64,000 nucleotides of DNA, taken from Candidatus Daviesbacteria bacterium (GTDB taxonomy: Bacteria > Patescibacteriota > Microgenomatia > Daviesbacterales > UBA10151). The stretch lies in the NCBI GenBank assembly GCA_030699125.1, contig JAUYKM010000007.1, positions 5,082 through 69,081 on the forward strand. Direction: 5' to 3'. Shown here piece after piece: positions 1-64,000 of this stretch (positions within the stretch are counted from its first letter, which is position 1; every line of letters begins with the position of its first letter). The position numbers and the translations under genes are program-made. The notes under the pieces are model-generated. The model ran no database searches and was not told the origin of the DNA. It saw only the letters and a list, made by a program, of their open reading frames with translations.

Positions 1-140
1 AACACTATTGTAACAACGATTACAATAGTAGTGAAGTTCTCGCAAGCTTTGCTTACTACTTGGCTACCAGGCCGTACACGTATCTTATCAGATTTAGGAT
101 CAAGACAAAAGCCTAATTAGATGTTAAAATATCAACGTTT

Positions 141-215
141 GGGCGGTTAGCTCAGCGGTAGAGCACTTATCTGATAAGTAAGGGGTGAATGGTTCGACAC
201 CATTACCGCCCACCA
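141..215 (+). tRNA. tRNA-Ile (anticodon GAU), CCA encoded
   Basis: Manual cloverleaf: acceptor GGGCGGT/ACCGCCC, D arm GCTC-AGCGGTA-GAGC, anticodon arm CTTAT-CTGATAA-GTAAG (GAU), T arm AATGG-TTCGACA-CCATT, then ACCA. Confidence 0.8.
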
Positions 216-328
216 AATTTTCTTGTGATCCTTATGGATCTAAAGTAAGGGGTCCAAGGTATCAATCCCAAGCGCGCCCACCATCAAAAGTGGTAAAAAC
301 TTTTTTGACAGTTAGTTATAATTAAATT

Positions 329-904
329 ATGACTATAGTTGAAGGAGAAGTAGTCGGGTTGTACTTTAAATCAGTAGATTCTGATGAAATCACTACGGGC
401 AATTTCCTTACTTTTGACAAACCAGGTATCTTCGGGAGTGGCGGAAGGATGGATGTAAGGGCAAGTCATTTTTTTCCAACACGTTTGGAAGATTTCAATC
501 CACTTCGCTTCATTGATAGAAGAAGTACTACTCAATGGTGTGCAGTTTCATTTGAAGAGCTTGAAAGACTTGCTCAGGTAAAAGATTTTCGTAACACATT
601 AGAACTGATACCCCATTTGAGGGTTTTCATAAAAGAAAGAAGAATAGAGGCAGGAATTAATGTCTGTATTAAAGGTATGTCAGGCTTAACAGAATTACCA
701 AGAGGAACCAGACTTACTTTCTCTAATGAGAGGTTTTCAAATGACCAGATTCCCGGTCCGGTGATATTAGGTGTTGAGGAACATGAAGAAATTCTGCTTG
801 ATGGAGAAGAAGTATTAAGAGGTATTGCAGGTGTAGTTCACCAGACAGGAAAGATTGCTATAGGGGCAAAAGTTACGGCGGAAATACCTGTGCTCTCCGC
901 CTAA
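329..904 (+). CDS. hypothetical protein (191 aa), no recognisable motif
   Basis: Uninterrupted ORF with no competing ORF on the other strand; immediately followed (6-bp gap) by the next gene; function not recognised. Confidence 0.45.
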   Translation: MTIVEGEVVGLYFKSVDSDEITTGNFLTFDKPGIFGSGGRMDVRASHFFPTRLEDFNPLRFIDRRSTTQWCAVSFEELERLAQVKDFRNTLELIPHLRVFIKERRIEAGINVCIKGMSGLTELPRGTRLTFSNERFSNDQIPGPVILGVEEHEEILLDGEEVLRGIAGVVHQTGKIAIGAKVTAEIPVLSA

Positions 905-909
905 TCCTA

Positions 910-2559
910 ATGAAATCAAACTTAATAGTATTTATATCACTCATTTTGATCTCCATCCCTGCAATCAAAGACCTGTTTATTTCGGGAGGTTTTACTTCTC
1001 ATGATTTAACCCATCATGTGATCCGCCAGATTTCCATGGATAAGCTTTTATCAGAAGGACAATTTCCACCCAGATGGTCAGGGGAATTAAATAATGGGTA
1101 TGGTTATCCGGTTTTTCTATTTAACTATCCGCTGCCAGCCATGGTGGGCGAAATTTCTCATAAGATGGGCCTGGGATATGTGGATTCTGTTAAGGCTGTG
1201 CTTTTTGCCTCCATGATTGGATCAGTTTTGGGAATGTATCTGTTTTTAAATGCACTTCTAGGATCAAAACCATCTGCTTTTTTGGGGGCAATATTTTATC
1301 TTTATGCCCCCTTAAGATTTCTAACTGTTTATGTTTCATCAGCAGTAGGTTCTGCTTTGGCTCTGGGGATTTTACCTTTTGTTTTTTGGAGTTTAGTGGA
1401 GATTTCAAAAGGCAAAAAGTGGGCAAGTTTGGTGGGGGGAGTTAGTCTGGCAGGATTGATCCTTGCCCATAATGTGACAGCCTTAATTTTTGCTCCGGTT
1501 ATCTTGGCCTCTGCTTGGGGGATTGGGGGGATTAGGAAGATTAGGGGGATTGGGATGATGTTTTTTTTGGGATTGGGATTATCTGCCTGGTTTTGGCTAC
1601 CGGCTTTATTTGAGGCTCAATATACTAGATTTGGAGAAGTCTTTGGCAAATTCTACCAGGATCAGTTTCCCTCCCTTTGGCAATTGATCCGTTCTCCCTG
1701 GGGATATGGATTGTCTCATCCTCAAAATCCTGAGAGTGGGGATATGTCCTATCAGCTAGGATTGATTCATATAGGAGTGATGCTGATTCTAGTTGGATTA
1801 GTTTGGGTGATGAAGAGAATAAGGGAGATTAGGGAGATAGGGGGATTTGCTTTGGCTCTGTTTGGGTTAAGTGTTTTTCTAATGCTAAAAATTAGTTTGC
1901 CTCTTTGGGAAAATATCCCATTTCTTTCCATGGTGCAATTTCCTCTAAGGTTTCAGGCCTGGTCTGTTTTCGCAGCCTCTATTGCAGCTGCCCTATTAGT
2001 TAAATATTTACCATTTAAAAAGTTATTAGTCTTAAGTCTTTTGTTTTTAGTCATTTATGCCAATAGAAATCATTGGCATATCAATGAAGTTTTTGCTCCG
2101 GGAGAAAATTATTATTTAAATCTTAAAACAACCTCTACCTCATATGGGGAACATTTGCCTAAGTGGGGGAAGATTATGGATCAGCCTGCAGTAGGAAAGC
2201 TGGAATTTATAAAGGGCCAAGGTGACATTGGCATAATTATGAATAAATCAGATGAAATCGTGGCTGAAGTAGCGGTTGATAGCGGGGGTAAATTGAGGTT
2301 AAATCAAACCTATTTTCCCGGCTGGAATATAGAAATTGACGGACAAAAAACAAATTTTGACTATTTATCTAACCCCGATTTAATCGGGACTGATGGAGAA
2401 AGTTATGGATTGATGACTTTTGATATAGAGGAGGGGATTCATCTAGTCAGGGCCCAATTTAAAAATACCCCTGTCAGGAATTTGGCTGATGGAATAAGTC
2501 TAATCAGTGTGATAGTGTTTTTGTATGCAGGTTATAACAAAAGATTTTATAAAAAGTAA
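910..2559 (+). CDS. polytopic membrane protein, possible GT-C-type glycosyltransferase (N-terminal multi-TM domain + C-terminal soluble domain)
   Basis: About 10 hydrophobic helices in the first 400 aa, Gly-rich loops, soluble C-terminal 150 aa; architecture typical of PMT/ArnT-like enzymes; function inferred only. Confidence 0.5.
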   Translation: MKSNLIVFISLILISIPAIKDLFISGGFTSHDLTHHVIRQISMDKLLSEGQFPPRWSGELNNGYGYPVFLFNYPLPAMVGEISHKMGLGYVDSVKAVLFASMIGSVLGMYLFLNALLGSKPSAFLGAIFYLYAPLRFLTVYVSSAVGSALALGILPFVFWSLVEISKGKKWASLVGGVSLAGLILAHNVTALIFAPVILASAWGIGGIRKIRGIGMMFFLGLGLSAWFWLPALFEAQYTRFGEVFGKFYQDQFPSLWQLIRSPWGYGLSHPQNPESGDMSYQLGLIHIGVMLILVGLVWVMKRIREIREIGGFALALFGLSVFLMLKISLPLWENIPFLSMVQFPLRFQAWSVFAASIAAALLVKYLPFKKLLVLSLLFLVIYANRNHWHINEVFAPGENYYLNLKTTSTSYGEHLPKWGKIMDQPAVGKLEFIKGQGDIGIIMNKSDEIVAEVAVDSGGKLRLNQTYFPGWNIEIDGQKTNFDYLSNPDLIGTDGESYGLMTFDIEEGIHLVRAQFKNTPVRNLADGISLISVIVFLYAGYNKRFYKK

Positions 2560-3496
2560 AAGAGTTTTGCTTCGGGTAGATATTGACGTACCTTTAGAAA
2601 AGGGGAAAGTTATAGAAGATTTTAGATTAAAGGCCCTTCTGCCCACTCTGAGAATATGTCTTGAAAATGCCAGCAGAGTGATAATGATAGGCCATATTGG
2701 TAGACCTCAAGGTAAAGTAGTGGAAGAATTAAGGGTAAGTCTTGTTGTGGATTGGTTAAAAAGCCAGGGATATGAGAGGGTTTTAGGGAGCGGAAAGTTG
2801 AAAGTCTTAGAAAATTTAAGATTTGACCGGCGAGAGGACAGTTTAGATGAGAGTTTTGCCAAAGAATTAGCCTTAAAAGGGGATGTTTTTGTCAATGAAG
2901 CTTTTGCAGCATATCACCAAGCAGTATCTACCACAGTTTTGCCAACTCTTTTGCCTCATGCAGCCGGATTACACTTTGCCAAGGAAGTCAAGGTGTTAAC
3001 TGGCGTCAGAAATAATCCCAAAAAGCCGTTTGTAGTTATTATGGGGGGAGTAAAAGTAAAAGATAAACTTCCTGTAATTGAAGTTTTATCCAAAAAAGCT
3101 GATGCAGTATTGATAGGAGGAAAACTAATTCATGAAATTAAAGAGCAAAATGTGATTTTGTCTCATAATGTGATGGTGGGGAAGTTAAATGAGGATGGGT
3201 TTGATATTTCCTCAGATACTACCGAGTCCTGGAGAAATTTAATAATTGGAGCTGCACAGATTATCTGGAATGGACCAATGGGCAAATTTGAGGATCCTAA
3301 AAATGATCAAACCAAAAAAGTTGCAGAGATTGTGGTGGAATCCGGGGCAGAAACTATTGTTGGTGGGGGAGATATTATTGCTGCGCTAAATCAGGCTGGA
3401 CTTTTAAATAAAATCTCTTTTGTCTCAGTTGGTGGCGGAGCCATGCTAAAATTTTTAGCAGATGGGACCTTGCCAACCATTAAGGCTTTGTCGTAA
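2525..3496 (+). CDS. pgk: phosphoglycerate kinase (short, 323 aa)
   Basis: N-terminal KRVLLRVDIDVPL (PGK substrate-binding signature, RVDFNVP-like); C-terminal VGGGDIIAALNQAGL (hinge GGGD); directly upstream of gap. Confidence 0.75.
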   Translation: MQVITKDFIKSKRVLLRVDIDVPLEKGKVIEDFRLKALLPTLRICLENASRVIMIGHIGRPQGKVVEELRVSLVVDWLKSQGYERVLGSGKLKVLENLRFDRREDSLDESFAKELALKGDVFVNEAFAAYHQAVSTTVLPTLLPHAAGLHFAKEVKVLTGVRNNPKKPFVVIMGGVKVKDKLPVIEVLSKKADAVLIGGKLIHEIKEQNVILSHNVMVGKLNEDGFDISSDTTESWRNLIIGAAQIIWNGPMGKFEDPKNDQTKKVAEIVVESGAETIVGGGDIIAALNQAGLLNKISFVSVGGGAMLKFLADGTLPTIKALS

Positions 3497-3505
3497 TATC
3501 AAAGT

Positions 3506-4522
3506 ATGTTGAAAGTTGCCATTAATGGCTTTGGCAGAATAGGCAGGACTGCTTTTAAGATAGCTTTAGATAAATTTTCCGATCAATTGGAGATTGTGGC
3601 CATAAATGATTTGGGGGATGCTAAAACACTCTCTCATTTACTTAAATATGATTCCAATTATGGTATTTGGAATCATGATATATCAAATGATGAAAAACAT
3701 ATCATAGTAGATCAAAAGCCCTATTTAGTATTACAGGAAAAAGATCCCCAGAACCTGCCATGGAAAGATCTAAACGTGGATGTAGTGATTGAATCAACTG
3801 GCAGGTTCACTGATCAAAAGGGTTCAAAACTGCATCTTCAAGCAGGAGCTAAAAAAGTGGTCATATCTGCTCCGGCCAAAGGGGATGGTAGTTCTGTTCC
3901 CACACTTCTTTTAGGAGTAAATGATGAGAAATATTCCGGTGACGAGATTATTTCCAATTCATCCTGTACTACCAATTGTATTGCTCCTGTTGCCAAAGTA
4001 ATGAGTGATAAATTCGGTATTTTAAAGGCCATGATGACTACTATCCACGCCTATACTCAGGATCAAAACTTGCAGGATGGTCCACATAAAGATTTAAGAA
4101 GAGCCAGAAGCGCTTCACAAAATATAGTCCCCACCTCAACAGGGGCTGCCATCTCCATTACAGAGGTTATTCCTGAACTTAAAGGAAAATTTGATGGGAC
4201 TTCTTTAAGAGTGCCTGTGGCAGTTGGTTCTATCTCTGATTTTACCTTTCTTTTAAAAAGAAAGGTGACTGTGGAGGAAGTTAATCAATCTTTCAAAGAA
4301 GCTGCAGATAGTTCTGAGATGAAAGGAATCTTGGCTGTCACCGAAGATCCTGTTGTTTCATCTGATATAGTAGGCCGTCCAGAATCAGCCATAGTGGATT
4401 TGAGTCTGACTCAAGTAGTGGATGGGGATATGGTCAAAGTCTTTGCCTGGTATGATAATGAATATGGTTATTCTAATAGATTAATTGAACAGGTAATAAA
4501 TGTAGGTAAAGCTAGCGACTAG
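3506..4522 (+). CDS. gap: glyceraldehyde-3-phosphate dehydrogenase
   Basis: MLKVAINGFGRIGR NAD-binding N-terminus; active-site ASCTTNCIAP motif (SNSSCTTNCIAPVAKV); WYDNEYGYSNR C-terminus. Confidence 0.95.
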   Translation: MLKVAINGFGRIGRTAFKIALDKFSDQLEIVAINDLGDAKTLSHLLKYDSNYGIWNHDISNDEKHIIVDQKPYLVLQEKDPQNLPWKDLNVDVVIESTGRFTDQKGSKLHLQAGAKKVVISAPAKGDGSSVPTLLLGVNDEKYSGDEIISNSSCTTNCIAPVAKVMSDKFGILKAMMTTIHAYTQDQNLQDGPHKDLRRARSASQNIVPTSTGAAISITEVIPELKGKFDGTSLRVPVAVGSISDFTFLLKRKVTVEEVNQSFKEAADSSEMKGILAVTEDPVVSSDIVGRPESAIVDLSLTQVVDGDMVKVFAWYDNEYGYSNRLIEQVINVGKASD

Positions 4523-4559
4523 TTGACATTTTCTATTTTAAAATGAGACAATTATCACG

Positions 4560-5165
4560 ATGAGTGCAGAAAGACGTCATGTACCATTTAGAATAGCTGT
4601 AGTTGCAGCACTTGGTTTAGGAGCTGGAAGTTTAGGAACTCTAGCACTACAGAGATCTTTCCAAGAATCTCAACATACTGAGACACAAGCTCAATTTGCT
4701 AAACTTTTGTCAGTAAATGTAGGAGAAGCTAGATCAATCAGTGAATTTTCAGAAGTTTTTGATACTGTCTTTTCGCATTTAGAGAATGGAGGTTTAAGTG
4801 TCCGTTTACCAGATCATCCGCGCTCACTTACTAGTAATACTATTGAGGTAGTTTTTCAAAATGGAGGAATGGTAGATAGATCTTTAGTGACTGAATATAA
4901 ATTGATAAAAGATAGACTGGGACACTCAATCTTACGCCGTCTTCAGGTAACCACTAGAGATTTCGATACTATACATACGAAAGATTATTACCAGTGGTAC
5001 GATAATCAACCAAGCAGTCCCAATACAATGGATATGCAAGAACAAGGTTGGAGGCAACTGACTAGATCATTTACAGAAGAATTTAATACATTTGTAGAAG
5101 AATATAATAAAGATGTAGATCAAAGAGCGGATTATGATTTACATCCGGAGAAGCGTAAAGGTTAA
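4560..5165 (+). CDS. hypothetical protein with N-terminal hydrophobic anchor (201 aa); cargo of an apparent insertion into the gap 3' end
   Basis: ORF with TM-like FRIAVVAALGLGAGSLGTLAL; no known motifs; lies between gap and a displaced diverged copy of the gap 3' end. Confidence 0.5.
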   Translation: MSAERRHVPFRIAVVAALGLGAGSLGTLALQRSFQESQHTETQAQFAKLLSVNVGEARSISEFSEVFDTVFSHLENGGLSVRLPDHPRSLTSNTIEVVFQNGGMVDRSLVTEYKLIKDRLGHSILRRLQVTTRDFDTIHTKDYYQWYDNQPSSPNTMDMQEQGWRQLTRSFTEEFNTFVEEYNKDVDQRADYDLHPEKRKG

Positions 5166-5188
5166 TAGGTATTCCCCAAGAGTGCCAG

Positions 5189-5205
5189 GCTAAATTTATC
5201 CCATT
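5189..5205 (+). repeat. 17-bp direct repeat GCTAAATTTATCCCATT at the upstream border of TA cassette 1
   Basis: Identical 17-mer at 6312-6328 upstream of TA cassette 2. Confidence 0.7.
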
Positions 5206-5213
5206 TTCATATC

Positions 5214-5250
5214 TTGACAAGACGTACGTAAAAGCGTACGCTACACATAA
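5214..5250 (+). promoter_or_regulatory. promoter/operator upstream of TA cassette 1: TTGACA plus tandem CGTACG palindromes and CATAAT
   Basis: TTGACA at 5214-5219; CGTACG-taaaag-CGTACG dyad at 5223-5240; CATAAT at 5245-5250 just before the ATG at 5252. Confidence 0.4.
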
Positions 5251-5251
5251 T

Positions 5252-5572
5252 ATGACTACAATTTCTGCAAGCACAGCCAGAGCTAATTTATATGACTTGA
5301 TCGATCAAGTTGCCTTGTCCGGTAAAAGGGTAGGTATTACCAAAAAGGGAGAATCAAAGGTTGTATTAATAAGCCAAGATGATTTAGATTCTCTCGAAGC
5401 CACTTTAGATGTCATGTCTGATCCAGAACTTATGGAAGCAATCCGTCAAGGTGACGAGGATATTAAAGCAGGAAGAGTACGTGACTGGGAAGATATAAAA
5501 AAGGAACTAGGGTTAGATTCTAAAACTGATGTATCAAGTCAAACTAAACAATCACGCAGAAAAAGATCTTAA
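5252..5572 (+). CDS. type II antitoxin, Phd/YefM family
   Basis: ARANLYDLIDQV...KVVLISQDDLDSLEATLDVMSDPELMEAI, typical Phd/YefM fold signature; paralogous to 6408..6707; overlaps the downstream toxin by 44 nt (C-terminal extension). Confidence 0.8.
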   Translation: MTTISASTARANLYDLIDQVALSGKRVGITKKGESKVVLISQDDLDSLEATLDVMSDPELMEAIRQGDEDIKAGRVRDWEDIKKELGLDSKTDVSSQTKQSRRKRS

Positions 5573-5780
5573 AAAATTAAGCACTCTTTATAAGCAAAAG
5601 GTAGTTAAGTCTCTTAATTTACTAGCTACAAATCCATTTCTGGGGGATAAGATGAGCGGTGAGTTTATTGGGTCTTACAGAATAAAAATTCCTCCTATTA
5701 GAATTATTTACCAAATAGATCATCAAAATAAACTTGTCCAGGTTAGAGCTATTGGCCACAGACAAGGGGTCTATAAATAG
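5529..5780 (+). CDS. type II toxin, RelE/ParE family
   Basis: 83 aa, MYQVKL...YRIKIPPIRIIYQIDHQNKLVQVRAIGHRQ; RelE/ParE-like C-terminal R/H motif; paired with upstream Phd. Confidence 0.8.
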   Translation: MYQVKLNNHAEKDLKKLSTLYKQKVVKSLNLLATNPFLGDKMSGEFIGSYRIKIPPIRIIYQIDHQNKLVQVRAIGHRQGVYK

Positions 5781-5785
5781 TTAAA

Positions 5786-5940
5786 GTCTTTGCCTGGTAT
5801 ATAATTAACCTAAATATTGTAATGGAATTTACTAGAAGAAGTTGGTTAATCATATTTTCTCGCTTCACGCTCGAAAATGATAATGAGTATGGATATTCCA
5901 ACAGACTAATAGAACAAGTTATTAATGTTGGAAAAGCTTG
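5786..5940 (+). pseudogene. displaced, diverged duplicate of the 3' end of gap (encodes ...FAWY / NEYGYSNRLIEQVINVGKA*), split by about 80 bp of unrelated sequence
   Basis: 18/18 identity of aaagtctttgcctggtat with 4439-4456; then about 75% identity of gataatgagtatggatattccaacagactaatagaacaagttattaatgttggaaaagcttga with 4459-4522. Confidence 0.65.
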
Positions 5941-5958
5941 ATCCCGAATAAAAATTAG

Positions 5959-6312
5959 ATGAATCAACATTTAAACTTCTGGAAGAAAGTTCTAGCTATA
6001 TATTTTGCGGAAGTTTTAATCCTTCTTTTACTCTCCTTACTTTTATTATCCGGGATTTTAGGAGAACCTGGAAGAATATTATTATTGACTATTATATTCG
6101 GGTTTATTGGACTCTGGTATAGGGATATTTCTGCTTTACTTGGTATTACCCCCTTTATCTTAAATGGCATTTTTGGCCTTAAATTATCTAGCGATATGAG
6201 TATTATATGGAGAGTTTTATATACTCTTTTTCTCGGTTTAATTATATGGCCTCTGGTATTACTTACCTTCATTTTAGTAGGGAAACAATTAGGATTACTC
6301 CACAGTTACTAG
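5959..6312 (+). CDS. small integral membrane protein (117 aa, 3-4 TM), hypothetical
   Basis: Very hydrophobic ORF; sits between the two TA cassettes. Confidence 0.4.
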   Translation: MNQHLNFWKKVLAIYFAEVLILLLLSLLLLSGILGEPGRILLLTIIFGFIGLWYRDISALLGITPFILNGIFGLKLSSDMSIIWRVLYTLFLGLIIWPLVLLTFILVGKQLGLLHSY

Positions 6313-6328
6313 CTAAATTTATCCCATT
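6312..6328 (+). repeat. 17-bp direct repeat GCTAAATTTATCCCATT at the upstream border of TA cassette 2
   Basis: Identical to 5189-5205. Confidence 0.7.
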
Positions 6329-6365
6329 GACTATCTGTACAGAATTCTGTAATATCATATTGCCC

Positions 6366-6396
6366 TTGTCAAAAATTGTCATTTAGACAATTTTTG
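6366..6396 (+). promoter_or_regulatory. operator/promoter of TA cassette 2: perfect 11-bp inverted repeat CAAAAATTGTC-attta-GACAATTTTTG overlapping TTGTCA
   Basis: Dyad at 6370-6396 immediately upstream of the GTG start at 6408; typical autoregulatory antitoxin operator position. Confidence 0.45.
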
Positions 6397-6407
6397 CAAG
6401 CGATCTC

Positions 6408-6707
6408 GTGCCAAAGAAAAGGGGGGCGCTCCGATTGATAAAAACTTTACCTATTACTGAAGCAAGAGCTAATTTAACAACCCTTGTTAATAGAGCCAAA
6501 AAGAGACTTGATGAATATATAATAACTGTTAATGGCAGGGCTGCAGTTGTTATTATGTCTGCAGATGAATATGAAGGCTGGAAAGAAACCAACGAGATTT
6601 TAGCAGATAAGAAGCTAATGAAAGATATTAAACAAAGTGAGAAAGAGATTGCTGAAGGTAAATGGAAAGATTGGGAAGATGTTAGAAAAGAATTAGGTTG
6701 GAAATGA
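6408..6707 (+). CDS. type II antitoxin, Phd/YefM family (GTG start)
   Basis: TEARANLTTLVNRA...AAVVIMSADEYEGWKETNEILADKKLMKDIKQSEKEIAEGK; homologous to 5252..5572. Confidence 0.85.
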   Translation: MPKKRGALRLIKTLPITEARANLTTLVNRAKKRLDEYIITVNGRAAVVIMSADEYEGWKETNEILADKKLMKDIKQSEKEIAEGKWKDWEDVRKELGWK

Positions 6708-6710
6708 TAG

Positions 6711-6962
6711 ATGTACCGCCTCATTATATCTCCTAGAGCACAAAAGCATTTCAAAGATATTAAAAAAGAGAATCAAGAAGCAGTTAGAATGGCTATTGAA
6801 GATATCAAAGAAGATCCTTTAATAGGTAAACCATTATCTCGTGAGCTGACAGAAAAATTTTCCTATAGAATAGGAGTTTATAGAATATTATATAAAGTTA
6901 ACCAACAAGATAAAATAGTAACTATTTTATCGGCTCGGCACAGAGGTATTGCTTATAATTAA
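6711..6962 (+). CDS. type II toxin, RelE/ParE family
   Basis: 83 aa; YRIGVYRILYKVNQQDKIVTILSARHR; 3-nt spacing from the antitoxin. Confidence 0.85.
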   Translation: MYRLIISPRAQKHFKDIKKENQEAVRMAIEDIKEDPLIGKPLSRELTEKFSYRIGVYRILYKVNQQDKIVTILSARHRGIAYN

Positions 6963-7033
6963 GTCCAAGTTCCTACCTGTAAGTTCTTCCACCCATTTTT
7001 TAAGAAAATGTTACACTATTACTAGAAAATCTT

Positions 7034-7603
7034 TTGATGAAAGATAAACTGCTCTTGGTAATTATTTTAATAACAGTATTTTTTCTGCTCATAGCAGTAG
7101 GGATAGCCATCTATATTTTCTATAATCCAACATACGATCAGAGCAAGCTAAGATTTATTAAAAATTTACCAATTGCCAGTCGGTTTTTCTCAAGAAATGT
7201 CATGTTTTTATCTACTTCAGGAACAGAATATCAAATTGGAGATGAGATCCCTGTTCGGATTTTAGTAAAGGTAGGTGATTCATCAAATCTATTTGTTACC
7301 AAGATTAAATTTGACAATCAAATATTAGATATGACCAGAATAGATACAGAAGAGACTTTTATAAAATTGTGGGTAGAAAGATATATTGGTGAGGATGAAA
7401 TCTCGTTGGTGGGAGGTGTAGTGAATCCAGGATATGTCACTAAAGCTGAAGGAGAATTGATGGCAACTGTCTATTTTAAAGCTATATCTTTGGGCAAGCC
7501 TAGGGTAATTCTTGATAATAAATCTGCTATCTTTAGGAACGCTGATAATGTTAATATATTGGAGGCACAGGAAAGTTTAACTCTAATAGTTACTGGAAAA
7601 TGA
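7034..7603 (+). CDS. membrane-anchored cohesin-like domain protein
   Basis: N-terminal TM helix; YQIGDEIPVRILVKV...ATVYFKAISLGKPRVIL beta-sandwich pattern resembling cohesin; paralogous to the N-half of the next gene; ATGA overlap with it. Confidence 0.5.
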   Translation: MMKDKLLLVIILITVFFLLIAVGIAIYIFYNPTYDQSKLRFIKNLPIASRFFSRNVMFLSTSGTEYQIGDEIPVRILVKVGDSSNLFVTKIKFDNQILDMTRIDTEETFIKLWVERYIGEDEISLVGGVVNPGYVTKAEGELMATVYFKAISLGKPRVILDNKSAIFRNADNVNILEAQESLTLIVTGK

Positions 7604-8490
7604 AGAATTTATTAGATCGCTATTTCGTAAATTTTGTAAATATTGATAAAAGACTAAAAATAACCATCTTACTTTCTGCTTTGGGATTGGTGATTTTTCT
7701 CATTATTGTTCTAACTGCCCCTTTTGGTGATGAAATTTTTTCCCGTCTTTATCCAAAGCCATTTTCCAGAGCTCTGTCTGAACCAATTACTCCTAAATCT
7801 TCTTACGAACTTATTACCTCTGCTGACTCCTATGAAATAGGGGATCTAATACCAGTAGAGATCGTTGTCCACTCAGATTTAGAAGCAGCCAATCTTTTTA
7901 AAGCTAAAATAAATTTTGATCCAACACTTTTATCTTTTGAGAGTATTGCTTCTACCTCAGCTTTTATTAACAATTGGGCAGAGCAGTATGGAGATAATAG
8001 CTTGGGAGAAGTATCTTTGGTAGGAGGAGTCCCTAATCCGGGTTTTCTGTCTCTTGTCGATGATAATCCGGTGATGACAACTGTTTATTTTAGAGTTTTA
8101 AATGAAGGTACTGTTAATCTAACTTTTGATTTACAAACTACTATGTATAGAAATTCCGACAACGCTCCTATTCAAGTTTCTGCCAATGGTAAAGGAATAG
8201 GTTTGTCCAGGAAAAAGACTCCCACACCATCTCCGACAGCCTCACCTATACCCACCGCAACTCCCATTCCAACATCCAGTCCCACTGCTTCACCGACACC
8301 TAAAGCAGGGGATGGTAATAATGATGGGATAATAGATTTAGTAGATCTGTCCATACTTTTTTCTGATTTCAATAAAACCTCTGGTTTTAGAGAGGCAATT
8401 GATTTAAATAGTGATGGAATCATCAATACTTTTGACTTTTCCTTTATGAGGCTTAAATTAATTGAGGAAGGTGTGATAAGAGAGAGTTGA
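7600..8490 (+). CDS. membrane-anchored cohesin-like domain + Pro/Thr/Ser linker + type I dockerin-like tandem Ca-binding repeats
   Basis: TM helix; cohesin-like core (YEIGDLIPVEIVVHSD...TVYFRVLNEG); TPTPSPTASPIPTATPIPTSSPTASPTP linker; DGNNDGIIDLVDLSILF ... DLNSDGIINTFDFSFM = two DxNxDGxID dockerin loops. Confidence 0.6.
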   Translation: MKNLLDRYFVNFVNIDKRLKITILLSALGLVIFLIIVLTAPFGDEIFSRLYPKPFSRALSEPITPKSSYELITSADSYEIGDLIPVEIVVHSDLEAANLFKAKINFDPTLLSFESIASTSAFINNWAEQYGDNSLGEVSLVGGVPNPGFLSLVDDNPVMTTVYFRVLNEGTVNLTFDLQTTMYRNSDNAPIQVSANGKGIGLSRKKTPTPSPTASPIPTATPIPTSSPTASPTPKAGDGNNDGIIDLVDLSILFSDFNKTSGFREAIDLNSDGIINTFDFSFMRLKLIEEGVIRES

Positions 8491-8515
8491 CAAGCATTTA
8501 ATACTCTGCTAAACT
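8487..8515 (+). promoter_or_regulatory. candidate sigma70-like promoter (TTGACA-17-TAAACT) upstream of tRNA-Ala/23S/5S
   Basis: TTGACA at 8487-8492, 17-nt spacer, TAAACT at 8510-8515; about 185 nt upstream of tRNA-Ala. Confidence 0.3.
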
Positions 8516-8700
8516 TATTTTCAGTGATAATTTCACAAATAATGAGAAGCAACGCAACCATAACTTAACCCTTTCGCGCTAAGGTCTTCCAAGGTGCGGA
8601 AGATTAAGCCTTAGCGTTGTATCCCTCACAAAACAATTTACAATTTTTAATTTTTCAATTTTCAATGATTTGATTGAGGATTGAAAACTGGATCTGAGAT

Positions 8701-8773
8701 GGGCCCGTAGTTCAGCTGGTAGAACATCTCATTTGCAATGAGAAGGTAAGCGGTTCGAGCCCGCTCGGGTCCA
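8701..8773 (+). tRNA. tRNA-Ala (anticodon UGC), G3:U70 identity pair, no encoded CCA
   Basis: Acceptor GGGCCCG/CGGGTCC with G3-U70; anticodon arm TCTCA-TTTGCAA-TGAGA; T arm AGCGG-TTCGAGC-CCGCT. Confidence 0.9.
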
Positions 8774-10916
8774 CTTTGCACCTTGAAATGTGAATACGTA
8801 ACCGCCGGAGGCGAGTCTCGCCAAAGGCGGAATTTAGGAAGGCTAATGATGGGACGTACCGTTCTGGTACATTCCGTCACAGCAAAAAATACTCAACATT
8901 AATGCATACGGTGGATGCCTAGGTCGAAAGTACCGATGAAGGACGTGCTAAGCTGCGATAAGCTTTGGGGAGCTGCTAAAAAGCTTTGATCCAAAGATTT
9001 CCGAATAGAGTAATCAGTCCGATTTATCGGATACTCTTTACTGAATTCATAGGTAAAGAGAGGGTACGTGCCGAACTGAAACATCTAAGTAAGCACAGGA
9101 AAAGAAATCAAACGAGATTCCCTAAGTAGCGGCGAGCGAAAAGGGAACAGCCTAAACCCCGATTTAATCGGGGTGTTGCGGGACCACAATATCTGACTGA
9201 TGAAGATAGAAGAAAACTCTGGAAAGAGTTGCCAAAGAAGGTGACAGCCCTGTAATCGAAATTAACATCAGCGGTAGTGGATTCCCAAGTAACTCAGGAC
9301 ACGTGAAATTCTGAGTGAATCTGGGGCGACCATGCTCTAAGGCTAAATATGCTTTCGGACCGATAGTGAACTAGTACCGCAAGGGAAAGGTGAAAAGAAG
9401 AGGTTTAACCTCAGTGAAATAGTACCTGAAACCGTATGTTGACAAGCAGTGGAAGTCCGCCTACATCTGTAAAGTTGTGGTGGACAACCGCGTGCCTATT
9501 GAAGAATGAACCGGTGAGTTATCATGTATTCTTAGTTTAAGCCTCTTTGAGGTGGAAGCGCAGTGAAAGCGAGGGTTAATTGCCCGATATAGAGAATGCA
9601 TGTTAGACCCGAAACCGAGTGAGCTATCCATGTCCAGGGTGAACCCCGTCGAAAGACGGGAGGAGGCCCGAACCCGTAACTGTAGCAATAGTTTGGGAAG
9701 AGATGTGGTTAGAGGTGATATGCCAAACGAACTCGGAGATAGCTGGTTCTCCCCGAAATATATTTAGGTATAGCCGTCCAATGGTGTCTAGAGGTAGAGC
9801 ACTGGCTCGAATCCTCAGTCGCAAGACCGAGGTTCGATTCAAACTCCGAATGCTAGAAACACTAAATTGGACGAGTCAGTCCGATCCGGCTAAGCGGAGC
9901 GGGCCTGAGGGAAACAACCCAGATCAACAGCTAAGGTCCCTAATTGTAAGTTAAGTGTTAAAGGAAGTTATAATCCTTAGACAGCCAGGAAGTTGGCTTA
10001 GAAGCAGCCACCTTTTAAAGATAGCGTAACAGCTCGCTGGTCTACTACGGATTGTAGCGCCGACAATGAACCGGGGCTAAACTTACAACCGAAGCTTTGG
10101 ATTCCGCCGTAAGGCGGAGTGGTAGGGGAGCGTCCTGATTGGCATGAAGCTGTGCTGTAAAGCATGGTGGACTAATCAGGAGTGAGAATGCCGGTATGAG
10201 TAGCGTATTGACGTGAGAAACGTCATCGCCGAATGCCCAAGGTTTTCCATGCAACGTTAATCGGCGTGGAGTTAATCGGTCCTAAGGTGAGGCCAATAGG
10301 CGTAACCGATGGAGAACAGGCTAAAATTCCTGTATTGAGATTGTTCTGACAAGTTCTGATGTAGGCCCCGCAAGGGGCACATATCAGGAGCTTTCAAGGG
10401 TGGACGAAGTAGGATTTCTTGATCCCGCATTGCGGGGTTTAAATAGCAAGTTAGTGGAAATAGGCAAAACCGTTTCCATAAGTCGGAACGTAACACTCAT
10501 TAATTGTGTGAACGTTCCGTCTTAAAAATGCAAGCTATGATGACGTAAGCAAGTAAAATTCTGTTTCCAAGAAAAGACTCGTGAAGGAGAATGATTTTAA
10601 CCGTACCGTAAACCGACACAGGTGGGCGAGTTGAGTATACAAAGGCGATCGGGAGAACTATCCTTAAGGAACTCGGCAACAAAAGCTGGACGTAACTTTG
10701 GGAGATGTCCTGCCATGCACCATACGGTGCGTGGCTACAACAAATGACGCTAAGCGACTGTTTAACAAAAACACAGGTCCCTGCTAAATCGAAAGATGAT
10801 GTATAGGGGCTGACACCTGCCCAGTGCCAGTAATTTAAAATTCGGGATGACCCGCAAGGTGAGTCCTGGGTCTAAGATCTGGTGAACGGCAGCAGTAACT
10901 ATAACTGTTCTATGGT

Positions 10917-11568
10917 TTTGGGAATTTCAAAGCCTTAGATGGTGGTGTGTTTTTTAATCTGACTATATGCTGGAATATCTGAGTATCCTATGCTACTATG
11001 GTAATAACTACACATAGTTATGCCAAGTAAAAATGCATTAGGTGCAGACAATCAGCAGGAAAGGCTTAGGATCTCAAGTTGGATAGTTGGTTTTGTTGAT
11101 GGAGAAGGGTGCTTTTCAGTTTCTATCTTTAAAAATAGAACAACCAGGAGTGGATTTCAGGTAATGCCTGAATTTGTGGTTACACAAGGCCAGAAAAGTC
11201 TAAACGTTTTAGAAACTATTAAAGACTTTTTTGGATGTGGAGCGATCTATGTAAATAGGCGCTATGATAATCACAAAGAAGATATCTACCGTTATTGTGT
11301 TCGTGCTACAAAAGATTTAAACGAAAAAATAATCCCTTTTTTCAAAGCAAACAAACTATTAACTTATAAGAAGAATGATTTTGAAACTTTCTGTAAAGCA
11401 GTGGAGATGAAATTATTAAATCTTCATTTAACAGCAGAAGGTTTGCAAAAATTTAGAGATCTTAAGAATCCTCAGAGACTATACGTCAGACCCTAAAAGG
11501 GAAGATATAGTCCGGACTATATAGCGATATATAGATGTGACGATTAGATTGTCACAGTAACATAATCG
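10917..11568 (+). mobile_element. group I intron at 23S position L1931 (E. coli numbering, approximate) carrying a LAGLIDADG homing-endonuclease ORF
   Basis: 5' exon ends ...CTATGGT (U); intron ends ...AATCG (terminal G); 3' exon resumes AGCGAAGTTCCTTGTCTGG (equivalent to E. coli AGCGAAAUUCCUUGUCGGG). Confidence 0.8.
11020..11496 (+). CDS. LAGLIDADG homing endonuclease, single-motif (homodimeric I-CreI-like) type
   Basis: WIVGFVDGEGCFSVSI motif; 158 aa; located inside the rRNA intron. Confidence 0.85.
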   Translation: MPSKNALGADNQQERLRISSWIVGFVDGEGCFSVSIFKNRTTRSGFQVMPEFVVTQGQKSLNVLETIKDFFGCGAIYVNRRYDNHKEDIYRYCVRATKDLNEKIIPFFKANKLLTYKKNDFETFCKAVEMKLLNLHLTAEGLQKFRDLKNPQRLYVRP

Positions 11569-11688
11569 AGCGAAGTTCCTTGTCTGGTGAGTTCAGACCC
11601 GCACGAAAGGTAGAACGACTTAGCGACTGTCTTGAGGATAGACCCGGCGAAATTGCAATGGCTGTGAAGATGCGGCCTTCCCATACTT

Positions 11689-11726
<38 letters not shown>

Positions 11727-12069
11727 CCTGATTTAAAGCTTTGATTGTATAGCGTAGGAGGGACCCGCCAACATTCTTTCGTAAGAAAGTTTGGGCGGGG
11801 ACAATGAAACACCTCTCTTTTGAATCTTTAAATCTCACCCCAACCCTTATAAAAACAGGGAAGGGGACAAGGTCTGGCGGGCAGTTTGACTGGGGCGGTC
11901 CCCTCCAAAAGAGTAACGGAGGGGTACAAAGGTACACTTAGCGCGTAAGGAAATCGCGCTTTAAGCGTAAAGGTATATAGTGTGCTTAATAGCAAGACAT
12001 ACAAGTCGAGCTAGTGCGAAAGCAGGTCTTAGTGATCCCCTGTTTGCAAATGGATGCGGCAGGGCTTAT

Positions 12070-12106
<37 letters not shown>

Positions 12107-12143
12107 GCCCTACAGTCCACAAGGACGGCAAGGTTCGGCACCT

Positions 12144-12486
12144 CAACTAAAATCGGGGGTCGGTAGGAGTAATCCTATTAGAATTGTTATCAACATTAGA
12201 AAGTCTTTTTGTAAATATTTACTAGCTAAAATCGGTGAACTCCAATCCGCTATATGCGGAGGATAACACCGAGGGAACCATGAAGTAGATAATCTCACTT
12301 CATGGCCCGTAACGACTTAATCTTTAGAGAGATTGGATTCAAGGTTCCAGATAATCTGGGTTGAAACTTGAATGAGCAAATGCTCTTCAACTTTATAAAT
12401 AAACTTGAATAAAAGGCTAGCTCCTATAAAGTTAATAGGATGAAGGTATAGTCTGATCCTGTAAGAAATTACAGAAAATTCGACAG
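12144..12486 (+). mobile_element. ORF-less group I intron at 23S position L2500 (peptidyl-transferase loop)
   Basis: 5' exon GGCACCU | intron (343 nt, contains the P7-like GAAGGTATAGTC and ends in G) | 3' exon CGATGTCGGCTCATC. Confidence 0.65.
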
Positions 12487-12643
12487 CGATGTCGGCTCAT
12501 CGCAGCGCGGGGCTGAAGCAGGTCCCAAGCGTCTGGCTGTTCGCCAGTTAAAGCGGTACGCGAGCTGGGTTCAGAGCGTCGTAAGACAGCTCGGACTCTA
12601 TCCAGTATGGGCGTTTTGATTCTTGAGGGGAGTTGTCTCTAGT

Positions 12644-13021
12644 AAGCAATTGCTACTGTCCGCCGAAAGGCGGACTGACAAATTGGCTAATAACGGTGAA
12701 GCCCTCTTGACTTTGGGTTTAGTTTGGTTCTATGCTAAATCTATAACAAAAAAGTCAATGGGTAATACCGTGGGAAGACGATTCATGTGTCATTCTGAGG
12801 CGAAGCCGAAGAATCTCTGAACTAGTTTCAGATGTATCTAGAATAAATCTAGAGATCCTTCACTACGTTCAGGATGACAAAGAATTTGTCCCCGTAACGA
12901 CTGATATATGAGGTACCAGATAATCTGGAAGTAAACTCATATTATATGCCAATTCCGCAGCACATTATGGTGGCGGAAAAGATATAGTCTGATTCTCTAA
13001 GAAATTAGAGTTAACAAAATG
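12644..13021 (+). mobile_element. ORF-less group I intron inside the sarcin-ricin loop region of 23S (after U of AGU|ACGAGAGGACC), paralogous to the L2500 intron
   Basis: 5' exon ...TTGTCTCTAGT | 378-nt intron (GATATAGTC P7-like; shares CCAGATAATCTGG and ATAGTCTGAT.CT.TAAGAAATTA.AG blocks with the L2500 intron; ends in G) | ACGAGAGGACCGAG. Confidence 0.6.
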
Positions 13022-13336
13022 ACGAGAGGACCGAGATGAGGAAACCTCTAGTGTGCCTGTTGTTACTACAGTAGCAGCGCAGGGTAGCTACGTTTCTTTT
13101 TGATAAGTGCTGAAAGCATCTAAGCACGAAGCAGACCCCAAGATGAGGAATCTTTAAGATCCCTAGAAGACTACTAGGTTGATAGGTTGGCGGTGTAAGC
13201 ACTGTAAGGTGTTTAGCCTACCAATACTAATGATCATAGTTGAGATTTTTTGCTCGCCTCGCTTCGCTTGTCGAAGCGGGCTTGAGCCTTTTTAAATACG
13301 TATTCACATTTCAGAGTGTAAATGTTATAATAATGT

Positions 13337-13454
13337 TCTCGGTGGTTTGTGCGAGGCGGTCCGACCTGATCCCATCCCGAACTCAGTCGTCAAACGCTTC
13401 AGCGGGGACGATAATATATCCGCAAGGGTATGTGAAAATACCTCACTGCCGGGA
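13337..13454 (+). rRNA. rrf: 5S rRNA
   Basis: GGTCCGACCTGATCCCATCCCGAACTCAGTCGTCAAACGC...GGGATG core matches the 5S consensus (CCGAACTCAG...GAAAC); terminal helix TCTCGGTGG/CTGCCGGGA. Confidence 0.7.
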
Positions 13455-13512
13455 TAAAAAAGGAAGAAGGTGTTCATGTTTGGTTCAAAAAAATATATCT
13501 AAAAATCCCACT

Positions 13513-14568
13513 ATGGAGGAGCTTCTAGCTTCTCAGCCAAAATCTCCCACTCTTTATCGCGGACAAGAAGTAGAAGGTGAGATTATCTCCATTACAGATA
13601 AAGAAATTATCTTTGATCTGGGAGCTAAATCAGATGGAATCTTGCTCAAAAAAGAATTCCCCCAGGCTAATCTGAGTGATCTTAAAGTAGGGAAAAAATT
13701 CACAGCTTTTATAGCCTCTTTGGATAATGGTTCAGGCCAAGTAGTTCTATCTACTTCTTTCCAATCATCACAAAAAACAGGCAAGAGGAGAAAAACTTCT
13801 TTTGATAAATTTACTCAAGCTCAAAAATCAGATCATGAATTAACAGGTCAAGTAGTGGAGATCAATAAAGGTGGTTTGATTGTGGAGATAGGAGGGGTGA
13901 GAGGATTTTTACCGAATTCGCAAGTAGGTTCTGAGCTTTTAATAAAAACTTTTACAACCTCAGATTTGGTGGGACAGGAAGTTAGATTTAAAGTGATTGA
14001 GGTTGATGAAGATAATATGAGGTTGATTTTCTCACAAAAGCTGACTTTGTCAAAAGAGCTGGAAGAAAAACTGCAAAAGTTTAAACAAGGGGATAAAGTA
14101 ACAGGGAAAATTTCCGCCATTTTAAATTTTGGGTTGGTGGTAGATGTAGATGGAGTAGCCGGACTGGTTTTTATATCAGATGTGGCCTGGGAAAAAGTTG
14201 AAGATTTATCTAAATTGTATCAGGTGGGACAGGAGATTGAGGCCCAAATTCAGAATATAGACTTGGAACTGGGTAAATTGGATCTGTCTTTGAAGCATTT
14301 GAGTGAAGATCCGTTTATTAAGGTTTCCGAAAAATATCATGCTGATGATTCAGTTAAAGCAGAAGTTGTATCAATAGATGAATATGGGGTGAAGTTTAAT
14401 CTGGAAGAGGGAGTGGAGGGATTCCTACCTTCCTCCAAAATGGATCCTGGAACCATTTATGAAACTGGGCAAAAGCTTACCATGCTGGTGGATAGTATTG
14501 ATAAGAATCATCGCAAGATAAACTTGGCTCCCATGGTTACCTCAACTGCCGGGTTGATATATAAATGA
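13513..14568 (+). CDS. rpsA: S1 RNA-binding domain protein (four S1 repeats; ribosomal protein S1-like)
   Basis: Repeated G..V.G.V..I...G..VD.G motifs (GQEVEGEIISITDKEIIFDLG; GQVVEINKGGLIVEIGGVRGFLP; GDKVTGKISAILNFGLVVDV; VKAEVVSIDEYGVKFNL). The listed ORF start at 13240 reads through the 5S rRNA; true start taken as ATG 13513. Confidence 0.75.
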   Translation: MEELLASQPKSPTLYRGQEVEGEIISITDKEIIFDLGAKSDGILLKKEFPQANLSDLKVGKKFTAFIASLDNGSGQVVLSTSFQSSQKTGKRRKTSFDKFTQAQKSDHELTGQVVEINKGGLIVEIGGVRGFLPNSQVGSELLIKTFTTSDLVGQEVRFKVIEVDEDNMRLIFSQKLTLSKELEEKLQKFKQGDKVTGKISAILNFGLVVDVDGVAGLVFISDVAWEKVEDLSKLYQVGQEIEAQIQNIDLELGKLDLSLKHLSEDPFIKVSEKYHADDSVKAEVVSIDEYGVKFNLEEGVEGFLPSSKMDPGTIYETGQKLTMLVDSIDKNHRKINLAPMVTSTAGLIYK

Positions 14569-14569
14569 T

Positions 14570-15874
14570 ATGCCAAAATTTAGCTCAGTCTATATCTGTC
14601 AGCAGTGTGGATACAGATCTTCTCAATATTTAGGAAAATGCCCCCAATGTGACAGTTGGAATTCCCTGGTGGAAGAGGTGGAAGAAAGTCATCAGCAATC
14701 AGCCATCAGTCGTCAGATAAGAGAAAAAGCAGAGATTGTGGATTTATCAAAGATTCAAAAAACAGATTATCAAAGACTTTCTACAAAACTGGAGGAGTTT
14801 GACAGATGTTTGGGAGGCGGGGTCGTGCCTGGAAGTCTGGTACTAATTTCAGGTGATCCCGGTATTGGCAAATCAACTCTCTTAACTCAGCTGGCGCTTA
14901 ATATTAAAAATACTCTTTATGTTGCAGGAGAGGAATCTGCCCAGCAAATAAAAATAAGAGTGGACAGGATGAAACCGAATGCTTCTCTAACTGTTTTAAA
15001 TGAGATAGATGTAGATTTAATCTGTGATCTGATAAAAAAAACCAAGCCTGCATTGGCAGTAATTGATTCAATCCAAACCCTAGAAACTGCCGATTTAGAA
15101 TCAATCGCAGGTTCAATAGGACAAGTAAGAGAATCTGCGCAAAGACTGCATGAGGTGGCCAAGAGCTTACATATTCCCATCTTTTTGGTAGGTCATGTGA
15201 CCAAGGAGGGAAGTATTGCCGGGCCTAAAACTCTGGAACATATGGTGGATGTAGTGCTCTCTTTGGAAGGTGATTCAAACACCCAATTTAGAATTTTAAG
15301 AGCAAATAAAAATAGATTTGGCCCCACAGATGAAGTAGGTGTTTTTGAAATGAATGATACAGGCATGATGGAAGTGAAAAATCCCTCCAAGCTGTTTTTG
15401 GAGCAAAAAGTTAATGCTCCAGGCTCGGCAGTGGTGGCTATACTCGCTGGCGTCCGTCCACTGTTGGTGGAAATTCAAGCCTTGGTCACCAAATCAAATT
15501 TGCCTTCACCCAGAAGAATGGGTTCAGGTGTAGATAACAATAGGCTGCAGCTTTTGGTGGCAGTGCTTCAGAAAAGATTGGGTTTACCGCTGTGGGATCA
15601 GGATGTGTTTGTCAATGTCACAGGCGGATTAAAAATATTTGAACCGGCAGCTGATCTGGGAATATGTTTAGCTATTATTTCTTCCTTTAAAGACAAAACT
15701 ATTAAGGAAAGATGCGTCTTGATTGGTGAAGTGGGATTGCTGGGGGAGCTTCGCACAGTCAGAGCGCTGGATAAAAGGATTACTGAGGCTAAAAAATTAG
15801 GATTTAGCAATGTAATTTCCTCGGAAAAAGGGAGATCAATTGCCTCAATTTTAAAACAAGCTTTTGTGGAATAG
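14570..15874 (+). CDS. radA: DNA repair protein RadA/Sms
   Basis: N-terminal C4 zinc finger (CQQCGYRSSQYLGKCPQCDSW); Walker A GDPGIGKST; KNRFG motif; Lon-protease-like C-terminal domain. Confidence 0.9.
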   Translation: MPKFSSVYICQQCGYRSSQYLGKCPQCDSWNSLVEEVEESHQQSAISRQIREKAEIVDLSKIQKTDYQRLSTKLEEFDRCLGGGVVPGSLVLISGDPGIGKSTLLTQLALNIKNTLYVAGEESAQQIKIRVDRMKPNASLTVLNEIDVDLICDLIKKTKPALAVIDSIQTLETADLESIAGSIGQVRESAQRLHEVAKSLHIPIFLVGHVTKEGSIAGPKTLEHMVDVVLSLEGDSNTQFRILRANKNRFGPTDEVGVFEMNDTGMMEVKNPSKLFLEQKVNAPGSAVVAILAGVRPLLVEIQALVTKSNLPSPRRMGSGVDNNRLQLLVAVLQKRLGLPLWDQDVFVNVTGGLKIFEPAADLGICLAIISSFKDKTIKERCVLIGEVGLLGELRTVRALDKRITEAKKLGFSNVISSEKGRSIASILKQAFVE

Positions 15875-15887
15875 TTTGTGGATAACT

Positions 15888-15907
15888 AATCCGCCAGCTG
15901 GCGGATT
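15888..15907. repeat. family B palindrome AATCCGCCAGCTGGCGGATT (perfect, 20 bp), intergenic between convergent radA and the TPR membrane gene
   Basis: Perfect dyad; likely a bidirectional terminator-like hairpin. Confidence 0.8.
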
Positions 15908-15923
15908 CGGGTTTCCATTCGGG

Positions 15924-17924
15924 TTATTTGCTGAGTGCCTCTCTTATCTGTTTGAGGATATTTTCATCCGGAGTAGCGCTAAGACCTTTTTGCCAAATCT
16001 CTCTAGCCTCATTTTCTGATCCTCCGGACTGAATAATCAGCTGACCTAATCTAAGGTACGCTAAGCCTCTTTCCGGTTCATCTCTGATGGCTTGTCTATA
16101 AAGTCCAATTGCTTGATTTAGATCACCATATTTGACAGATAACTCAGCCAGATTCATCTTGGGAGCAGCAGAGTAAGGGGTAATCGCCAAGGCTTGGATA
16201 AAAAGAGTTTTAGCCTCATCAAACTTTTTCTCCTCCAAAAGCATGAATCCTAAAGTATTTAGAGAGACGGCTGAGGGGGCAATAGATTGCATTCTTTGAT
16301 ATTCCTTTCTAGCCTCATCACGCTGATTTTCCTTATAAAGTTTTTTCCCAAAAGGAGTAGCTGCTTGGAAAGAGAAATTTTTTATAACATCCTCATTTAA
16401 TCCATCGTTTTTGACATAAATTTCAGTAGTATCATCAAAAAATACCAAATTCCACTGAGGATCGTTCCTTAAGAGTCTTGCCAGTCTTCTGATTGGGGTA
16501 AATTTTTCTACAGTAATTATTGCGAAAGAGACTTCATACTCTTCAATTAAATAATCAAATTTTTCTTTAAAACGTTCATCAGTATACTCATTATTAAAAA
16601 GCTCATCATATTCAGGCAGAACTTTAGGTAAAAACATATCAGTCCTGCCGTCAATAAATGTTTTAAATTCCGGTCCCAAACGGTACATGATATAGCCGCC
16701 CATCTCGTATTCATTAAACATCTTGCCTTTGAGATTATTTTGAATAAAAGGAATAGCTTGTTTTGGGTAAAGCCTTAAGATCCCCGTTGCTTCCTCCCGG
16801 TAAATATATAGGAAAAAGATAAAAGTTATCAGAATTATTGCAGTTATAAGAATAATAAAAAACTTGTTGGTTAAGATTGTGAGCCTATTTTGGATCAAAC
16901 GTATAGTGGGGACTAAAGAAAGTAAAATTACCGGCATAGAGAATTGAGTCTGTCTGACCCCCCAAATTACAAAAAGCCCCAAAGGAATAAATGGTAAGTA
17001 ATCTAGAATCGGCCATTTAAGTTTAGCCTGTTTTTTTCTTAAAGATAAAATGACGCTTAAAGAAAGGCTTAAGAGGGCAAGAATTATAATAATAAGATAA
17101 ATGTAGTATCGGATACCTAGTTCATAAAGAGGAACCCATTCCCCAATGACCACCGTGATAAATTGGCGTTTCTCAAAAAACAGGTATAAAAGCTCATATG
17201 TTTTGATTCCCAGGGGTGGGAGCAGAGTAATGATTGTGTTAATTGTGCCAAAAAGTGCTAGATCTTTTGCTAATTTAATATCTTTTTTGATTAATGCTAA
17301 AACAGCAAAGGCAAAGAAAAGATAAAGACCAACTATCATAGAAGCGTGCAGATTAGTCCAAATGAAAAAAAGAGGAATAGTAAGCATAAGAAAATTTTTA
17401 CCCAAGAACACTCTTTTTAAAATAAGATATAAAACAACCATAAAAATGACATAAGCTGAAATTTGTGGCCTCTCCACCCAAAAGTCATATCCTATTATAG
17501 CTAGGGTGCCCACAAGTAATATGCGAGGAATAAAGGAAATTTGAAAAATTTCTTTTAAAATCTGACGAAATATAAAAGCATAAGTTAAGGTTGATGATAC
17601 AACTAGAGCTTGGACGCCTATGTTACCAAAAATAGTATAAATTAAATAAATTACTACCTGAAATAGCCATTCATAAGGGACGGCGCTTTGTCCGTAGGCT
17701 GTGTGAGAGAATTGATCGCTAAATGGCAAACTTTTAGTCTGCAGAATAAATTCTCCATTTTTTGCATGAAACCAAAAATCAAAATTTTCTACCGGTCGGA
17801 TGGTAAAAATAAGGATAATTAGAAAAAAAATAAATTCTAAGACATATTCGGTCTTTAACTTGGCAAGCATCTTAGCCATTGTACCAAAAAATCCTATGTT
17901 AAGATGATTAAGTGAAAAAGTCAT
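15924..17924 (-). CDS. polytopic membrane protein with C-terminal TPR repeats (666 aa)
   Basis: Over 12 TM segments followed by TPR-like helices (AKTLFIQALAITPYSAAPKMNLAELSVKYGDLNQAIGLYRQAIRDEP...). Confidence 0.6.
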   Translation of the reverse strand: MTFSLNHLNIGFFGTMAKMLAKLKTEYVLEFIFFLIILIFTIRPVENFDFWFHAKNGEFILQTKSLPFSDQFSHTAYGQSAVPYEWLFQVVIYLIYTIFGNIGVQALVVSSTLTYAFIFRQILKEIFQISFIPRILLVGTLAIIGYDFWVERPQISAYVIFMVVLYLILKRVFLGKNFLMLTIPLFFIWTNLHASMIVGLYLFFAFAVLALIKKDIKLAKDLALFGTINTIITLLPPLGIKTYELLYLFFEKRQFITVVIGEWVPLYELGIRYYIYLIIIILALLSLSLSVILSLRKKQAKLKWPILDYLPFIPLGLFVIWGVRQTQFSMPVILLSLVPTIRLIQNRLTILTNKFFIILITAIILITFIFFLYIYREEATGILRLYPKQAIPFIQNNLKGKMFNEYEMGGYIMYRLGPEFKTFIDGRTDMFLPKVLPEYDELFNNEYTDERFKEKFDYLIEEYEVSFAIITVEKFTPIRRLARLLRNDPQWNLVFFDDTTEIYVKNDGLNEDVIKNFSFQAATPFGKKLYKENQRDEARKEYQRMQSIAPSAVSLNTLGFMLLEEKKFDEAKTLFIQALAITPYSAAPKMNLAELSVKYGDLNQAIGLYRQAIRDEPERGLAYLRLGQLIIQSGGSENEAREIWQKGLSATPDENILKQIREALSK

Positions 17925-19930
17925 TACTGCTTATTTCATTAATCAGTTTTTTAATTCTCTATTTAGAGTTAGCTTTAATACGTTATCTTCCAGCATATAT
18001 TTATTATCTGGGATATTTTACAAATTTTATATTTATAGCCTCGATTCTGGGGATGGGGTTAGGGGTAATGCTGGGTGGACTAAAAAGGAATTTAATCCAT
18101 TTTGTATTACCTATACTTTTTATATTAATATTGGGAGCTAAATTTCTATATTTGGGAATAGATCCATCTGATCCCGGCATAATTTTTTTCAAAGACATAA
18201 ATAAAGGAAAGATTATCCTTAATAGTTCTTTTATAATCTCTCTGGTTTTTATATTGGTAGCATTAATTTTTACCTGTATATCGCAATCTTTGGGAAGATT
18301 ACTCAATCTTTCGCAAAAACCTCTGGCAGCTTATGTTGCTGACCTTATTGGTGCTATTTTAGGTGTTATCGTATTCCGTTTGGGAATATTTTATGCAGCA
18401 GAGCCTGCTATTTGGTTTTTGCAATTTTGTCTTTTTTTTTTAATATTTTATTACACCCAAATTAAATCTAAGGTTCGTATTTTTCAAATACTTATAGCCG
18501 CACTTTTAATTTTAGTAGTAGTAAGAAATATAGAAGGTTTTGAAAACATATGGTCTCCATATTACAAAATAACCGTAATTACGGACAATAAAACTAAAAC
18601 TACAGATGTTTATGCTAATGGTATTGGCCATCAATCTTTTTCTAGGCTGATTAATGCTAAAGCCTACAATTCAATCTATTCACAATTATCAAGACTTAAT
18701 CATCCTTTAAATAATTTATTGATTATTGGGGCAGGTACAGGTCAAGATGTATCTGCAGCATTGGCATTTGGGGCCAAACATATTGATGCGGTGGAAATTG
18801 ATCCCCAAATTTTAAAAATTGGTAAGGAAAGACACCCGGAAAAACCATATCAGGATCATAGGGTAAGTACTTATATTGATGACGGCAGGCATTTTTTGGA
18901 AGTAACTGATAAAAAATATGATTTCATAATTTTGGCGCTAACAGATTCACTTGTTGCTAATTCCAGGTTTGGACAAGCACGTTTGGAAGGTTACCTCTTT
19001 ACTGTCGAATCTTTCAAAAAAATTAGAGAAAAATTAAACGACGGAGGGTATATGGTGGCTTACAACGATTATAGACAGGATTGGTTGATTAAGCGTCTCA
19101 TAGATATGATGACTGTATCTTTTGGGAAATTTTATCAAGAAAGGGTAATCGGCAATTATTCCAGGATTTTACTTGCCAAAAATGAACCTGGAATGAATAC
19201 TCTCGTTATTCAGAAGTTATTACCAACTGATGATTGGCCTTTTCTTTATATAAAAGAGAAAAATATTCCGAGAGTATATTTGGATTCTTTAGGGATTATC
19301 TTATTAATTACTTTACTGAGCTTATGGCTGATTTTAAAAAAGGTAAAAATTATATCAGATAGGGTTTACGGAAGACTATTTTTATTTTTCTTCTTGGGCG
19401 CCGCCTTTGCACTTTTGGAAACAAAAAGTATCGGCCAGCTGGCTTTAATTTTTGGATCAACATGGTATGTTAATGCAGTAGCATTTATAGGGATATTATT
19501 GGTTACTCTTTTTGCAGCTTTATTAAACTTAAAATTTAATTTGATTAACACACGTATATTATTCATAGGATTATTTTTATCAATTGCTGCTCAATATTTT
19601 ATTCATCCGATTTCTTTTATGATGATAAATGAAGATTTTTCTAAGTTTATACTAGCTTTGATATATTTTTTCTTGCCTGTTGGATTTGCCAATTGTTTAT
19701 TTGCCAAATTTTTCAAAGAAAGTAAAACAGCTTCTTTAGAATTTGGCAGCAATCTATTAGGTTTGGTTTTTGGCTCGATGGTTGAGTATACGGTAATGAT
19801 AATTGGATTTATCAATTTAACTTTAATAATTGGATTATTTTATCTGATTGCCTTTATCGCTATGTTATTATTAAGCCGTGAGAAAATATCTTCTATCAGT
19901 TCTTCTGGCAGTAATATTCTTCATCGGTAA
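17912..19930 (+). CDS. membrane protein with central spermidine-synthase-like (PABS) methyltransferase-fold domain
   Basis: LLIIGAGTGQDVSAALAFGAKHIDAVEIDPQILKIGKERHP...DFIILALTDS = PABS/SAM-fold signature, flanked by multi-TM regions. Confidence 0.7.
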   Translation: MKKSLLLISLISFLILYLELALIRYLPAYIYYLGYFTNFIFIASILGMGLGVMLGGLKRNLIHFVLPILFILILGAKFLYLGIDPSDPGIIFFKDINKGKIILNSSFIISLVFILVALIFTCISQSLGRLLNLSQKPLAAYVADLIGAILGVIVFRLGIFYAAEPAIWFLQFCLFFLIFYYTQIKSKVRIFQILIAALLILVVVRNIEGFENIWSPYYKITVITDNKTKTTDVYANGIGHQSFSRLINAKAYNSIYSQLSRLNHPLNNLLIIGAGTGQDVSAALAFGAKHIDAVEIDPQILKIGKERHPEKPYQDHRVSTYIDDGRHFLEVTDKKYDFIILALTDSLVANSRFGQARLEGYLFTVESFKKIREKLNDGGYMVAYNDYRQDWLIKRLIDMMTVSFGKFYQERVIGNYSRILLAKNEPGMNTLVIQKLLPTDDWPFLYIKEKNIPRVYLDSLGIILLITLLSLWLILKKVKIISDRVYGRLFLFFFLGAAFALLETKSIGQLALIFGSTWYVNAVAFIGILLVTLFAALLNLKFNLINTRILFIGLFLSIAAQYFIHPISFMMINEDFSKFILALIYFFLPVGFANCLFAKFFKESKTASLEFGSNLLGLVFGSMVEYTVMIIGFINLTLIIGLFYLIAFIAMLLLSREKISSISSSGSNILHR

Positions 19931-22016
19931 TCTATTTATTCTGTCAGACTATGGAATTAATTGGGATTCGCCGCTACATATGCTAAGGGGACAGGCCTAT
20001 GCGGATATTTTCTTAAGGAGCAAGCCACAATTTAGCAAAGAATACCAAACTTCTCCCAATGTTATCTTCCCTTTCACATATGCCAGCAGATATTATTTTG
20101 CCGCCTCAGAAACAGGTGATTTGATTTTACCCAAGGTAACTTTACCCGAAAGACATCTTCCTCAAAAAGAATATGACAAAGATTTAAGTTTTTACCGGCA
20201 TCCTGATTATACCGGAGAGAGTTTTAAAGCTGCTGATGCCGGGCACTTGCCTTTGGTGGCAGTTTTATCTGCTTTTTCCAACAGGATATTTTGGGGGAAT
20301 TTTGGGTGGTTGGGGGATATTGAAAGCTATCAGTTGATTTATCTTTTCTTTTCAGCATTGGGGGTTTTTATAGTGAGTGCATTTGTCTTTGATATTACCC
20401 ACTCGTATCTTGCCTCAATTATTGGGGGATTATCTTTGGCTTTATTCCCGATGTTTTTTGCAGAAGCTCATATAAATTCCAAAGATCCTATTCAGGCATC
20501 TCTTTTTGCCGGGGCTGTTTGGAGTTTTTGGAGGTGGGTTAGGATGGGTCCGCCAGCTGGCGGATTGAAATGGTTTGGGATGTTTATGGCCTTTGTGGCG
20601 TTGGCCCTAGCAGTAAAGTGGAACATTGTTTTTCTCTCCCTAATTCTTTTGCCCTGGCTCATTTTAATAAGAAAAAGCGAGGAGTTTAAAAAATGGTTCA
20701 AACTCAGGAAACTAGTGCTTTTAAGTTTGCTATTTTTACTTTTTACTTTTTCATTTTTAATATTGATATGGCCTTATGCTTGGAATAATCCAATCCAGGC
20801 GAGCATTAATACCTTTAATTTCTATCTTAAGCAAGGTATAGGTACAGCATTGATACAACCACCGGGCTTCATTTTGCCCGGAGGTTTTAATATTTATCCT
20901 TTGATCCTATTTTTAACCCAAACTCCGGAGATAATTTTGATTTTAGGGGGGATAGGGATAATTGGGATAATCAGGAATAAATTTAAGACAAGTTATCTTC
21001 TGCTCCTTTGGCTGTTGATTTCCCTACTCAGGTTAAGTTTTCCTGAAGCCAGGACTTATGGAGGATTAAGACAGATTATGGAGGTTTTGCCGGTTATGGC
21101 TATTTTGGCTGGAGTAGGGGCAGGGTATCTGGTAAGGGTGATAAGTGACAAGTACAGTAAAGGTAACAAGTTTTTAGCACCAATTTTGTTACTTGTTACT
21201 TGTTACTTGTTACTTCTGCCCATTAGGCAGCTTCATCCCAACCAAAATGCATATTTTAATAGCTTGGCTGGGGGACTTAAGGGGGCTAAGGAAAAAGGGC
21301 TGATAGATTGGACTTTAACTTATGGAAACATCTATAAACAGGGGGCTTTGTGGCTTAATGAAAATGCTCAAATGAACAGTAATATTGCTCACCTGTCCGG
21401 TGCTGATTTTGCCCTGGCTCCTTTATGGCTTAGGGAAGATATCTCAATTTCCCCTTATCATTTTTCCGGATTTGATCAAGAAGGGGAATATATTTTAAGC
21501 TTATATAATCCTTTGGAAGTGCCTGTATTTGCGAAAAGGTATCCTGAGAGATTTTTAAATCCTGTCCATACTGTGGAAGTTGATGGAGTGGCTCTGCTTT
21601 TTATCTATAAAAATGAGCCTCAATATGCCAGGTTAGATCTTAAGAAAGAAGAAGAGATCAAAGTTGTTAAGATGGTGCCTCAAAGCTCAAAAGCAGCTGA
21701 TTTCTGGAGAATTGATTTAGGAAAGCAGTATCAGGTGACTAGAATAGTGGTTAATGGGGTGGATAGCAAATGCGCGGAAGGTGTTGAGCAAAAGGAGGCA
21801 ATAGCCTTTGATGTAGATTTAACCCGCGCCTATGTGTTAAATGAGAAAAAAGTCCGCCAGCTGGCGCCAAGTCAGACTTGGCTGGCGGATGGGGAAAGTA
21901 GGGTGGAGTATTTGTTTGCGGCCGAGCCAGCCAGATTTATTTATATTTACCCGCAAAATAATGAATCTTGCTTCTCTCAGGAAAAAGTTTTATCAATAAA
22001 CTATCTTAGTAATTAA
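19878..22016 (+). CDS. GT-C fold glycosyltransferase (PMT/ArnT-like) with C-terminal extracytoplasmic domain
   Basis: N-terminal DYGINWDSPLHMLRGQAY loop plus about 11 TM helices typical of GT39/GT83; 700 aa; contains in-frame palindromes at 20540 and 21853 and a (TTGTTAC)x4 tract. Confidence 0.6.
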   Translation: MRKYLLSVLLAVIFFIGNLFILSDYGINWDSPLHMLRGQAYADIFLRSKPQFSKEYQTSPNVIFPFTYASRYYFAASETGDLILPKVTLPERHLPQKEYDKDLSFYRHPDYTGESFKAADAGHLPLVAVLSAFSNRIFWGNFGWLGDIESYQLIYLFFSALGVFIVSAFVFDITHSYLASIIGGLSLALFPMFFAEAHINSKDPIQASLFAGAVWSFWRWVRMGPPAGGLKWFGMFMAFVALALAVKWNIVFLSLILLPWLILIRKSEEFKKWFKLRKLVLLSLLFLLFTFSFLILIWPYAWNNPIQASINTFNFYLKQGIGTALIQPPGFILPGGFNIYPLILFLTQTPEIILILGGIGIIGIIRNKFKTSYLLLLWLLISLLRLSFPEARTYGGLRQIMEVLPVMAILAGVGAGYLVRVISDKYSKGNKFLAPILLLVTCYLLLLPIRQLHPNQNAYFNSLAGGLKGAKEKGLIDWTLTYGNIYKQGALWLNENAQMNSNIAHLSGADFALAPLWLREDISISPYHFSGFDQEGEYILSLYNPLEVPVFAKRYPERFLNPVHTVEVDGVALLFIYKNEPQYARLDLKKEEEIKVVKMVPQSSKAADFWRIDLGKQYQVTRIVVNGVDSKCAEGVEQKEAIAFDVDLTRAYVLNEKKVRQLAPSQTWLADGESRVEYLFAAEPARFIYIYPQNNESCFSQEKVLSINYLSN
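20540..20555. repeat. family B palindrome TCCGCCAGCTGGCGGA in-frame in the GT-C gene (encodes GPPAGGL)
   Basis: Same core as 15888; read as ccg cca gct ggc gga. Confidence 0.8.
21853..21889. repeat. composite palindrome: family B core split by the family C palindrome (TCCGCCAGCTGGC-GCCAAGTCAGACTTGGC-TGGCGGA), in-frame (VRQLAPSQTWLAD)
   Basis: Nested dyads; the 17-mer GCCAAGTCAGACTTGGC also occurs at 25802. Confidence 0.8.
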
Positions 22017-22898
22017 TTTGAAAAGTAATTTAAAAACAGGATTATAGAACTTTATGTAGGAACCTAAATAGGTAACTTCTTTGCCGCCAAAGCCCCTTTT
22101 AAAAAAAGTAAAACCTGCCCAGTTTTTAGTCTGAGGATAACGTGGATCCAAAATACCGTCAAAGTCAAACTTTTTATAACCCAACTTTTTGGTCAAAATC
22201 ATAGCTTCCCAATAAAGTAGATGTGAGGCTCTTAAGTTTCTGTGGACATTTGAAGTGCCGGCCAGGCTGCAGAAAACCCCACTTTCTGTTGGATTAAGCA
22301 AAATTAAAAGAGTAGCCAGATATTTGTTATCCGGCGATAGAGCAAAAAACAGGATGGCTTTGCCTGATTTTTTAAATGTTAGAAAACGTGTTTTCGCCTC
22401 TTTTAAAGATTGGGGAGTAAATTTATTTCTGCCGGCAGTTTGCAGATAGAGCTTGTAGCTGGTATTAATATCATCAGATTGGATAATTTTCACCCCATTT
22501 CTTTTAGCAAAGTTGATATCGAAGCGGGTATTTTTATGAAAACTTTTAAAAAGCTCATCTTCAGTTTTGGTTAAATCCACAATCATGGTTTTAGAAACAG
22601 TCAAGGTCCAATATTCTTTGAAAAACCCATGCTTGATCAGCCGGGTATGAACTGATGACGCCTTAGCTGAATCAGATTCAATTTTGGGAGTAATTTTGAT
22701 CATTAAAGTGTGATTCTGATGGGCGAGCATATCAACTTTTTCAAGATCAATAGGCCAACTGGAACGGGGGATCTTAATATAAGTACCTATTAGAGACAGT
22801 TTTTTTATATAAAGGTAGTTTTTTCCCAACTTTTGGACTTTCCAACCTATTTGAGAAAGATATTTGGCCCATTGGGGTGTTTGTCTGATGTCACTCAT
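21993..22898 (-). CDS. FemAB-family aminoacyltransferase-like protein (peptidoglycan interpeptide bridge formation)
   Basis: C-terminal ...RASHLLYWEAMILTKKLGYKKFDFDGI resembles the FemABX conserved motif (LLQWEAIKWAKE.G.K.FDFGG); about 300 aa. Confidence 0.55.
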   Translation of the reverse strand: MSDIRQTPQWAKYLSQIGWKVQKLGKNYLYIKKLSLIGTYIKIPRSSWPIDLEKVDMLAHQNHTLMIKITPKIESDSAKASSVHTRLIKHGFFKEYWTLTVSKTMIVDLTKTEDELFKSFHKNTRFDINFAKRNGVKIIQSDDINTSYKLYLQTAGRNKFTPQSLKEAKTRFLTFKKSGKAILFFALSPDNKYLATLLILLNPTESGVFCSLAGTSNVHRNLRASHLLYWEAMILTKKLGYKKFDFDGILDPRYPQTKNWAGFTFFKRGFGGKEVTYLGSYIKFYNPVFKLLFKLITKIVY

Positions 22899-22910
22899 AA
22901 GTTTCTTCTT

Positions 22911-22934
22911 GTCATTCCTGCGAAGGCAGGAATC
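22911..22934. repeat. family D hairpin GTCATTCCTGC-gaag-GCAGGAATC
   Basis: 8-bp stem ATTCCTGC/GCAGGAAT; intergenic. Confidence 0.7.
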
Positions 22935-22957
22935 TAATTAACAATTTGCGCTCATTT

Positions 22958-23662
22958 CTAATTGGATCCCCGCATACGCGGGGATGACGGTTCTTTCTTG
23001 CCTTTACATATAAAATAGGTTGATCTGTCAAAAAATGGCAGCAGTTTAAAGATGACATCTCTAAAGTCAGCTTCTTTCCATGATACCTCAATTGAGGTGG
23101 AGGGGATGATGGTCACCTTCTGAAAATACCGTTTTATCTTCCACCAATCCAAAGGAGTAGAACGGTACAAGATAAACCCACCATAATTGGCATATGGCCC
23201 CTCAAAAAAGCGGGGCAAAGCTTTTAAATTAAATCTGGAGTGAGTACTAAAAATAAAGAGGCCATTCGGTTTCATTACTCTTTTGGCCTCAGCAATACAC
23301 CGGTAAATATCAGGGTAAATACAGCTCATGCTGTTTGATGGAAAAAAAACTATATCAAAAGAATTGGGGGGAAATTTTAGGTTGCAGGCATCCATTTTGA
23401 AGACCTTGATAGGCAACCCCTTAACTTTTTCCTGGGCAGCCTCAACCATCTTGGGAGTGATATCAATGCCTGTGACCTGGTAGCTCATTTGGTGGAGTGG
23501 TATTAATGTCCTACCTGCCCCACAACCCAGCACCAATACTTTCTTGCCCCTGAAATATTTTTTGGCAAGATACTCTTCACCCGGGGTTAAATAATATTTT
23601 TTATATTCGTTAACCTGGGAGGAAAACATTTTGATATTGTGTTCCATTACCTGATTTAACAT
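22958..23662 (-). CDS. class I SAM-dependent methyltransferase; C-terminal 9 residues supplied by a hairpin repeat
   Basis: VLVLGCGAGRTLIPL (motif I), GIDITPKMVE; the ORF terminates inside repeat 22964-22988 (…SSPRMRGSN*). Confidence 0.75.
   Translation of the reverse strand: MLNQVMEHNIKMFSSQVNEYKKYYLTPGEEYLAKKYFRGKKVLVLGCGAGRTLIPLHQMSYQVTGIDITPKMVEAAQEKVKGLPIKVFKMDACNLKFPPNSFDIVFFPSNSMSCIYPDIYRCIAEAKRVMKPNGLFIFSTHSRFNLKALPRFFEGPYANYGGFILYRSTPLDWWKIKRYFQKVTIIPSTSIEVSWKEADFRDVIFKLLPFFDRSTYFICKGKKEPSSPRMRGSN
22964..22988. repeat. family D hairpin GGATCCCCGC-atac-GCGGGGATGAC, forms the 3' end of the methyltransferase ORF
   Basis: Stem ATCCCCGC/GCGGGGAT, GGATnCC...GGRATGAC termini shared with the other copies. 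Confidence 0.7.
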
Positions 23663-23686
23663 ATCTTTCAGAGTATATCACTCAGA

Positions 23687-24409
23687 CTAGAAGAGATTAG
23701 TTTTAAAGCCTAGCTTGGCTAGCAAGTAAATTGCGAATAACTTGAATGTTTCAATTGAATGTAGGGCAGCTGCCCAGAAACTTTCCGAAGTGTGCTGTTT
23801 GTGATAATCGCAGTGGACGGCAATCTCCCCAATCTTCAAATTATGGTATTTGGCCTGAATTATCACCTGAAAGCTATAGAAATAATTATTGGCTGTATTT
23901 TCAAATTTAACTTTACTGATAAGCTTTTTGCTGTAGATGCGGAATCCATTATAAAATTCGCTTAGCGGAATTTGAAAAAGATGACGGTCAATGAAACTGA
24001 ATATGATGTTGGCCAAAAACCTGGGGATGGACATTCCATCCTCTAAGGCTGTTTTAGGGTAAATAAATCTTGAGCCCAACAAAAGATCATAGCGTCCCAC
24101 TTTCATTTTTTTTAAAGCCTGGGGTATCACCGAAGGATTGTATTGTCCGTCTCCGTGGATCTCCACCATATAATTTGCACCTAAGCTTATGGCTTTAGTT
24201 AAGCCGAATTTAATATTGGCACCATAGCCTCCATGGGAATGGCTAAATACAAGGATGCCCAGTTTTTTGGCTACAGATACTGATTTATCCTGGGAACCGT
24301 CGTCCACTACGATAATCTGATCAAACTCTTTTTTAGGCAGATTATCAAAAGTATCTTTGATCATTTGAGCGCAGTTATAAGTCATGATGATGCCAATTGT
24401 TTTGACCAT
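23687..24409 (-). CDS. family 2 glycosyltransferase (polyprenyl-phosphate sugar transferase-like)
   Basis: IIMTYNCAQMI...QIIVVDDGSQDKS...DLLLGSR; GT-A fold DXD context. Confidence 0.75.
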   Translation of the reverse strand: MVKTIGIIMTYNCAQMIKDTFDNLPKKEFDQIIVVDDGSQDKSVSVAKKLGILVFSHSHGGYGANIKFGLTKAISLGANYMVEIHGDGQYNPSVIPQALKKMKVGRYDLLLGSRFIYPKTALEDGMSIPRFLANIIFSFIDRHLFQIPLSEFYNGFRIYSKKLISKVKFENTANNYFYSFQVIIQAKYHNLKIGEIAVHCDYHKQHTSESFWAAALHSIETFKLFAIYLLAKLGFKTNLF

Positions 24410-24438
24410 TTGGTTAGAATATACTACTTTTACTTTTT

Positions 24439-25293
24439 ATGAAAGTTTTAGTTACCGGTGCGGCTGGATTTATCGGCAGTCACTTGAGCGATTATCTGAT
24501 TAAGAAAGGCTGCACAGTTTATGGAATAGATAACTGTCTTACAGGTGATAAATTAAACCTCCATCCCAAGGTCAAGTTTACCAAGATCGATATCCGAGAT
24601 AAAGTAAGATTGGACCATTTATTTAAAAAAACAGGGAAATTGGACTATGTTTTTCACCTGGCTGCTATTGCCAGAACTGGCTGGACTGTGACTGATCCGA
24701 CTCTGGCAAACGATATTAATATCACAGGTACCTTGAATGTTTTGTTGGCAGCCAGAGAAGCTATGCCTAAAAAGGTCATATTTGCCTCTTCCAACATTGT
24801 TTATGCCAAAAATACTCCATATTGGGTAACAAAAAAGACTGGAGAACTGTATATGCGCGTATTCGATAAACTCTATCACCTGCCCACTGTCTCGCTTCGT
24901 CTGTCCAATGCCTATGGCAGTTTAAGGCAGAGCGAGAAGGGGCCTGATATTAACTGTATTGCCAGCATGCGTAAATCAAAACAAGAAAATGGTTTTGTTT
25001 GGGTGAGCGGGGATGGCAAACAATCAAGAGATTTTACCCATGTTTTAGATATAGCGGAGGCCTTCTTAAAAGCGGCAAAATCCGATGTTCATGGAGCAGA
25101 GATTGATATCTGCACTGGTATCAATACCACTATCAATCAGATTGCCAAACAATTCAAATGTCCCATTAAATATGTGGATGAAAGGAAAGGAGATATCAAG
25201 CATATTTATCAAAATCCCCAAATGGCCGGGAAGCTCTTGGGATTTAAAGCCAAAAGAAAATTGGAGGACCATATCAGAGTCTATCTTAAATGA
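24439..25293 (+). CDS. NAD-dependent epimerase/dehydratase (SDR family, UDP-sugar 4-epimerase-like)
   Basis: MKVLVTGAAGFIGSHL Rossmann motif; YxxxK context (SNIVYAK). Confidence 0.8.
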   Translation: MKVLVTGAAGFIGSHLSDYLIKKGCTVYGIDNCLTGDKLNLHPKVKFTKIDIRDKVRLDHLFKKTGKLDYVFHLAAIARTGWTVTDPTLANDINITGTLNVLLAAREAMPKKVIFASSNIVYAKNTPYWVTKKTGELYMRVFDKLYHLPTVSLRLSNAYGSLRQSEKGPDINCIASMRKSKQENGFVWVSGDGKQSRDFTHVLDIAEAFLKAAKSDVHGAEIDICTGINTTINQIAKQFKCPIKYVDERKGDIKHIYQNPQMAGKLLGFKAKRKLEDHIRVYLK

Positions 25294-26687
25294 CATTCAA
25301 ACTGCACCAGAGTGCTTAAGCGGATTTTGGGTGGATCAATCCGGTCCTGCCTGATCAACTCCTCCGGTGAACATGGTTGATATTGATCACCATCTTGAGA
25401 AGGTATCAAACTGTTATATATTAGATAATATCCTCTTAAGTTTGGGCCTGCCGTGAGGTTTCTTATTAGAGGATTATCGTAAAAATCCCACAGCCTTTCC
25501 GGCGCATAAGTGATATTGACAGGATGGCTGTCCCAGCGACCCTTAGGATAATAAAAAGTGCCGATAACTTGAGTAAAGACGGAATAGATGATGGTGATAA
25601 TAAATAGAATGGTCAATAATCTATTTTTAAGGTGGGAGATTAAATAGTAACTCAAAATCACAGCCGGCACTGCCCCGTCTGTTAAGTATCTGTCTCCCCA
25701 AACCCAGCCGTCATCCACCAGGGCATAAACTGAATAAACAAAAAGAATGGCGTATAAAAAGATGAGATTTAAGAATAATACCTTGGACATTTTTTTCCAA
25801 AGCCAAGTCAGACTTGGCCAAAGCAGGATGGCGGCAAAGCCGAAGAAGAAAAAAGGAGTATAAAAAAGCAACCCTCTGGCCGGGGAGAAAAACAGCACAG
25901 CCAGATTGGACAGAAAGCGGGAAGGGTCAAAATATTTCCAGGATACAGCCTCGGTGCCTATTGGCATACCATAGAGATAATAATTTAGGGTCCCAAATAT
26001 GATTATTCCACCCAAGGTAATAATCGAGTATCTTCTCCAATATTTTTGATCTGCAAGAATGATCATGGTAAGTAAAATTGGCAAATAAATGATAAAAATA
26101 TTGCGGCTAAACAGGCATAAAATAGCCACAAGCAAAGAGAGAGTAAATTTCTTTCTGACAAAAAGGTATAAGGATAGGATTAAGAATAAGTTACTAAATG
26201 TATGCTGCCAAAGATGCTGGGAAGATATAGAAAAAGTCTGAGTGGCAAAGGCAAAAATGAGGGTAAAAATAAAACTTATCTTTTTGTTTGAGTAGATGGC
26301 ATTAAACAAGAAGAAAAATGCCACTATAGAAAGAGAGGACAAAAGGGAGGCAGTTAGCTTCTCAGCAACATATGAAATCCAGTAATAATTTTCCAGACCG
26401 GCCAAATTCAGCCACTGCATAATGAGGTAAAAAGGCAGATAAAAGGGAGTGGCCAAAACCCCTGGCAAGAGCGGGTAGGCGGAAATAAGGTGGTTGTTAA
26501 ATTCCTGCAGATAGGGAGGATTTTCTGGTAAAAAGGGTAGATAATCATCCAAAAATATCCCCTTACCTGAAAGAATATTAAAAGGTAGGAGCCTGGCAGG
26601 AGTATTATCCCCTGAGCCGGTAATATTTAAATTGATGTTATATAAGAAAAAAGATAAGAAAAATAGTAAAAGAGCATATTTTTTCAT
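25281..26687 (-). CDS. polytopic membrane protein, putative GT-C-type glycosyltransferase
   Basis: 468 aa, about 11 TM helices, periplasmic loops; contains the in-frame palindrome GCCAAGTCAGACTTGGC (WPSLTWLW). Confidence 0.5.
   Translation of the reverse strand: MKKYALLLFFLSFFLYNINLNITGSGDNTPARLLPFNILSGKGIFLDDYLPFLPENPPYLQEFNNHLISAYPLLPGVLATPFYLPFYLIMQWLNLAGLENYYWISYVAEKLTASLLSSLSIVAFFFLFNAIYSNKKISFIFTLIFAFATQTFSISSQHLWQHTFSNLFLILSLYLFVRKKFTLSLLVAILCLFSRNIFIIYLPILLTMIILADQKYWRRYSIITLGGIIIFGTLNYYLYGMPIGTEAVSWKYFDPSRFLSNLAVLFFSPARGLLFYTPFFFFGFAAILLWPSLTWLWKKMSKVLFLNLIFLYAILFVYSVYALVDDGWVWGDRYLTDGAVPAVILSYYLISHLKNRLLTILFIITIIYSVFTQVIGTFYYPKGRWDSHPVNITYAPERLWDFYDNPLIRNLTAGPNLRGYYLIYNSLIPSQDGDQYQPCSPEELIRQDRIDPPKIRLSTLVQFECHLR
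25802..25818. repeat. family C palindrome GCCAAGTCAGACTTGGC in-frame in the minus-strand membrane-protein gene (encodes PSLTW)
   Basis: Identical 17-mer to 21866-21882; in both genes the core encodes P-S-(Q/L)-T-W. Confidence 0.75.
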
Positions 26688-27424
26688 GATTTAATAATGA
26701 TACCAATTCCAGCCCAGCCTTGTTTAGGATTTTCAATAATTTCTAGGTATTTTTTACCCTGCTTGATCTTATGCCAAAACTTATCAACATGACAGTTGAG
26801 TTCTTCAGGATGCTTGCAAATATCATGCAATATAATCAAACCTCCGTTTTTGACCATTGGAGAATAATTTTCAAAATCTTGTTTAACGCCAATGTAGGAG
26901 TGATCACCATCAATAAATAATAAATCTAAGCCATCTTTAAATAGGGATCTTACTTTTGAAACAGTTGGAAAATTGTGTGAATTGCCCCACAACAAATGCA
27001 ATTTTTGTCGCTTCGAGACAAAAGTTCTATAGAAATACTTTCGCCAAAAAGCATAACCGCCTTCCTGATTCTTAAAGCAATAGTCTATCGAGGCTATTTT
27101 GGCTTGAGGGTGAGCAAGGGCACAAAAAAGAAACAGTGTTCCTCCACCCATGGTACCTATTTCCAATACTCTTTTGGGTCTTTTTTTCTTGATAAGTTTA
27201 GCAAGTTCAAAGAGTTCGGATTTTACCTGAATTGGGGCAATAATACCCCCCGAGTGATTAAATATAGAATCTATAAGTTTTTTTATTGAAGCAGTTTTTC
27301 TGTAAGTAAGTTTAAAGTGAACTGCCAAGATTATATAAATAAAGTAACGGAGAAATTTTTTTAGAAATATTAATATACCTTTGTCTCTTAAGGTTCGTTT
27401 TGTTATTGCAAGTTCATAAAACAT
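26684..27424 (-). CDS. class I SAM-dependent methyltransferase (TylF/MycF-like, Methyltransf_24 type)
   Basis: VLEIGTMGGGTLFL...LLFIDGDHSYIGVKQDFENYSPMVKNGGLIILHD. Confidence 0.6.
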   Translation of the reverse strand: MFYELAITKRTLRDKGILIFLKKFLRYFIYIILAVHFKLTYRKTASIKKLIDSIFNHSGGIIAPIQVKSELFELAKLIKKKRPKRVLEIGTMGGGTLFLFCALAHPQAKIASIDYCFKNQEGGYAFWRKYFYRTFVSKRQKLHLLWGNSHNFPTVSKVRSLFKDGLDLLFIDGDHSYIGVKQDFENYSPMVKNGGLIILHDICKHPEELNCHVDKFWHKIKQGKKYLEIIENPKQGWAGIGIIIKS

Positions 27425-27470
27425 AAAATTTTAAGTTATTAAGTTATAATGATTTACGAATTAAAAATCA

Positions 27471-27532
27471 ATGAAGATTTGTTTTGTTACAGAAGATTTT
27501 TATCCAGACTTTATTGGCGGACAGAGGATAGA
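27471..27532 (+). repeat. about 60-bp duplicate of the 5' end of the GT4 gene at 28206 (ATGAAGATTTGTTTTGTTACAGAAGATTTTTATCCAGACTTTATTGGCGGACAGAGG) flanking the vapBC insertion
   Basis: Near-identical to 28215-28276 (encodes MKICFVTEDFYPDFIGGQ versus MRKLKICFVTEDFYPDFIGGQG). Confidence 0.8.
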
Positions 27533-27894
27533 CTGGGTTTGATTTGTACTTTGCCGAAAAATTTCATATTTAATAATTTCTTATCTTCTGTTAAGAAAAA
27601 ATCACATTCAGCTTCTGCAGCGCTATAAAGTTGTACATTATCTTCAAAATCCGTGGTAGGACCTAGAAGCGCCTGATAGGCGATAAGATTATTAAGTGGG
27701 ATAAGGGTAAGATATTTCTCTATGGAATCTGACAATTTTTTATGTGGTATTTTGTACTTATAAAGGTAAGTTAATATGTGAACCGAAAGAGGAGAAATGA
27801 AGAGATCATCATTCCCAAATTGATCCAGGTTGATATTTTTTCTTTCCTCAATAATATCAATGAACACATTAGCATCAAGAAATATCTTTGCCAT
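27511..27894 (-). CDS. vapC: PIN-domain toxin VapC
   Basis: MAKIFLDANVFIDIIE ... FLTEDKKLL; conserved acidic residues of PIN nucleases. Confidence 0.8.
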   Translation of the reverse strand: MAKIFLDANVFIDIIEERKNINLDQFGNDDLFISPLSVHILTYLYKYKIPHKKLSDSIEKYLTLIPLNNLIAYQALLGPTTDFEDNVQLYSAAEAECDFFLTEDKKLLNMKFFGKVQIKPSLSSVRQ

Positions 27895-28138
27895 ATTTTT
27901 CTTCTAAATGTTTTCTATAAACTTTTTCTCTATCTTTTTTTGGAATTAATCTTTTAGGCTTTATATCTCTTAATAACTTGCGAAACGCCTCTGGGTCAAA
28001 GGGTTTTGGTTCATATGTAGGCAGAATTTCTCCAATCACCTTGGAACGGTGAATCAAAGATAGTCTACCGCCCTCTGAAAGGGTTTTAACAATTTGACTG
28101 GATTTAGTCCTCAATTCAGTAGTAGTGATATATTGCAT
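27875..28138 (-). CDS. antitoxin of VapC (Phd/YefM-like); start taken at internal MQYITTTEL
   Basis: MQYITTTELRTKSSQIVKTLSEGGRLSLIHRSKVIGEILP; overlaps the vapC start; the listed ORF's upstream extension is likely not translated. Confidence 0.6.
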   Translation of the reverse strand: MQYITTTELRTKSSQIVKTLSEGGRLSLIHRSKVIGEILPTYEPKPFDPEAFRKLLRDIKPKRLIPKKDREKVYRKHLEEKYGKDIS

Positions 28139-28205
28139 ATTCTTAAATATACATTTAAATGTACACTTTGTCAAGAGTTTGGATTGTGTTAAACTCACTC
28201 AAACT

Positions 28206-29360
28206 ATGAGAAAGCTCAAGATCTGTTTTGTAACTGAAGATTTTTATCCAGACTTTATTGGCGGGCAGGGGGTTTATGGATATCATCTGGTTTCAGAGTT
28301 GGCCAAAATGGGTCATCAAGTGACTGTTTTGGTAGAAAAAAGACCCGGCAGGAGAGAGTTTTGGAAAGATTATAAAAATATCCGTCTAATTGAGGTGCCA
28401 TTTTGTTTTGGCAACAAACTGATTCTGGGGATCTGGGAATATTTGTTTTTCTGGAAATTTTGCTCTGGAGAAAGTTTCGATATTATCCATTTAAATGGAC
28501 TGAGCGGTTGGCTTTTTGTTCTATTTAAGCCTAAAAATGTTAGTAAGATGATAGTAATGGATCATAATACCAATTATGAAATGAGTCTTCACACCCGCTC
28601 CAGATTGAAAAAACTGCTTTACTCCTTGCTTATTCATATGGAAAAAAGGCTGTTTGAGAGCGCAGATGGGATTTTATTTAATAATCCCGAGGAAGAAAAA
28701 AAAGTAAAGAACTACTACAAGATAGATCAAAAGCCTACAAAGGCAGTTTATTTAGGTGTAGAGCCTATCAAATTTAGTTTGGAAGAACAAAATAAGGCAC
28801 GTTTAGCATTGAGAAGAAAGCTGGATTGGCCAGCTAACGCCAAAATAGTACTGTATGTGGGCAGGCTGGTGGAGAGAAAAAAAGTGGATACTTTAGTTAT
28901 GGCTTTAAAAAATGTACCGGCATACGGAGTAATTGTGGGAAGAGGACCAGAATTAGATAATTTGAAATTTGAAATTAAAAATTTGAAATTAGAAAACATT
29001 AAATTCGTGGGGTGGACATATCAACCCAGGGAGTATTATTTAGCTTCAGATTGTTTCGTGACAGTGTCAGTGGCTGAAGGGGGATTTTTAATCACTGCGT
29101 TGGAAGCTGCATCTTATGGTTTACCTTTGATTTTATCCCCCTCAGCTGCCGGCTTTCCCATTGTTAAGAAAGGGAGGAATGGTTATATTGTTGATCCGGA
29201 TGATCCTAAAGAACTGGCTGAGAAAATTAAAATGGTGATCCTTCGACTTCGCTCAGGACAGGTGGGTGAGGAAAGCAGGAAATTGGCTAAGCAATTTAGC
29301 TGGGAAAAATGCAGCAGAGAGACTATTAATTTTTACCAACAACTTCTTGGAAGATCTTAG
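28206..29360 (+). CDS. family 4 glycosyltransferase (GT-B); start taken at MRKLKICF
   Basis: N-terminal KICFVTEDFYPDFIGGQGVY; C-terminal E...G motif region (GFLITALEAASYGLPLILS). Confidence 0.8.
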   Translation: MRKLKICFVTEDFYPDFIGGQGVYGYHLVSELAKMGHQVTVLVEKRPGRREFWKDYKNIRLIEVPFCFGNKLILGIWEYLFFWKFCSGESFDIIHLNGLSGWLFVLFKPKNVSKMIVMDHNTNYEMSLHTRSRLKKLLYSLLIHMEKRLFESADGILFNNPEEEKKVKNYYKIDQKPTKAVYLGVEPIKFSLEEQNKARLALRRKLDWPANAKIVLYVGRLVERKKVDTLVMALKNVPAYGVIVGRGPELDNLKFEIKNLKLENIKFVGWTYQPREYYLASDCFVTVSVAEGGFLITALEAASYGLPLILSPSAAGFPIVKKGRNGYIVDPDDPKELAEKIKMVILRLRSGQVGEESRKLAKQFSWEKCSRETINFYQQLLGRS

Positions 29361-30285
29361 TATATTCTCTGATAGTTTTTTGCCAGCTGTAATGTTTTTG
29401 GGTATAAATTTTCGCTTTTTGACCAAGTTTTTTCCTGATGACGGGACTTTTTAGTCTGTTTATGGCTTCAATAAATGCTTGAGGGGTTGATTCAACCAAG
29501 ATGCCATTTTTGCCATCTCTGATGACCTGGGGGATCCCATCAACATTGGATGCTACCACAGGCAGACCCATTAAAGCTGCCTCTCCACAAGCTATTCCAA
29601 ACCCCTCAAAATCACCCTCAATTGCCTGATTAGGACAAACATAAATATGAGCTGTCTGATAAAGATATGCTAACTCAGAGTTATCCACTCTACTCACTAA
29701 ATTTACCCTGGAAGTGAGTCGTAAACGCTCGATAGTTCTCTTAATAACTTCCCTTTGTGAACCCTCACCGACAATAATATAGATAAATTGAGATGATAAC
29801 TTTCTGAAAACCTTTCTAATAAACCAAACATGGCCTTTTCTTAAGACTAAATTACCTACCGTTAACAATACTATTTTCCCTCTTAAATTAGGGAAATCTA
29901 TTAAGGTGGGGGAATTAAGATGAATTGTTGAAATGCCGTTTGGAATAGTAAATAATTTGGATTTATTAATATTAAATGGTTTAAGGAGAGCTTGAGTAGC
30001 TGAAGAAACAGCAATAACAGCATCGGCTTTAGGTAGGAGGCTATGTAATATAGTTTGATATAATCTGTTAGGGTAAACTAGATCCAGTCCATGAACAGAA
30101 ACTGTCAGAGGCTTTCTATAAATTAGCTTTAAAATAAAACCTAAAGGTAGCAGTGTGGCATCACAAAGGTGGATTAAGTCCGGTTTTAAGATGGATTTGG
30201 GGAAACGGGAAGAAAGTTGGGCATAGAATCTACTTAAACCTCCATAACCCTGGCTATTTTTTCTGGAAATAAAAAGTACCTTCAC
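29326..30285 (-). CDS. family 4 glycosyltransferase (GT-B)
   Basis: MKVLFISRKNSQGYGGLSRF...GFGIACGEAALMGLPVVASNVDGIPQVI. Confidence 0.75.
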   Translation of the reverse strand: MKVLFISRKNSQGYGGLSRFYAQLSSRFPKSILKPDLIHLCDATLLPLGFILKLIYRKPLTVSVHGLDLVYPNRLYQTILHSLLPKADAVIAVSSATQALLKPFNINKSKLFTIPNGISTIHLNSPTLIDFPNLRGKIVLLTVGNLVLRKGHVWFIRKVFRKLSSQFIYIIVGEGSQREVIKRTIERLRLTSRVNLVSRVDNSELAYLYQTAHIYVCPNQAIEGDFEGFGIACGEAALMGLPVVASNVDGIPQVIRDGKNGILVESTPQAFIEAINRLKSPVIRKKLGQKAKIYTQKHYSWQKTIREYTKIFQEVVGKN

Positions 30286-30995
30286 TTTTTTAGCCTCCCG
30301 GATCCGGTAAACAGTAACATTACCAGAAACAGGTCATAAATGATCCTTAAATATTTAACTATCCCGAACTTTGATCTGCCATACAGCCTAGGCCGATGAA
30401 TAATAGGTACCTCGCTCACCTTATAACCTAACTTTTTGGCAAAAAGATTGGAAAACCTCAGTAGTGAGCCTTCTTGAGGAATATTCTCCAAAACCTCTCT
30501 TTGATAGATTTTGAAAGGGGAATTAAGATCATGAAAGCGGTGCCCATTTAAAATTGAGGCAAACTTATTTCCTAAGTTGGAAATCCATACTTTATAAAAA
30601 ATATCTTGACGTGTCTTCCTCCAGCCTGAAACTAAATCATAACCTTGGTTGAATTTAGTCAGGAGTTTGCGCATCTCATTGGGGTCATCCTGTAAATCTG
30701 AGTCAGAAGTAATGATTATTTGACCCTGGGCTGCCTCAAAACCGGCTTTGAGAGCTGCCCATTTACCCTGGGGGGAGGCAAAGGTGAGTATTTTGACGGC
30801 TGTGAAGGATTTTAAGATAGATAGGGAGGAATCGGTTGAGGCATCATTGACGGCAATTATTTCCCAGCCAGAGGCTGGTCGTCCTTTGGACGAATATTTT
30901 TTGTCTCTCATAACCTGGGTAATCTCCTCTAAAAGCTGTGGTAGAGATTCTGCCTCATTTTTTATAGGTAAAATCCAGGAATATGTCACCTTCAT
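30282..30995 (-). CDS. family 2 glycosyltransferase (dolichyl/polyprenyl-phosphate glycosyltransferase-like)
   Basis: WILPIKNEAESLPQLL...IIAVNDASTDSS...ITSDSDLQDDP. Confidence 0.75.
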   Translation of the reverse strand: MKVTYSWILPIKNEAESLPQLLEEITQVMRDKKYSSKGRPASGWEIIAVNDASTDSSLSILKSFTAVKILTFASPQGKWAALKAGFEAAQGQIIITSDSDLQDDPNEMRKLLTKFNQGYDLVSGWRKTRQDIFYKVWISNLGNKFASILNGHRFHDLNSPFKIYQREVLENIPQEGSLLRFSNLFAKKLGYKVSEVPIIHRPRLYGRSKFGIVKYLRIIYDLFLVMLLFTGSGRLKK

Positions 30996-31025
30996 AAGGG
31001 TGAATATACCATGTAAAATGGGGGA

Positions 31026-31496
31026 TTGAAAGGGAAAAAGAGATCTGTTAGGATCTTTCTATCTTTTATGGATTTTAAAGATTTAGAAACCAAAATAACC
31101 GATCCTAAGTATGCTATTCCTGCCTCGATTGTGGCTTTGGTGATTTTGGCTGCTGTGGGTTTTTTCTATTTCCAATCTCAACAAAACCAGCCAATTGATC
31201 CTAATAATCAACAGGCTGTTCAGGAAGAAAATAACAAGGTTATTGAAGAAGTGGCCAAATTAATGGATTTACCTTCGGGAGAAACGCCGCAGGTTTTGAC
31301 AGTGACCGATATAACTCAACTGCAAGGTCAGCCGTTTTTTGCCCGGGCTCAAAACGGAGATAGGGTTTTGGTCTATTCCGGAGCCCAAAAAGCCATTCTT
31401 TATGATCCTAATAATAAAAAAATCAGGGAAGTTTCTCCCATCAACCTGGCTCCTCCTTCAGCCACTGAATCTGCCATACCTTCAGCTGCTCCATAG
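31026..31496 (+). CDS. hypothetical membrane-anchored protein (156 aa)
   Basis: Single TM (IPASIVALVILAAVGFFYF) then Gln/Asn-rich soluble part. Confidence 0.4.
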   Translation: MKGKKRSVRIFLSFMDFKDLETKITDPKYAIPASIVALVILAAVGFFYFQSQQNQPIDPNNQQAVQEENNKVIEEVAKLMDLPSGETPQVLTVTDITQLQGQPFFARAQNGDRVLVYSGAQKAILYDPNNKKIREVSPINLAPPSATESAIPSAAP

Positions 31497-31593
31497 ATAA
31501 ACTCACTATTGTAAATTATGACAAGGGGTGTAAAATAAATTTGGCAGGAAGTTTATTAGGTTTATCTTACCTTCTGCTAAAGGAATTATTTTT

Positions 31594-32493
31594 GTGCGTA
31601 ACATCTTACTCTTACGAGTGGTAGTGGCGATCATTTTTGGGGCTTTTGCCATACTTTTTTCAGAGCTGATACCTCCACTCTCCAATATTGACCCCCGATT
31701 ACTTAAGGTATTTGTAACTCTGGCGGCAGCAGCAGTAGGTTTTCTGGTCTTTCCCGACATTGCCGGATATATTAGAAAAGTCTCCCTCACCTTGTTTAAT
31801 TTTATAGTACACAGAGTCTCATCAGAGGTGATGAATCAGATATTAAAGCTGCCCAGAGGTCACTTTCCCTTTGGTCAAAGTCCACAGGTAGGATCAGTGG
31901 CTATCACGAGACCGCAAATTTTGGATACTTCAGCCATTATTGACGGCAGGATACTGGATATTGCCAAAACAGGATTTATCTCAGGTCTGGTACTAATACC
32001 TCAGTTTGTTTTGGGCGAGCTGCAGCAGGTAGCTGACAGTGCAGATGATCTAAAAAGAGCCCGCGGCAGACGCGGGTTTGAGGTTATTGAAGATTTGAAA
32101 AAAATCAAAGGAGTGAGGGTGGAAGTATGGGATAAGGATCAAAATGGTAAAACAGTGGATGATAAACTGCTTAATCTGGCCAAAGCCACTCATGGCAAAG
32201 TCATCACCACAGATTATAATTTAAACAGAGTAGCCTCAGTTTCCAATATCAATGTATTGAATGTTAATGATTTGTCCAATGCTGTTAAAACCAATGCTAT
32301 ACCAGGAGAGAAGATGGATCTGAAAATTATGCATATCGGTAAAGATCCCTCCCAGGGAGTGGGGTATTTAGAAGATGGGACGATGATTGTGGTCTCAGAT
32401 GCAGCAGATCAAATTGGCAAAACCTTGAAGATAGAGGTCACCAAAAGCCTGCAAATACCGGCCGGCAGGATGATATTTGGGAAGAAGATTTGA
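31594..32493 (+). CDS. PIN + TRAM domain membrane protein (YacL-like)
   Basis: N-terminal TM segments; PIN core (ILDTSAIIDGRILDIAKTGFISGLVLIPQFVLGELQ); C-terminal TRAM-like beta-barrel (GKTLKIEVTKSLQIPAGRMIFGK). Confidence 0.7.
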   Translation: MRNILLLRVVVAIIFGAFAILFSELIPPLSNIDPRLLKVFVTLAAAAVGFLVFPDIAGYIRKVSLTLFNFIVHRVSSEVMNQILKLPRGHFPFGQSPQVGSVAITRPQILDTSAIIDGRILDIAKTGFISGLVLIPQFVLGELQQVADSADDLKRARGRRGFEVIEDLKKIKGVRVEVWDKDQNGKTVDDKLLNLAKATHGKVITTDYNLNRVASVSNINVLNVNDLSNAVKTNAIPGEKMDLKIMHIGKDPSQGVGYLEDGTMIVVSDAADQIGKTLKIEVTKSLQIPAGRMIFGKKI

Positions 32494-32532
32494 CATTTAA
32501 GACCTATAGTTATATAATGGGACTCTTAATAT

Positions 32533-33501
32533 ATGGGAATTGAAATTAGCCGTACTAGAGGGTCCTTATTTGAGAGTCTTGCTAAAAAAGGAGCAAGATT
32601 TCTAATAACGAAAACACCTAACTTGGTTTTTGCCACAGCAGCTGTTTTCTCAGGAAGTGTTCCTAAAGATGCAAAGGCAGTGGATGATCTTGATCTTATT
32701 TTCCCGACCCCTATTGTAGAACAACTAAATCTTAATAGATATAACTCATTAGAGTTGCCTATTCTCAATCCAGATGGAACTCGTAAACAGATTAGACAAT
32801 TAGAACAAAACTATAACTCTGAAGCGGTTTACAGCACTAGACAAGCTTGGACAACTCGCCTTTGGTGGCCAATTTTTGAATCAAAAGCCCTAAGTGATGG
32901 TTTACCTAGGATAGCTGACGATTGGTGGCCAGCTCATGTGTATGACATTACTACAGGTGGAATACATAACGTACAAGGTCAGGCTTGGGAAAAGGCAAGA
33001 AATATTATGGAGCAACATCCGGAATCAGAAAGTTTTGCCGGATATTGTCCTTGGGTGGCTATTGTACAGGCAACAGAGGAACAACCTGTGGCTTTTCCAG
33101 GAGAAAATTTGGCAGGTGAGACAGATCCTGAACGTATTATACAGCTTAAAGAAGGACTTTTAGTAATTAAACATGCGGGGGATATTTTAGTACCGGTGCC
33201 GACAACTACTGAAACCTTTGCAGCTATTATACAGAATGGTTTTACTATGATTGTAGATATGCCTGTTGGCAAAGTAGGTCAATGGTTTAGATCAGTTAAT
33301 GGAATAGAAGGCAATCAATTGATTGTTACAAATTTTGGTTACCCTGATATAAAACTACCAATTGATGGGGTAGTATCTGCCTATATTGTTTATCCAGCTG
33401 ATAGTACTGAGAATTTCGCACCAGGTATTAAAGATACAACATCATTTTGGAGATACAATATTGATAGAGCTCATATTAATGAATTAGTTTACGGGCAGTA
33501 A
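32533..33501 (+). CDS. hypothetical protein (322 aa), Trp-rich, no recognised domain
   Basis: Long ORF with locally higher GC than its neighbours; no motif recognised. Confidence 0.5.
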   Translation: MGIEISRTRGSLFESLAKKGARFLITKTPNLVFATAAVFSGSVPKDAKAVDDLDLIFPTPIVEQLNLNRYNSLELPILNPDGTRKQIRQLEQNYNSEAVYSTRQAWTTRLWWPIFESKALSDGLPRIADDWWPAHVYDITTGGIHNVQGQAWEKARNIMEQHPESESFAGYCPWVAIVQATEEQPVAFPGENLAGETDPERIIQLKEGLLVIKHAGDILVPVPTTTETFAAIIQNGFTMIVDMPVGKVGQWFRSVNGIEGNQLIVTNFGYPDIKLPIDGVVSAYIVYPADSTENFAPGIKDTTSFWRYNIDRAHINELVYGQ

Positions 33502-33694
33502 AAACTTTTCCACAATTCCAAATTTCTTGTTAATATCCAAAAGTATAGCATAAGTTTAGCAAGTTATAACAGCCTAAAATTACTGCCATAGCCTCTAAAC
33601 AAAACTACAGGTCTGCCATAAATTCTCCTAAATTATCCTATGGGTTTTATAAAACTTGACAAATAGTTTTTATTCTGATAAAGTCAAATTTGTC

Positions 33695-33835
33695 ATGATT
33701 ATGGCAAAATTTGTAAACAGCTGGAAAAGGTTTAAAAAGGTCAGAAGAGTCAAAGGTGTAGATGATGTGACAGAACAAGTTAAAAAGGTTCTAGAGGATA
33801 GGGACCAGCAATTAATATTGATGGTTCGTAACTAA
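33695..33835 (+). CDS. small basic protein (46 aa), unannotated short ORF with its own promoter-like dyad and a strong terminator
   Basis: ATG 33695 ... TAA 33833 (MIMAKFVNSWKRFKKVRRVKGVDDVTEQVKKVLEDRDQQLILMVRN); upstream TTGACAAAT/ATTTGTCA dyad; terminator 4 nt downstream. Confidence 0.3.
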   Translation: MIMAKFVNSWKRFKKVRRVKGVDDVTEQVKKVLEDRDQQLILMVRN

Positions 33836-33839
33836 AAAA

Positions 33840-33877
33840 GGAAAGTGCGAAGCAGACGGACGCACTTTCCTTTTTTG
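33840..33877 (+). terminator. Rho-independent terminator
   Basis: GGAAAGTGCG-aagcagacgga-CGCACTTTCC followed by TTTTTTG. Confidence 0.8.
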
Positions 33878-34304
33878 TACTTTAAAAATTGGAATTTATT
33901 TGGAACTTGTGATTTAGGATTTGGAATTTCTTTTTTTACCCAAAGGGTAAAAAAAGAGCATTACTACCGCAGACGGACTCGAATAGCAATGCCCTTTTTA
34001 TTAATTTCGAAAACAACTTCAAGAGCAGTTAGAAGTTGTTTTCTTACTTTACATTAGAGTAAATTTAAGGGGGTTGTCAAGACCCCAAAATAGCTTCAAT
34101 TTTAAAAAATTGGATACAATATGCCCTCAAAAAGAGGGGTTTGGAGAAAGGTTTGTGGTGTTCTATATTGGGAGCTGATCTAGGGCAGGGATCAGTTCCC
34201 AATAAAGGACAGCACTTTAAACAAATTAACATATAGTAATCACGATTAAATAGGGGACTTGACCCATTCGGCAAGCTCAGGGTCTGCGGGGCCTAGTTGA
34301 CCCC

Positions 34305-34333
34305 TTGACAAGGACTAGAACCTATAGTATAAT
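34305..34333 (+). promoter_or_regulatory. consensus sigma70 promoter TTGACA-17-TATAAT upstream of the LPXTG protein gene
   Basis: TTGACA 34305-34310, 17-nt spacer, TATAAT 34328-34333, 20 nt before the ATG at 34354. Confidence 0.7.
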
Positions 34334-34353
34334 ACTCCACATAAAATAGCTAT

Positions 34354-35577
34354 ATGAATAATATGCCATTACAAAAAATATTTTTTTCAATTTTTTCCAG
34401 ATACCTTTTAATAGGTATTTCTGCTATGGTCTTACTTTTAGGTGGACAGCAGCTGGTTAATGGAGACCTCTTACAAAGAGGACCGGAATTGGCCTTTGCC
34501 CAAAGTATTGGAGAATGTATTGACGGTAAAACCTATCTTGGAGGAGGAGTATATGTTCCAGGATGTGAGGATAACACGGATGCCGGCCAACCTGGACAAC
34601 CCGGGCAACCTGCAGTAGAAGCTTGTCCAAAAATTGATGTGGTCAGAACAGAACAAGATTGTGTAGGGGATAAATGGTGTACATTTAATGTCTGGCAAGG
34701 ACCCGCAGGAGATGGAAGCTGCACCTATGGTAGAGGCGGAGCTTATGGTTGTCAACTTATTGCCGGAAAATGTGGGTATAACCCTGCTCCTCAACCAGTA
34801 GCACCTCAGCCTGTGGTAACAACTACCCAGCTTCCTGAGTGTCCAAAGCCAGGTCAATCCGGAACTCAGCAAATTTGTGGCGGACAATGGGCTTATGATG
34901 TTTGTACCATCACCGAGAGATTTTCCGATGGCACTCCTGCCAAATACAGATGCAGTTATTCTCAAAATGCTAACTGCGTAGGTACATATTCCTGTCCTGC
35001 TCCGGCTCCGGTGGTAACTACCCAGGCTTGTCAGATTAAAACTGTTAAAACAGAACAAACTTGTATTGGAGCACAACTTTGTACTTTTAATTTCCAGCAA
35101 CAGTCAGATTGTTCTGTGGTTAAAAAAGGCCCATTTAATTGTTTTGAATCAACTCAATGTCGAGCAGTGGTTCAGCCTCCGGTAGTGGTTACCCCGGTGG
35201 TACCTATTGCCCAGGGAGCTGGTCCTGTTAGTGTGACTAACAACAATAACAATACCAACAATAATTCTAATACAAACAATAACAATATATCTGTTAATGC
35301 ATCAGGGGCGAGAGAAACTGTTCGGGAAGTGCAAACTGTGACAGCAGCTGCACCTACTGTGGTTTATGCTCAACAGCCAGCAGTTGCCGGTGTGCAAGTG
35401 AAAGAATTACCTAAAACAGGTTTACCAGTTGCAGCCTGGGCTGCTTTAGCCTTTATCCCTGCCGGATTCAGAATGAGAAAATTCAGAAAAGTTCAAGGTG
35501 AGCTGGAAAATTCACCAGTTTACATTTGGGAAAAAAGAGAGTATGATGCCAACACCTATAGTCATGAGCAGATTTAA
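34354..35577 (+). CDS. secreted Cys-rich repeat protein with LPXTG sortase anchor
   Basis: Signal/TM (LLIGISAMVLLLGG); two Cys-rich repeats (CPKIDVVRTEQDCVGDKWCTFNVWQG / CQIKTVKTEQTCIGAQLCTFNF); Asn-rich tract; LPKTG + hydrophobic stretch + RMRKFRK. Confidence 0.65.
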   Translation: MNNMPLQKIFFSIFSRYLLIGISAMVLLLGGQQLVNGDLLQRGPELAFAQSIGECIDGKTYLGGGVYVPGCEDNTDAGQPGQPGQPAVEACPKIDVVRTEQDCVGDKWCTFNVWQGPAGDGSCTYGRGGAYGCQLIAGKCGYNPAPQPVAPQPVVTTTQLPECPKPGQSGTQQICGGQWAYDVCTITERFSDGTPAKYRCSYSQNANCVGTYSCPAPAPVVTTQACQIKTVKTEQTCIGAQLCTFNFQQQSDCSVVKKGPFNCFESTQCRAVVQPPVVVTPVVPIAQGAGPVSVTNNNNNTNNNSNTNNNNISVNASGARETVREVQTVTAAAPTVVYAQQPAVAGVQVKELPKTGLPVAAWAALAFIPAGFRMRKFRKVQGELENSPVYIWEKREYDANTYSHEQI

Positions 35578-36685
35578 GCAGACGATATTTTGGAAAAAAT
35601 TCACCAAGATCCTGCTCTTCCTATTATCTCTTTATGTTATTTTTGCCGCTTTTAACTATGATTCTGTTAAAGTAGCAGCTCAAAGTTGTCAGCCGCCCAC
35701 AGCAGCTCCCACTAACCTTTCACCTAATGGCCAAACCTTTTCAGCTGGTACTAATTCAGCAACTCTTTCCTGGAGTCCAGTTGATCGGGCCACTTATTAT
35801 GCAGTTAATGTGATGGAAGGTACCATTTGGACTGTTTATAGCAGTAACAATTTAGCAGCCACCAGCATCAATATTAGCGGACTAAAGAATGGTTCCAGCT
35901 ATAGATGGTTTGTCAGGTCATTTAACGAATGTGGCAGCGGTGGGCTGGGGGCGGCCACATTTTCAGTTGCCTCAGGAGCGGTTGATCAGACTTATAATAT
36001 AAGTTGCTCTATTACCCAACAGCTTCAGAATTCATATTCCACCTCCACACCTTATAGCTATCTTTTAACTGGTCATGCCAGCTCAACTGCTGGAAACATT
36101 GTCTCTTATGAATGGGATTTGACCAACAATGGTTCTATTGATGCTTCTGGTCAATCTATTCAGCAAAACTATTTTGCTGATACAACTGCCAGACTGCAGG
36201 TAAAAGATTCAGCAGGGAATATCACCAGTTGTACTACTTTTATTGATGTCCCCAGCTCAACTGGAACTGTTTGTAGTCAAGATACTCTTCGATGTTCTGA
36301 TGGTTCCTATGTGAGTAGAAATCCTAATAATAACTGCAATTTTTATGCTTGTCCGACTCAGCAATTTTGTAGATCTATTTCCTGCTCGCAAGCTCCTTCT
36401 GGTTGTTATTACTCAGGACGAATAACTTATTCTTGTGACTCAAATGTGTCTTTAACTTGTGGAACTCTAATTTGTCAGCCTTCTGTGACGCCTGTCCAGC
36501 CAGTAGTCTATCCTCAAAGGGTGATCTATCCTCAGCCGGTGGTTTATCCTCAATCAGTTATACAGCCAATCTATCCTACACCTTTTACTCCTGCACCAAG
36601 TATTGATATTAATAACATTAATAACAATAACAACAACAATAACAATAACAATAATAATAACAATAATATTTCGATTAATATTTAA
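35543..36685 (+). CDS. secreted FN3-like / Cys-rich protein with C-terminal poly-Asn tail (start taken at MMPTP...)
   Basis: Signal-anchor KILLFLLSLYVIFAAF; TAAPTNLSPNGQTFSAGTNSATLSWSPVDRATYYAVNV (fibronectin type III-like); many Cys; NNINNNNNNNNNNNNNNN. Confidence 0.5.
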   Translation: MMPTPIVMSRFKQTIFWKKFTKILLFLLSLYVIFAAFNYDSVKVAAQSCQPPTAAPTNLSPNGQTFSAGTNSATLSWSPVDRATYYAVNVMEGTIWTVYSSNNLAATSINISGLKNGSSYRWFVRSFNECGSGGLGAATFSVASGAVDQTYNISCSITQQLQNSYSTSTPYSYLLTGHASSTAGNIVSYEWDLTNNGSIDASGQSIQQNYFADTTARLQVKDSAGNITSCTTFIDVPSSTGTVCSQDTLRCSDGSYVSRNPNNNCNFYACPTQQFCRSISCSQAPSGCYYSGRITYSCDSNVSLTCGTLICQPSVTPVQPVVYPQRVIYPQPVVYPQSVIQPIYPTPFTPAPSIDINNINNNNNNNNNNNNNNNNISINI

Positions 36686-36782
36686 TTCTTGACAGAATAG
36701 AGATTATATGGTTTACTAAGGATGTAAGCCTCCGTATAAGAAAATTTTCAGTTTACAATTTAAAAATAAGAACTAGCCTATC

Positions 36783-38189
36783 ATGCCTCGAGTAACAAAA
36801 TCATTTAAACCTAAAGAAGAGCCTATTAAAGCTGAAGAAACTTCAGTCCCGATTGAATCGGGATCGGTGGAGCAGTTAGTGGGAGAAGGACTGGACAATA
36901 CAGACGATGGACGATCGAAGATAGAAGATGGTAATTTGAAGATAGAAAATGGAGGATCGAATGAGAACAATCCACCTTCTAAGTTCTATCCTCAAAGATC
37001 TACTTTCTATTCTCCATCATCTACCGTCCGCAACAGCTACCCCGACCGTGAACGCGATGTCCCCACAGAAAATGTGTCCGGAGTTTTGGATGTCATGCCG
37101 GAAGGCCATGGTTTCCTACGACCTAAATATATACCTTCTGATATAGACGTATATATTTCTGCCAGCCAGATCAGAAGATTTCACTTGCGCCCTGGTGATT
37201 TTGTAGAAGGAGCAGCCCGTCCTCCGAAAGAAACAGAGAGATATTTTGGACTACTTCAGGTTAATAAAATTAATGGCGAAGATGCGGACAAACTAATGGG
37301 AGAAGATGGGCGGCCCAAAAAAAGGCTCCGATTTGAGGATTTAACCGCCATTTATCCTAATAAACATCTTAAATTGGAAACAGGTAAGGAACCGCTTTCT
37401 CAAAGAGTGATGGATCTGGTGGCTCCAATTGGTTTTGGTCAGAGAGGTTTGATTGTCTCATCCCCTAAAGCAGGTAAAACTACCATCTTAAAAGATATAG
37501 CCACCGGCGTTGCCAAAAATCACCCCGATGTAGTTTTAATGGCAGTTTTGGTGGGTGAACGTCCTGAGGAGGTCACAGATATCTCTAGGTCAATTAAAGG
37601 CGATGTGATTGCCTCAAACTTTGATGAACCGGCGGAAGCCCAGACTGCAGCTGCCGAGATTGCCCTGGAGAGGGCCAAGAGACTGGTGGAGCAAGGTAAA
37701 GATGTAGTCATTCTTTTGGATTCTGTTACCAGATTAGGTAGAGCTTATAATTTATCCGTGCCTCCTTCCGGAAGAACTTTATCCGGGGGTTTTGATCCAA
37801 TAGCTTTATATCCTCCCAAGCATTTTTTTGGAGCTGCCAGAAATTGCGAGGAAGGCGGCTCATTAACTATTATTGGTACAGCTTTGGTGGATACCGGATC
37901 CAGAATGGATGATTTAATCTATGAGGAGTTTAAAGGCACCGGCAATATGGAGCTGCACCTGGATAGAAGAATTGCTGAGAGACGGGTTTTCCCGGCCATT
38001 GATATTGAAGCATCAGGCACCAGACAGGAACAACTATTATTTAAGGAAGATTATTATAAACAGATGATCATCATGAGGCGGATGATTGGCATATTGGGTG
38101 AGAATGAAAGAACAGAAATATTTTTAGAAAGGCTTAAAAAAACTGATTCCAATGAGGATTTTTTAAAGACACTAAAGGACATAAAATAA
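36783..38189 (+). CDS. rho: transcription termination factor Rho (with N-terminal insertion domain)
   Basis: Q-loop/RNA-binding and ATPase motifs: [22 protein letters not shown] (Walker A), [18 protein letters not shown]-loop region, C-terminal [14 protein letters not shown]. Confidence 0.9.
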
Positions 38190-38315
38190 TTTCAGATTTT
38201 TCGATACTCATTGACATACGGTTGATACTCAATAGATATTCATTGTATTGACAATGTATTTCCATGTATATCCATGCATGTCTACTGTATATCTATTTTG
38301 TGCTATCATAATTCT

Positions 38316-38822
38316 ATGTCCTCAAAAGGCTTTACCCTGATTGAAATTCTGGTTACTGTAGTAATTCTTGCGGTACTGATGAGTGTGGGGATAATTTTTT
38401 ATCAGCAAGCCATAGTCCAAAGTAGAGATGATAAAAGAAAACAAGATTTAAATCAGATTGCCCAGGCTCTGGAACTTTATTACCAGGTTAATAAAACATA
38501 TCCCGGCACTGCGGGACAGTGGAGAAATTCCTCTCAGTCTAATTGGATTCCGGATCTTATTCCAACTTTTATTGAATCTTTACCGGAAGATCCTCAGGAT
38601 CAGATAGGCAAAACTTATTTTTATCATGTAAATGATATAGTAGAATGCCCTAATTTATCAGATGGCCAGTTTTATATCCTGATGGCTTTACTTGAGAAAG
38701 AAGATGACCCGGATAGACTGGAAGTTAAGGATACGCGCTATTGCGATGGAATCTCAGTAACCTCTTCCTTGGATTTGACCTTGCCCACTTATTCCCAGGC
38801 ATATATTCTAACCACACCCTAA
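38316..38822 (+). CDS. type IV pilin-like / pseudopilin (prepilin N-terminal methylation motif)
   Basis: MSSKGFTLIEILVTVVILAVLMSVGIIFY = G|FTLIE class III signal peptide. Confidence 0.65.
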   Translation: MSSKGFTLIEILVTVVILAVLMSVGIIFYQQAIVQSRDDKRKQDLNQIAQALELYYQVNKTYPGTAGQWRNSSQSNWIPDLIPTFIESLPEDPQDQIGKTYFYHVNDIVECPNLSDGQFYILMALLEKEDDPDRLEVKDTRYCDGISVTSSLDLTLPTYSQAYILTTP

Positions 38823-38867
38823 TTTTCACTTGACCAATCTGCTACAATATTGGCTTAAAAACTTCTC

Positions 38868-39986
38868 ATGAATTCTATCAAGGACGATTTGAGGACACTT
38901 TGCCAGGCCTTGATTTGGTATACCCAGAAAAAGACTAAATATTTGGCTGCCAGGTTTGAGGAATTAAAAAATTTCCTGGTGGAACTTTTGATGCAAAAAA
39001 GGGGAGCCCGTCAGAAACAGGTCTGGCACGGCTCTATCATTGGCCTAGCTTCAGTGGGGATCATCACCTCCGGTATCATTGGCGGTCAGAGTCTAATTTC
39101 CTCCACCTATCCGGGAATTGGCGGACCTGATCCCCGTTTTACAGATGCATTTGAACCTTTTCCTAATGGTCCGCTAGTTGAGGGGTTTCAGGATATTCAT
39201 ACCGAGATCTCCCAAAAACCCCGCTCGGAAACTTTAGAATATGAAGTAGAATCAGGTGATACCTTGTCCTCAATTGCCAAAAAATTTGGCATATCAACAG
39301 ATACCATCAGATGGGAAAATAACTTAAAAAGCGACCAGATCAAGCCGGGAGATACGGTAAATATTTTGCCGCTATCAGGCGTGTCTCATAAAGTAGTCAG
39401 CGGGGATACCTTAGAATCAGTGGCCAAAAAATATTCTGCTAATGCTCAGGCCATAGTTGATTTCCCTTTTAATGATGTGCCGGATGACTTTAGTCTTCGG
39501 GTGGGTCAAATCTTAATCATCCCGGATGGAGTACCGCCTGAGGTTAAAGTTAGACCGTCATCCAGGCCCCAGCCTCAGTATCTTGCTCAAGGTCCATCCT
39601 CGCCCACCTTTGACGCACCTTTTGGTGCATCATTTATCTGGCCGGTAGGGGGACAATTAAGCCAATATTTTGCCTGGTATCATCCGGGGATTGATATTGC
39701 CAACAGGTCCGCTCCGGGAATTGCCGCCTCAGACGGAGGGGTGGTGGTGGTGGCCGGCTGGCCGGATGGATATGGATATGGAAATCGAGTGGTAATTGAT
39801 CATGGTAATGGCTACCGCAGTCTATATGCGCATCTTTCTAATATTTACGTATCAGTAGGCGAGAGGGCATCCAGGGGGCAGCTGATCGGCCAAATGGGAT
39901 CAACCGGTCGGTCAACCGGGACACATCTGCATTTTGAAATCCACTTTAAAGGAGTGGCAGTGAATCCGCTGGCCATACTGAAATAA
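38868..39986 (+). CDS. LysM (x2) + M23 family metallopeptidase
   Basis: YEVESGDTLSSIAKKFGISTDTIRWEN and HKVVSGDTLESVAKKY (LysM); HPGIDIA...GNRVVIDHGNGYRSLYAHLS...GSTGRSTGTHLHFEI (M23 HxxxD/HxH). Confidence 0.85.
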   Translation: MNSIKDDLRTLCQALIWYTQKKTKYLAARFEELKNFLVELLMQKRGARQKQVWHGSIIGLASVGIITSGIIGGQSLISSTYPGIGGPDPRFTDAFEPFPNGPLVEGFQDIHTEISQKPRSETLEYEVESGDTLSSIAKKFGISTDTIRWENNLKSDQIKPGDTVNILPLSGVSHKVVSGDTLESVAKKYSANAQAIVDFPFNDVPDDFSLRVGQILIIPDGVPPEVKVRPSSRPQPQYLAQGPSSPTFDAPFGASFIWPVGGQLSQYFAWYHPGIDIANRSAPGIAASDGGVVVVAGWPDGYGYGNRVVIDHGNGYRSLYAHLSNIYVSVGERASRGQLIGQMGSTGRSTGTHLHFEIHFKGVAVNPLAILK

Positions 39987-40945
39987 TGTCTTCTCCAAAC
40001 CGCCTGACTAAACTGGCTTTGTGGGTGCTATTTATAATGGGGGCTATCCTAATTTCTGCCAAAATTTATACCGGCCCGCTTCGCCCGCCTCTGGCGTGGC
40101 TTCCTAATTTTAACTTTAGTTCCACCTATATTTATTCATATGAGAATGAACAATTAGCAGGAATTGTCAAGAAGAATCTATCAGGGATGGAAGGGCAATT
40201 TGGGGTTTATATTGAGGATTTAAACTCCGATGATAAATATGAATTTAATGGCCAGCATAGTTTTCCCACAGCCTCCCTTTATAAACTTTTTCTGTTGGCC
40301 GCGGTTTTAAAAGAAGTGGAGAATGGTCAATTAAGCTTAGATGATCGGCTATCTTGGAGCAAATCCGCATTGATTGAAGCTTATGGAGAGCTGGACTTTG
40401 GTTATGAAGAAGCTGCAGAGATTATCAGCTACAGCGTGGATGAGGCTTTGATGCGAGTAGGCCGCATTTCCGATAATTTTGCCTCAATTATGCTGGCTGA
40501 AAAAATAGGATGGGAAAAATTGCAGGAATTAGCAAATAAACTAGGTGTTAGCAGCACGGTCTTGACTGGTGATTCTTTTTCCACCACTGCCAAAGATATT
40601 GGGTTTTATTTTAAGCTGCTTTATCAAAAAAGAGTGGTCTCAGAAGTTGTTTCCAGTCAGATTATAGAATATTTATCCTTAAACCAGATCAACAACAGAT
40701 TGCCCGCTAAACTGCCGCCAGAGACCCAAAATCAGCCCGACAGCTGGCAGCTGGTCCATAAGACCGGAGAACTAGCGGGAATCCGTCATGACGGAGGGTT
40801 TATGATCTTGTCCCAAAAAGCTTACGTAATCGTGATCCTCAGCAAGGATTTAAAATATGAAGATGAGGCAATAGAAGCCATGGCCAATTTATCAAAAGAG
40901 GTATTCGAATATTTTAAAGAAAAAAGTGGACCCACCGGGAATTGA
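39986..40945 (+). CDS. class A beta-lactamase-like serine hydrolase
   Basis: SxxK (ASLYK), SDN (ISDNFAS), KTG (HKTGE) motifs in canonical order; the 3' end overlaps tRNA-Ala(CGC) by 19 nt. Confidence 0.75.
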   Translation: MSSPNRLTKLALWVLFIMGAILISAKIYTGPLRPPLAWLPNFNFSSTYIYSYENEQLAGIVKKNLSGMEGQFGVYIEDLNSDDKYEFNGQHSFPTASLYKLFLLAAVLKEVENGQLSLDDRLSWSKSALIEAYGELDFGYEEAAEIISYSVDEALMRVGRISDNFASIMLAEKIGWEKLQELANKLGVSSTVLTGDSFSTTAKDIGFYFKLLYQKRVVSEVVSSQIIEYLSLNQINNRLPAKLPPETQNQPDSWQLVHKTGELAGIRHDGGFMILSQKAYVIVILSKDLKYEDEAIEAMANLSKEVFEYFKEKSGPTGN

Positions 40946-40997
40946 ACCCGGATCTGAGCAATGCGAATGCTCTATTCTGCCGTTGAACCATAGGCCC
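40927..40997 (-). tRNA. tRNA-Ala (anticodon CGC), G3:U70
   Basis: Reverse complement GGGCCTATGGTTCAACGGCAGAATAGAGCATTCGCATTGCTCAGATCCGGGTTCAATTCCCGGTGGGTCCA; anticodon loop TTCGCAT. Confidence 0.8.
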
Positions 40998-41014
40998 TGG
41001 GCGAAGTCGAAGGG

Positions 41015-41086
41015 TGGACCCGAGGGGAATTGAACCCCTTATCTTCTCCATGCCATGGAGACGTCGTACCGGTAGACCACGGGCCC
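41015..41086 (-). tRNA. tRNA-Ala (anticodon GGC), G3:U70
   Basis: Reverse complement GGGCCCGTGGTCTACCGGTACGACGTCTCCATGGCATGGAGAAGATAAGGGGTTCAATTCCCCTCGGGTCCA; anticodon loop ATGGCAT; weak D-stem. Confidence 0.7.
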
Positions 41087-41115
41087 TTGATGCTAAATTA
41101 TACAATAATTATATA

Positions 41116-41140
41116 GATCCCGTATCAAGTACGGGATGAC
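41116..41140. repeat. family D hairpin GATCCCGTA-tcaag-TACGGGATGAC just downstream of the O-antigen-ligase-like gene
   Basis: Stem ATCCCGTA/TACGGGAT. Confidence 0.65.
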
Positions 41141-41149
41141 AAAGGAAGA

Positions 41150-43488
41150 TTATGGCTGTGGTGTAGGTTCCGGAGTAGCATTAGGTCTTTTTACAGCCGA
41201 GGGGGTGGCTATTTCTTGCGGCTGACCAACTTCCACATTAACATCAGCTTCCAAAGCTCCCTGGGTTTCAGCGGCCGGCGGCTGCTGGGGAGAAGGAGGT
41301 GATATTCTGTTTTTCAAATCATTTAAGTAATCCGTGCCCACTCTGTAATCATCAGAATCAGCTTCCAGCAGTGAGAGCATTCTTTCAGCTGCAGCTTGGG
41401 CATTGACCAAGTCTCCCTTGTCCCTCATGGCCACTGATAGATTATAATAGGCATTGGCAAAATCAGGCTTCAAATTTATGGCATCGGTAAAGAATCTGAT
41501 AGCCAGATCGTAATTTTGCACCGCATAATAAGTTCCGCCTACGCCTAATCTTAAGAGCGGATTGAGAGGATCCTGAAAAATAGCCCGGCCGTATGAGTCC
41601 AGGGAGAAAAGCAGAGCATTTTCCGCCACTCCGGCAATCTGCCTATATAGAGTGGCTAAAACTTCCCAGTTGGCAACTGATCTGGGACTTAAGGTGACAG
41701 CAGTTCTGCCTTCATTAATGGCTTGCTGCAGCAAAACCTGGATATTTTGTCTGTCTTCATCAGTTAATGTTCCCTGAGGGTTTTCAGGGGTAGGGGCTTT
41801 GGCAGTAGCAATAGCATTAGCCAGGGCAAAATTGGTCTGGGCAATATTGATGCGGTATAGATCATTGTAGGGATTGCGATTTTCCGCTTCGACAAAGGCG
41901 TTATAAGCTGCCAGGCCATCATTTCTGCCAATGGCCAAAATAGCCTGGCGGTGATAATAATCAGCTACTGCAAACTTTCCGCCGTAAAAAAAGGCAAATA
42001 AAGTCAGGGCCAGACCTATCACCAAGAGCACCCCGGGCAGGGCATTGATTCTGACTACTTCTTCTGATGAACGGGTGGAGGAGATATTGGCAGCTACCCT
42101 TAATATATTTTGGCCAATATTTTCCCCAAATCCGCCAAATAAGGATCTGGCCGGACCTTCTCTTAAAAAGTTAACCACCATAAAGGATCCCAAAATAGTC
42201 AGTCCCACTACCCACACAGGCAGAGTGGCAGTGTGGAAAATTAGTATAATAATAAAGGTAAGGCCGGAGATGGCAAGCCCTATGCTCAAGCGGTTAACCG
42301 GGTTTTGCGGTTGTTCTAAAGTTTTATCCAGCCTGATAGTTTTCCAGGCAGCGCCAATAAACAGCAAAGTGACTGAGATTAAAGCCAGCAGTCCAATACC
42401 TCCCAGAGTCCCCAGGACTTGCAGGTACTCATTAAACGATTGTTCAAAGCGGATATTCCAGAAAGTGGAATTGTTAAACTCTATGGGCTTATATAAGGTG
42501 AAGTTGAAAAGATGAGTTGAGGGACCGGTTCCCCAAAAAGGATGGTCCCGGAAAGCTGAAACTGATACTTTCCAGGATGTCAAAAAGTCCAGTTGCACTT
42601 CTCTGGGAAAGTTTTTAGCCCTTTCATATAAAGGATTTTGCGCTCCTCCTACCGGAGGAATAAATGATAAAACTGCCAAAAGAATTGCCAGAGCAGTTGG
42701 TACAGCCACAAAAATCCAATTAATTTGTTTAAGATTGGGTTTAGATGCTAGGATAGCAAGTCCCAAGGCAGATAGACCTGCTACGAAACTGGCTACCCCT
42801 CCTGTTAACACTATGGTAATGCCAAAAAGGGCTAAAAGCAGGCCGTAAATAAAATAAATTCCCAGGCGGGGAATTTCAGATAAGGTGGCCACAGTTTTGC
42901 CGGTTAATATCTCTACCGCCAGAAGAGGCAAAAGCATGGCTAATATAGCAGTGGTGGAAAAAGAAGAGCCGGTTGGAGTAAAGTTGACTGTTTGATTCCA
43001 ATCAGCAGGGAGAAAATTGATGCCAAAATAGGAGAGGATAGTTACTAAAGAAAGTATTGCTCCTGCCCCAAAGAGCAAATTGATCACAAGTCTTACTTCT
43101 TTAAAGGATTTCAAATTATTAACATATAGGAAGTAAAACAATATATATGATACCAGCGCCACCAAACTGCCGTTGATTTTACCTTGATGTCCCAGTAAAG
43201 AAATAAAGGGGGAAGAGGAGAAGATGGTGGAGATGACAACTACTGCTAAAAGTAATAATAGGGGTAGATCCAGAGGAGTACGCAGTAAAACAACTTTATC
43301 TTCAACTGTAAACTTCAGAGTTAAAACAACCAGGGTAATACCCACAAATCCTAAAAGGGCCAAATATTTGGGAGTGTCAAAAGCCTCGGTGGTGAGGTTG
43401 GTAAACAAAAAGAAAACGCCAGCAAGCATCACCGCTAAGACTACTTTAAAGATTAATTCCAGATAAACACTCAAGACATTTTTAGTCA
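41150..43488 (-). CDS. O-antigen ligase (Wzy_C)-like polytopic membrane protein with C-terminal TPR repeats; start taken at MTKNVL (ATG 43488)
   Basis: About 12 TM helices plus a large periplasmic loop, then TPR (YYHRQAILAIGRNDGLAAYNAFVEAENRNPYNDLYRINIAQ...). The listed start at 43528 would translate a hairpin repeat (MDPAIRRDDN). Confidence 0.6.
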
Positions 43489-43500
43489 TAATTTTCCTAT

Positions 43501-43526
43501 TGTCATCCCGCCGAATGGCGGGATCC
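43501..43526. repeat. family D hairpin TGTCATCCCGCC-gaat-GGCGGGATCC in the 5' leader of the O-antigen-ligase-like gene
   Basis: Stem ATCCCGCC/GGCGGGAT. Confidence 0.7.
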
Positions 43527-43556
43527 AATTAACCATGTAAGCTAGGTTTTTAATTA

Positions 43557-43580
43557 GATTCCTGCATTCGCAGGAATGAC
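43557..43580. repeat. family D hairpin GATTCCTGC-attc-GCAGGAATGAC
   Basis: Same stem as 22911. Confidence 0.7.
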
Positions 43581-43715
43581 AGTGACGATAATTTTTTAGA
43601 TTACTACTCTAACATTACTAGGTTATAAATAGTTCTGACAAGTGGGTATAAATATATCAAAATGGTAATTTTTGGATCAGTTTTAGGAAAAAATCTTCCG
43701 TGAAAAAAATAATTT

Positions 43716-46700
43716 TCATGGAGAGGGTGGGCCGATGCCGACAGTAGGATTACCGGATACTATTAAGTAATCAAATTCCACATCTTTGGTTTCTGACTTG
43801 GATAGTTTGACGGTAAAGGATCCGTCTGATTTATTAGTAACAGTGATCAGCTGGCCTAAGGGCACTTTAGGGGTGAGCAGGATAACTGAGGTTTCATCAA
43901 TGTGAGGATTTTTAATGGAGGCTTGGATTTGGCCGGCCGGGATAATACCAACTCCTGCTGTTTGATCCTGTTTAACTTTAATTTGATCTACTATGATGGT
44001 TTTAGCCTTAATGGTACCGTCTTTCTCCAGGGTAATTTTTCCATTAAAGATATCTATGGAAGAAGCCAGTTGAGATTTCTGAAGATAGAGGGTGGATAGA
44101 GCATCAATGGTATTCTCACTGAATGATAATGTTCCATCTATAGTTAGGTTTCCGGCAATTAAAGTATTACCTAAGGTGGTAGTACCAAAGGATTTAAGGG
44201 AGTTTTGGATAATGGCATCATAAGCGGTTAAGGATCCCAGGATCTGGGCAGAGGAAGTTACCTTAAGGTCTGCAGTTAAGGTAGCTGAGTCAGAAGCCAG
44301 TAAGATGTCCGGAGGAGTTAAGTCCAGTGCATCAGTGGATCGGTGTATCAGTGTATCATATAAGGCAAGTTCAGCAGAGTCAGAAGCCTCAGAACTGATT
44401 CCAGCAATCTCTGCAGAAGGAGTAGCTTCAGTATTTTCTTCCTTAATTCTTAATTCTAGATTCTTAATTCTAGATTCTAATGTAGCTATCTTGCCGGAAA
44501 GGTCATAAAACTGGACGGTAGAGGATGGAGAATAGATGGTAGTATTTTGAGGATCGAGGGTAGAAGATGGAGAAGAAGAATCTGTAATCAATCTACTATC
44601 TTCTATCTTCAAATTACTATCTTCTATCCCTCTACTATCTATCGTCAATGATGCTACCTTAAGCTTGGGTATAATTAAATTTCCTTCATTATCCATAGTT
44701 AAGGATGAGAAGAAATTCCCCGGATCTGCAAAGCCACTCTTAACATGGACTAGGATCTGGCCACATTCCACACCCGGTGTGTAAGCGCAATTTTCCACAC
44801 CGGGTGTGGAGCCGGTGTTAGCTGAGAAATCCTCTAATGCTTGGCCTATGACTTGTCCTGGTCTGGTGGCTTTGGCTGCTACTCCCGGAATTTCTGATGA
44901 GGTTAGGTAATCTCCTCTTTTAATATCCCCATTGATAGTAGATACTTTGGTCTTAATCTGACCAAGAAGGCCCACAATGGCTTTATTCACACCGGGGGAG
45001 TCAAGGCCCACCCCCGGTGTGTAGTCTGCGTTTCCTACAAAAGCAGCATCTTTGGAGACTACACCAATCAGGTTTTGGTCATAAGGGATGGATGATTTAG
45101 CCACTCCAGAATGACTCACCCCGGGGGAATCAAGGCCCGCCCCCGGGGTGGCTAGGCTTACTAAATCCCCATCCTCAGTTTCCTCTAAAGCATCAAAATA
45201 TTCTGCAAAATCAGCACCGGTAGATTCATAAGCTACTTTATTATCATTAAGCCTGATTCTGCCTACTCTGACTCCGGCGCTGTCACTGGCCACCCCAGCA
45301 TAAAAATCAATAAAATTAGATGAGACTCCGGAAACAGCAGTACCCAAACCTATCCTTAATCCGGATGTATCCGGAGTATCTACTCCTGACAGGTTAACTA
45401 TGGAGGCAGCAGCAGAGGAGGAAGCTTCCTTCTCTATGGTTAATCCATACAAAGGATTGGTAGTACCAACTCCTACATTACCCAAACTTAATATATTAGA
45501 TGTGGATAATACTGAGCCTCCTACAGACAGACTCACACCGGGGGAGTCAAAGCTCGCACCGTACGGTGTGGCTCCTATTGCCAGGTTACCATCCAGATAT
45601 AGTAAACCTGAATCTAATCTCTCAATGAATTGTTCAGCTTCCCACCAGGTCACATTAACCTGCATTAAAATCTGGCCAGGCGGGGCACCAGTACTACTCA
45701 CACCGGGGGAGTCAGAGCCCACCCCCGGTGTGGCTAAGTAGTCCTCCATAGCTCTGCCAATAATCCTTCCTGTTTTAGTTGCTTTCATGGCTTCACCAGT
45801 AGTAGATGAGGAAGTGAGAGGATCACCTGTATAGATTGGTCCGTTCTCCAGATTAACCTTAACCCATACTTGTCCGAGCATTCCTACATTGGCATAGGTA
45901 GGATCAGAATCCCTGTTATCATCAGGATTATTATATGAAGTACCTCTGGTAGTTATGACTCCAATAATATTCTCATCATAGGATGAATTTGACCTTCGCA
46001 CCACCCCGGGGGAGTCAAAGCCCACCCCCGGTGTGCCCGGAGTTAATATCATGACATCCCCGGGTTCAGATGCATCCTCCTGTTTAATATATTCTGAATA
46101 ATCAGCAGTAGTAGCATCTGAATTGAATCTAAAGGTAGTACCGTTGGACTGGACCCAGATACGGCCTTCAGAAGCAATATTACAGGCATCTACACAGCCT
46201 ATGGCAAGCTCACCGTCAACATCTAACCCGTTCGGGGTGGTATTTACATTATCCCCGATTTCCAGAACCAGATTAGTGCTGTCATATTCAAAAGTGGAAT
46301 AACCGGTAATTGAGGATGTCCCATCCCAGACAGCTATCTGAGGAGCAGTTCCTGTACCGGTAAGCCCGGCGCCTGCATCTGCCTCACAAACTACTCTGCC
46401 TGCAGAATCTGTAGTTAGCTTCCCTCCACCTGATAATCCTGAACAATTATAACTTTGCAGCCGCAGGGCAGACCCTACTGTAAGTGAAACACCTATTCCG
46501 GCATTACCGGCCACATCCACTCCGTAATTGGCAGAAGTTCTGCCTATTCCTACATTGCCAAAGACAGATAACCCCAATCCTGGAATAGATGAGAAGGTAT
46601 TCCCTGTCCAGCCAATCCCTACATTACCTCCCACAAATAATGTAGATCCTGGAGTAGATGTACCTATACCTAGGTTTATTCCAACATTACCCCCGTTGAA

Positions 46701-49700
46701 GATTGCAGCTGGAGCTGTATATCCTGCACCAACACCAATCATATTAACTACTAACCCTGGAGTACCTGAACTTACCCCAATCCCCACCATCCCTTGTGAA
46801 TATAATCCTCCTGGACCTATTCCCAACCCTCCACCTACTGTGAGCTGATTACTAATAATAGCTGATTCCCTGACTTGTAAAGCCCCGGCCTCCAATGATC
46901 CAATCTGTGCAGATGTAACATCTATTCCTCCTATATCATAAATCTGAAACTCACAACCTACATTAGTCTGAGCATCACAGGTGTTCGCATTGCTGACTTT
47001 TGTTGCATAGAGGTATCTTCCTGACACAAAAATTGTCTTATCAACATTACCTGCAGGAGCATTCCCTCCATTATCAGCCCCTCCTACAAATATAGGATTG
47101 GATGGATTAGACACATCATATACTTGTATCTCACAACCAATACTTGCAGAGAAACTACATAACCCAGGATTAGCAGCATTACTTAGATACAGATATTTTC
47201 CTGAAACAAAAACAGATCGAATAGCATTAACTACAGAAGCAGTGCTTACTTGTGTTGGAGAATAGGGATTAGATATTCTATAAACATAATATGTTCCACC
47301 ACTATCCCCTAAATAAGCATAACTTCCTGATACAAAAACTGATTCTATGCGATTAGTTCCCCCAGGAGCAACGCTACTTACTCGTATTGGTTTTATAGGA
47401 TTAGAAACATCATAAATATCTAAATAACTAGAGGCTGACCCCCCTCCCACATAAACATATCTTCCAGAAACAAATATAGAAATTGGGAAAGCACTAAGAG
47501 AAATCTGACTTACTAGTAAAGGTGAGGTCGGATCGGAAACGTCAGCAATTTCTAAAATATTAGAGCTATTAGCAATATAAGCATATCTACCTGAAACAAA
47601 TAAAGCAGCAGTACCTCCCGGAAAAGTTAGATTTAATCCTCCCGTGTATAAAGGTTTACTAGGGTTAGATATATCCCAAATTTGAAACTCACAACCATCT
47701 CTGGTAGTAGAAGAACAAGCACCATTGTTTACCCCCCTACCAAGATATAAATAATTTCCTGAAACATAAATAGAAGCAGCGCTACCAGTAAAGCCAGGGG
47801 TACCTGAAATCCCCGCTATAGCAACAGGAGAATTTGGATTAGATATATCATATATTAGAAGGAGACAATTAGTAAGAGTGCTGAGTGTACATGCATTACC
47901 AGTGCTATTATTTTTTCCTACATAAGCATACTTGCCTGAGATAAAGATAGCAGTTCCGTTATTAGTTGATGTAAAACTTGCCCCACCAATATACATAGGA
48001 TTTTGGGGGGTCTGTAACAAACTACCTCCTAATATATCAAGAGCACTTCTGGGGGCAGTAGTTCCAACACCTACATTACCTTGGGAGGTAACTGTAAATG
48101 GTAGTGGATTAGTTAAATTAGTTCCCACATAAGTAGGATTAATTTGGAAAAGCTGGGATGGTGAAGTCCAACCTATACCTATATTACCATTTAGGAATAC
48201 TGCTCCCGGGATATCATTTGAACCAAAGCCTGCTCCCCATAAGTGGAATGGTGCTATGGGACTGCTGGTCCCCAAACCTACATTCCCTTCCACAATCAAC
48301 CCATTGGCAGGAGCATTATAATAGGCAAAGGAGGAACCTATGCCCATAGATCCAAAGACCCCTAATCTGTTGGCTGAGGCAGAGGAACCTATTCCCAGTC
48401 TCATATTGGCATTATCCCAGAAGAATGGATCAGCTCCCTGAACCTGAGTCCCACCGCCATTAAAGAAGGTAACCTGGCCTGCTTCCGGGGTACCAAATGC
48501 CTCAATTCCTGAACCTCCGGCATCAGCATCACAAACTACCCTGCCTGAAGAATCTGTGGTTAACATACCATCACCGCAATTATAGATTTGCAATTGCAAA
48601 GCTGATCCTACTGTTAATGATTGTCCTATACCTACATTACCTACTACATGCAGTCCATATGTTGGGGTGGTGGTGCCAATGCCTACATTGCCAAAGACAG
48701 ATAATCCCAAGGAAGGCATGGCAGCAAAGGTATATCCGGTCCAGCCTATCCCCACATTTCCTCCCACAAAAAGGGTAGATCCCGGAGTAGAAGCCCCAAT
48801 TCCAAGATTTATCCCTACATTCCCTCCATTAAATATAGCAGCCGGAGCTGTATATCCGGTCCCCACTCCTAACATATTTACTACTAATCCTGGAGTCCCG
48901 GATGAAACCCCAATCCCCACCATTCCCTGGCTTAATAATCCTCCTGGTCCTATATTAATACCACTGTTAACTGTTAACTGATTACTGATAACTGCACTTT
49001 CTCTGACCTGTAACCCACCTGCCTCTAAACTACCTATTAATGCACTAGTTACATCTATACCCCCAATGTCATAAATCTGAAACTCACAATCTGTTTTTTT
49101 TGATGAACAGTTAGGACTACTAGAAGCTACACCATCTCCTACATATGCATACCTGCCTGAGACAAAAACTGTATTAGCAGCACTACTGCCAGCATCTGTA
49201 ACATTAGCCCCACCTACATATAATGGATTGTAAGGGTTTGAAACATCATAAACTTGTAATTCACAACCAGTAGAAGTAAAGAAGTTACAAGTTCCAGTAT
49301 TAACAGTTTTTCCTAAATACAAATATCTTCCTGAAACAAAGACAGAGTTAATACCATCTCCAGCAGAAGCTGTAGCTACTTGAGATGGAGAATAAGGATT
49401 GGATGTATCAAATATTCTCAATGTTCCACCACTATCTCCTATATATGCATATCTGCCTGAAACATAAACAGAGTTAGCAGTACCGCTAGTAGAAGTACTA
49501 CTTATCTGTATTGGATTGGTAGGATTAGTTACATCAAATATCTTTAAAGTAGTACCATCTCCTGCATAAGTGTATCTTCCTAAGGTAAATACAGAAGCTA
49601 TAGCATTCCCAGTATTTATTCCTCCTGTATATACAGGAGAAGTGGGGTTAGATACATCATAAATCTGTAATTCACAACCAGTATTTGTAGTAGAGGAACA

Positions 49701-52700
49701 GGTACCACCATTGGCAGCCTTGCCTAAATAGGCATACCTGCCTGATACAAAGACACTCTGGCCAGCATCCCCTCCATCATCTGCCCCACCTATATATAAT
49801 GGATTATTAGGATTGGATACATCATAAACTTGTAATTCACAACCAGTATTGGTGGTGGAGGAACAAGTACCAGCATTACCAGTTTTTCCTAAATATGCAA
49901 ATTTACCAGAAACATAGATACTCTCGACTAGATTAGCTATTTCAAAGCCATTTATAAAAGTTGGATTATTTGGATTAGAGACATCAAAAATCATAAACTC
50001 ACACCCTGTGTTGCTCCCTGCTGTACAACTACCAGTTTCAAATTCTGTTCCAACATAAGCATATTTACCTGAAACAAATATACTTGTTACTACTTGAGAA
50101 TCAGTTGCTTGTAGGTCTGATCCTCCTATAAAGGTAGGATTTTGGGGGGTTTGGAGGAGGGAACCACCTAAAATGTCCAGGGCACTTCTAGGAGCAGTTG
50201 TACCTACACCTACATTTCCCTGTGATGTAACTGTAAAAGGTAGGGGATTAGTTAATTGGGTTCCTACATATGTTGGATTAATCTGGAAGAGTTGGGAAGG
50301 TGAAGTCCAGCCTATACCCACATTGCCATTAAGAAATACTGCTCCCGGAGTTTCATTAGAAGCAAATCCTGCTCCCCAAAGATGGAAAGGAGCAATAGGA
50401 CTGCTGGTCCCCAAGCCTACATTACCCTCTATAACTAGAGAGTTGGAAGCTGGAGTCTGGAAACTGGAAAAAGAGGTACCAATACCCATAGATCCAAAGA
50501 CCCCTAATCTGTTAGCTGAGGCAGAAGAACCTACCCCTAACCTCATTAATTCATTATTCCAGAAGAGAGTATTAGCTCCGGTGACAGATGATCCCCCGTC
50601 AAAGAAGGTAACCTGGCCGGAGGCTGCGGAACCGGAAAGTGTATCTGCGCCGGAATCATCCTGACAAACTACTCTGCCGGAGGAGTCTGTAGTTAACTTA
50701 CCTCCACCACCTAAGCCATTACAAGCATAACCGGAAAGCTGCAAAGCAGACCCTACTGTGAGTGATTGTCCTATTCCTACGTTTCCTACTACCTGCAGTC
50801 CATATGTTGGGGTGGTGGTGCCAATGCCTACATTGCCAAATACAGATAACCCTAATCCTGGCATACTAGCAAAGGTAAATCCGGTCCAGCCAATCCCTAC
50901 ATTACCTCCAACAAATAATGTGGAACCTGGAGTAGAGGATCCTATCCCCAGATTAATCCCTACATTACCTCCATTAAATATAGCTGAGGGAGCAGTATAC
51001 CCTGTACCTACCCCTAACATATTAACCACTAACCCTGGAGTACCTGAACTTACCCCTATCCCTACCATTCCTTGTGATAATAATCCTCCTGGACCTAATC
51101 CTATTCCACCACCTACATAAAGCTGGTTATTTATGAATGCATTTTCCCTAACCTGTAACCCTCCAGCCTCAAGTGATCCAATCTGAGCAGATGTTACATC
51201 TATCCCAGAAATATCAAATACATTTATTCCACAGAAATTAGTATCCGAAGTACAAGTCTTAACGTTATTAAACTGCAGGGTATATAAATACCTACCAGAT
51301 ACAACTATTGCTGTACTACCACCCAAATTAGCAACTCCAGTATCTTTACCTCCTAAGAAAATAGGATTAGCAGGATTTGAGATATCCCAAAGTTGTATTG
51401 TACAACCAGAATTAGTTATGGAATTACACGTAGGATTAGGTAAACCAAGCTTATTTCCTCCCACAAATAAGTAGTTACCAGATACTGCAAAAGAGAATGC
51501 AAAAGCGCTACTAGTTCCAAAAGCATTAGTACTCATAAGAGTGGGACTGGCTGGATTTGAGATATCAAATATTTTGAATTGGCCAGTATTACCAGCATTA
51601 GTATAAGCATATCTACCGGAAACATAAATATCACCACTCTGAGATATTGCACTCATACTAGCTCCTCCTAAATATAAAGGACTGGCTGGATTTGAGATAT
51701 CATAAATCATGAATTCACAGCTAGTATTATCGGTAGAATTACAAGTACCAGCACCATTAGCCTTTCCTACATAAGCATATTTGCCGGAAACGAATAAACC
51801 AACAGCATTAACATTTAGGCTTACTGTTGATACACGAGTAGGATTAATTGGATTGGAGATATCATAAATTTGAAAAGCATGTGCAGTAACAGTAGTTATA
51901 TAAAGATATCTGCCAGATATTTGAAGACCTCTAATACTGCCAGATACAGATACCTGTCCAACAAGAGCAGGGGCTGTTGGATTAGATATATCATAAACTC
52001 GTAAATTAAGTCCTGTTCCAACATAAGCATAATTCCCCACAACATATACTCCACCAACAAGGCTAGAGCCAATGGTTGCACTGCCTATCTGAGTTGGCGT
52101 AGAAGGATTACTAATATCTAAAATTATCAAACCAGTACTATTTAGAATATACAAATATCTACCTGAGACAAAAACTTCATTTTGACCGCTATTATTATTT
52201 TGTCCAGCGGTAATATTATTAGAAGTACCATTAGTTCCCCCAACCCAGGTAAGATTTTGGGGGGTTTGGAGTAAACTACCACCTAAGATATCCAGAGCAG
52301 ACCTAGGAGCAGTAGTTCCTACTCCTACATTACCTTGGGAAGTAACTGTAAAAGGTAGCGGATTAGTTAACTGAGTCCCTACATAAGTTGGGTTTATCTG
52401 GAATAATTGGGATGGAGAAGTCCAGCCAATTCCTATATTACCATTTAAGAATATTCCTGAGACAGTGCCATTACCCCATACATGTAAGGGAGCAATGGGG
52501 GAAGAAGTACCCAGACCTACATTTCCTTCCACAATTAATCCATTAGCAGGAGCATTATAATAGGCAAAAGATGAACCAATCCCTAATGATCCAAAGACCC
52601 CAAGGGTGTTGGCTGAGGCAGAGGAACCTATACCTAATCTCATTAATTCATTATTCCAATAAAATGGAGTTGCACCCTGAACCTGAGTCCCGCCTCCGTC

Positions 52701-55130
52701 AAAGAAGGTGACCTGTCCTGCCTCCGGACTACCTGCTGCCTCAATTCCTGAACCTCCGGCATCAGCATCACAGATTACCCTGCCGGATGAATCTGTGGTT
52801 AACATACCGTCACCGCAATTATAGATTTGCAATTGCAAAGCTGATCCTACTGTTAATGATTGTCCTATTCCTATATTACCTATGACCTGCAGTCCATAAG
52901 TTGGGGAAGTAGTACCTATACCCACATTACCAAATACAGATAACCCTAACCCTGGCATGCTAGCAAATGTATATCCAGTCCAACCAATCCCTACATTTCC
53001 TCCCACTACCAGTGTGGCTCCTGGTGTGGAAGATCCAATTCCTAAATTAATCCCTACATTTCCCCCATTAAAAATGGCAGCCGGAGCAGTATACCCAGTC
53101 CCTATTCCTAACATCTCTACTCTTAACCCAACTGTTCCACTACTTACTCCTATTCCCACCATCCCCTGACTTAATATTCCTCCTGGTCCCACCCCTAATC
53201 CTCCTCCTACTGATAGCTGATTACTAATTATTGCTGATTCCCTGACTTGTAAAGCCCCGGCCTCCAGTGATCCAATCTGTGCAGATGTCACATCTATACC
53301 TGATATATCATATATCTGAAATTCGCAACCGTCATTGGTAGTAGTACAAGACCCACTATTTAAAGCTACTCCAGCATATGCATATCTACCAGAGATAAAG
53401 ATTGATTGAATGTAATTTAAAGTACTCGCCCCTCCTATAAATAGAGGCAGAGCCGGATTAGAAATATCATAAATCTTAAATTCACAACCAGTGCTATCAG
53501 TAGATGAACAAGTTCCAGTGTCTAGACTACTCCCTATATACAAATACTTGCCTGAAACATAGATAGAACGCGCAATCGCCGCAAAGGAGAGACTACTTAT
53601 TTGAGTTGGTGAGTAAGGATTAGATATATCATAAATTTGCATTGAAGCATTACCACTCCGTGCCGCATATGCATATCTACCTGATACAAAAATTGAGCCA
53701 TAATTAATTGATATATCTGCCCCTCCTACAAATACCGGGTTTGTGGGATTAGAAATATCATAAATCTGGAATTCACAACCAGTATTAGTAGTTGAGGAAC
53801 AAGTGCCAGCGTTACTATCTTTTCCTATATAGGCATATCTGCCTGAAACAAAGATAGGGCGATCTATAGAATTATTGCCAATATCATTATCCCCATTATC
53901 TGCCCCTCCTACAAATACCGGGTTTGTGGGATTAGAAATATCATAAATCTGGAATTCACAACCACCAGGAGTAGTAGAATTACAAGTACTGGTATTAAGA
54001 TCTTTCCCTACATATGCATACCTGCCTGAAACAAATACAGCGTTGATTCCTTCAGCTCCATCATCTGCACCACCTACAACCCTGGGTCTTGCCGGATCAG
54101 ATATATCTATAATTTGCAGTTCACAATTATTAAAATTGGTACTGGTACTGGCACAGGCGGCGGCGCTACCAGTTCTTCCTATATAGGCATATCTGCCTGA
54201 AACAAAGACAGCTAGGACGGCTGTGGGATTAATACTACCAACAGTTATTGTTGTTGGAGCAGCAGGATTAGATACATCGATTACCTTAAAACCTCCAGAA
54301 TCTCCAACATAAGCATATTTACCGGAGACAAAAACAGGATGAGGGGCGTTGTTTAAGGTTAGTCCTCCTACAAAGGTGGGATTTTGGGGGGTTTGGAGGA
54401 GGGAACCACCCAGGATATCTAAGGCAGATCTGGGAGCAGTAGTACCAACTCCTACATTTCCCTGGCTAGTAACTACAAAGGGTAAAGGATTAGTTAATTG
54501 AGTACCTACATATGTAGGATTAATTTGGAATAATTGAGAAGGTGATGTCCAGCCAATTCCTACATTTCCTCCCGTTAAATAAGTATTATGAGCCACAATA
54601 TCATTACCCAGAAAATTATGGGTGCCTTCTATTTGCAGATCATATGTTCTGCCTCTTTTTACCTTAGAAACCGAAGCAATTTCTTCCCACCCATCTATGG
54701 TGGCAATAAACATGCCCGGTTTAATGGATTGAACTTTTAACCATTCCCCGTCAATTAATGGCTTGCCACGTACCGACTGGTACTGTGGTGAACCTCTTAA
54801 GTCCTGGTTGCTGTGGCCCATGATTTTGACAAAATAGGGATGTTCTTTGGTGGTCCTGATTCTTTTACCTTGGGAAGTAATCAGCTCGTATAGATCCTGG
54901 ATGCCTTTGAAGAGGGCAGCCTCCACAGTATGCCATTCAAAATAACCTGTCCTCTCATTTAAAGATAGAATCTCATCCCCCGGCTGAATTTGCTCCACCG
55001 GTACTTCTTCCTCAATCCATCCGCCAGCTGGCGGATCGATTTTTTTGATGTTAGCTACCTTCTCCAACTTACCGTCTATGGAGAGTAACATTCCTACATC
55101 CAGGTCTGATACTTTAATTTGGTTTTTCAT
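43716..55130 (-). CDS. giant modular surface protein (3,804 aa): N-terminal Hint/mini-intein domain, four modules of about 700 aa (Gly-rich tail-fibre-like repeats + LVIVD beta-propeller blades), C-terminal tandem about 100-aa domains
   Basis: Hint blocks GKRIRTTKEHPYFV (TxxH) and TYDLQIEGTHNFLGNDIVAHN|T; repeated GNVGIGTTSPxYGLxVxGNVGIG units; blades YAYVGxxxGxxxIYDISNPxxP; uninterrupted 11.4-kb ORF; ATGA overlap with the upstream paralog. Confidence 0.85.
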   Translation of the reverse strand: MKNQIKVSDLDVGMLLSIDGKLEKVANIKKIDPPAGGWIEEEVPVEQIQPGDEILSLNERTGYFEWHTVEAALFKGIQDLYELITSQGKRIRTTKEHPYFVKIMGHSNQDLRGSPQYQSVRGKPLIDGEWLKVQSIKPGMFIATIDGWEEIASVSKVKRGRTYDLQIEGTHNFLGNDIVAHNTYLTGGNVGIGWTSPSQLFQINPTYVGTQLTNPLPFVVTSQGNVGVGTTAPRSALDILGGSLLQTPQNPTFVGGLTLNNAPHPVFVSGKYAYVGDSGGFKVIDVSNPAAPTTITVGSINPTAVLAVFVSGRYAYIGRTGSAAACASTSTNFNNCELQIIDISDPARPRVVGGADDGAEGINAVFVSGRYAYVGKDLNTSTCNSTTPGGCEFQIYDISNPTNPVFVGGADNGDNDIGNNSIDRPIFVSGRYAYIGKDSNAGTCSSTTNTGCEFQIYDISNPTNPVFVGGADISINYGSIFVSGRYAYAARSGNASMQIYDISNPYSPTQISSLSFAAIARSIYVSGKYLYIGSSLDTGTCSSTDSTGCEFKIYDISNPALPLFIGGASTLNYIQSIFISGRYAYAGVALNSGSCTTTNDGCEFQIYDISGIDVTSAQIGSLEAGALQVRESAIISNQLSVGGGLGVGPGGILSQGMVGIGVSSGTVGLRVEMLGIGTGYTAPAAIFNGGNVGINLGIGSSTPGATLVVGGNVGIGWTGYTFASMPGLGLSVFGNVGIGTTSPTYGLQVIGNIGIGQSLTVGSALQLQIYNCGDGMLTTDSSGRVICDADAGGSGIEAAGSPEAGQVTFFDGGGTQVQGATPFYWNNELMRLGIGSSASANTLGVFGSLGIGSSFAYYNAPANGLIVEGNVGLGTSSPIAPLHVWGNGTVSGIFLNGNIGIGWTSPSQLFQINPTYVGTQLTNPLPFTVTSQGNVGVGTTAPRSALDILGGSLLQTPQNLTWVGGTNGTSNNITAGQNNNSGQNEVFVSGRYLYILNSTGLIILDISNPSTPTQIGSATIGSSLVGGVYVVGNYAYVGTGLNLRVYDISNPTAPALVGQVSVSGSIRGLQISGRYLYITTVTAHAFQIYDISNPINPTRVSTVSLNVNAVGLFVSGKYAYVGKANGAGTCNSTDNTSCEFMIYDISNPASPLYLGGASMSAISQSGDIYVSGRYAYTNAGNTGQFKIFDISNPASPTLMSTNAFGTSSAFAFSFAVSGNYLFVGGNKLGLPNPTCNSITNSGCTIQLWDISNPANPIFLGGKDTGVANLGGSTAIVVSGRYLYTLQFNNVKTCTSDTNFCGINVFDISGIDVTSAQIGSLEAGGLQVRENAFINNQLYVGGGIGLGPGGLLSQGMVGIGVSSGTPGLVVNMLGVGTGYTAPSAIFNGGNVGINLGIGSSTPGSTLFVGGNVGIGWTGFTFASMPGLGLSVFGNVGIGTTTPTYGLQVVGNVGIGQSLTVGSALQLSGYACNGLGGGGKLTTDSSGRVVCQDDSGADTLSGSAASGQVTFFDGGSSVTGANTLFWNNELMRLGVGSSASANRLGVFGSMGIGTSFSSFQTPASNSLVIEGNVGLGTSSPIAPFHLWGAGFASNETPGAVFLNGNVGIGWTSPSQLFQINPTYVGTQLTNPLPFTVTSQGNVGVGTTAPRSALDILGGSLLQTPQNPTFIGGSDLQATDSQVVTSIFVSGKYAYVGTEFETGSCTAGSNTGCEFMIFDVSNPNNPTFINGFEIANLVESIYVSGKFAYLGKTGNAGTCSSTTNTGCELQVYDVSNPNNPLYIGGADDGGDAGQSVFVSGRYAYLGKAANGGTCSSTTNTGCELQIYDVSNPTSPVYTGGINTGNAIASVFTLGRYTYAGDGTTLKIFDVTNPTNPIQISSTSTSGTANSVYVSGRYAYIGDSGGTLRIFDTSNPYSPSQVATASAGDGINSVFVSGRYLYLGKTVNTGTCNFFTSTGCELQVYDVSNPYNPLYVGGANVTDAGSSAANTVFVSGRYAYVGDGVASSSPNCSSKKTDCEFQIYDIGGIDVTSALIGSLEAGGLQVRESAVISNQLTVNSGINIGPGGLLSQGMVGIGVSSGTPGLVVNMLGVGTGYTAPAAIFNGGNVGINLGIGASTPGSTLFVGGNVGIGWTGYTFAAMPSLGLSVFGNVGIGTTTPTYGLHVVGNVGIGQSLTVGSALQLQIYNCGDGMLTTDSSGRVVCDADAGGSGIEAFGTPEAGQVTFFNGGGTQVQGADPFFWDNANMRLGIGSSASANRLGVFGSMGIGSSFAYYNAPANGLIVEGNVGLGTSSPIAPFHLWGAGFGSNDIPGAVFLNGNIGIGWTSPSQLFQINPTYVGTNLTNPLPFTVTSQGNVGVGTTAPRSALDILGGSLLQTPQNPMYIGGASFTSTNNGTAIFISGKYAYVGKNNSTGNACTLSTLTNCLLLIYDISNPNSPVAIAGISGTPGFTGSAASIYVSGNYLYLGRGVNNGACSSTTRDGCEFQIWDISNPSKPLYTGGLNLTFPGGTAALFVSGRYAYIANSSNILEIADVSDPTSPLLVSQISLSAFPISIFVSGRYVYVGGGSASSYLDIYDVSNPIKPIRVSSVAPGGTNRIESVFVSGSYAYLGDSGGTYYVYRISNPYSPTQVSTASVVNAIRSVFVSGKYLYLSNAANPGLCSFSASIGCEIQVYDVSNPSNPIFVGGADNGGNAPAGNVDKTIFVSGRYLYATKVSNANTCDAQTNVGCEFQIYDIGGIDVTSAQIGSLEAGALQVRESAIISNQLTVGGGLGIGPGGLYSQGMVGIGVSSGTPGLVVNMIGVGAGYTAPAAIFNGGNVGINLGIGTSTPGSTLFVGGNVGIGWTGNTFSSIPGLGLSVFGNVGIGRTSANYGVDVAGNAGIGVSLTVGSALRLQSYNCSGLSGGGKLTTDSAGRVVCEADAGAGLTGTGTAPQIAVWDGTSSITGYSTFEYDSTNLVLEIGDNVNTTPNGLDVDGELAIGCVDACNIASEGRIWVQSNGTTFRFNSDATTADYSEYIKQEDASEPGDVMILTPGTPGVGFDSPGVVRRSNSSYDENIIGVITTRGTSYNNPDDNRDSDPTYANVGMLGQVWVKVNLENGPIYTGDPLTSSSTTGEAMKATKTGRIIGRAMEDYLATPGVGSDSPGVSSTGAPPGQILMQVNVTWWEAEQFIERLDSGLLYLDGNLAIGATPYGASFDSPGVSLSVGGSVLSTSNILSLGNVGVGTTNPLYGLTIEKEASSSAAASIVNLSGVDTPDTSGLRIGLGTAVSGVSSNFIDFYAGVASDSAGVRVGRIRLNDNKVAYESTGADFAEYFDALEETEDGDLVSLATPGAGLDSPGVSHSGVAKSSIPYDQNLIGVVSKDAAFVGNADYTPGVGLDSPGVNKAIVGLLGQIKTKVSTINGDIKRGDYLTSSEIPGVAAKATRPGQVIGQALEDFSANTGSTPGVENCAYTPGVECGQILVHVKSGFADPGNFFSSLTMDNEGNLIIPKLKVASLTIDSRGIEDSNLKIEDSRLITDSSSPSSTLDPQNTTIYSPSSTVQFYDLSGKIATLESRIKNLELRIKEENTEATPSAEIAGISSEASDSAELALYDTLIHRSTDALDLTPPDILLASDSATLTADLKVTSSAQILGSLTAYDAIIQNSLKSFGTTTLGNTLIAGNLTIDGTLSFSENTIDALSTLYLQKSQLASSIDIFNGKITLEKDGTIKAKTIIVDQIKVKQDQTAGVGIIPAGQIQASIKNPHIDETSVILLTPKVPLGQLITVTNKSDGSFTVKLSKSETKDVEFDYLIVSGNPTVGIGPPSP
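44769..44809. repeat. in-frame palindromic element, variant pair CCACACCCGGTGTG ... CCACACCGGGTGTGG (encodes TPGVENCAYTPGVE)
   Basis: Two copies of a self-complementary 13-mer 12 nt apart inside giant gene 1. Confidence 0.6.
44989..45022. repeat. in-frame 34-bp palindromic element CACACCGGGGG-agtcaaggccca-CCCCCGGTGTG (encodes TPGVGLDSPGV)
   Basis: 11-bp perfect inverted arms; family A. Confidence 0.85.
45117..45150. repeat. family A palindromic element (encodes TPGAGLDSPGV); absent at the homologous site of the paralog
   Basis: Gene 1 ...actca[ccccgggggaatcaaggcccgcccccgggg]tggctaggctt versus gene 2 (56628) ...actca-tggttaggctt: an exact 30-bp in-frame indel. Confidence 0.9.
45534..45570. 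repeat. family A palindromic element, right arm decayed (encodes TPYGASFDSPGV)
   Basis: CACACCGGGGGAGTCAAAGCTCGCACCGTACGGTGTG. Confidence 0.7.
45699..45732. repeat. family A palindromic element (encodes TPGVGSDSPGV)
   Basis: CACACCGGGGGAGTCAGAGCCCACCCCCGGTGTG. Confidence 0.85.
46002..46035. repeat. family A palindromic element (encodes TPGVGFDSPGV)
   Basis: CACCCCGGGGGAGTCAAAGCCCACCCCCGGTGTG. Confidence 0.85.
55019..55036. repeat. family B palindrome ATCCGCCAGCTGGCGGAT in-frame in the Hint domain of giant gene 1 (encodes IDPPAGGW)
   Basis: Same 14-nt core, same reading frame as at 20540. Confidence 0.8.
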
Positions 55131-58100
55131 GGTCCGCTGGCTTGAATAGTAGATTTATCTATTCCTACGATTAAGTAATCAAAAGTAATGTCAAATGTTT
55201 CCGGACGGGCCAGTTGAACCGTAAACTTGCCTTCTTTTTTGTCTATCACGGCTAAGCTCTGAGTTAAGGCAATATCTGCTGTTACAGGAGTAATCAGAAT
55301 GATGGAATCCTCTGCAGCGTATGAGTTTTCAATCAGGGTATTAATCTGGCCTTTAAGGATAGTACCTTCTCCCCGGCTGGTGTCAGGATTAACCTTAATC
55401 TGATCTACTATGATGGTTTTAGCCTTAATGGTACCGTCTTTCTCCAGGGTAATTTTTCCATTAAAGATATCTACTGAGCTAGAAAGTAGAGATTTTTGAA
55501 GATAGAGGGTGGATAGAGCATCAATGGTATTCTCACTGAATGATAAAGTTCCATCTATGGTTAGGTTTCCGGCAATCAGAGTATCTCCTAAGGTAGTTTG
55601 TCCAAATGATTTAAGGGAATTCTGGATAATGGCATCATAAGCTGTTAAGGATCCCAGGATCTGGGCAGAGGAAGTTACTGTAAGGTCTGCAGTAAGAGTG
55701 GCAGAACCGGAAGCAAGTAGGATATCAGGAGGGCTAAGATCTAGCTGATCAAGCTGGGCCAGGATGGAAGAGGAAGATGATTCATTCACTTGAGCCAGGG
55801 CTGCAGAGGAGGTGGCAGTATTGTCATCCTCTTGTAGAAGGGGATCCAATAAACTGTCAGAGTTAGAATTGTCACTATTTGTTAATTGGATTCCTGCATC
55901 CGCAGGAATGACATTTTGGTCCAGGGTGTTTTCCAGCTGAGCTATTCTTTCCTCAAGTGAGGCAATCTTGCCGGAAAGATCATAATATTGGACGGTAGAG
56001 GATGGAGAATAGATGGTAGTATTTTGAGGATCGAGGGTAGAAGATGGGGAAGAAGAATCTGTAATCAATCTGCTATCTTCTATCTTCAAATTACTATCTT
56101 CTATCCCTCTACTATCTATCGTCAATGATGCTACCTTAAGCTTGGGTATTATCAGATTCCCTTCATTATCCATAGTTAAGGATGAGAAGAAATTCCCCGG
56201 ATCTGCAAAGCCACTCTTAACATGGACAGAGATGAGGCCCTGTTTCACCCCGGGGGAGTCTCCCTCGACTTCGCTCGGGACAAGCGGGCCCACCCCCGGG
56301 GTGTTAGCTGAGAAATCCTCCAATGCCTGTCCTATTACCTGTCCTGGTCTGGTGGCTTTGGCTGCTACTCCCGGAATCTCTGATGAGGTTAGGTAATCTC
56401 CTCTTTTAATATCCCCATTGATAGTAGATACTTTAGTCTTAATCTGACCCAGTAAGCCTACAATGGCTTTATTCACACCGGGGGAGTCTCCCTCGACTTC
56501 GCTCGGGACAAGCGGGCCCACCCCCGGTGTGTAGTCTGCGTTTCCTACAAAGGCAGCATCATGGGAAACAACTCCAATCAGGTTTTGGTCATAAGGGATG
56601 GATGATTTAGCCACTCCAGAATGACTCATGGTTAGGCTTACTAAATCCCCATCCTCAGTTTCCTCTAAAGCATCAAAATACTCTGCAAAGTCAGCACCCA
56701 CTGATTCATATGCTACTTTGTTATCATTAAGTCTGATCCTGCCAACTCTCACCCCGGGGGAGTCAGGGCCCGCCCCCGGGGTGGCTACTGCTGCATAGAA
56801 GTCTATGAAGTTGGAGGAAGTGCCGGAGATAGGTGTACCTAAGCCTAATTTAAGGGCAGATGTATCAGGGTTATCAGCTTGAGATAGATTAATAATGGAG
56901 GCTGAGGCTGAGGATGAGGCATCTTTAATTATATCCAGTCCATAAAGGGGATTGGTGGTGCCAATACCAACATTACCTAAGGATAAGATATTGGATGTGG
57001 CAAGGATTGAGCCTTCAACTGCCAGGCTCACCTCGGTGCCGGGAGGACTGCCTCCTATTGCTAGGTTACCATCCAGATATAGTAAGCCTGAATCTAATCT
57101 CTCAATAAATTGTTCAGCTTCCCACCAGGTGACATTAACCTGTATTAAAATCTGGCCAGGCGGGGCACCAGTACTGCTCACCTCGAAGGAGTCAGGGTCC
57201 ACTTCCGAGGTGTAGTTTTCCATGGCCCTGCCTATAATTCTTCCTGTTTTAGTTGCTTTCATGGCTTCACCTTGAGTAGATGAAGAAGTTAGAGGATCAC
57301 CTGTATAAATTGGTCCGTTCTCCAGATTAACCTTAACCCATACTTGGCCGAGCATTCCTACATTGGCATAGGTAGGATCAGATTGTCTATTATCATCCGG
57401 ATTATTATATGAAGTCCCTCTGGTGGTAATTACCCCGATAATATTCTCATCATAGGATGAATTTGACCTTCGCACCACCCCGGGGGAGTCAGTGCCCACC
57501 CCCGGTGTGCCCGGAGTTAATATCATCACATCCCCGGGTTCAGATGCATCTTCCTGTTTAATATATTCTGAATAGTCAGCAGTAGTAGCATCTGAATTGA
57601 ATCTAAAGGTGGTACCGTTAGATCTGGTCCAGATACGGCCGGCAGAGGCAACTGTTCCTGTTGATCCGATGGTAAACTCACCATCTACATCTAAACTATC
57701 TGGAGTTGTGCCTGTATCTCCAATTTCCAGAACCAGATTAGTACTGTCATATTGAAAAGTGGAATAACCGGTAATTGAGGATGCCCCATCCCAGACAGCT
57801 ACCTGAGTAGCAGTTCCTGTACCGGTAATGCCGCCAGCACCTCCGGCATCTGCCTGACAAACTACTCTGCCTGAGGAATCTGTGGTTAATTTACCGCCGT
57901 TGGTTAGGACCCCGCAGTTATATGATGATAACTGCAAAGCTGATCCTACTGTTAAGGATTGTCCAATACCTACATTACCTACTACATGTAATCCATAAGC
58001 TGGGGAAGTGGTTCCAATTCCTACATTACCAAAAACAGACAGTCCCAGTCCCGGCATGGAGGCAAAAGTGTTGGCTGTCCAGCCAATGCCAACGTTGCCT

Positions 58101-61100
58101 CCCACAAAAAGGGTTGATCCAGGAGTAGAAGCCCCTATCCCTAAATTAATCCCCACATTCCCACCATTAAATATAGCTGCTGGAGCTGTATATCCAGTCC
58201 CTACTCCTAACATCTCTACTCTTAATCCTACAGTTCCACTAGATACCCCTATCCCCACCATGCCTTGTGAATATAATCCTCCTGGCCCAATACCTAACCC
58301 TCCACCTACAGTTAACTGATTATTAATAAATGCATTCTCCCTAACTTGTAATCCACCAGCCTCAAGTGATCCAATTAATGCAGATGTAACATCAATCCCC
58401 CCTATATCATAAATCTGAAACTCACACCCTTCACTGTTAATTGCATTACAAGTATTAGAATTAGCAGCTTTACCTGAATAGAGATATCTTCCTGAAACAA
58501 AGATAGCTTTATCAGCCCCAACATTATTCCCCCCATTGTCAGCCCCTCCTACATACAGGGGATTATTTGGATTTGAGATATCATAAACCTGAATCTCACA
58601 ACCAGTAGAGGTGAAAAAATTACATACTCCAGCATTGGCAACTTTCCCCAGATATAAATATTTTCCTGATACAAATACTGATTGAATAGCATCTCCTGTA
58701 GTGATTGTGGATGATTGGGTAGGAGAGTATGGATTGGATACATCAATTATTCTTAATGTCCCACCACTATCTCCTACATAAGCATATCTGCCTGAGACAA
58801 AAATGGAGTTAGTATCAGATGTATAACCAATAATAGTTTTGCCTATTAAGATGGGATTTGTAGGATTAGATATATCATAGATACCCATTTCACCGTCATC
58901 ACAAAGTTCGGGTAAGCCACTAAAACACCTTGCTATATAAGCATATCTACCTGAGACAAAAATGGAGTTAACAGTTAATGCATTCATACTACTACCGCCT
59001 ATATATAATGGGCGTGAAGGATTAGAGATATCGTATATTCTTAATACTCCTCCGTTCTCTACAGTATATGCATACCTGCCTGAAACAAAGACACTAGTGC
59101 TGTTTCCTCCATTATCAGCTCCTCCCACAAAGATGGGATTAGCTGGATTAGATACATCATATATCTGTAACTCACAACCTGTTGAGGTGGTAGAAGAACA
59201 AGTACCAGCATTAGAATTTGTCCCTACATATGCAAATTTACCTGAGATAAATACAGATTGAGCAGTAGAAGTAGTAGAAATACTACTTATTTGTACAGGT
59301 GAGTTAGGATTAGTTACATCAAAGATTTTAAGAGTAGCTCCATCACCTGCATATACATATTTTCCAGAGGCAAACACAGAATTCATGCCATTTCCAGTAT
59401 TTAATCCTCCCACAAAGGTAGGATTCTGGGGGGTTTGGAGGAGGGAACCACCTAGGATATCTAAAGCTGATCTGGGGGCTGTGGTTCCTACTCCAACATT
59501 ACCTTGGGATGTAACAGTAAATGGTAGGGGATTAGTTAACTGTGTCCCTACATATGTAGGATTAATTTGGAATAATTGGGAAGGGGAAGTCCAGCCTATG
59601 CCAATATTTCCATTTTGGAATATTGCCGAACCGGACAAATGAAAGGAAGCAATAGGTGAGCTGGTCCCCAAGCCTACATTACCTTCCACAATTAATCCAT
59701 TGGTGGGAGCATTATAATAGGCAAAGGAGGAACCTATGCCCATAGATCCAAAGACCCCTAATCTGTTAGCTGAGGCTGAAGAACCTACCCCTAACCTCAT
59801 TAATGCATTATTCCAAAATAGAGTATTAGCTCCCGTTACAGAGGATGCCCCGTCAAAGAAGGTAACCTGTCCTGAAGATCCTGAACCTGTTACCCCGCCG
59901 CCTCCGGCATCAGCTGCACAAACCACTCTGCCTGAAGAATCGGTAGTTAATTTCCCACCGCCACCCAACCCTGAACAATTATAGTTTTGCAGCTGCAAAG
60001 CAGATCCTACAGTTAAGCTCTGTCCAATTCCCACATTACCCACTACATCTAATGCATAATTAGCTGTGGTAGTTCCAATCCCCACATTCCCAAAGACAGA
60101 TAATCCTAAGCCCGGCATGGATGCAAAGGTAAATCCAGTCCAACCTATTCCTACATTCCCTCCTACTACGAGAGTTGCTCCCGGAGTAGAAGCACCTATA
60201 CCTAAATTAATCCCTACATTTCCTCCATTAAATATAGCTGCAGGAGCTGTATATCCAGTACCTACTCCTAACATCTCCACATATAATCCAGTGGTTCCAG
60301 AAGATACTCCAATCCCCACCATTCCCTGAGATAATAATCCACCAGGTCCTACTCCCAACCCTCCACCCACTGTTAGTTGATTAGATATTATTGCTGATTC
60401 TCTAACTTGCAGACTACCTGACTCAAGAGAACCTATTAAAGCACTTGTTACATCAATCCCACCTATATCATATATCTGAAACTCACATCCCACATTAGTC
60501 CCTGCATTACAAGTCCCGGCATTGGCAGCTTTTACCATATAAGCATACCTGCCGGAGACAAAGACCTCATTACCATCATCCCCCAAATCAGCCCCGCCCA
60601 CTAAAGCAGGTGAGGAGGGATTGGATATATCATAAATCCTGAATTCGTTACCTGTTACAGTACCAGTTACCACATAAGCATACCTGCCTGAGACAAAGAC
60701 ACCCCAACCATTAGTCCCCAACTCAACCCCGCCCACTAAAGTAGGTGAGGAGGGATTGGATATATCATAAATCCTGAATTCGTTACCTGCGTCATTATCA
60801 AGTACCACATAAGCATATCTTCCTGAGACAAAGACATCACGACTAAAATTTCCTAACTCAACCCCACCCACCTCAATAGGTGAGGAGGGATTGGATATAT
60901 CATAAATCCTGAATTCGTTACCTGTTACAGTACCAGTTACCACATAAGCATACCTGCCTGAGACAAAGACACCCCAACCACCATTCCCCAAATCAGCCCC
61001 GCCCACCTCAATAGGTGAGGAGGGATTGGATATATCATAAATCCTGAATTCGTTACCTGTTACACTACCATGTACCACATAAGCATACCTGCCTGAGACA

Positions 61101-64000
61101 AAGACACCAAGACCACTATTCCCCAAATCAGCCCCACCCACCTCAATAGGTGAGGAGGGATTGGATATATCATAAATCCTGAATTCGTTACCTGCTGTAT
61201 CATTATTTACCATATATGCATACCTGCCTGAGACAAAGACATCCCAACTACTAGCCCCCAAATCAGCTCCTCTCACAAAAGTGGGACTGGTTGGATTAGA
61301 CACATCATAGATTTTAAACTCACAGCCGGTATCATCAGTGGATGAACAAGTACCAGTATCTGCACTCTTGACCACATAAGCATACCTGCCTGAGATAAAG
61401 ACATTATTGTTAGCATCAGCCCCGCTATCAGAAGCCCCTCCCACAAAGGTAGGATTTTGGGGGGTTTGGAGTAGGGAGCCACCAAGGATATCTAAAGCAC
61501 TTCTGGGGGCTGTAGTTCCTACTCCTACATTTCCAGTACTGGTTACTACAAATGGTAGGGGATTAGTTAATTGGGTTCCAACATAGGTGGGGTTTATCTG
61601 GAATAGTTGGGATGGGGAAGTCCAACCTATTCCTATATTTCCATTTAAGAAAATGGCAGAGGTGGTGCCTGAGCCCCAAAGATGGAATGGTGCTATGGGA
61701 CTGCTGGTCCCCAAGCCTACATTACCTTCCACAATTAATCCATTAGCAGGAGCATTATAATAGGCAAAGGATGATCCTATACCCATAGATCCAAATACCC
61801 CAAGGGTGTTGGCTGAGGCAGAAGATCCAATTCCTAACCTCATTAATTCATTATTCCAGTAGAATGAGTTAGCTCCTGTAACCTGGGTACCGCCACCGTC
61901 CCAAAATGTGACCTGTCCTGAAGATCCTGAACCTGTTACTCCTGCTCCTCCGGCATCAGCCTGACAGACTATTCTGCCTGCGCTGTCAGCTGTCAGCTTA
62001 CCCCCACCGGTTAATCCTGAACAATCATAACTTTGCAGCTGCAAAGCTGATCCTACTGTTAATGATTGTCCTATACCTACATTACCTACTACATGCAGTC
62101 CATATGTTGGGGTGGTGGTGCCAATACCCACATTCCCAAAGACAGATAACCCTAGTCCAGGCATACTAGCAAAAGTATATCCTGTCCAACCAATTCCTAC
62201 ATTACCTCCTACAAACAAAGTAGATCCAGGAGTAGAAGCACCTATCCCTAAATTAATACCTACATTCCCCCCATTAAATATAGCAGCAGGAGCAGTATAA
62301 CCTGTACCTACTCCTAACATTTCTACATATAAACCTACAGTTCCTGAAGATACTCCTATCCCTACCATTCCTTGAGACATTAATCCTCCCGGCCCTATTC
62401 CCAACCCTCCACCTACTGTGAGCTGGTTTGATATTATTGCTGACTCTCTTACTTGTAACCCCCCAGCTTCTAAACTCCCAATAATAGCAGAAGTAACATC
62501 TATCCCACCAATATCATAAATCTGAAACTCACAACCTACATTAATTCTTGATGAACATGTATCACTGTTGGAAACTTTTCCTAAATATATATATCTTCCA
62601 GAGACAAATATCTCATCAGTATTACCCCCTGCATCATTACCACCATTATCAGCCCCACCAGCATATAATGGATTATTAGGATTGGAAACATCATATACTT
62701 GTAATTCACATCCATCATTGCCTGCAGCACTGTTTAAGAAATTACAAGTTCCATTATCAGAATTCCTCCCTAAATATGTATATCTACCAGAGACAAAAAC
62801 AGAATTAATAGCACCATTACCAGCAGAAATAGTAGAAGCTTGTGCTGGAGAATATGGGTTAGAGATATCATAAATTCTTAATGTATCACCAGTATCTCCT
62901 AAATATGTATATCTACCAGAGACAAAAACAGAATTAATAGCAGAACCAACAGCAGTACTGCTCAATTGTAAAGGTGAAGTTGGATTAGAGACATCATATA
63001 TTCTAAAGTTGCCATTACCATCTCCTATATAAGCAAACTTACCTGCAATAAAGACAGAGGTAATACTGCCTCCTGAAGTGTCAGCTCCTCCTACAAATCT
63101 GGTACTAGTTGGGTTTGAAATATCATATATTTGTAACTCACAACCAGTATTGGTAGTAGAACTACAAGTACCAGATACACCAGTGACTCCAGCATAAGCA
63201 TATTTTCCCGAGACAAAAACGGAAATAACAGAATTATTAGACGTATCTGCCCCACCTACAAATAATGGAGAAGCTGGGTTTGAAATATCATATATTTGTA
63301 ACTCACAACCAGTATTAGTGGTAGATGAACAAACTCCAGATCCACCATTAACTCCCACATAAGCATACTTTCCTGATACAAAGACAGTATCGAAACCGCT
63401 GCCAGCAGAGAGAGTACCTATTTGGCTAGGTGAGGAAGGATTGGTAACATCATATATTCTAAATGTTCCACCATTATCTCCAGTATAGGCATACTTTCCA
63501 AATATAAAGACTGCTCTGGTACCATTATCCCCATCGCTAATTCCTCCTACAAAAATAGGATTTTGGGGGGTCTGTAACAAACTACCTCCTAATATATCAA
63601 GAGCACTTCTAGGAGCAGTAGTTCCAACTCCTACATTTCCTGTACTGGTTACTACAAATGGTAAAGGATTAGTTAACTGAGTTCCTACATATGTCGGGTT
63701 AATCTGGAATAGCTGAGATGGTGAAGTCCAGCCTATACCTATATTGCCATTTAGAAATACTGCACCCGGAGTTTCATTAGAAGCAAAGCCTGCTCCCCAA
63801 AGATGGAATGGGGCAATGGGGGAGGAAGTCCCCAACCCCACATTTCCCTCCACAATCAGTCCATTCTCAGGAGCATTATAATAGGCAAAAGAAGCACCAA
63901 TACCAACAGCTCCAAAGACCCCTAATCTGTTAGCCGAGGCAGAAGAACCTATACCCAACCTCATTAATTCATTGTTCCAGAAGAGAGTATTAGCTCCGGT
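55127..64000 (-). CDS. giant modular surface protein paralog (more than 2,945 aa; 5' end beyond window), same module architecture and C-terminal domains
   Basis: ORF open to the window edge; begins mid-repeat (…MRLGIGSSASANRLGVFG is internal); 60-90% identity to gene 1 with tracts of at least 53 bp identical. Confidence 0.85.
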   Translation of the reverse strand, partial: TGANTLFWNNELMRLGIGSSASANRLGVFGAVGIGASFAYYNAPENGLIVEGNVGLGTSSPIAPFHLWGAGFASNETPGAVFLNGNIGIGWTSPSQLFQINPTYVGTQLTNPLPFVVTSTGNVGVGTTAPRSALDILGGSLLQTPQNPIFVGGISDGDNGTRAVFIFGKYAYTGDNGGTFRIYDVTNPSSPSQIGTLSAGSGFDTVFVSGKYAYVGVNGGSGVCSSTTNTGCELQIYDISNPASPLFVGGADTSNNSVISVFVSGKYAYAGVTGVSGTCSSTTNTGCELQIYDISNPTSTRFVGGADTSGGSITSVFIAGKFAYIGDGNGNFRIYDVSNPTSPLQLSSTAVGSAINSVFVSGRYTYLGDTGDTLRIYDISNPYSPAQASTISAGNGAINSVFVSGRYTYLGRNSDNGTCNFLNSAAGNDGCELQVYDVSNPNNPLYAGGADNGGNDAGGNTDEIFVSGRYIYLGKVSNSDTCSSRINVGCEFQIYDIGGIDVTSAIIGSLEAGGLQVRESAIISNQLTVGGGLGIGPGGLMSQGMVGIGVSSGTVGLYVEMLGVGTGYTAPAAIFNGGNVGINLGIGASTPGSTLFVGGNVGIGWTGYTFASMPGLGLSVFGNVGIGTTTPTYGLHVVGNVGIGQSLTVGSALQLQSYDCSGLTGGGKLTADSAGRIVCQADAGGAGVTGSGSSGQVTFWDGGGTQVTGANSFYWNNELMRLGIGSSASANTLGVFGSMGIGSSFAYYNAPANGLIVEGNVGLGTSSPIAPFHLWGSGTTSAIFLNGNIGIGWTSPSQLFQINPTYVGTQLTNPLPFVVTSTGNVGVGTTAPRSALDILGGSLLQTPQNPTFVGGASDSGADANNNVFISGRYAYVVKSADTGTCSSTDDTGCEFKIYDVSNPTSPTFVRGADLGASSWDVFVSGRYAYMVNNDTAGNEFRIYDISNPSSPIEVGGADLGNSGLGVFVSGRYAYVVHGSVTGNEFRIYDISNPSSPIEVGGADLGNGGWGVFVSGRYAYVVTGTVTGNEFRIYDISNPSSPIEVGGVELGNFSRDVFVSGRYAYVVLDNDAGNEFRIYDISNPSSPTLVGGVELGTNGWGVFVSGRYAYVVTGTVTGNEFRIYDISNPSSPALVGGADLGDDGNEVFVSGRYAYMVKAANAGTCNAGTNVGCEFQIYDIGGIDVTSALIGSLESGSLQVRESAIISNQLTVGGGLGVGPGGLLSQGMVGIGVSSGTTGLYVEMLGVGTGYTAPAAIFNGGNVGINLGIGASTPGATLVVGGNVGIGWTGFTFASMPGLGLSVFGNVGIGTTTANYALDVVGNVGIGQSLTVGSALQLQNYNCSGLGGGGKLTTDSSGRVVCAADAGGGGVTGSGSSGQVTFFDGASSVTGANTLFWNNALMRLGVGSSASANRLGVFGSMGIGSSFAYYNAPTNGLIVEGNVGLGTSSPIASFHLSGSAIFQNGNIGIGWTSPSQLFQINPTYVGTQLTNPLPFTVTSQGNVGVGTTAPRSALDILGGSLLQTPQNPTFVGGLNTGNGMNSVFASGKYVYAGDGATLKIFDVTNPNSPVQISSISTTSTAQSVFISGKFAYVGTNSNAGTCSSTTSTGCELQIYDVSNPANPIFVGGADNGGNSTSVFVSGRYAYTVENGGVLRIYDISNPSRPLYIGGSSMNALTVNSIFVSGRYAYIARCFSGLPELCDDGEMGIYDISNPTNPILIGKTIIGYTSDTNSIFVSGRYAYVGDSGGTLRIIDVSNPYSPTQSSTITTGDAIQSVFVSGKYLYLGKVANAGVCNFFTSTGCEIQVYDISNPNNPLYVGGADNGGNNVGADKAIFVSGRYLYSGKAANSNTCNAINSEGCEFQIYDIGGIDVTSALIGSLEAGGLQVRENAFINNQLTVGGGLGIGPGGLYSQGMVGIGVSSGTVGLRVEMLGVGTGYTAPAAIFNGGNVGINLGIGASTPGSTLFVGGNVGIGWTANTFASMPGLGLSVFGNVGIGTTSPAYGLHVVGNVGIGQSLTVGSALQLSSYNCGVLTNGGKLTTDSSGRVVCQADAGGAGGITGTGTATQVAVWDGASSITGYSTFQYDSTNLVLEIGDTGTTPDSLDVDGEFTIGSTGTVASAGRIWTRSNGTTFRFNSDATTADYSEYIKQEDASEPGDVMILTPGTPGVGTDSPGVVRRSNSSYDENIIGVITTRGTSYNNPDDNRQSDPTYANVGMLGQVWVKVNLENGPIYTGDPLTSSSTQGEAMKATKTGRIIGRAMENYTSEVDPDSFEVSSTGAPPGQILIQVNVTWWEAEQFIERLDSGLLYLDGNLAIGGSPPGTEVSLAVEGSILATSNILSLGNVGIGTTNPLYGLDIIKDASSSASASIINLSQADNPDTSALKLGLGTPISGTSSNFIDFYAAVATPGAGPDSPGVRVGRIRLNDNKVAYESVGADFAEYFDALEETEDGDLVSLTMSHSGVAKSSIPYDQNLIGVVSHDAAFVGNADYTPGVGPLVPSEVEGDSPGVNKAIVGLLGQIKTKVSTINGDIKRGDYLTSSEIPGVAAKATRPGQVIGQALEDFSANTPGVGPLVPSEVEGDSPGVKQGLISVHVKSGFADPGNFFSSLTMDNEGNLIIPKLKVASLTIDSRGIEDSNLKIEDSRLITDSSSPSSTLDPQNTTIYSPSSTVQYYDLSGKIASLEERIAQLENTLDQNVIPADAGIQLTNSDNSNSDSLLDPLLQEDDNTATSSAALAQVNESSSSSILAQLDQLDLSPPDILLASGSATLTADLTVTSSAQILGSLTAYDAIIQNSLKSFGQTTLGDTLIAGNLTIDGTLSFSENTIDALSTLYLQKSLLSSSVDIFNGKITLEKDGTIKAKTIIVDQIKVNPDTSRGEGTILKGQINTLIENSYAAEDSIILITPVTADIALTQSLAVIDKKEGKFTVQLARPETFDITFDYLIVGIDKSTIQASGP
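55887..55911. repeat. family D hairpin GGATTCCTGC-atcc-GCAGGAATGAC in-frame inside giant gene 2 (encodes NVIPADAGI)
   Basis: Identical stem to the intergenic copies but inside the CDS; the paralog lacks it at the equivalent position. Confidence 0.75.
56246..56303. repeat. family A palindromic element, long form with 24-bp nested insert in the loop (encodes TPGVGPLVPSEVEGDSPGV)
   Basis: CACCCCGGGGGAGTC-tccctcgacttcgctcgggacaagcggg-CCCACCCCCGGGGTG. Confidence 0.85.
56474..56531. repeat. family A palindromic element, long form (second copy, identical loop insert)
   Basis: CACACCGGGGGAGTCTCCCTCGACTTCGCTCGGGACAAGCGGGCCCACCCCCGGTGTG. Confidence 0.85.
56750..56783. repeat. family A palindromic element (encodes TPGAGPDSPGV)
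   Basis: CACCCCGGGGGAGTCAGGGCCCGCCCCCGGGGTG. Confidence 0.85.
57179..57212. repeat. family A palindromic element, decayed (CACCTCGAAGGAGTCAGGGTCCACTTCCGAGGTG; encodes TSEVDPDSFEV)
   Basis: Same length and loop as family A with compensatory arm changes (CCTCGAAGG / CTTCCGAGG still pair). Confidence 0.6.
57476..57509. repeat. family A palindromic element (encodes TPGVGTDSPGV)
   Basis: CACCCCGGGGGAGTCAGTGCCCACCCCCGGTGTG. Confidence 0.85.

Follow-up and report, generated by a model that had tools for sequence, protein, structure and literature searches.

Members of the bacterial candidate phyla radiation (CPR) are thought to live attached to other cells, and the molecules that make this contact are mostly unknown. 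On a chromosome of an ultrasmall groundwater bacterium, Candidatus Daviesbacteria (Patescibacteria/CPR), about 23 kb of a very small genome is filled by two adjacent giant genes, in which a conserved scaffold is combined with four fast-evolving propellers. What do such genes encode, and to what use could the cell put their products? We consider it fairly likely that both encode chromosomal, giant tail-fibre-like proteins used for attachment, each with a beheaded intein, four propeller-stalk modules and a C-terminus of the phage phi29 gp12 type. Attachment fibres of this kind are probably common but uncharacterised in CPR bacteria, and the design, a scaffold with variable propellers, makes the pair a concrete and testable candidate for host recognition.

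The gene pair and its chromosomal setting

The window, that is, the whole stretch of DNA analysed (64,000 nucleotides), contains all of gene 1 (MDP3973350.1; 43716..55130, minus strand), which encodes 3,804 aa made up of a Hint domain, four modules and a C-terminal region. Gene 2 (P0062, MDP3973351.1; 55127..64000, minus strand) is represented by its 3' 8.9 kb and runs past the window, its full product being 3,819 aa long. Its ORF is listed as 55127..63964+ and the frame is still open at base 64000, giving 2,957 aa in the window that are identical to the last 2,957 aa of MDP3973351.1. Each gene is about 11.4 kb long. The ATG of gene 1 (55130-55128) and the TGA of gene 2 (55129-55127) overlap as ATGA, and the ORF coordinates and the start and stop positions thus bear out the first-pass annotation of two giant, overlapping minus-strand genes, which are probably co-transcribed paralogues. 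A fusion of gene 2 to gene 1 by read-through or frameshifting was ruled out, because gene 2 has the natural C-terminus of the family (...GP, as in P0001) and the frame of gene 1 is closed upstream of its ATG.

The source is a short-read metagenome-assembled genome (MAG), for which repeats are a known hazard, and the tandem, modular repetition might be an assembly artefact of one repetitive gene. We regard this as extremely improbable. The modules differ from one another at 20–45% of nucleotides, and exact repeats reach no more than 86 bp between modules and 103 bp within a single propeller, which makes it very unlikely that one gene has been collapsed or duplicated in assembly; the two genes also differ in indels, hairpin content and a linker stretch of about 40 aa, and the deposited record has the two proteins as separate, uninterrupted ORFs of a single 73-kb contig. 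The one risky spot in the assembly is a 135-bp blade array at 60532-61267, the copy number of which could be wrong.

The locus belongs to a bacterial chromosome and not to a phage. Its neighbours in the window are cellular: a 23S rRNA gene with a LAGLIDADG intron, 5S rRNA and tRNA genes, and genes for glycosyltransferases, Rho, a type IV pilin and an M23 peptidase, with a Wzy_C/TPR gene directly downstream of the pair. No signal peptide or transmembrane segment was found in either full-length protein (maximum Kyte-Doolittle 19-residue mean 1.64–1.67), including the part of gene 2 beyond the window. As neither protein has a signal peptide or a membrane anchor, we can only infer a surface location. 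A surface or attachment role is plausible. Paired Cys residues in the propeller loops are consistent with an extracytoplasmic protein, and many relatives carry an HTH at the N-terminus and, after it, a hydrophobic segment, the arrangement that membrane-anchored surface proteins would be predicted to show.

Modules, relatives and divergence

The modules, four per gene, are about 700 aa long. Each opens with a head of 60 aa, continues with an LVIVD propeller of seven blades and ends in a GNVGIG stalk, Gly-rich and about 290 aa long. The anchor sequence GIGWTSPSQLFQINPTYVGT recurs at aa 191, 900, 1605 and 2318 of gene 1 and at aa 88, 790 and 1467 of gene 2 (window numbering), with a spacing of 677–713 aa, or 2.03–2.14 kb. 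Module layout, periodicity and count (four in gene 1 and at least three in gene 2) therefore stand as first described, with the refinements that the module starts given earlier correspond to the LQTPQNP end of the head and that the full gene 2 protein has four modules. In gene 1 (minus strand), module 1 lies at 52434..54560 (aa 191-899, with the head at 191-250, the propeller at about 250-610 and the stalk at about 608-899), modules 2 (50319..52433) and 3 (48180..50318) are delimited by recurrence of the anchor, and the stalk of module 4 (46281..48179) continues into the C-terminal region. The second, third and fourth of the four gene 2 modules lie, also on the minus strand, at 61634..63739, 59603..61633 and 57746..59602. 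The propeller of the third is made of recently amplified blades, the tandem 135-bp array (60532..61267, minus strand) comprising 5.5 near-identical copies with 86% matches.

The proposed LVIVD propellers were confirmed by both profile and structure. The PF08309 profile scored 331.9 and 362.1 bits in the two proteins, far above the gathering threshold of 20.2 (E-values of 1.5e-101 and 5.7e-111), and the AlphaFold model of a module contained a propeller of seven blades with four strands each (pLDDT about 90–96). Foldseek matched this propeller to generic seven- and eight-bladed propellers in the PDB, with E-values down to 2e-13; sequence searches of the PDB with one module or with the C-terminal 894 aa yielded nothing meaningful. 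The stalk had a pLDDT <50 in the module model, so that a trimeric fibre is proposed here by analogy. The label of phage tail-fibre type initially given to the Gly-rich repeats was not supported by any Pfam or PHROG profile match. The link to tail fibres is indirect, through relatives of the LVIVD module: PF13884 is found in them, and NCBI calls one of these “tail fiber domain-containing protein”.

Gly-rich fibre proteins related to this pair number in the thousands and many are giant. Those combining multiple LVIVD propellers with the same C-terminus include P0116, P0129, P0159, P0003 and P0108; P0100 is a further multi-propeller relative, alongside the first three of these. The “tail fiber domain-containing” or LVIVD-repeat proteins of bacteria and archaea, which have a PF08309 propeller and in some cases also the Peptidase_S74 chaperone PF13884, share with genes 1 and 2 the seven-bladed propellers, Gly-rich GxVGIGTxxP repeats and a C-terminal intramolecular chaperone. 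They differ in that the chaperone of genes 1 and 2 is of the G2/gp12 type rather than S74, and in that genes 1 and 2 form a tandem, with four complete modules and an N-terminal beheaded intein each. We found no experimental characterisation of these relatives. The giant surface proteins of CPR, episymbiotic and predatory bacteria resemble the pair in being very large and repetitive, with domains of cell-surface type, and the pair likewise comes from a CPR genome of roughly the 1-Mb class, but the architecture of genes 1 and 2 is distinct and has no recognisable export signal. LVIVD, inteins and tail fibres are not mentioned in a preprint on giant genes (10.1101/2023.11.21.568195), and this architecture was not found in the part of the literature covered on LVIVD, inteins, tail fibres and surface proteins in CPR/Patescibacteria.

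Between modules, dN/dS rose from 0.06 in the head to 0.115 in the stalk and 0.39 in the propeller, and dS was similar (about 1.0–1.26) in all three parts. The heads are 97% identical in protein and 78–83% identical in DNA. With dS of about 1, this combination of protein and DNA identity indicates that the likeness of the modules has been kept by purifying selection and not by homogenisation; judged from these rates, the modules are old duplicates. The low dN/dS of the scaffold and the higher value for the propeller fit a conserved scaffold bearing diversifying binding domains.

Homogenisation of the modules by gene conversion, as implied by the earlier description of modules undergoing conversion, was ruled out by the dS of about 1 in every module part. 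That description holds for a few short tracts (56–86 bp) and for the C-terminal mosaics. In a GENECONV-like permutation test, runs of 44, 33 and 25 polymorphic sites were obtained, whereas 500 column shuffles gave none longer than 23. The 44-site run (global p = 0/500) is an 86-bp tract shared by the stalk of gene 1 module 3 (48595..48680, minus strand) and a gene 2 stalk (62040-62125), and is the best candidate for a short gene-conversion tract. The 25-site run (0/500) is a 56-bp tract (47995..48050, minus strand, identical to 63555-63610), which extends the exact 53-bp identity already noted between 47998-48050 and 63558-63610. The C-terminal regions of genes 1 and 2 are 74% identical in protein, with a mosaic nucleotide identity: over the C-terminal 900 aa, blocks 90–99% identical alternate with blocks 45–70% identical.

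These tracts and mosaics bear on a different function for the pair. Genes 1 and 2 could be silent or semi-silent donor cassettes, anchor-less copies of the part of an anchored fibre gene downstream of its intein, passing propeller and stalk segments by short-tract conversion to an expressed, anchored fibre gene elsewhere and so generating surface variation. The conversion tracts are statistically significant, the variable propellers are flanked by conserved segments that could serve as recombination handles, and both genes begin exactly at the beheaded intein, as if excised from a longer gene, and have no signal peptide or anchor, unlike the relatives with an HTH and a hydrophobic segment. Nevertheless, the tracts are few and very short, each module is under purifying selection of its own (dN/dS 0.06–0.39, dS about 1), neither 11.4-kb frame is broken, each gene has an ATG of its own and the two overlap by 4 nt, as co-translated genes typically do, and the 64-kb window contains neither an anchored partner gene nor an N-terminal piece of an intein. 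We therefore consider the cassette function unlikely, and favour expressed attachment fibres.

C-terminal domains and the gp12 fold

Beyond the modules there is a conserved terminal region, as previously reported. In gene 1 it comprises two paralogous domains, C1 (45591..46163, minus strand; ADYSEYI motif at aa 3009) and C2 (44691..45263, minus strand; ADFAEYF at aa 3306), and a tail (43719..44690, minus strand) with a linker, a predicted beta-rich region and a terminal domain (...FDYLIV), for which there was no family match. In gene 2 (55130..57745, minus strand) C1 (ADYSEYI, window-aa 2141) and C2 (ADFAEYF, 2436) are likewise followed by the tail. The pairing of domains had been recognised, with a size of about 100 aa; C1 and C2 are in fact about 190 aa each, and 37% identical (E-value 1e-32). 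Across 32 family members, the AD-x-AE motif has the same Asp and Glu without exception.

The fold of C2 is that of the phi29 gp12 auto-chaperone, or Peptidase_G2. PF11962 (Peptidase_G2) matched C2 only, at 22.6 bits (E-value 8e-5), under the Pfam cut-off of 25, and is carried by many homologues of the C-terminal region. The AlphaFold model was confident for C2 (pLDDT 87–96) and not for C1. Its top PDB matches in Foldseek, with a probability of 1.00 and 20–21% identity, were pre-mature phi29 gp12 (3suc, E-value 7e-5) and its C-terminal fragment (3gqh, E-value 1.7e-4, target TM 0.56). The first-pass annotation had named Peptidase_S74 among the profiles to be checked, but PF13884 was absent from the whole proteins and from sub-fragments at E-values up to 1. 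On the basis of the model, the intramolecular chaperone is of the phi29 gp12/Peptidase_G2 type.

The gp12 C-terminal domain, an auto-chaperone, directs folding of the trimer and is removed by cleavage afterwards (PMC3357383). In the phi29 pre-neck appendage (tail spike), as here, this fold comes after an elongated repetitive body, and C2 opens with the invariant Asp...Glu motif, a putative counterpart of the catalytic residues of gp12. Several features set genes 1 and 2 apart: the chaperone domain is in tandem (C1 and C2) and followed by a further 320-aa tail, the body consists of four propeller-plus-stalk modules and not of a pectin-lyase-type beta-helix, the gene is cellular, the protein is 4–5 times larger, and cleavage is putative. 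If the parallel with phage tail spikes and fibres holds, trimerisation would be nucleated by the C-terminal chaperone domains, with the fibre folding from its C-terminus, and these domains might afterwards release themselves by cleavage at the conserved (A/G)|D-x-x-E motif. The product would be a long trimeric stalk with four tiers of propellers, variable “beads” that bind ligands in attachment to a host cell or a surface.

The gp12 fold of C2 and the co-occurrence of Gly-rich GNVGIGTTxP repeats with phage-type C-terminal chaperone domains would also be expected of tail-fibre genes from an integrated prophage or a phage-tail-like particle. Such an origin is very unlikely, given that the 43 kb on one side of the pair contain no phage structural, replication or integration genes and the neighbours are cellular. 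No PHROG tail-fibre family was matched (nor any annotated phage family in PHROGs for the stalk, C1, C2, tail or Hint), and no relatives were returned when IMG/VR was scanned with the final 494 aa of gene 1. The HTH and hydrophobic segment at the N-terminus of relatives are read as a cellular membrane anchor, and 3,800 aa is far above the usual size of a tail fibre.

N-terminal Hint domains and in-frame hairpins

Both proteins begin with a mini-intein of the DnaB type, which the first-pass annotation had overlooked. In gene 1, this Hint domain (54585..55130, minus strand) spans aa 1-182, with Thr183 as the +1 residue. It scored 53.2 bits with Pfam Intein_splicing (PF14890; cut-off 35.8) and matched the solved DnaB, DnaX and NrdJ mini-inteins (E-values of 2e-9 to 7e-6) through the terminal HN, with TTKEHPY as block B and YDLQIEGTHNFLGNDIVAHN in the block F/G region. 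The NDIVAHN|T end and TxxH are identical in both paralogues and in relatives. Position 1 is Asp10 in gene 1 and Glu in gene 2, aligned to the GQ|C of relatives: the Cys1 nucleophile has been lost. As position 1 is not Cys, Ser or Thr, and only about nine residues lie upstream from it, canonical splicing is impossible; block F contains no Cys, which closes the class 3 intein route as well. The Hint domain keeps the residues for Asn cyclisation (HN|T) and would most likely be a self-cleaving N-terminal propeptide or an inert cap.

Class 1 mini-inteins of the DnaB type (PDB 4o1r, 1mi8) share with genes 1 and 2 the Hint fold, TxxH, block F and HN followed by Thr, and differ in having Cys, Ser or Thr, and not Asp or Glu, at position 1. 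The bacterial intein-like (BIL) and pretoxin-HINT (PT-HINT) domains likewise occur in variable surface-type proteins, and by analogy with them the Hint of genes 1 and 2 may only cleave. It lies at the extreme N-terminus, whereas PT-HINT is found ahead of C-terminal toxins, and true inteins are embedded in conserved enzymes. Many CPR and DPANN genomes encode giant fibre proteins that contain members of the same intein family, with an N-junction of the form ...LHVxGQ|CVxGDT followed by an Arg-rich loop. The beheaded intein raises the question of how the fibre matures and is exported without a signal peptide, and the family that of why an extracellular structural repeat has been colonised and not the usual replication enzymes.

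The Hint could instead be the large C-terminal piece of an atypically split intein, an anchored protein ending in ...GQ|CVxGDT being trans-spliced to either fibre, such that a single anchor could display alternative fibres. The absence of Cys1 and of an anchor from genes 1 and 2 fits this arrangement, as does the position of the Arg-rich loop just after the family N-junction: in four intein copies from three Daviesbacteria/Microgenomates loci, the frame breaks exactly in this loop, so that the upstream ORF closes with a short N-terminal piece and the beginning of the downstream one resembles that of genes 1 and 2. The breaks in those other MAGs may, however, be assembly or sequencing errors in purine-rich tracts, and Thr at +1 makes a less suitable nucleophile if trans-splicing is to be efficient. 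Residues 9-31 of gene 1 (DLDVGMLLSIDGKLEKVANIKKI), aligned by eye and with no tool score, resemble the first strands of the DnaB mini-intein, with Asp for Cys1; if this likeness is right, the Hint fold looks complete in cis. A six-frame search of the 64-kb window found neither a GQ|CVxGDT N-terminal intein piece nor an HTH anchor (..SIDTLRRW). Trans-splicing is thus improbable, and we retain the propeptide or cap.

A second kind of insertion, also missed at first pass, consists of a GC-rich hairpin element (30-bp insertion, 34-nt hairpin), with nine in-frame copies across the two C-termini. The four in gene 1 (within 44988..46035, minus strand, at 46002-46035, 45699-45732, 45117-45150 and 44988-45021) have an 11-bp stem and the loop TGGGCYYTGACT and encode TPGVGxDSPGV; a half copy lies near 45540. 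The five in gene 2 (within 56246..57509, minus strand) are at 57476-57509, 57179-57212, a variant with compensatory stem changes, 56750-56783, and 56474-56531 and 56246-56303, both long 58-nt versions. Comparison of a filled with an empty site showed that gene 1 carries an insertion of exactly 30 bp that gene 2 lacks. The element is widespread in groundwater metagenomes, where a scan made without requiring complementarity identified 120 copies. All six free stem positions formed Watson-Crick pairs in 103 of these, with 21 different arms, and 73 of the 120 are embedded well within ORFs of 200 aa or more, using four reading registers between them. In a set of 19 copies, six of the 11 stem pairs covary. 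An Rfam scan of the window at gathering threshold and an E-value scan of 43450-46200 identified no family for the hairpins, with only chance miRNA-like matches on a long imperfect inverted repeat, and no description of the element was found in the portion of the literature on palindromic in-frame elements in CPR that was covered.

The hairpin insertions look like a mobile element. Taken together with the intein, they suggest, tentatively, that giant fibre genes of CPR bacteria are hot-spots for two selfish elements of coding sequences. The intein family, with up to five copies per protein, may home to the repeated stalk motif ...LHVxGQ|TYIxGNVGIG, and genes 1 and 2 may retain a beheaded copy as an N-terminal self-cleaving (or trans-ligating) module. 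The hairpin may be a previously undescribed 30/34-bp element, with a conserved loop (GGTGGGCYYTGACTCC) and covarying stems, that enters, in-frame and in both orientations, a broad variety of genes in groundwater Patescibacteria, and would thereby add 10-residue loops to surface proteins. Such mobility, if true, would reveal a new selfish element surviving inside reading frames and a source of protein loop variation in streamlined genomes.

Rickettsia palindromic elements (RPEs) are mobile palindromes of about 100–150 bp found in-frame in protein-coding genes. The hairpins described here are likewise multi-copy palindromes that lie inside ORFs without breaking the frame, vary in presence between paralogues, are read in several frames and in both orientations, and occupy apparent protein surface loops. 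They differ from RPEs in being much shorter, in occurring in a CPR lineage, in being GC-rich in a genome of 40% GC, and in combining a conserved 12-nt loop with freely covarying stems.

Architecture of the two giant proteins

The first of the two giant genes (gene 1) extends over positions 43716..55130 of the minus strand and encodes 3,804 aa. The ORF list of the window places a second ORF (gene 2) at 55127..63964 on the same strand, and translation from base 64000 showed that its frame remained open as far as the window edge, which corresponds to 2,957 aa. The first-pass annotation had predicted proteins of 3,804 and more than 2,945 aa and an ATGA overlap, both confirmed here: the ATG of gene 1 (55130-55128) and the TGA of gene 2 (55129-55127) lie within ...ggaccATGAaaaacc. 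With one stalk and head as the query, a search against 1.84 billion representative proteins recovered the complete gene 2 product (P0062; 3,819 aa), the final 2,957 residues of which matched the window translation with no differences. By exact look-up, MDP3973351.1 (gene 2) and MDP3973350.1 (gene 1), both deposited as “hypothetical protein”, were assigned to the same 72,967-bp contig of a Candidatus Daviesbacteria MAG.

Gene 1 contains four copies of a 20-residue anchor (GIGWTSPSQLFQINPTYVGT), and the in-window portion of gene 2 has three, out of four in the full protein; the anchor-to-anchor distance is 677-713 aa, in agreement with the annotated four and at least three modules. Alignment of the seven visible modules (gene 1 and the in-window part of gene 2) resolved a near-invariant head of 60 aa, a variable part of ~360 aa with YAYV...IYDISNP units, a junction (DI(S/G)GIDVTSAxIGSLEAGxLQVRE) and a stalk of ~290 aa with Gly-rich repeats of the GNVGIG type. 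The Pfam LVIVD profile matched the two proteins with E-values of 1.5e-101 and 5.7e-111. In the AlphaFold2 model of module 1 (input alignment of 47 sequences), residues ~60-420 formed seven blades of four strands each, with a pLDDT of ~90-96, and the stalk, modelled as a monomer, yielded no fold (pLDDT <50). The alignment, the profile match and the model thus bear out the description of the modules made from the sequence alone. A Foldseek comparison of module 1 with the PDB returned only generic seven- and eight-bladed propellers.

Gly-rich fibre proteins with such repeats are numerous (7,725 at E ≤0.001 in the same protein collection), and include proteins of 2,000-6,000 aa. Several LVIVD propellers with the same junction between them and the same C-terminus were found in P0116, P0129, P0159, P0003 and P0108, and NCBI lists one LVIVD relative, P0219, as “tail fiber domain-containing protein”. 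We found no experimental work in the literature on Gly-rich repeat fibre proteins, and this architecture does not figure in papers about giant genes of bacteria or about CPR.

The window represents chromosomal DNA of a kind typical for CPR. It carries one 5S rRNA gene, four tRNA genes and a 23S rRNA gene (8889-13249) of 4,361 nt, versus 2,925 nt in the model, with a LAGLIDADG homing-endonuclease ORF inside it (11020-11496). Other genes encode RadA-like, Rho, type IV pilin, M23 peptidase, glycosyltransferase and Wzy_C/TPR proteins, and no phage genes were seen in the 64 kb. The usual location of tRNA-Ile(GAT) and tRNA-Ala(TGC) is the rRNA spacer; here, 8.5 kb containing protein-coding ORFs lies between them (141-215 and 8701-8774). 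The Wzy_C (O-antigen-ligase-like) and TPR membrane protein is encoded directly 3' of gene 1, on the same strand (41150-43528, minus), and the glycosyltransferases at 29.3-31.0 kb; given these genes, it is pure speculation that the Ser/Thr-rich fibres might be glycosylated.

Divergence and probable recombination of the modules

The heads share 97-98% identity at the protein level, but only 78-83% at the DNA level. Nei-Gojobori estimates (medians per module part) gave dN/dS values of 0.06 for the head, 0.115 for the stalk and 0.39 for the propeller, with dS values of 1.04, 1.11 and 1.26, respectively. The modules are old duplicates, because dS is ~1.0-1.26 in every part and the head DNA is so divergent; their scaffold parts are under purifying selection, and the propellers have diverged several-fold faster. 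These values rule out homogenisation of the modules, and the gene conversion previously proposed can be retained only on a limited scale. In a GENECONV-style test, in which runs of identical polymorphic sites were compared with 500 column shuffles, a few short tracts stood out: one of 86 bp (48595-48680 = 62040-62125), one of 59 bp with both copies inside gene 1, and one of 56 bp (47995-48050 = 63555-63610), which extends the identical tract already annotated at 47998-48050 and 63558-63610. Over their C-terminal 900 aa, the two genes form a mosaic, in which some blocks have 90-99% DNA identity, with third codon positions 80-100% identical, and others 45-70% identity, a pattern consistent with recombination between gene 1 and gene 2. 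In one gene 2 propeller, a 135-bp unit encoding near-identical blades is repeated 5.5 times with 86% identity (60532-61267), the mark of a recent intragenic blade amplification.

It is very unlikely that the repeats are an assembly artefact, since DNA divergence between modules is 20% or more and exact repeats reach at most 86-103 bp. Only in the 135-bp array might short reads have given an incorrect copy number.

Terminal domains and a putative fibre model

The C-terminal regions of the two proteins are 74% identical, and each contains two paralogous domains, C1 and C2, opening with the motif (T/G)AD(Y/F)(S/A)EY and sharing 37% identity (E 1e-32). The annotated pairing of domains is therefore correct, but each measures ~190 aa rather than ~100 aa. 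C2 scored 22.6 bits against Pfam Peptidase_G2, just under the cut-off of 25. The AlphaFold model of C2 (pLDDT 87-96) had as its best PDB matches the pre-mature phi29 gp12 (3suc) and a gp12 C-terminal fragment (3gqh), with a probability of 1.00 and E-values of 7e-5 and 1.7e-4, indicating a relationship in fold despite the sub-threshold profile score. The C-terminal domain of phi29 gp12 is an auto-chaperone removed by cleavage once folded (PMC3357383). For this region, 58 homologues were found, mostly from CPR and many with PF11962, and 32 relatives all retain the Asp and Glu of an AD-x-AE motif. Peptidase_S74, the intramolecular chaperone suggested as a check, had no Pfam match in either protein; they are not members of that family, and the evidence for a chaperone points to the gp12/Peptidase_G2 type. 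Some other Gly-rich fibre relatives do carry C-terminal S74-type chaperones. The last 320 aa of the C-terminus matched no family and no PDB sequence.

At the N-terminus, Pfam Intein_splicing matched gene 1 at aa 42-182 (53 bits, cut-off 35.8), and the solved DnaB, DnaX and NrdJ mini-inteins align with this Hint domain as far as the terminal ...HN. Block B (TTKEHPY), block F/G (YDLQIEGTHNFLGNDIVAHN) and the +1 Thr are intact and the same in both genes. Where relatives have ...GQ|C, gene 1 has Asp and gene 2 has Glu, preceded by only ~nine residues; canonical splicing would be impossible for these two reasons, and neither domain would be a functional class 1 intein. Asn cyclisation with C-terminal cleavage would still be chemically possible.

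Scanning of one genome per species with the Hint-domain alignment identified 74 loci (L001-L074), nearly all from CPR bacteria and DPANN archaea, with one to five inteins per giant ORF (examples are L033, 2018-18940, L011, L001, L021 and L032). The family has a C-junction of ...THNFxxNDIVAHN|TYIxGNVGIG and an N-junction of ...LHVxGQ|CVxGDT, followed by an Arg-rich loop. The +1 residue was Thr at 94 of the 96 C-junctions, 60 of which had a GxVGIG fibre motif within 30 residues downstream, and a recognisable G(Q/H)|C N-junction was found for 50 of this set. The residue conservation, the proximity to GxVGIG and the presence of up to five copies per ORF argue that this family resides in the repeated stalk motif of giant Gly-rich fibre proteins. 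The gene 1 and gene 2 Hint domains are derivatives of this family that lack the upstream part. The host is presumably an exported structural protein, an unusual one for an intein. In four intein copies (L007 ~11440-11580; L008 ~1709 and ~8256; L009 ~1165), the reading frame is interrupted in the Arg-rich loop right after CVxGDT..., at L007 on a tandem heptanucleotide repeat (ACTTGGA, ~4 copies); these breaks could be due to assembly error, phase variation or natural intein splitting.

We read the two proteins as cell-borne relatives of phage fibres; their architecture and evolutionary pattern are observed, and their oligomerisation, processing, export and binding are inferred. Trimer formation would be nucleated by the gp12-like domains, which may also cleave themselves off; the shaft would consist of the Gly-rich stalks and heads, and the four propeller tiers would provide variable binding surfaces. 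The Hint domain would be either removed by its own cleavage or retained as a cap, and a semi-tryptic TYLTGGNVGIGW... N-terminus would be a sign of processing.

The main point left without explanation by this fibre model is the missing export signal. Typical relatives have at their start an excisionase/MerR-like HTH (..LGVSIDTLRRW..) and, after it, a hydrophobic segment, and both features, like a signal peptide, are absent from the full-length gene 1 and gene 2 proteins; the search for a signal peptide recommended for gene 2 was thus negative. This absence motivates two other readings, each of low, albeit non-zero, probability: that the genes serve as donor cassettes, or that the fibres are ligated to an anchor by a split intein. 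The window encodes no partner protein with either an HTH anchor or a short piece of an intein N-terminus.

Hairpins and other putative inserted elements

The indels separating the two C-termini coincide with a GC-rich, 34-nt hairpin element (CAC......GG-TGGGCYYTGACT-CC......GTG), with a stem of 11 bp and a conserved loop of 12 nt, which lies in-frame and is translated as TPGVGxDSPGV. Nine copies, two with 24 additional loop bases, lie within 44988-46035 and 56246-57509, and none was found in the rest of the 64 kb. At one site, gene 1 differs from gene 2 by an insertion of exactly 30 bp, the flanks being otherwise almost the same (filled and empty site), and one gene 2 hairpin displays compensatory stem changes with respect to its gene 1 counterpart. 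The hairpin recurs, in different genes and both orientations, in further loci from Daviesbacteria, Shapirobacteria and related bacteria. Beyond the window, copies are located in L007, L008, L018, L027, L052 and L075-L154. An unbiased scan of JGI metagenomes with only the loop and three outer base pairs fixed yielded at least 120 stretches. All six unconstrained stem positions were Watson-Crick paired in 103 of the 120 listed copies, and five of the six in 16 more, with at least 21 different stem arms. In either orientation, 73 of the listed copies lay in ORFs of 200 aa or more, at a depth of at least 30 codons, and the ORF-internal copies were read in four registers (TS.VG.DS.EV, TS.ES.PT.EV, HL.GV.AHL.G. 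and SP.RSQSPP.RW). The contig names of many indicate groundwater (Hainich 0.1-um filtrates). Among 19 copies chosen by a complementarity filter, double changes affected 6 of 11 pairs, and the covariation score was 0.38, versus 0.155 for shuffled sequences; 0 of 500 shuffles attained 0.38. No corresponding Rfam family and no paper on the element were found. In its behaviour, the element resembles the Rickettsia palindromic elements (RPE) on a miniature scale, and it looks like an RPE-like mobile element of CPR genomes.

In the gp12-like domain, the loop bounded by ALE.F and GKI.VF (gene 1 aa 3436-3462; gene 2 window-aa 2562-2596) appears to be an insertion hot-spot: its hairpin-derived inserts differ between gene 1 (TPGVENCAYTPGVECG), gene 2 (TPGVGPLVPSEVEGDSPGV) and P0108 (TSEESKPTSEV), and P0003 may have a partial one (NTSEES).

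A second palindrome family (GTCATTCCTGCG.A.GCAGGAATC / GGATCCCGCC....GGCGGGATGAC), translated as VIPADAGIQ / WIPAYAGMT, occurs at 22916-22940, 43506-43580 and 55886-55912 and in the N-terminal extension of P0062; one copy is intergenic and one is in-frame in the gene 2 C-terminal linker. A pair sits on the annotated start of the Wzy_C ORF, making its TTG start doubtful, and another precedes gene 2, suggesting that gene 2 actually starts at the Met of MTSIRAPELDVG. Finally, an imperfect inverted repeat of ~125 nt (44520-44645 and 55997-56122), with a purine-rich and a pyrimidine-rich arm (RNA fold z = -2.5), is in-frame in both genes, in which it encodes the same protein sequence (TIDSRGIEDSNLKIEDSRLITDSSSPSSTLDPQNTTIYSPSS); it is missing from the homologue P0001 and may be a further inserted element.

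Follow-up and report, generated by a model that had tools for sequence, protein, structure and literature searches.

Two adjoining genes of an uncultured member of the Daviesbacteria (CPR), here termed gene 1 and gene 2, encode surface proteins of approximately 3,800 residues, each of which is headed by a Hint domain. The locus raises the question of what such a domain can still do at the extreme N-terminus of a giant protein: splice, cut only at its own C-terminus, or remain inert. In a previous sequence-only reading, the gene 1 domain was described as a complete mini-intein without an endonuclease domain, with Ser9 as the first candidate nucleophile and resembling a bacterial intein-like (BIL) pro-domain more than a splicing intein. 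Here we summarize an analysis of the window, i.e. the whole 64-kb stretch of DNA under study, and of related loci. We favor, with a probability of about 0.45, the reading that the Hint domain of both genes is an N-terminally dead mini-intein which at most removes itself by cyclization of Asn182, so that the protein would start at Thr183.

Organization of the two giant genes

The features of the locus are listed in Table 1. The start of the gene 1 ORF is the same in the NCBI annotation, and its overlap with the stop codon of the upstream paralog (ATGA) is as previously noted. The gene 1 protein is composed of the N-terminal Hint domain, four modules of about 700 amino acids consisting of tail-fibre-like G-rich repeats and LVIVD beta-propeller repeats, and a C-terminal domain. 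No signal peptide or transmembrane (TM) helix is present in either giant protein. Gene 2 corresponds to the relative P0004 (100% identity across 2957 amino acids), which starts with the same Hint domain. The 5' end of gene 2, beyond the window, was the place where the sequence-only reading had proposed to look for a second copy, and MDP3973351.1 indeed contains a paralogous Hint domain there (MTSIRAPELDVGMLLNINGRKERV...NDIVAHN↓TYLMGG; here and below, the arrow marks the junction). In a homolog search, the architecture of a leader followed by a Hint domain at the protein start was found in one genome only. In the intein-free modules of both giant genes, the corresponding place is occupied by ...LHVWGN..IFLNGNIGIGW, which indicates that the Hint domain occupies the canonical site of the module and that the upstream part of the module is missing. 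The PPAGG palindrome mentioned earlier was also found; its core (CCGCCAGCTGGCGG, positions 55021-55034), which encodes PPAGG, occurs in four copies in the window.

Table 1 Features of the giant-gene locus (positions refer to the window)
Feature	Position	Strand	Description
Gene 1	43716..55130	-	Q8P92_00810, MDP3973350.1, 3804 aa; protein begins MKNQIKVSDLDVG...
Gene 2	55127..64000	-	Q8P92_00815, MDP3973351.1, 3819 aa as annotated; last 2957 residues inside the window
ATGA overlap	55127..55130	-	Gene 1 start codon (55130-55128) overlaps the TGA stop of gene 2 (55129-55127)
Leader	55020..55130	-	Residues 1-37, MKNQIKVSDLDVGMLLSIDGKLEKVANIKKIDPPAGG; where block A (Cys1 strand) and the variable loop belong
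Palindrome	55019..55036		18 bp, perfect; ATCCGCCAGCTGGCGGAT, reads DPPAGG
Hint core	54585..55019	-	Residues 38-182; mini-intein splicing domain without nuclease insert
Block B	54831..54869	-	Residues 88-100, GKRIRTTKEHPYF, T94-x-x-H97
Blocks F and G	54585..54650	-	Residues 161-182, RTYDLQIEGTHNFLGNDIVAHN; D164, H171, H181, N182
Predicted scissile junction Asn182↓Thr183	54582..54587	-	AHN↓T kept family-wide; putative mature start TYLTGGNVGIGW...

The Hint core

By fold and by family, the gene 1 Hint core is an intein. The Pfam profile PF14890 (Intein_splicing) matches residues 42-182 with 51.9 bits (cut-off 35.8) and TIGR01443 (intein_Cterm) scores 28.9 (cut-off 15.6), which confirms the earlier assignment of a Hint/intein domain to the extreme N-terminus. 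The best sequence matches in the PDB are DnaB mini-inteins (E-values 2.5e-9 and 5.5e-7), and the AlphaFold2 model resembles the NpuDnaB intein (Foldseek E 4e-10, TM 0.83). The Pretoxin-HINT profile PF07591 scores 29.3 for the gene 2 copy (cut-off 27.7) and 23.2, below the cut-off, for the gene 1 copy; for both, the PF14890 score is far higher. Blocks B (TxxH), F, and G and the His-Asn↓Thr junction are all found in the gene 1 ORF as previously quoted, and about 145 residues cover the splicing profile end to end, leaving no nuclease insert, in agreement with the claim that an endonuclease domain is absent.

The two paralogs share 85% identity in the Hint core and 68% in the remainder of the protein. 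Their substitutions are located in family-variable columns (Mann-Whitney p = 0.034), every family-invariant residue is retained in both, and neither the paralogs nor the 22 canonical family sequences of the same alignment show any variation at the His-Asn↓Thr junction. As the cores are only about 15% diverged and may have exchanged sequence by gene conversion, this conservation is weak evidence for function.

Canonical relatives in giant CPR proteins

A search at E<=1e-3 yielded approximately 1,800 relatives. The best 150 proteins contain 179 intein N-parts, 136 of which carry a strict Cys1 motif (in most cases GQ↓CVTGDT.L), and the usual C-terminal junction among the relatives is AHN↓TY(I/L). 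The inteins are inserted in a tail-fibre-like repeat (...GNVGIGTTxPxxxLHVxGQ↓TY(I/L)...) of giant CPR proteins. In L010, the closest fetched locus (71% identity in the best segment), the intein has a full N-extein and reads ...LHVVGQ↓CVAEGTRIRRRRR...VAHN↓TYISGNVGIG. A homolog from Andersenbacteria likewise contains a canonical intein with N-extein once the ORF is read further upstream, and carries a TM anchor at its N-terminus, upstream of the intein. Two related Daviesbacteria giant genes harbor damaged copies: in L005 the loop of the intein contains a frameshift, and in L006 the PGDE..LN block and the C-terminal junction are gone. The Hint domain of gene 1 and gene 2 is a clear offshoot of this family, which is large and consists of canonical inteins running from Cys1 to His-Asn↓Thr.

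The leader and the missing N-terminal nucleophile

The description of the domain as complete has to be revised, as block A is undetectable. Residues 1-37 of gene 1 have no Pfam match and no significant match to block A of their own family (its score is at least equalled by 370 of 2000 shuffles), and their pLDDT is below 50 in both AlphaFold2 runs; when Ser8 is aligned onto Cys1 by force, still no confident strand is obtained. The leader is 60% identical to that of gene 2, and no homologs of it were found outside the two paralogs. The first candidate nucleophile is Ser8 rather than Ser9, and a serine is not conserved at this place: in the gene 2 leader Ser8 is replaced by Pro and Val7 by Ala, so that the two paralogs have no position-1 nucleophile in common. 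None of the starts tried (residues 7, 8, 9, 15, and 19-22) placed a conserved Cys, Ser, or Thr at position 1. Cys1 and the N-extein are lost in both giant genes, and the N-terminal catalytic strand of the gene 1 domain is missing or unrecognizable.

Proposed function and alternative explanations

Without a conserved nucleophile in the leader, the first two steps of class-1 splicing are unavailable, and the domain, whose front catalytic residue is gone, probably cannot splice. In the proposed scenario, the common ancestor of the two genes would have lost all sequence upstream of the intein, including the Cys1 strand, by gene fission or by a 5' truncation at the intein, and a 37-residue leader without conserved nucleophile would have taken the place of this strand. 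The C-terminal machinery is still intact (Asp164 and His171 of block F, His181-Asn182 of block G, and Thr+1), and with the front steps gone the most likely activity is Asn182 cyclization. This would cut between Asn182 and Thr183 and release a pro-domain of about 20 kDa and a mature protein starting with TYLTGGNVGIGW. C-terminal cleavage via Asn cyclization without the earlier steps is established, off-pathway intein chemistry (PMC4031507). That cleavage actually occurs, and why the domain is retained, we infer: it might serve as a removable folding or solubility cap, or there may simply be a need to free the first module. The earlier view that the domain is less like a splicing intein and more like one able to cut only at its own C-terminus is supported. 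The retained Thr-x-x-His of block B, which functions chiefly in the N-terminal step, fits a still-splicing element equally well.

In some inteins, Asn does not cyclize unless the branched intermediate has formed (PMC4031507), and a domain lacking Cys1 may therefore be inert. A tenable, though rather doubtful, alternative is an uncut leftover of the fission that stays attached as an N-terminal beta-domain and is either tolerated or put to new use as a structural or binding cap. Besides the loss of Cys1 and the inability of certain inteins to cyclize Asn without prior steps (PMC4031507), the intein decay in L005 and L006 and the absence of the N-terminal strand from the AlphaFold2 models are consistent with such a relic; however, the 182-codon domain is intact in both paralogs with all family-invariant catalytic residues and is among the best conserved stretches of both proteins, whereas truly decaying copies in related genomes quickly lose the junction. 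The opposite case, ordinary cis-splicing with Ser8 as position-1 nucleophile, which would join the 7-residue N-extein MKNQIKV to TYLTGG..., is very unlikely and was already disfavored in the sequence-only reading. Three independent alignments place Ser8 at position 1: one follows from the offset of TIGR01445 (residue 19 = profile position 12), one from a local match with the short-loop block A of the family, and one from the distance to the DPP..GG..W loop in a canonical relative. Blocks B, F, and G are present as well, and so is Thr+1. Yet the block A match is not significant and the forced alignment yields no confident strand, as described above, the Pro of gene 2 (preceded by Ala) lies in an otherwise conserved leader, and rejoining a 7-residue leader has no obvious use.

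Quite unlikely, too, is an atypically split intein, in which the core from about Trp38 would be the C-terminal half, lacking strand beta-1. A short IntN (...LHVxGQ-CVTGDTxL-RRRR) at the C-terminal end of a separately encoded protein, such as a membrane anchor, would complete the core in trans, and trans-splicing would link this protein to the giant modules. The core begins where canonical relatives resume past the poly-Arg loop and keeps the acidic WIEEE stretch, the models never dock the leader into the fold, and block B and Thr+1, both required for splicing, are still there; moreover, the giant proteins lack a signal peptide and TM helix, whereas the Andersenbacteria homolog has its anchor before the intein. 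ORFs ending or starting just past the poly-Arg stretch also recur in relatives (P0008, L005), but L005 looks like a frameshifted pseudo-intein, as the short stretch of downstream frame that leads from the break to the Hint core shows no ATG, GTG, or TTG start codon, and many of the truncated ORFs are probably contig ends within repeated inteins. A CVTGDT-type fragment occurs in no frame of the 64-kb window, the gene 2 C-terminus (...STIQASGP-stop) is the normal paralogous C-terminal domain rather than an IntN, and the 60%-conserved leader would have to be displaced. Finally, the 4-nt gene overlap and the broken inteins known from related assemblies could suggest that gene 2 and gene 1 are one ORF with an ordinary internal intein, split by a sequencing frameshift or misassembly. 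This artefact is effectively refuted: the C-terminal domain at the end of gene 2 has its paralogous counterpart in gene 1 (residues 819-3791 of gene 1 align with residues 2-2945 of gene 2), three stop codons lie in the gene 1 frame within 30 codons upstream of the ATG, the same leader and Hint domain head gene 2 in a different upstream context, i.e. behind a REP-like element, and a Cys1 strand is found in no frame.

Comparison with known systems

Canonical class-1 mini-inteins, with Npu and Ssp DnaB as the nearest by sequence and fold, share with the N-terminal domain of the giant genes the Hint fold, the residues of blocks B, F, and G, and Thr+1, and its direct relatives, the Cys1...HN↓Thr inteins of giant CPR repeat proteins, also share the C-extein context TY(L/I)..G.VGIG. 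Unlike class-1 mini-inteins, it lacks a conserved Cys, Ser, or Thr at position 1 and a recognizable block A, its N-extein comprises at most a few residues, and it heads its host gene at the translation start instead of lying within it. The confidently modeled part of the giant-gene domain begins past the first strand, like the C-fragment of atypically split inteins with a very short N-fragment, such as VidaL (PDB 6vgv), which is among the fold matches of the gene 1 model; in contrast to these, the giant-gene domain has its own conserved 37-residue leader and no partner fragment in the 64-kb window. As in the Pretoxin-HINT domains (PF07591) of polymorphic toxins, the Hint domain immediately precedes the cargo that it presumably frees, but the giant genes contain neither a downstream toxin domain nor a large secreted stalk upstream. 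Engineered C-terminally cleaving tags, for example in Ssp DnaB-based vectors, are Cys1Ala mini-inteins fused N-terminally to a target. They resemble the giant-gene domain in being N-terminal mini-inteins with a non-functional position 1 and are freed by Asn cyclization alone; these are laboratory constructs, whereas the giant-gene domain is natural, occurs in two paralogs, and is only predicted to cleave. With type A BIL domains it shares the C-terminal His-Asn of the Hint domain and the occurrence in bacterial proteins that are large, variable, and probably exposed at the surface. In BIL domains, which are defined by a missing +1 nucleophile, cleavage products outweigh splicing (PMC4031507). 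BIL domains keep Cys1, and the gene 1 domain is the reverse, since it keeps Thr+1 and has lost Cys1; together with its much closer similarity to DnaB inteins (E 2.5e-9 versus 1.4e-3 for the BIL structure 2lwy) and its descent from the Cys1 intein family, this led us to conclude that it is not a BIL domain, contrary to the resemblance suggested earlier.

The two tandem genes and their heads

Gene 1 and gene 2 encode giant proteins which are built of modules of about 700 aa. The start of gene 1 is the same in the NCBI annotation (MDP3973350.1, locus Q8P92_00810, Candidatus Daviesbacteria MAG, on a 72,967-nt contig); the 30 codons before its ATG contain three stops in the gene 1 frame, and the upstream frame is closed. 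With at most seven residues ahead of it, the Hint domain of gene 1 is not an in-frame insertion between two exteins. A programmed frameshift from gene 2 into gene 1 is unlikely, as GGACCATGA lacks a slippery heptamer, and a frameshift fusion is also disfavoured by the bona fide C-terminal domain which ends gene 2. Downstream of the Hint domain of gene 1, Pfam revealed LVIVD/beta-propeller repeats and no toxin domain. Neither a signal peptide nor a transmembrane (TM) helix is present in either protein.

The 5' end of gene 2 lies outside the window because its ORF stays open to the window end, and the protein has a further 862 residues upstream of the part within it. In an exhaustive HMMER search, the best match was P0004 (MDP3973351.1, 3819 aa), a protein encoded on the same contig as gene 1, which shares 100% identity over residues 863-3819 with the in-window part of gene 2. 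P0004 is therefore gene 2 itself and not an ortholog from another genome, and thus gives no independent-genome support for the leader-plus-Hint architecture. Its N-terminus consists of 34 residues resembling a translated REP-type repeat (MKDSVIPADAGIQ...WIPAYAGMTREGFE), followed by MTSIRAPELDVGMLLNINGRKERVASVKKLDPPAGGWIEEEVPVEQ...NDIVAHN-TYLMGGNIGIGW (hyphens mark junctions). The presence of the same domain at this end, which the sequence-only reading had proposed as a check, was confirmed by PF14890 with 57 bits.

Identity between gene 1 and gene 2 is 60% in the leader (residues 1-37), 85% in the Hint core (residues 38-182) and 68% in the rest, where it ranges from 41 to 86% per 182-residue window. 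The 21 substitutions in the core prefer columns which are variable in the intein family described below (Mann-Whitney p = 0.034), and all family-invariant residues are retained in both cores.

Positions of the features described (window coordinates unless a locus, residue range or protein is named)
Feature	Position	Strand	Remarks
Gene 1	43716-55130	minus	ORF of 3804 aa, N-terminus MKNQIKVSDLDVGMLLSIDGKLEKVANIKKIDPPAGGWIEEEVPVEQIQPGDEILSLNERTG...
Gene 2, ORF call	55127-63964		ATG start; frame open to base 64000
ATGA	55127-55130		ATG of gene 1 overlapping TGA of gene 2
Gene 1 C-terminal 599 aa	43716-45515		weak PF11962 match; region also in gene 2
Segment ...NLKIEDSRLITDSSSPSSTLDPQNTTIYSPSSTV	gene 1 residues ~3496-3540		C-terminal region; equivalent in gene 2
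Wzy_C/TPR protein	41150-43528	minus	directly downstream of gene 1
Palindrome CCGCCAGCTGGCGG	15891-15904, 20550-20563, 21854-21867, 55021-55034		third copy with 1 mismatch
REP-like repeat	~22933-22973		
REP-like repeat	~43558		just downstream of gene 1
REP-like repeat	~55810-55897		inside gene 2
REP-like repeat	outside window		annotated 5' end of gene 2
Broken inteins	L005:9300-10060, L006:9300-10060		loci of Daviesbacteria JACPKL01
Canonical family inteins	proteins P0005-P0152; loci L003, L009, L010		Cys1, poly-Arg/Lys loop after first strand, AHN-TY(I/L)
Tandem repeat of ~1091 bp	L002		ENA contig Hain_H43, 2491 nt

The Hint core

Judged by profiles and predicted models, the Hint domain of gene 1 is real. 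PF14890 (Intein_splicing) matches residues 42-182 with 51.9 bits against a Pfam gathering score of 35.8 and spans profile positions 9-155 of 155, and TIGR01443 (intein C-terminal splicing region) matches residues 162-183 with 28.9 bits against a cut-off of 15.6; the search against Hint profiles suggested from the bare sequence was thus positive. The top PDB sequence matches are the Npu and Ssp DnaB mini-inteins (E 2.5e-9 and 5.5e-7). The core is confident in two AlphaFold2 models (in the second run, pLDDT ~80-95 at residues ~41-105 and ~123-183), and Foldseek ranked the NpuDnaB intein first (E 4e-10, TM 0.83). Block B (T94-K-E-H97) is invariant in gene 1, gene 2 and the family, and Asp164 and His171 of block F, His181-Asn182 of block G and Thr183 at the +1 position are all present in gene 1, as had been stated from the sequence alone. 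The absence of an endonuclease domain noted there also holds, since the two halves of the domain are separated by a linker of only 26 residues.

The leader and position 1

Residues 1-37 of gene 1 gave no match in Pfam when searched alone, and no homologs of them were found in a collection of 5.8 billion protein clusters. A match of residues 7-36 to NCBIfam EF-P (E 8e-4), which had no Pfam support, was taken as chance. An HMM of the short-loop N-termini of the family, evaluated with 2000 shuffles, detected no significant similarity between the block A hairpin and the leader (1.4 bits; 370 of the shuffles scored as high), which also leaves unsupported the idea of a second, short-loop intein that was fused at the palindrome and contributed its block A hairpin as the leader. 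The N-terminal 30-40 residues have a pLDDT below 50 in both AlphaFold2 runs, even in the second, for which Ser8 was forced onto the family Cys1 in the alignment.

Depending on the alignment, intein position 1 falls on Val7, Ser8, Asp9 or Leu15, and MAFFT gave three different answers with different trimming. Our best guess from sequence comparison is Ser8, because the TIGR01445 offset and the spacing to the 'DPP..GG..W' loop in a canonical relative point there. No block A is detectable in gene 1, and the Cys, Ser or Thr that defines position 1 in class 1 inteins has no conserved counterpart. Ser8 aligns to Pro and Val7 to Ala in gene 2, and none of the alternative registers considered provides both genes with a common Cys, Ser or Thr at position 1. 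As judged by this alignment, the head of gene 2 settles the question of the nucleophile, and the N-terminal Ser put forward in the sequence-only reading is not supported.

An intein family in giant CPR proteins

At E<=1e-3, the exhaustive HMMER search matched about 1,800 representative proteins. The best 150 of them contain 179 intein N-halves, 136 with a strict Cys1 motif, mostly ...GQ-CVTGDT(R/L/K)L, in many cases with a poly-Arg/Lys loop after it; the C-junction nearly always reads AHN-TY(I/L). At least 22 of these 150 proteins carry two or more inteins, with a maximum of five in one protein of 5631 aa. The host sequence is a tail-fibre-like repeat, GNVGIGTTxPxxxLHVxGQ-TYI.... The loci fetched were mainly assigned to Daviesbacteria, Blackburnbacteria and Andersenbacteria, and scans of genome and metagenome contigs returned only canonical relatives. 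The closest one fetched, L010 (71% identity in the best segment), is itself canonical, with a long N-extein and Cys1. The Andersenbacteria protein P0002 ('MAGQ-C...') looked like another one headed by an intein, but upstream its reading frame stays open, with only scaffold Ns interrupting it, and after reading through these gaps the intein is internal. The literature searched contained nothing relevant on inteins in CPR or giant surface proteins, and no description of this canonical family in giant CPR repeats.

Some family inteins, among them those of P0018 and P0116, contain, at the point where homing endonucleases are usually inserted, a NYN domain (PF01936, E 1e-19 to 1e-21); others have a conserved unassigned insert, FEVDQSxRIEEL...DTEYxGYE...IGKKSPAHxAAY. 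Both are candidate unconventional homing nucleases. Broken inteins occur in another Daviesbacteria genome. In L005 the reading is cut by a stop, ...KRRRRRRKTMDDGEIEDGG*, and resumes in another frame, in which no start codon (ATG, GTG or TTG) is visible before the Hint core; from L006 the PGDE..LN block has been lost together with the C-terminal junction. The 4487-aa protein P0008 begins just past the poly-Arg position and ends in a stop of the L005 type.

Each module of gene 1 and gene 2 contains ...LHVWG..(I/V)FLNGNIGIGWTSPSQLFQINPTYVG. In the first module, it is precisely at this motif that the Hint domain lies; everything upstream of it is missing, and the intein-free modules reveal which N-extein sequence the two heads lack. 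The simplest history suggested by these sequences would be that an internal intein marked the point of a fission or 5' truncation and that the whole unit was then duplicated in tandem. GC3 of the gene 1 Hint domain (0.44) is the highest of 20 equal-sized gene 1 windows (others 0.14-0.41), which fits a separate origin, yet other genes in the window span a range that includes 0.44.

Repeats and neighbouring elements

Together with its flanks (ATCCGCCAGCTGGCGGAT), the palindrome CCGCCAGCTGGCGG measures 18-20 bp; the window has four copies where 0.01 would be expected. One of them is intergenic, one is in the Hint loop of gene 1 and two are within ORF 19878-22016; of the ORF-borne copies, two read PPAGG. 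The head of gene 2 also contains DPPAGG. The palindrome seems to be iterated throughout the genome. The REP-like repeat translates as VIPADAGIQ.../...NWIPA(Y/F)AGMT and forms a 29-residue in-frame insertion in gene 2 relative to gene 1 (TLDQNVIPADAGIQLTNSDNSNSDSLLDP); its copy at the gene 2 start probably put the annotated start 34 codons too far upstream. The segment ...NLKIEDSRLITDSSSPSSTLDPQNTTIYSPSSTV of both giant proteins closely resembles ...DLKIEDRKVDKNNLSSTLNPQNTTIHPLPSIV in the intein loop of the other Daviesbacteria genome (L005/L006) and may be another small in-frame inserting element.

The C-terminal region of gene 1 matches the Peptidase_G2 IMC autoproteolytic cleavage domain PF11962 weakly (E 4.8e-4, 20 bits, below the 25-bit cut-off; motif ...ADFAEYFDALEETEDGDLVSL...), and because of this resemblance the giant proteins may also self-process C-terminally, by analogy with phage tail spikes. 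The protein encoded directly downstream, with a Wzy_C (O-antigen-ligase-like) domain and TPR repeats, may be their glycosylation partner. In locus L002, two ORFs on the antisense strand of the intein insert resemble, by eye, a DUF433-type antitoxin and a PIN-like toxin; the tandem repeat of this contig may be an assembly artefact, given its low coverage.

Possible fates of the domain

Since the position-1 nucleophile is missing, the class 1 pathway cannot start, and what remains in both heads is the apparatus of step 3. Off-pathway cleavage at the C-terminus, in which the terminal Asn cyclises, is well documented, and in some inteins this cyclisation is strictly coupled to the earlier steps (PMC4031507). 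The ranking of the possible readings therefore follows from the retained step-3 apparatus, the documented cleavage and this coupling. We favour, with a probability of roughly 0.45, a self-removing N-terminal pro-domain cut between Asn182 and Thr183, which would leave a mature protein beginning TYLTGGNVGIGWTSPSQLFQINPTYVGTQ.... The sequence-only reading, largely right in its observations, had proposed such a pro-domain, and its interpretation is borne out in part. Strict coupling would instead make the domain a relic which is no longer cleaved, a somewhat unlikely outcome but the strongest competitor. Splicing in cis driven by Ser8 would concern gene 1 only; the loop spacing and the TIGR01445 offset speak for it and the Pro at the equivalent position of gene 2 against it, so that we regard it as quite improbable. 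An assembly or annotation artefact is hardly credible.

The domain could also be the C-half of a split intein awaiting a short Cys1-bearing N-fragment. The lack of export signals in both proteins, set beside an Andersenbacteria homolog whose intein is preceded by an N-terminal TM anchor, is consistent with this, as is the start of the confident core where relatives resume past the poly-Arg loop. Against it, the 64-kb window contains no fragment of the CVTGDT type and no separately encoded partner with a complementary N-fragment was found there, and the broken inteins of related genomes have the appearance of decay; we consider it improbable. A slightly smaller chance is given to its more specific form, in which a separately encoded anchor or export protein ending in ...LHVxGQ-CVTGDTxL-(Arg)n is trans-spliced onto the Cys-less C-half of either paralog; a partner end of the type ...LHVVGQ-CVTGDTKLRRRRRR would then be ligated to Thr183. 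If true, signal-less adhesin or fibre bodies of 3,800 residues would be joined post-translationally to a common membrane-anchored stalk, and inteins would provide CPR surface proteins with a combinatorial system of assembly.

Significance

Inteins are usually viewed as selfish inserts at conserved sites of essential enzymes. Here a whole family resides in repeat motifs of giant CPR surface proteins; one of its offshoots lost the front catalytic residue and was then fixed right at the beginning of two genes. We know of no earlier natural counterpart of the engineered 'C-terminal-cleaving intein tag'; if the domain has retained cleavage at Asn182, it would be the first known to us, and would exemplify how an intein was domesticated into a pro-domain which removes itself. 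With a domain of 182 residues and one predicted scissile bond, the paralogs are a compact and directly testable system, which could reveal to what extent Asn cyclisation can proceed independently of the N-terminal steps in a Hint domain that evolved naturally, and by which route signal-less giant CPR proteins mature. The wider family, with inteins colonising giant protein repeats and some carrying NYN-domain inserts, may be the more interesting lead.

Comparison with known intein classes

The Hint domain of the two genes is a true intein by descent; it is filed as a degenerate derivative rather than as an intein member because both the position-1 nucleophile and the two exteins are missing. 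With class 1 inteins it shares the Hint fold, Thr-x-x-His of block B, Asp/His of block F, His-Asn of block G and the +1 Thr. Class 3 inteins combine a non-nucleophilic residue 1 with a Cys at block F position 4, part of a WCT triplet (PMC2807308, PMC4031507), and in class 2 inteins, which start with Ala1, Cys+1 attacks the N-terminal junction directly (PMC4031507). Both mechanisms are excluded, because block F position 4 of gene 1 is Asp164 (Y-D-L) and its +1 residue is Thr. Type A bacterial intein-like (BIL) domains have no +1 nucleophile and keep the N-terminal Cys (PMC4031507), whereas the present domain is the reverse, with an invariant Thr+1 and no Cys1; the BIL domain 2lwy reached only E 1.4e-3 in the PDB sequence search, far behind the best DnaB mini-intein, and the likeness to BIL domains drawn in the sequence-only reading does not hold. 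The Pretoxin-HINT profile PF07591 scores 23.2 bits in gene 1, under its cut-off of 27.7, and 29.3 bits in gene 2, on the same stretch that PF14890 matches with the higher score; Pretoxin-HINT domains precede a C-terminal toxin domain, and none was seen here. In its predicted working, the domain would by analogy most closely resemble an engineered Cys1Ala intein tag.
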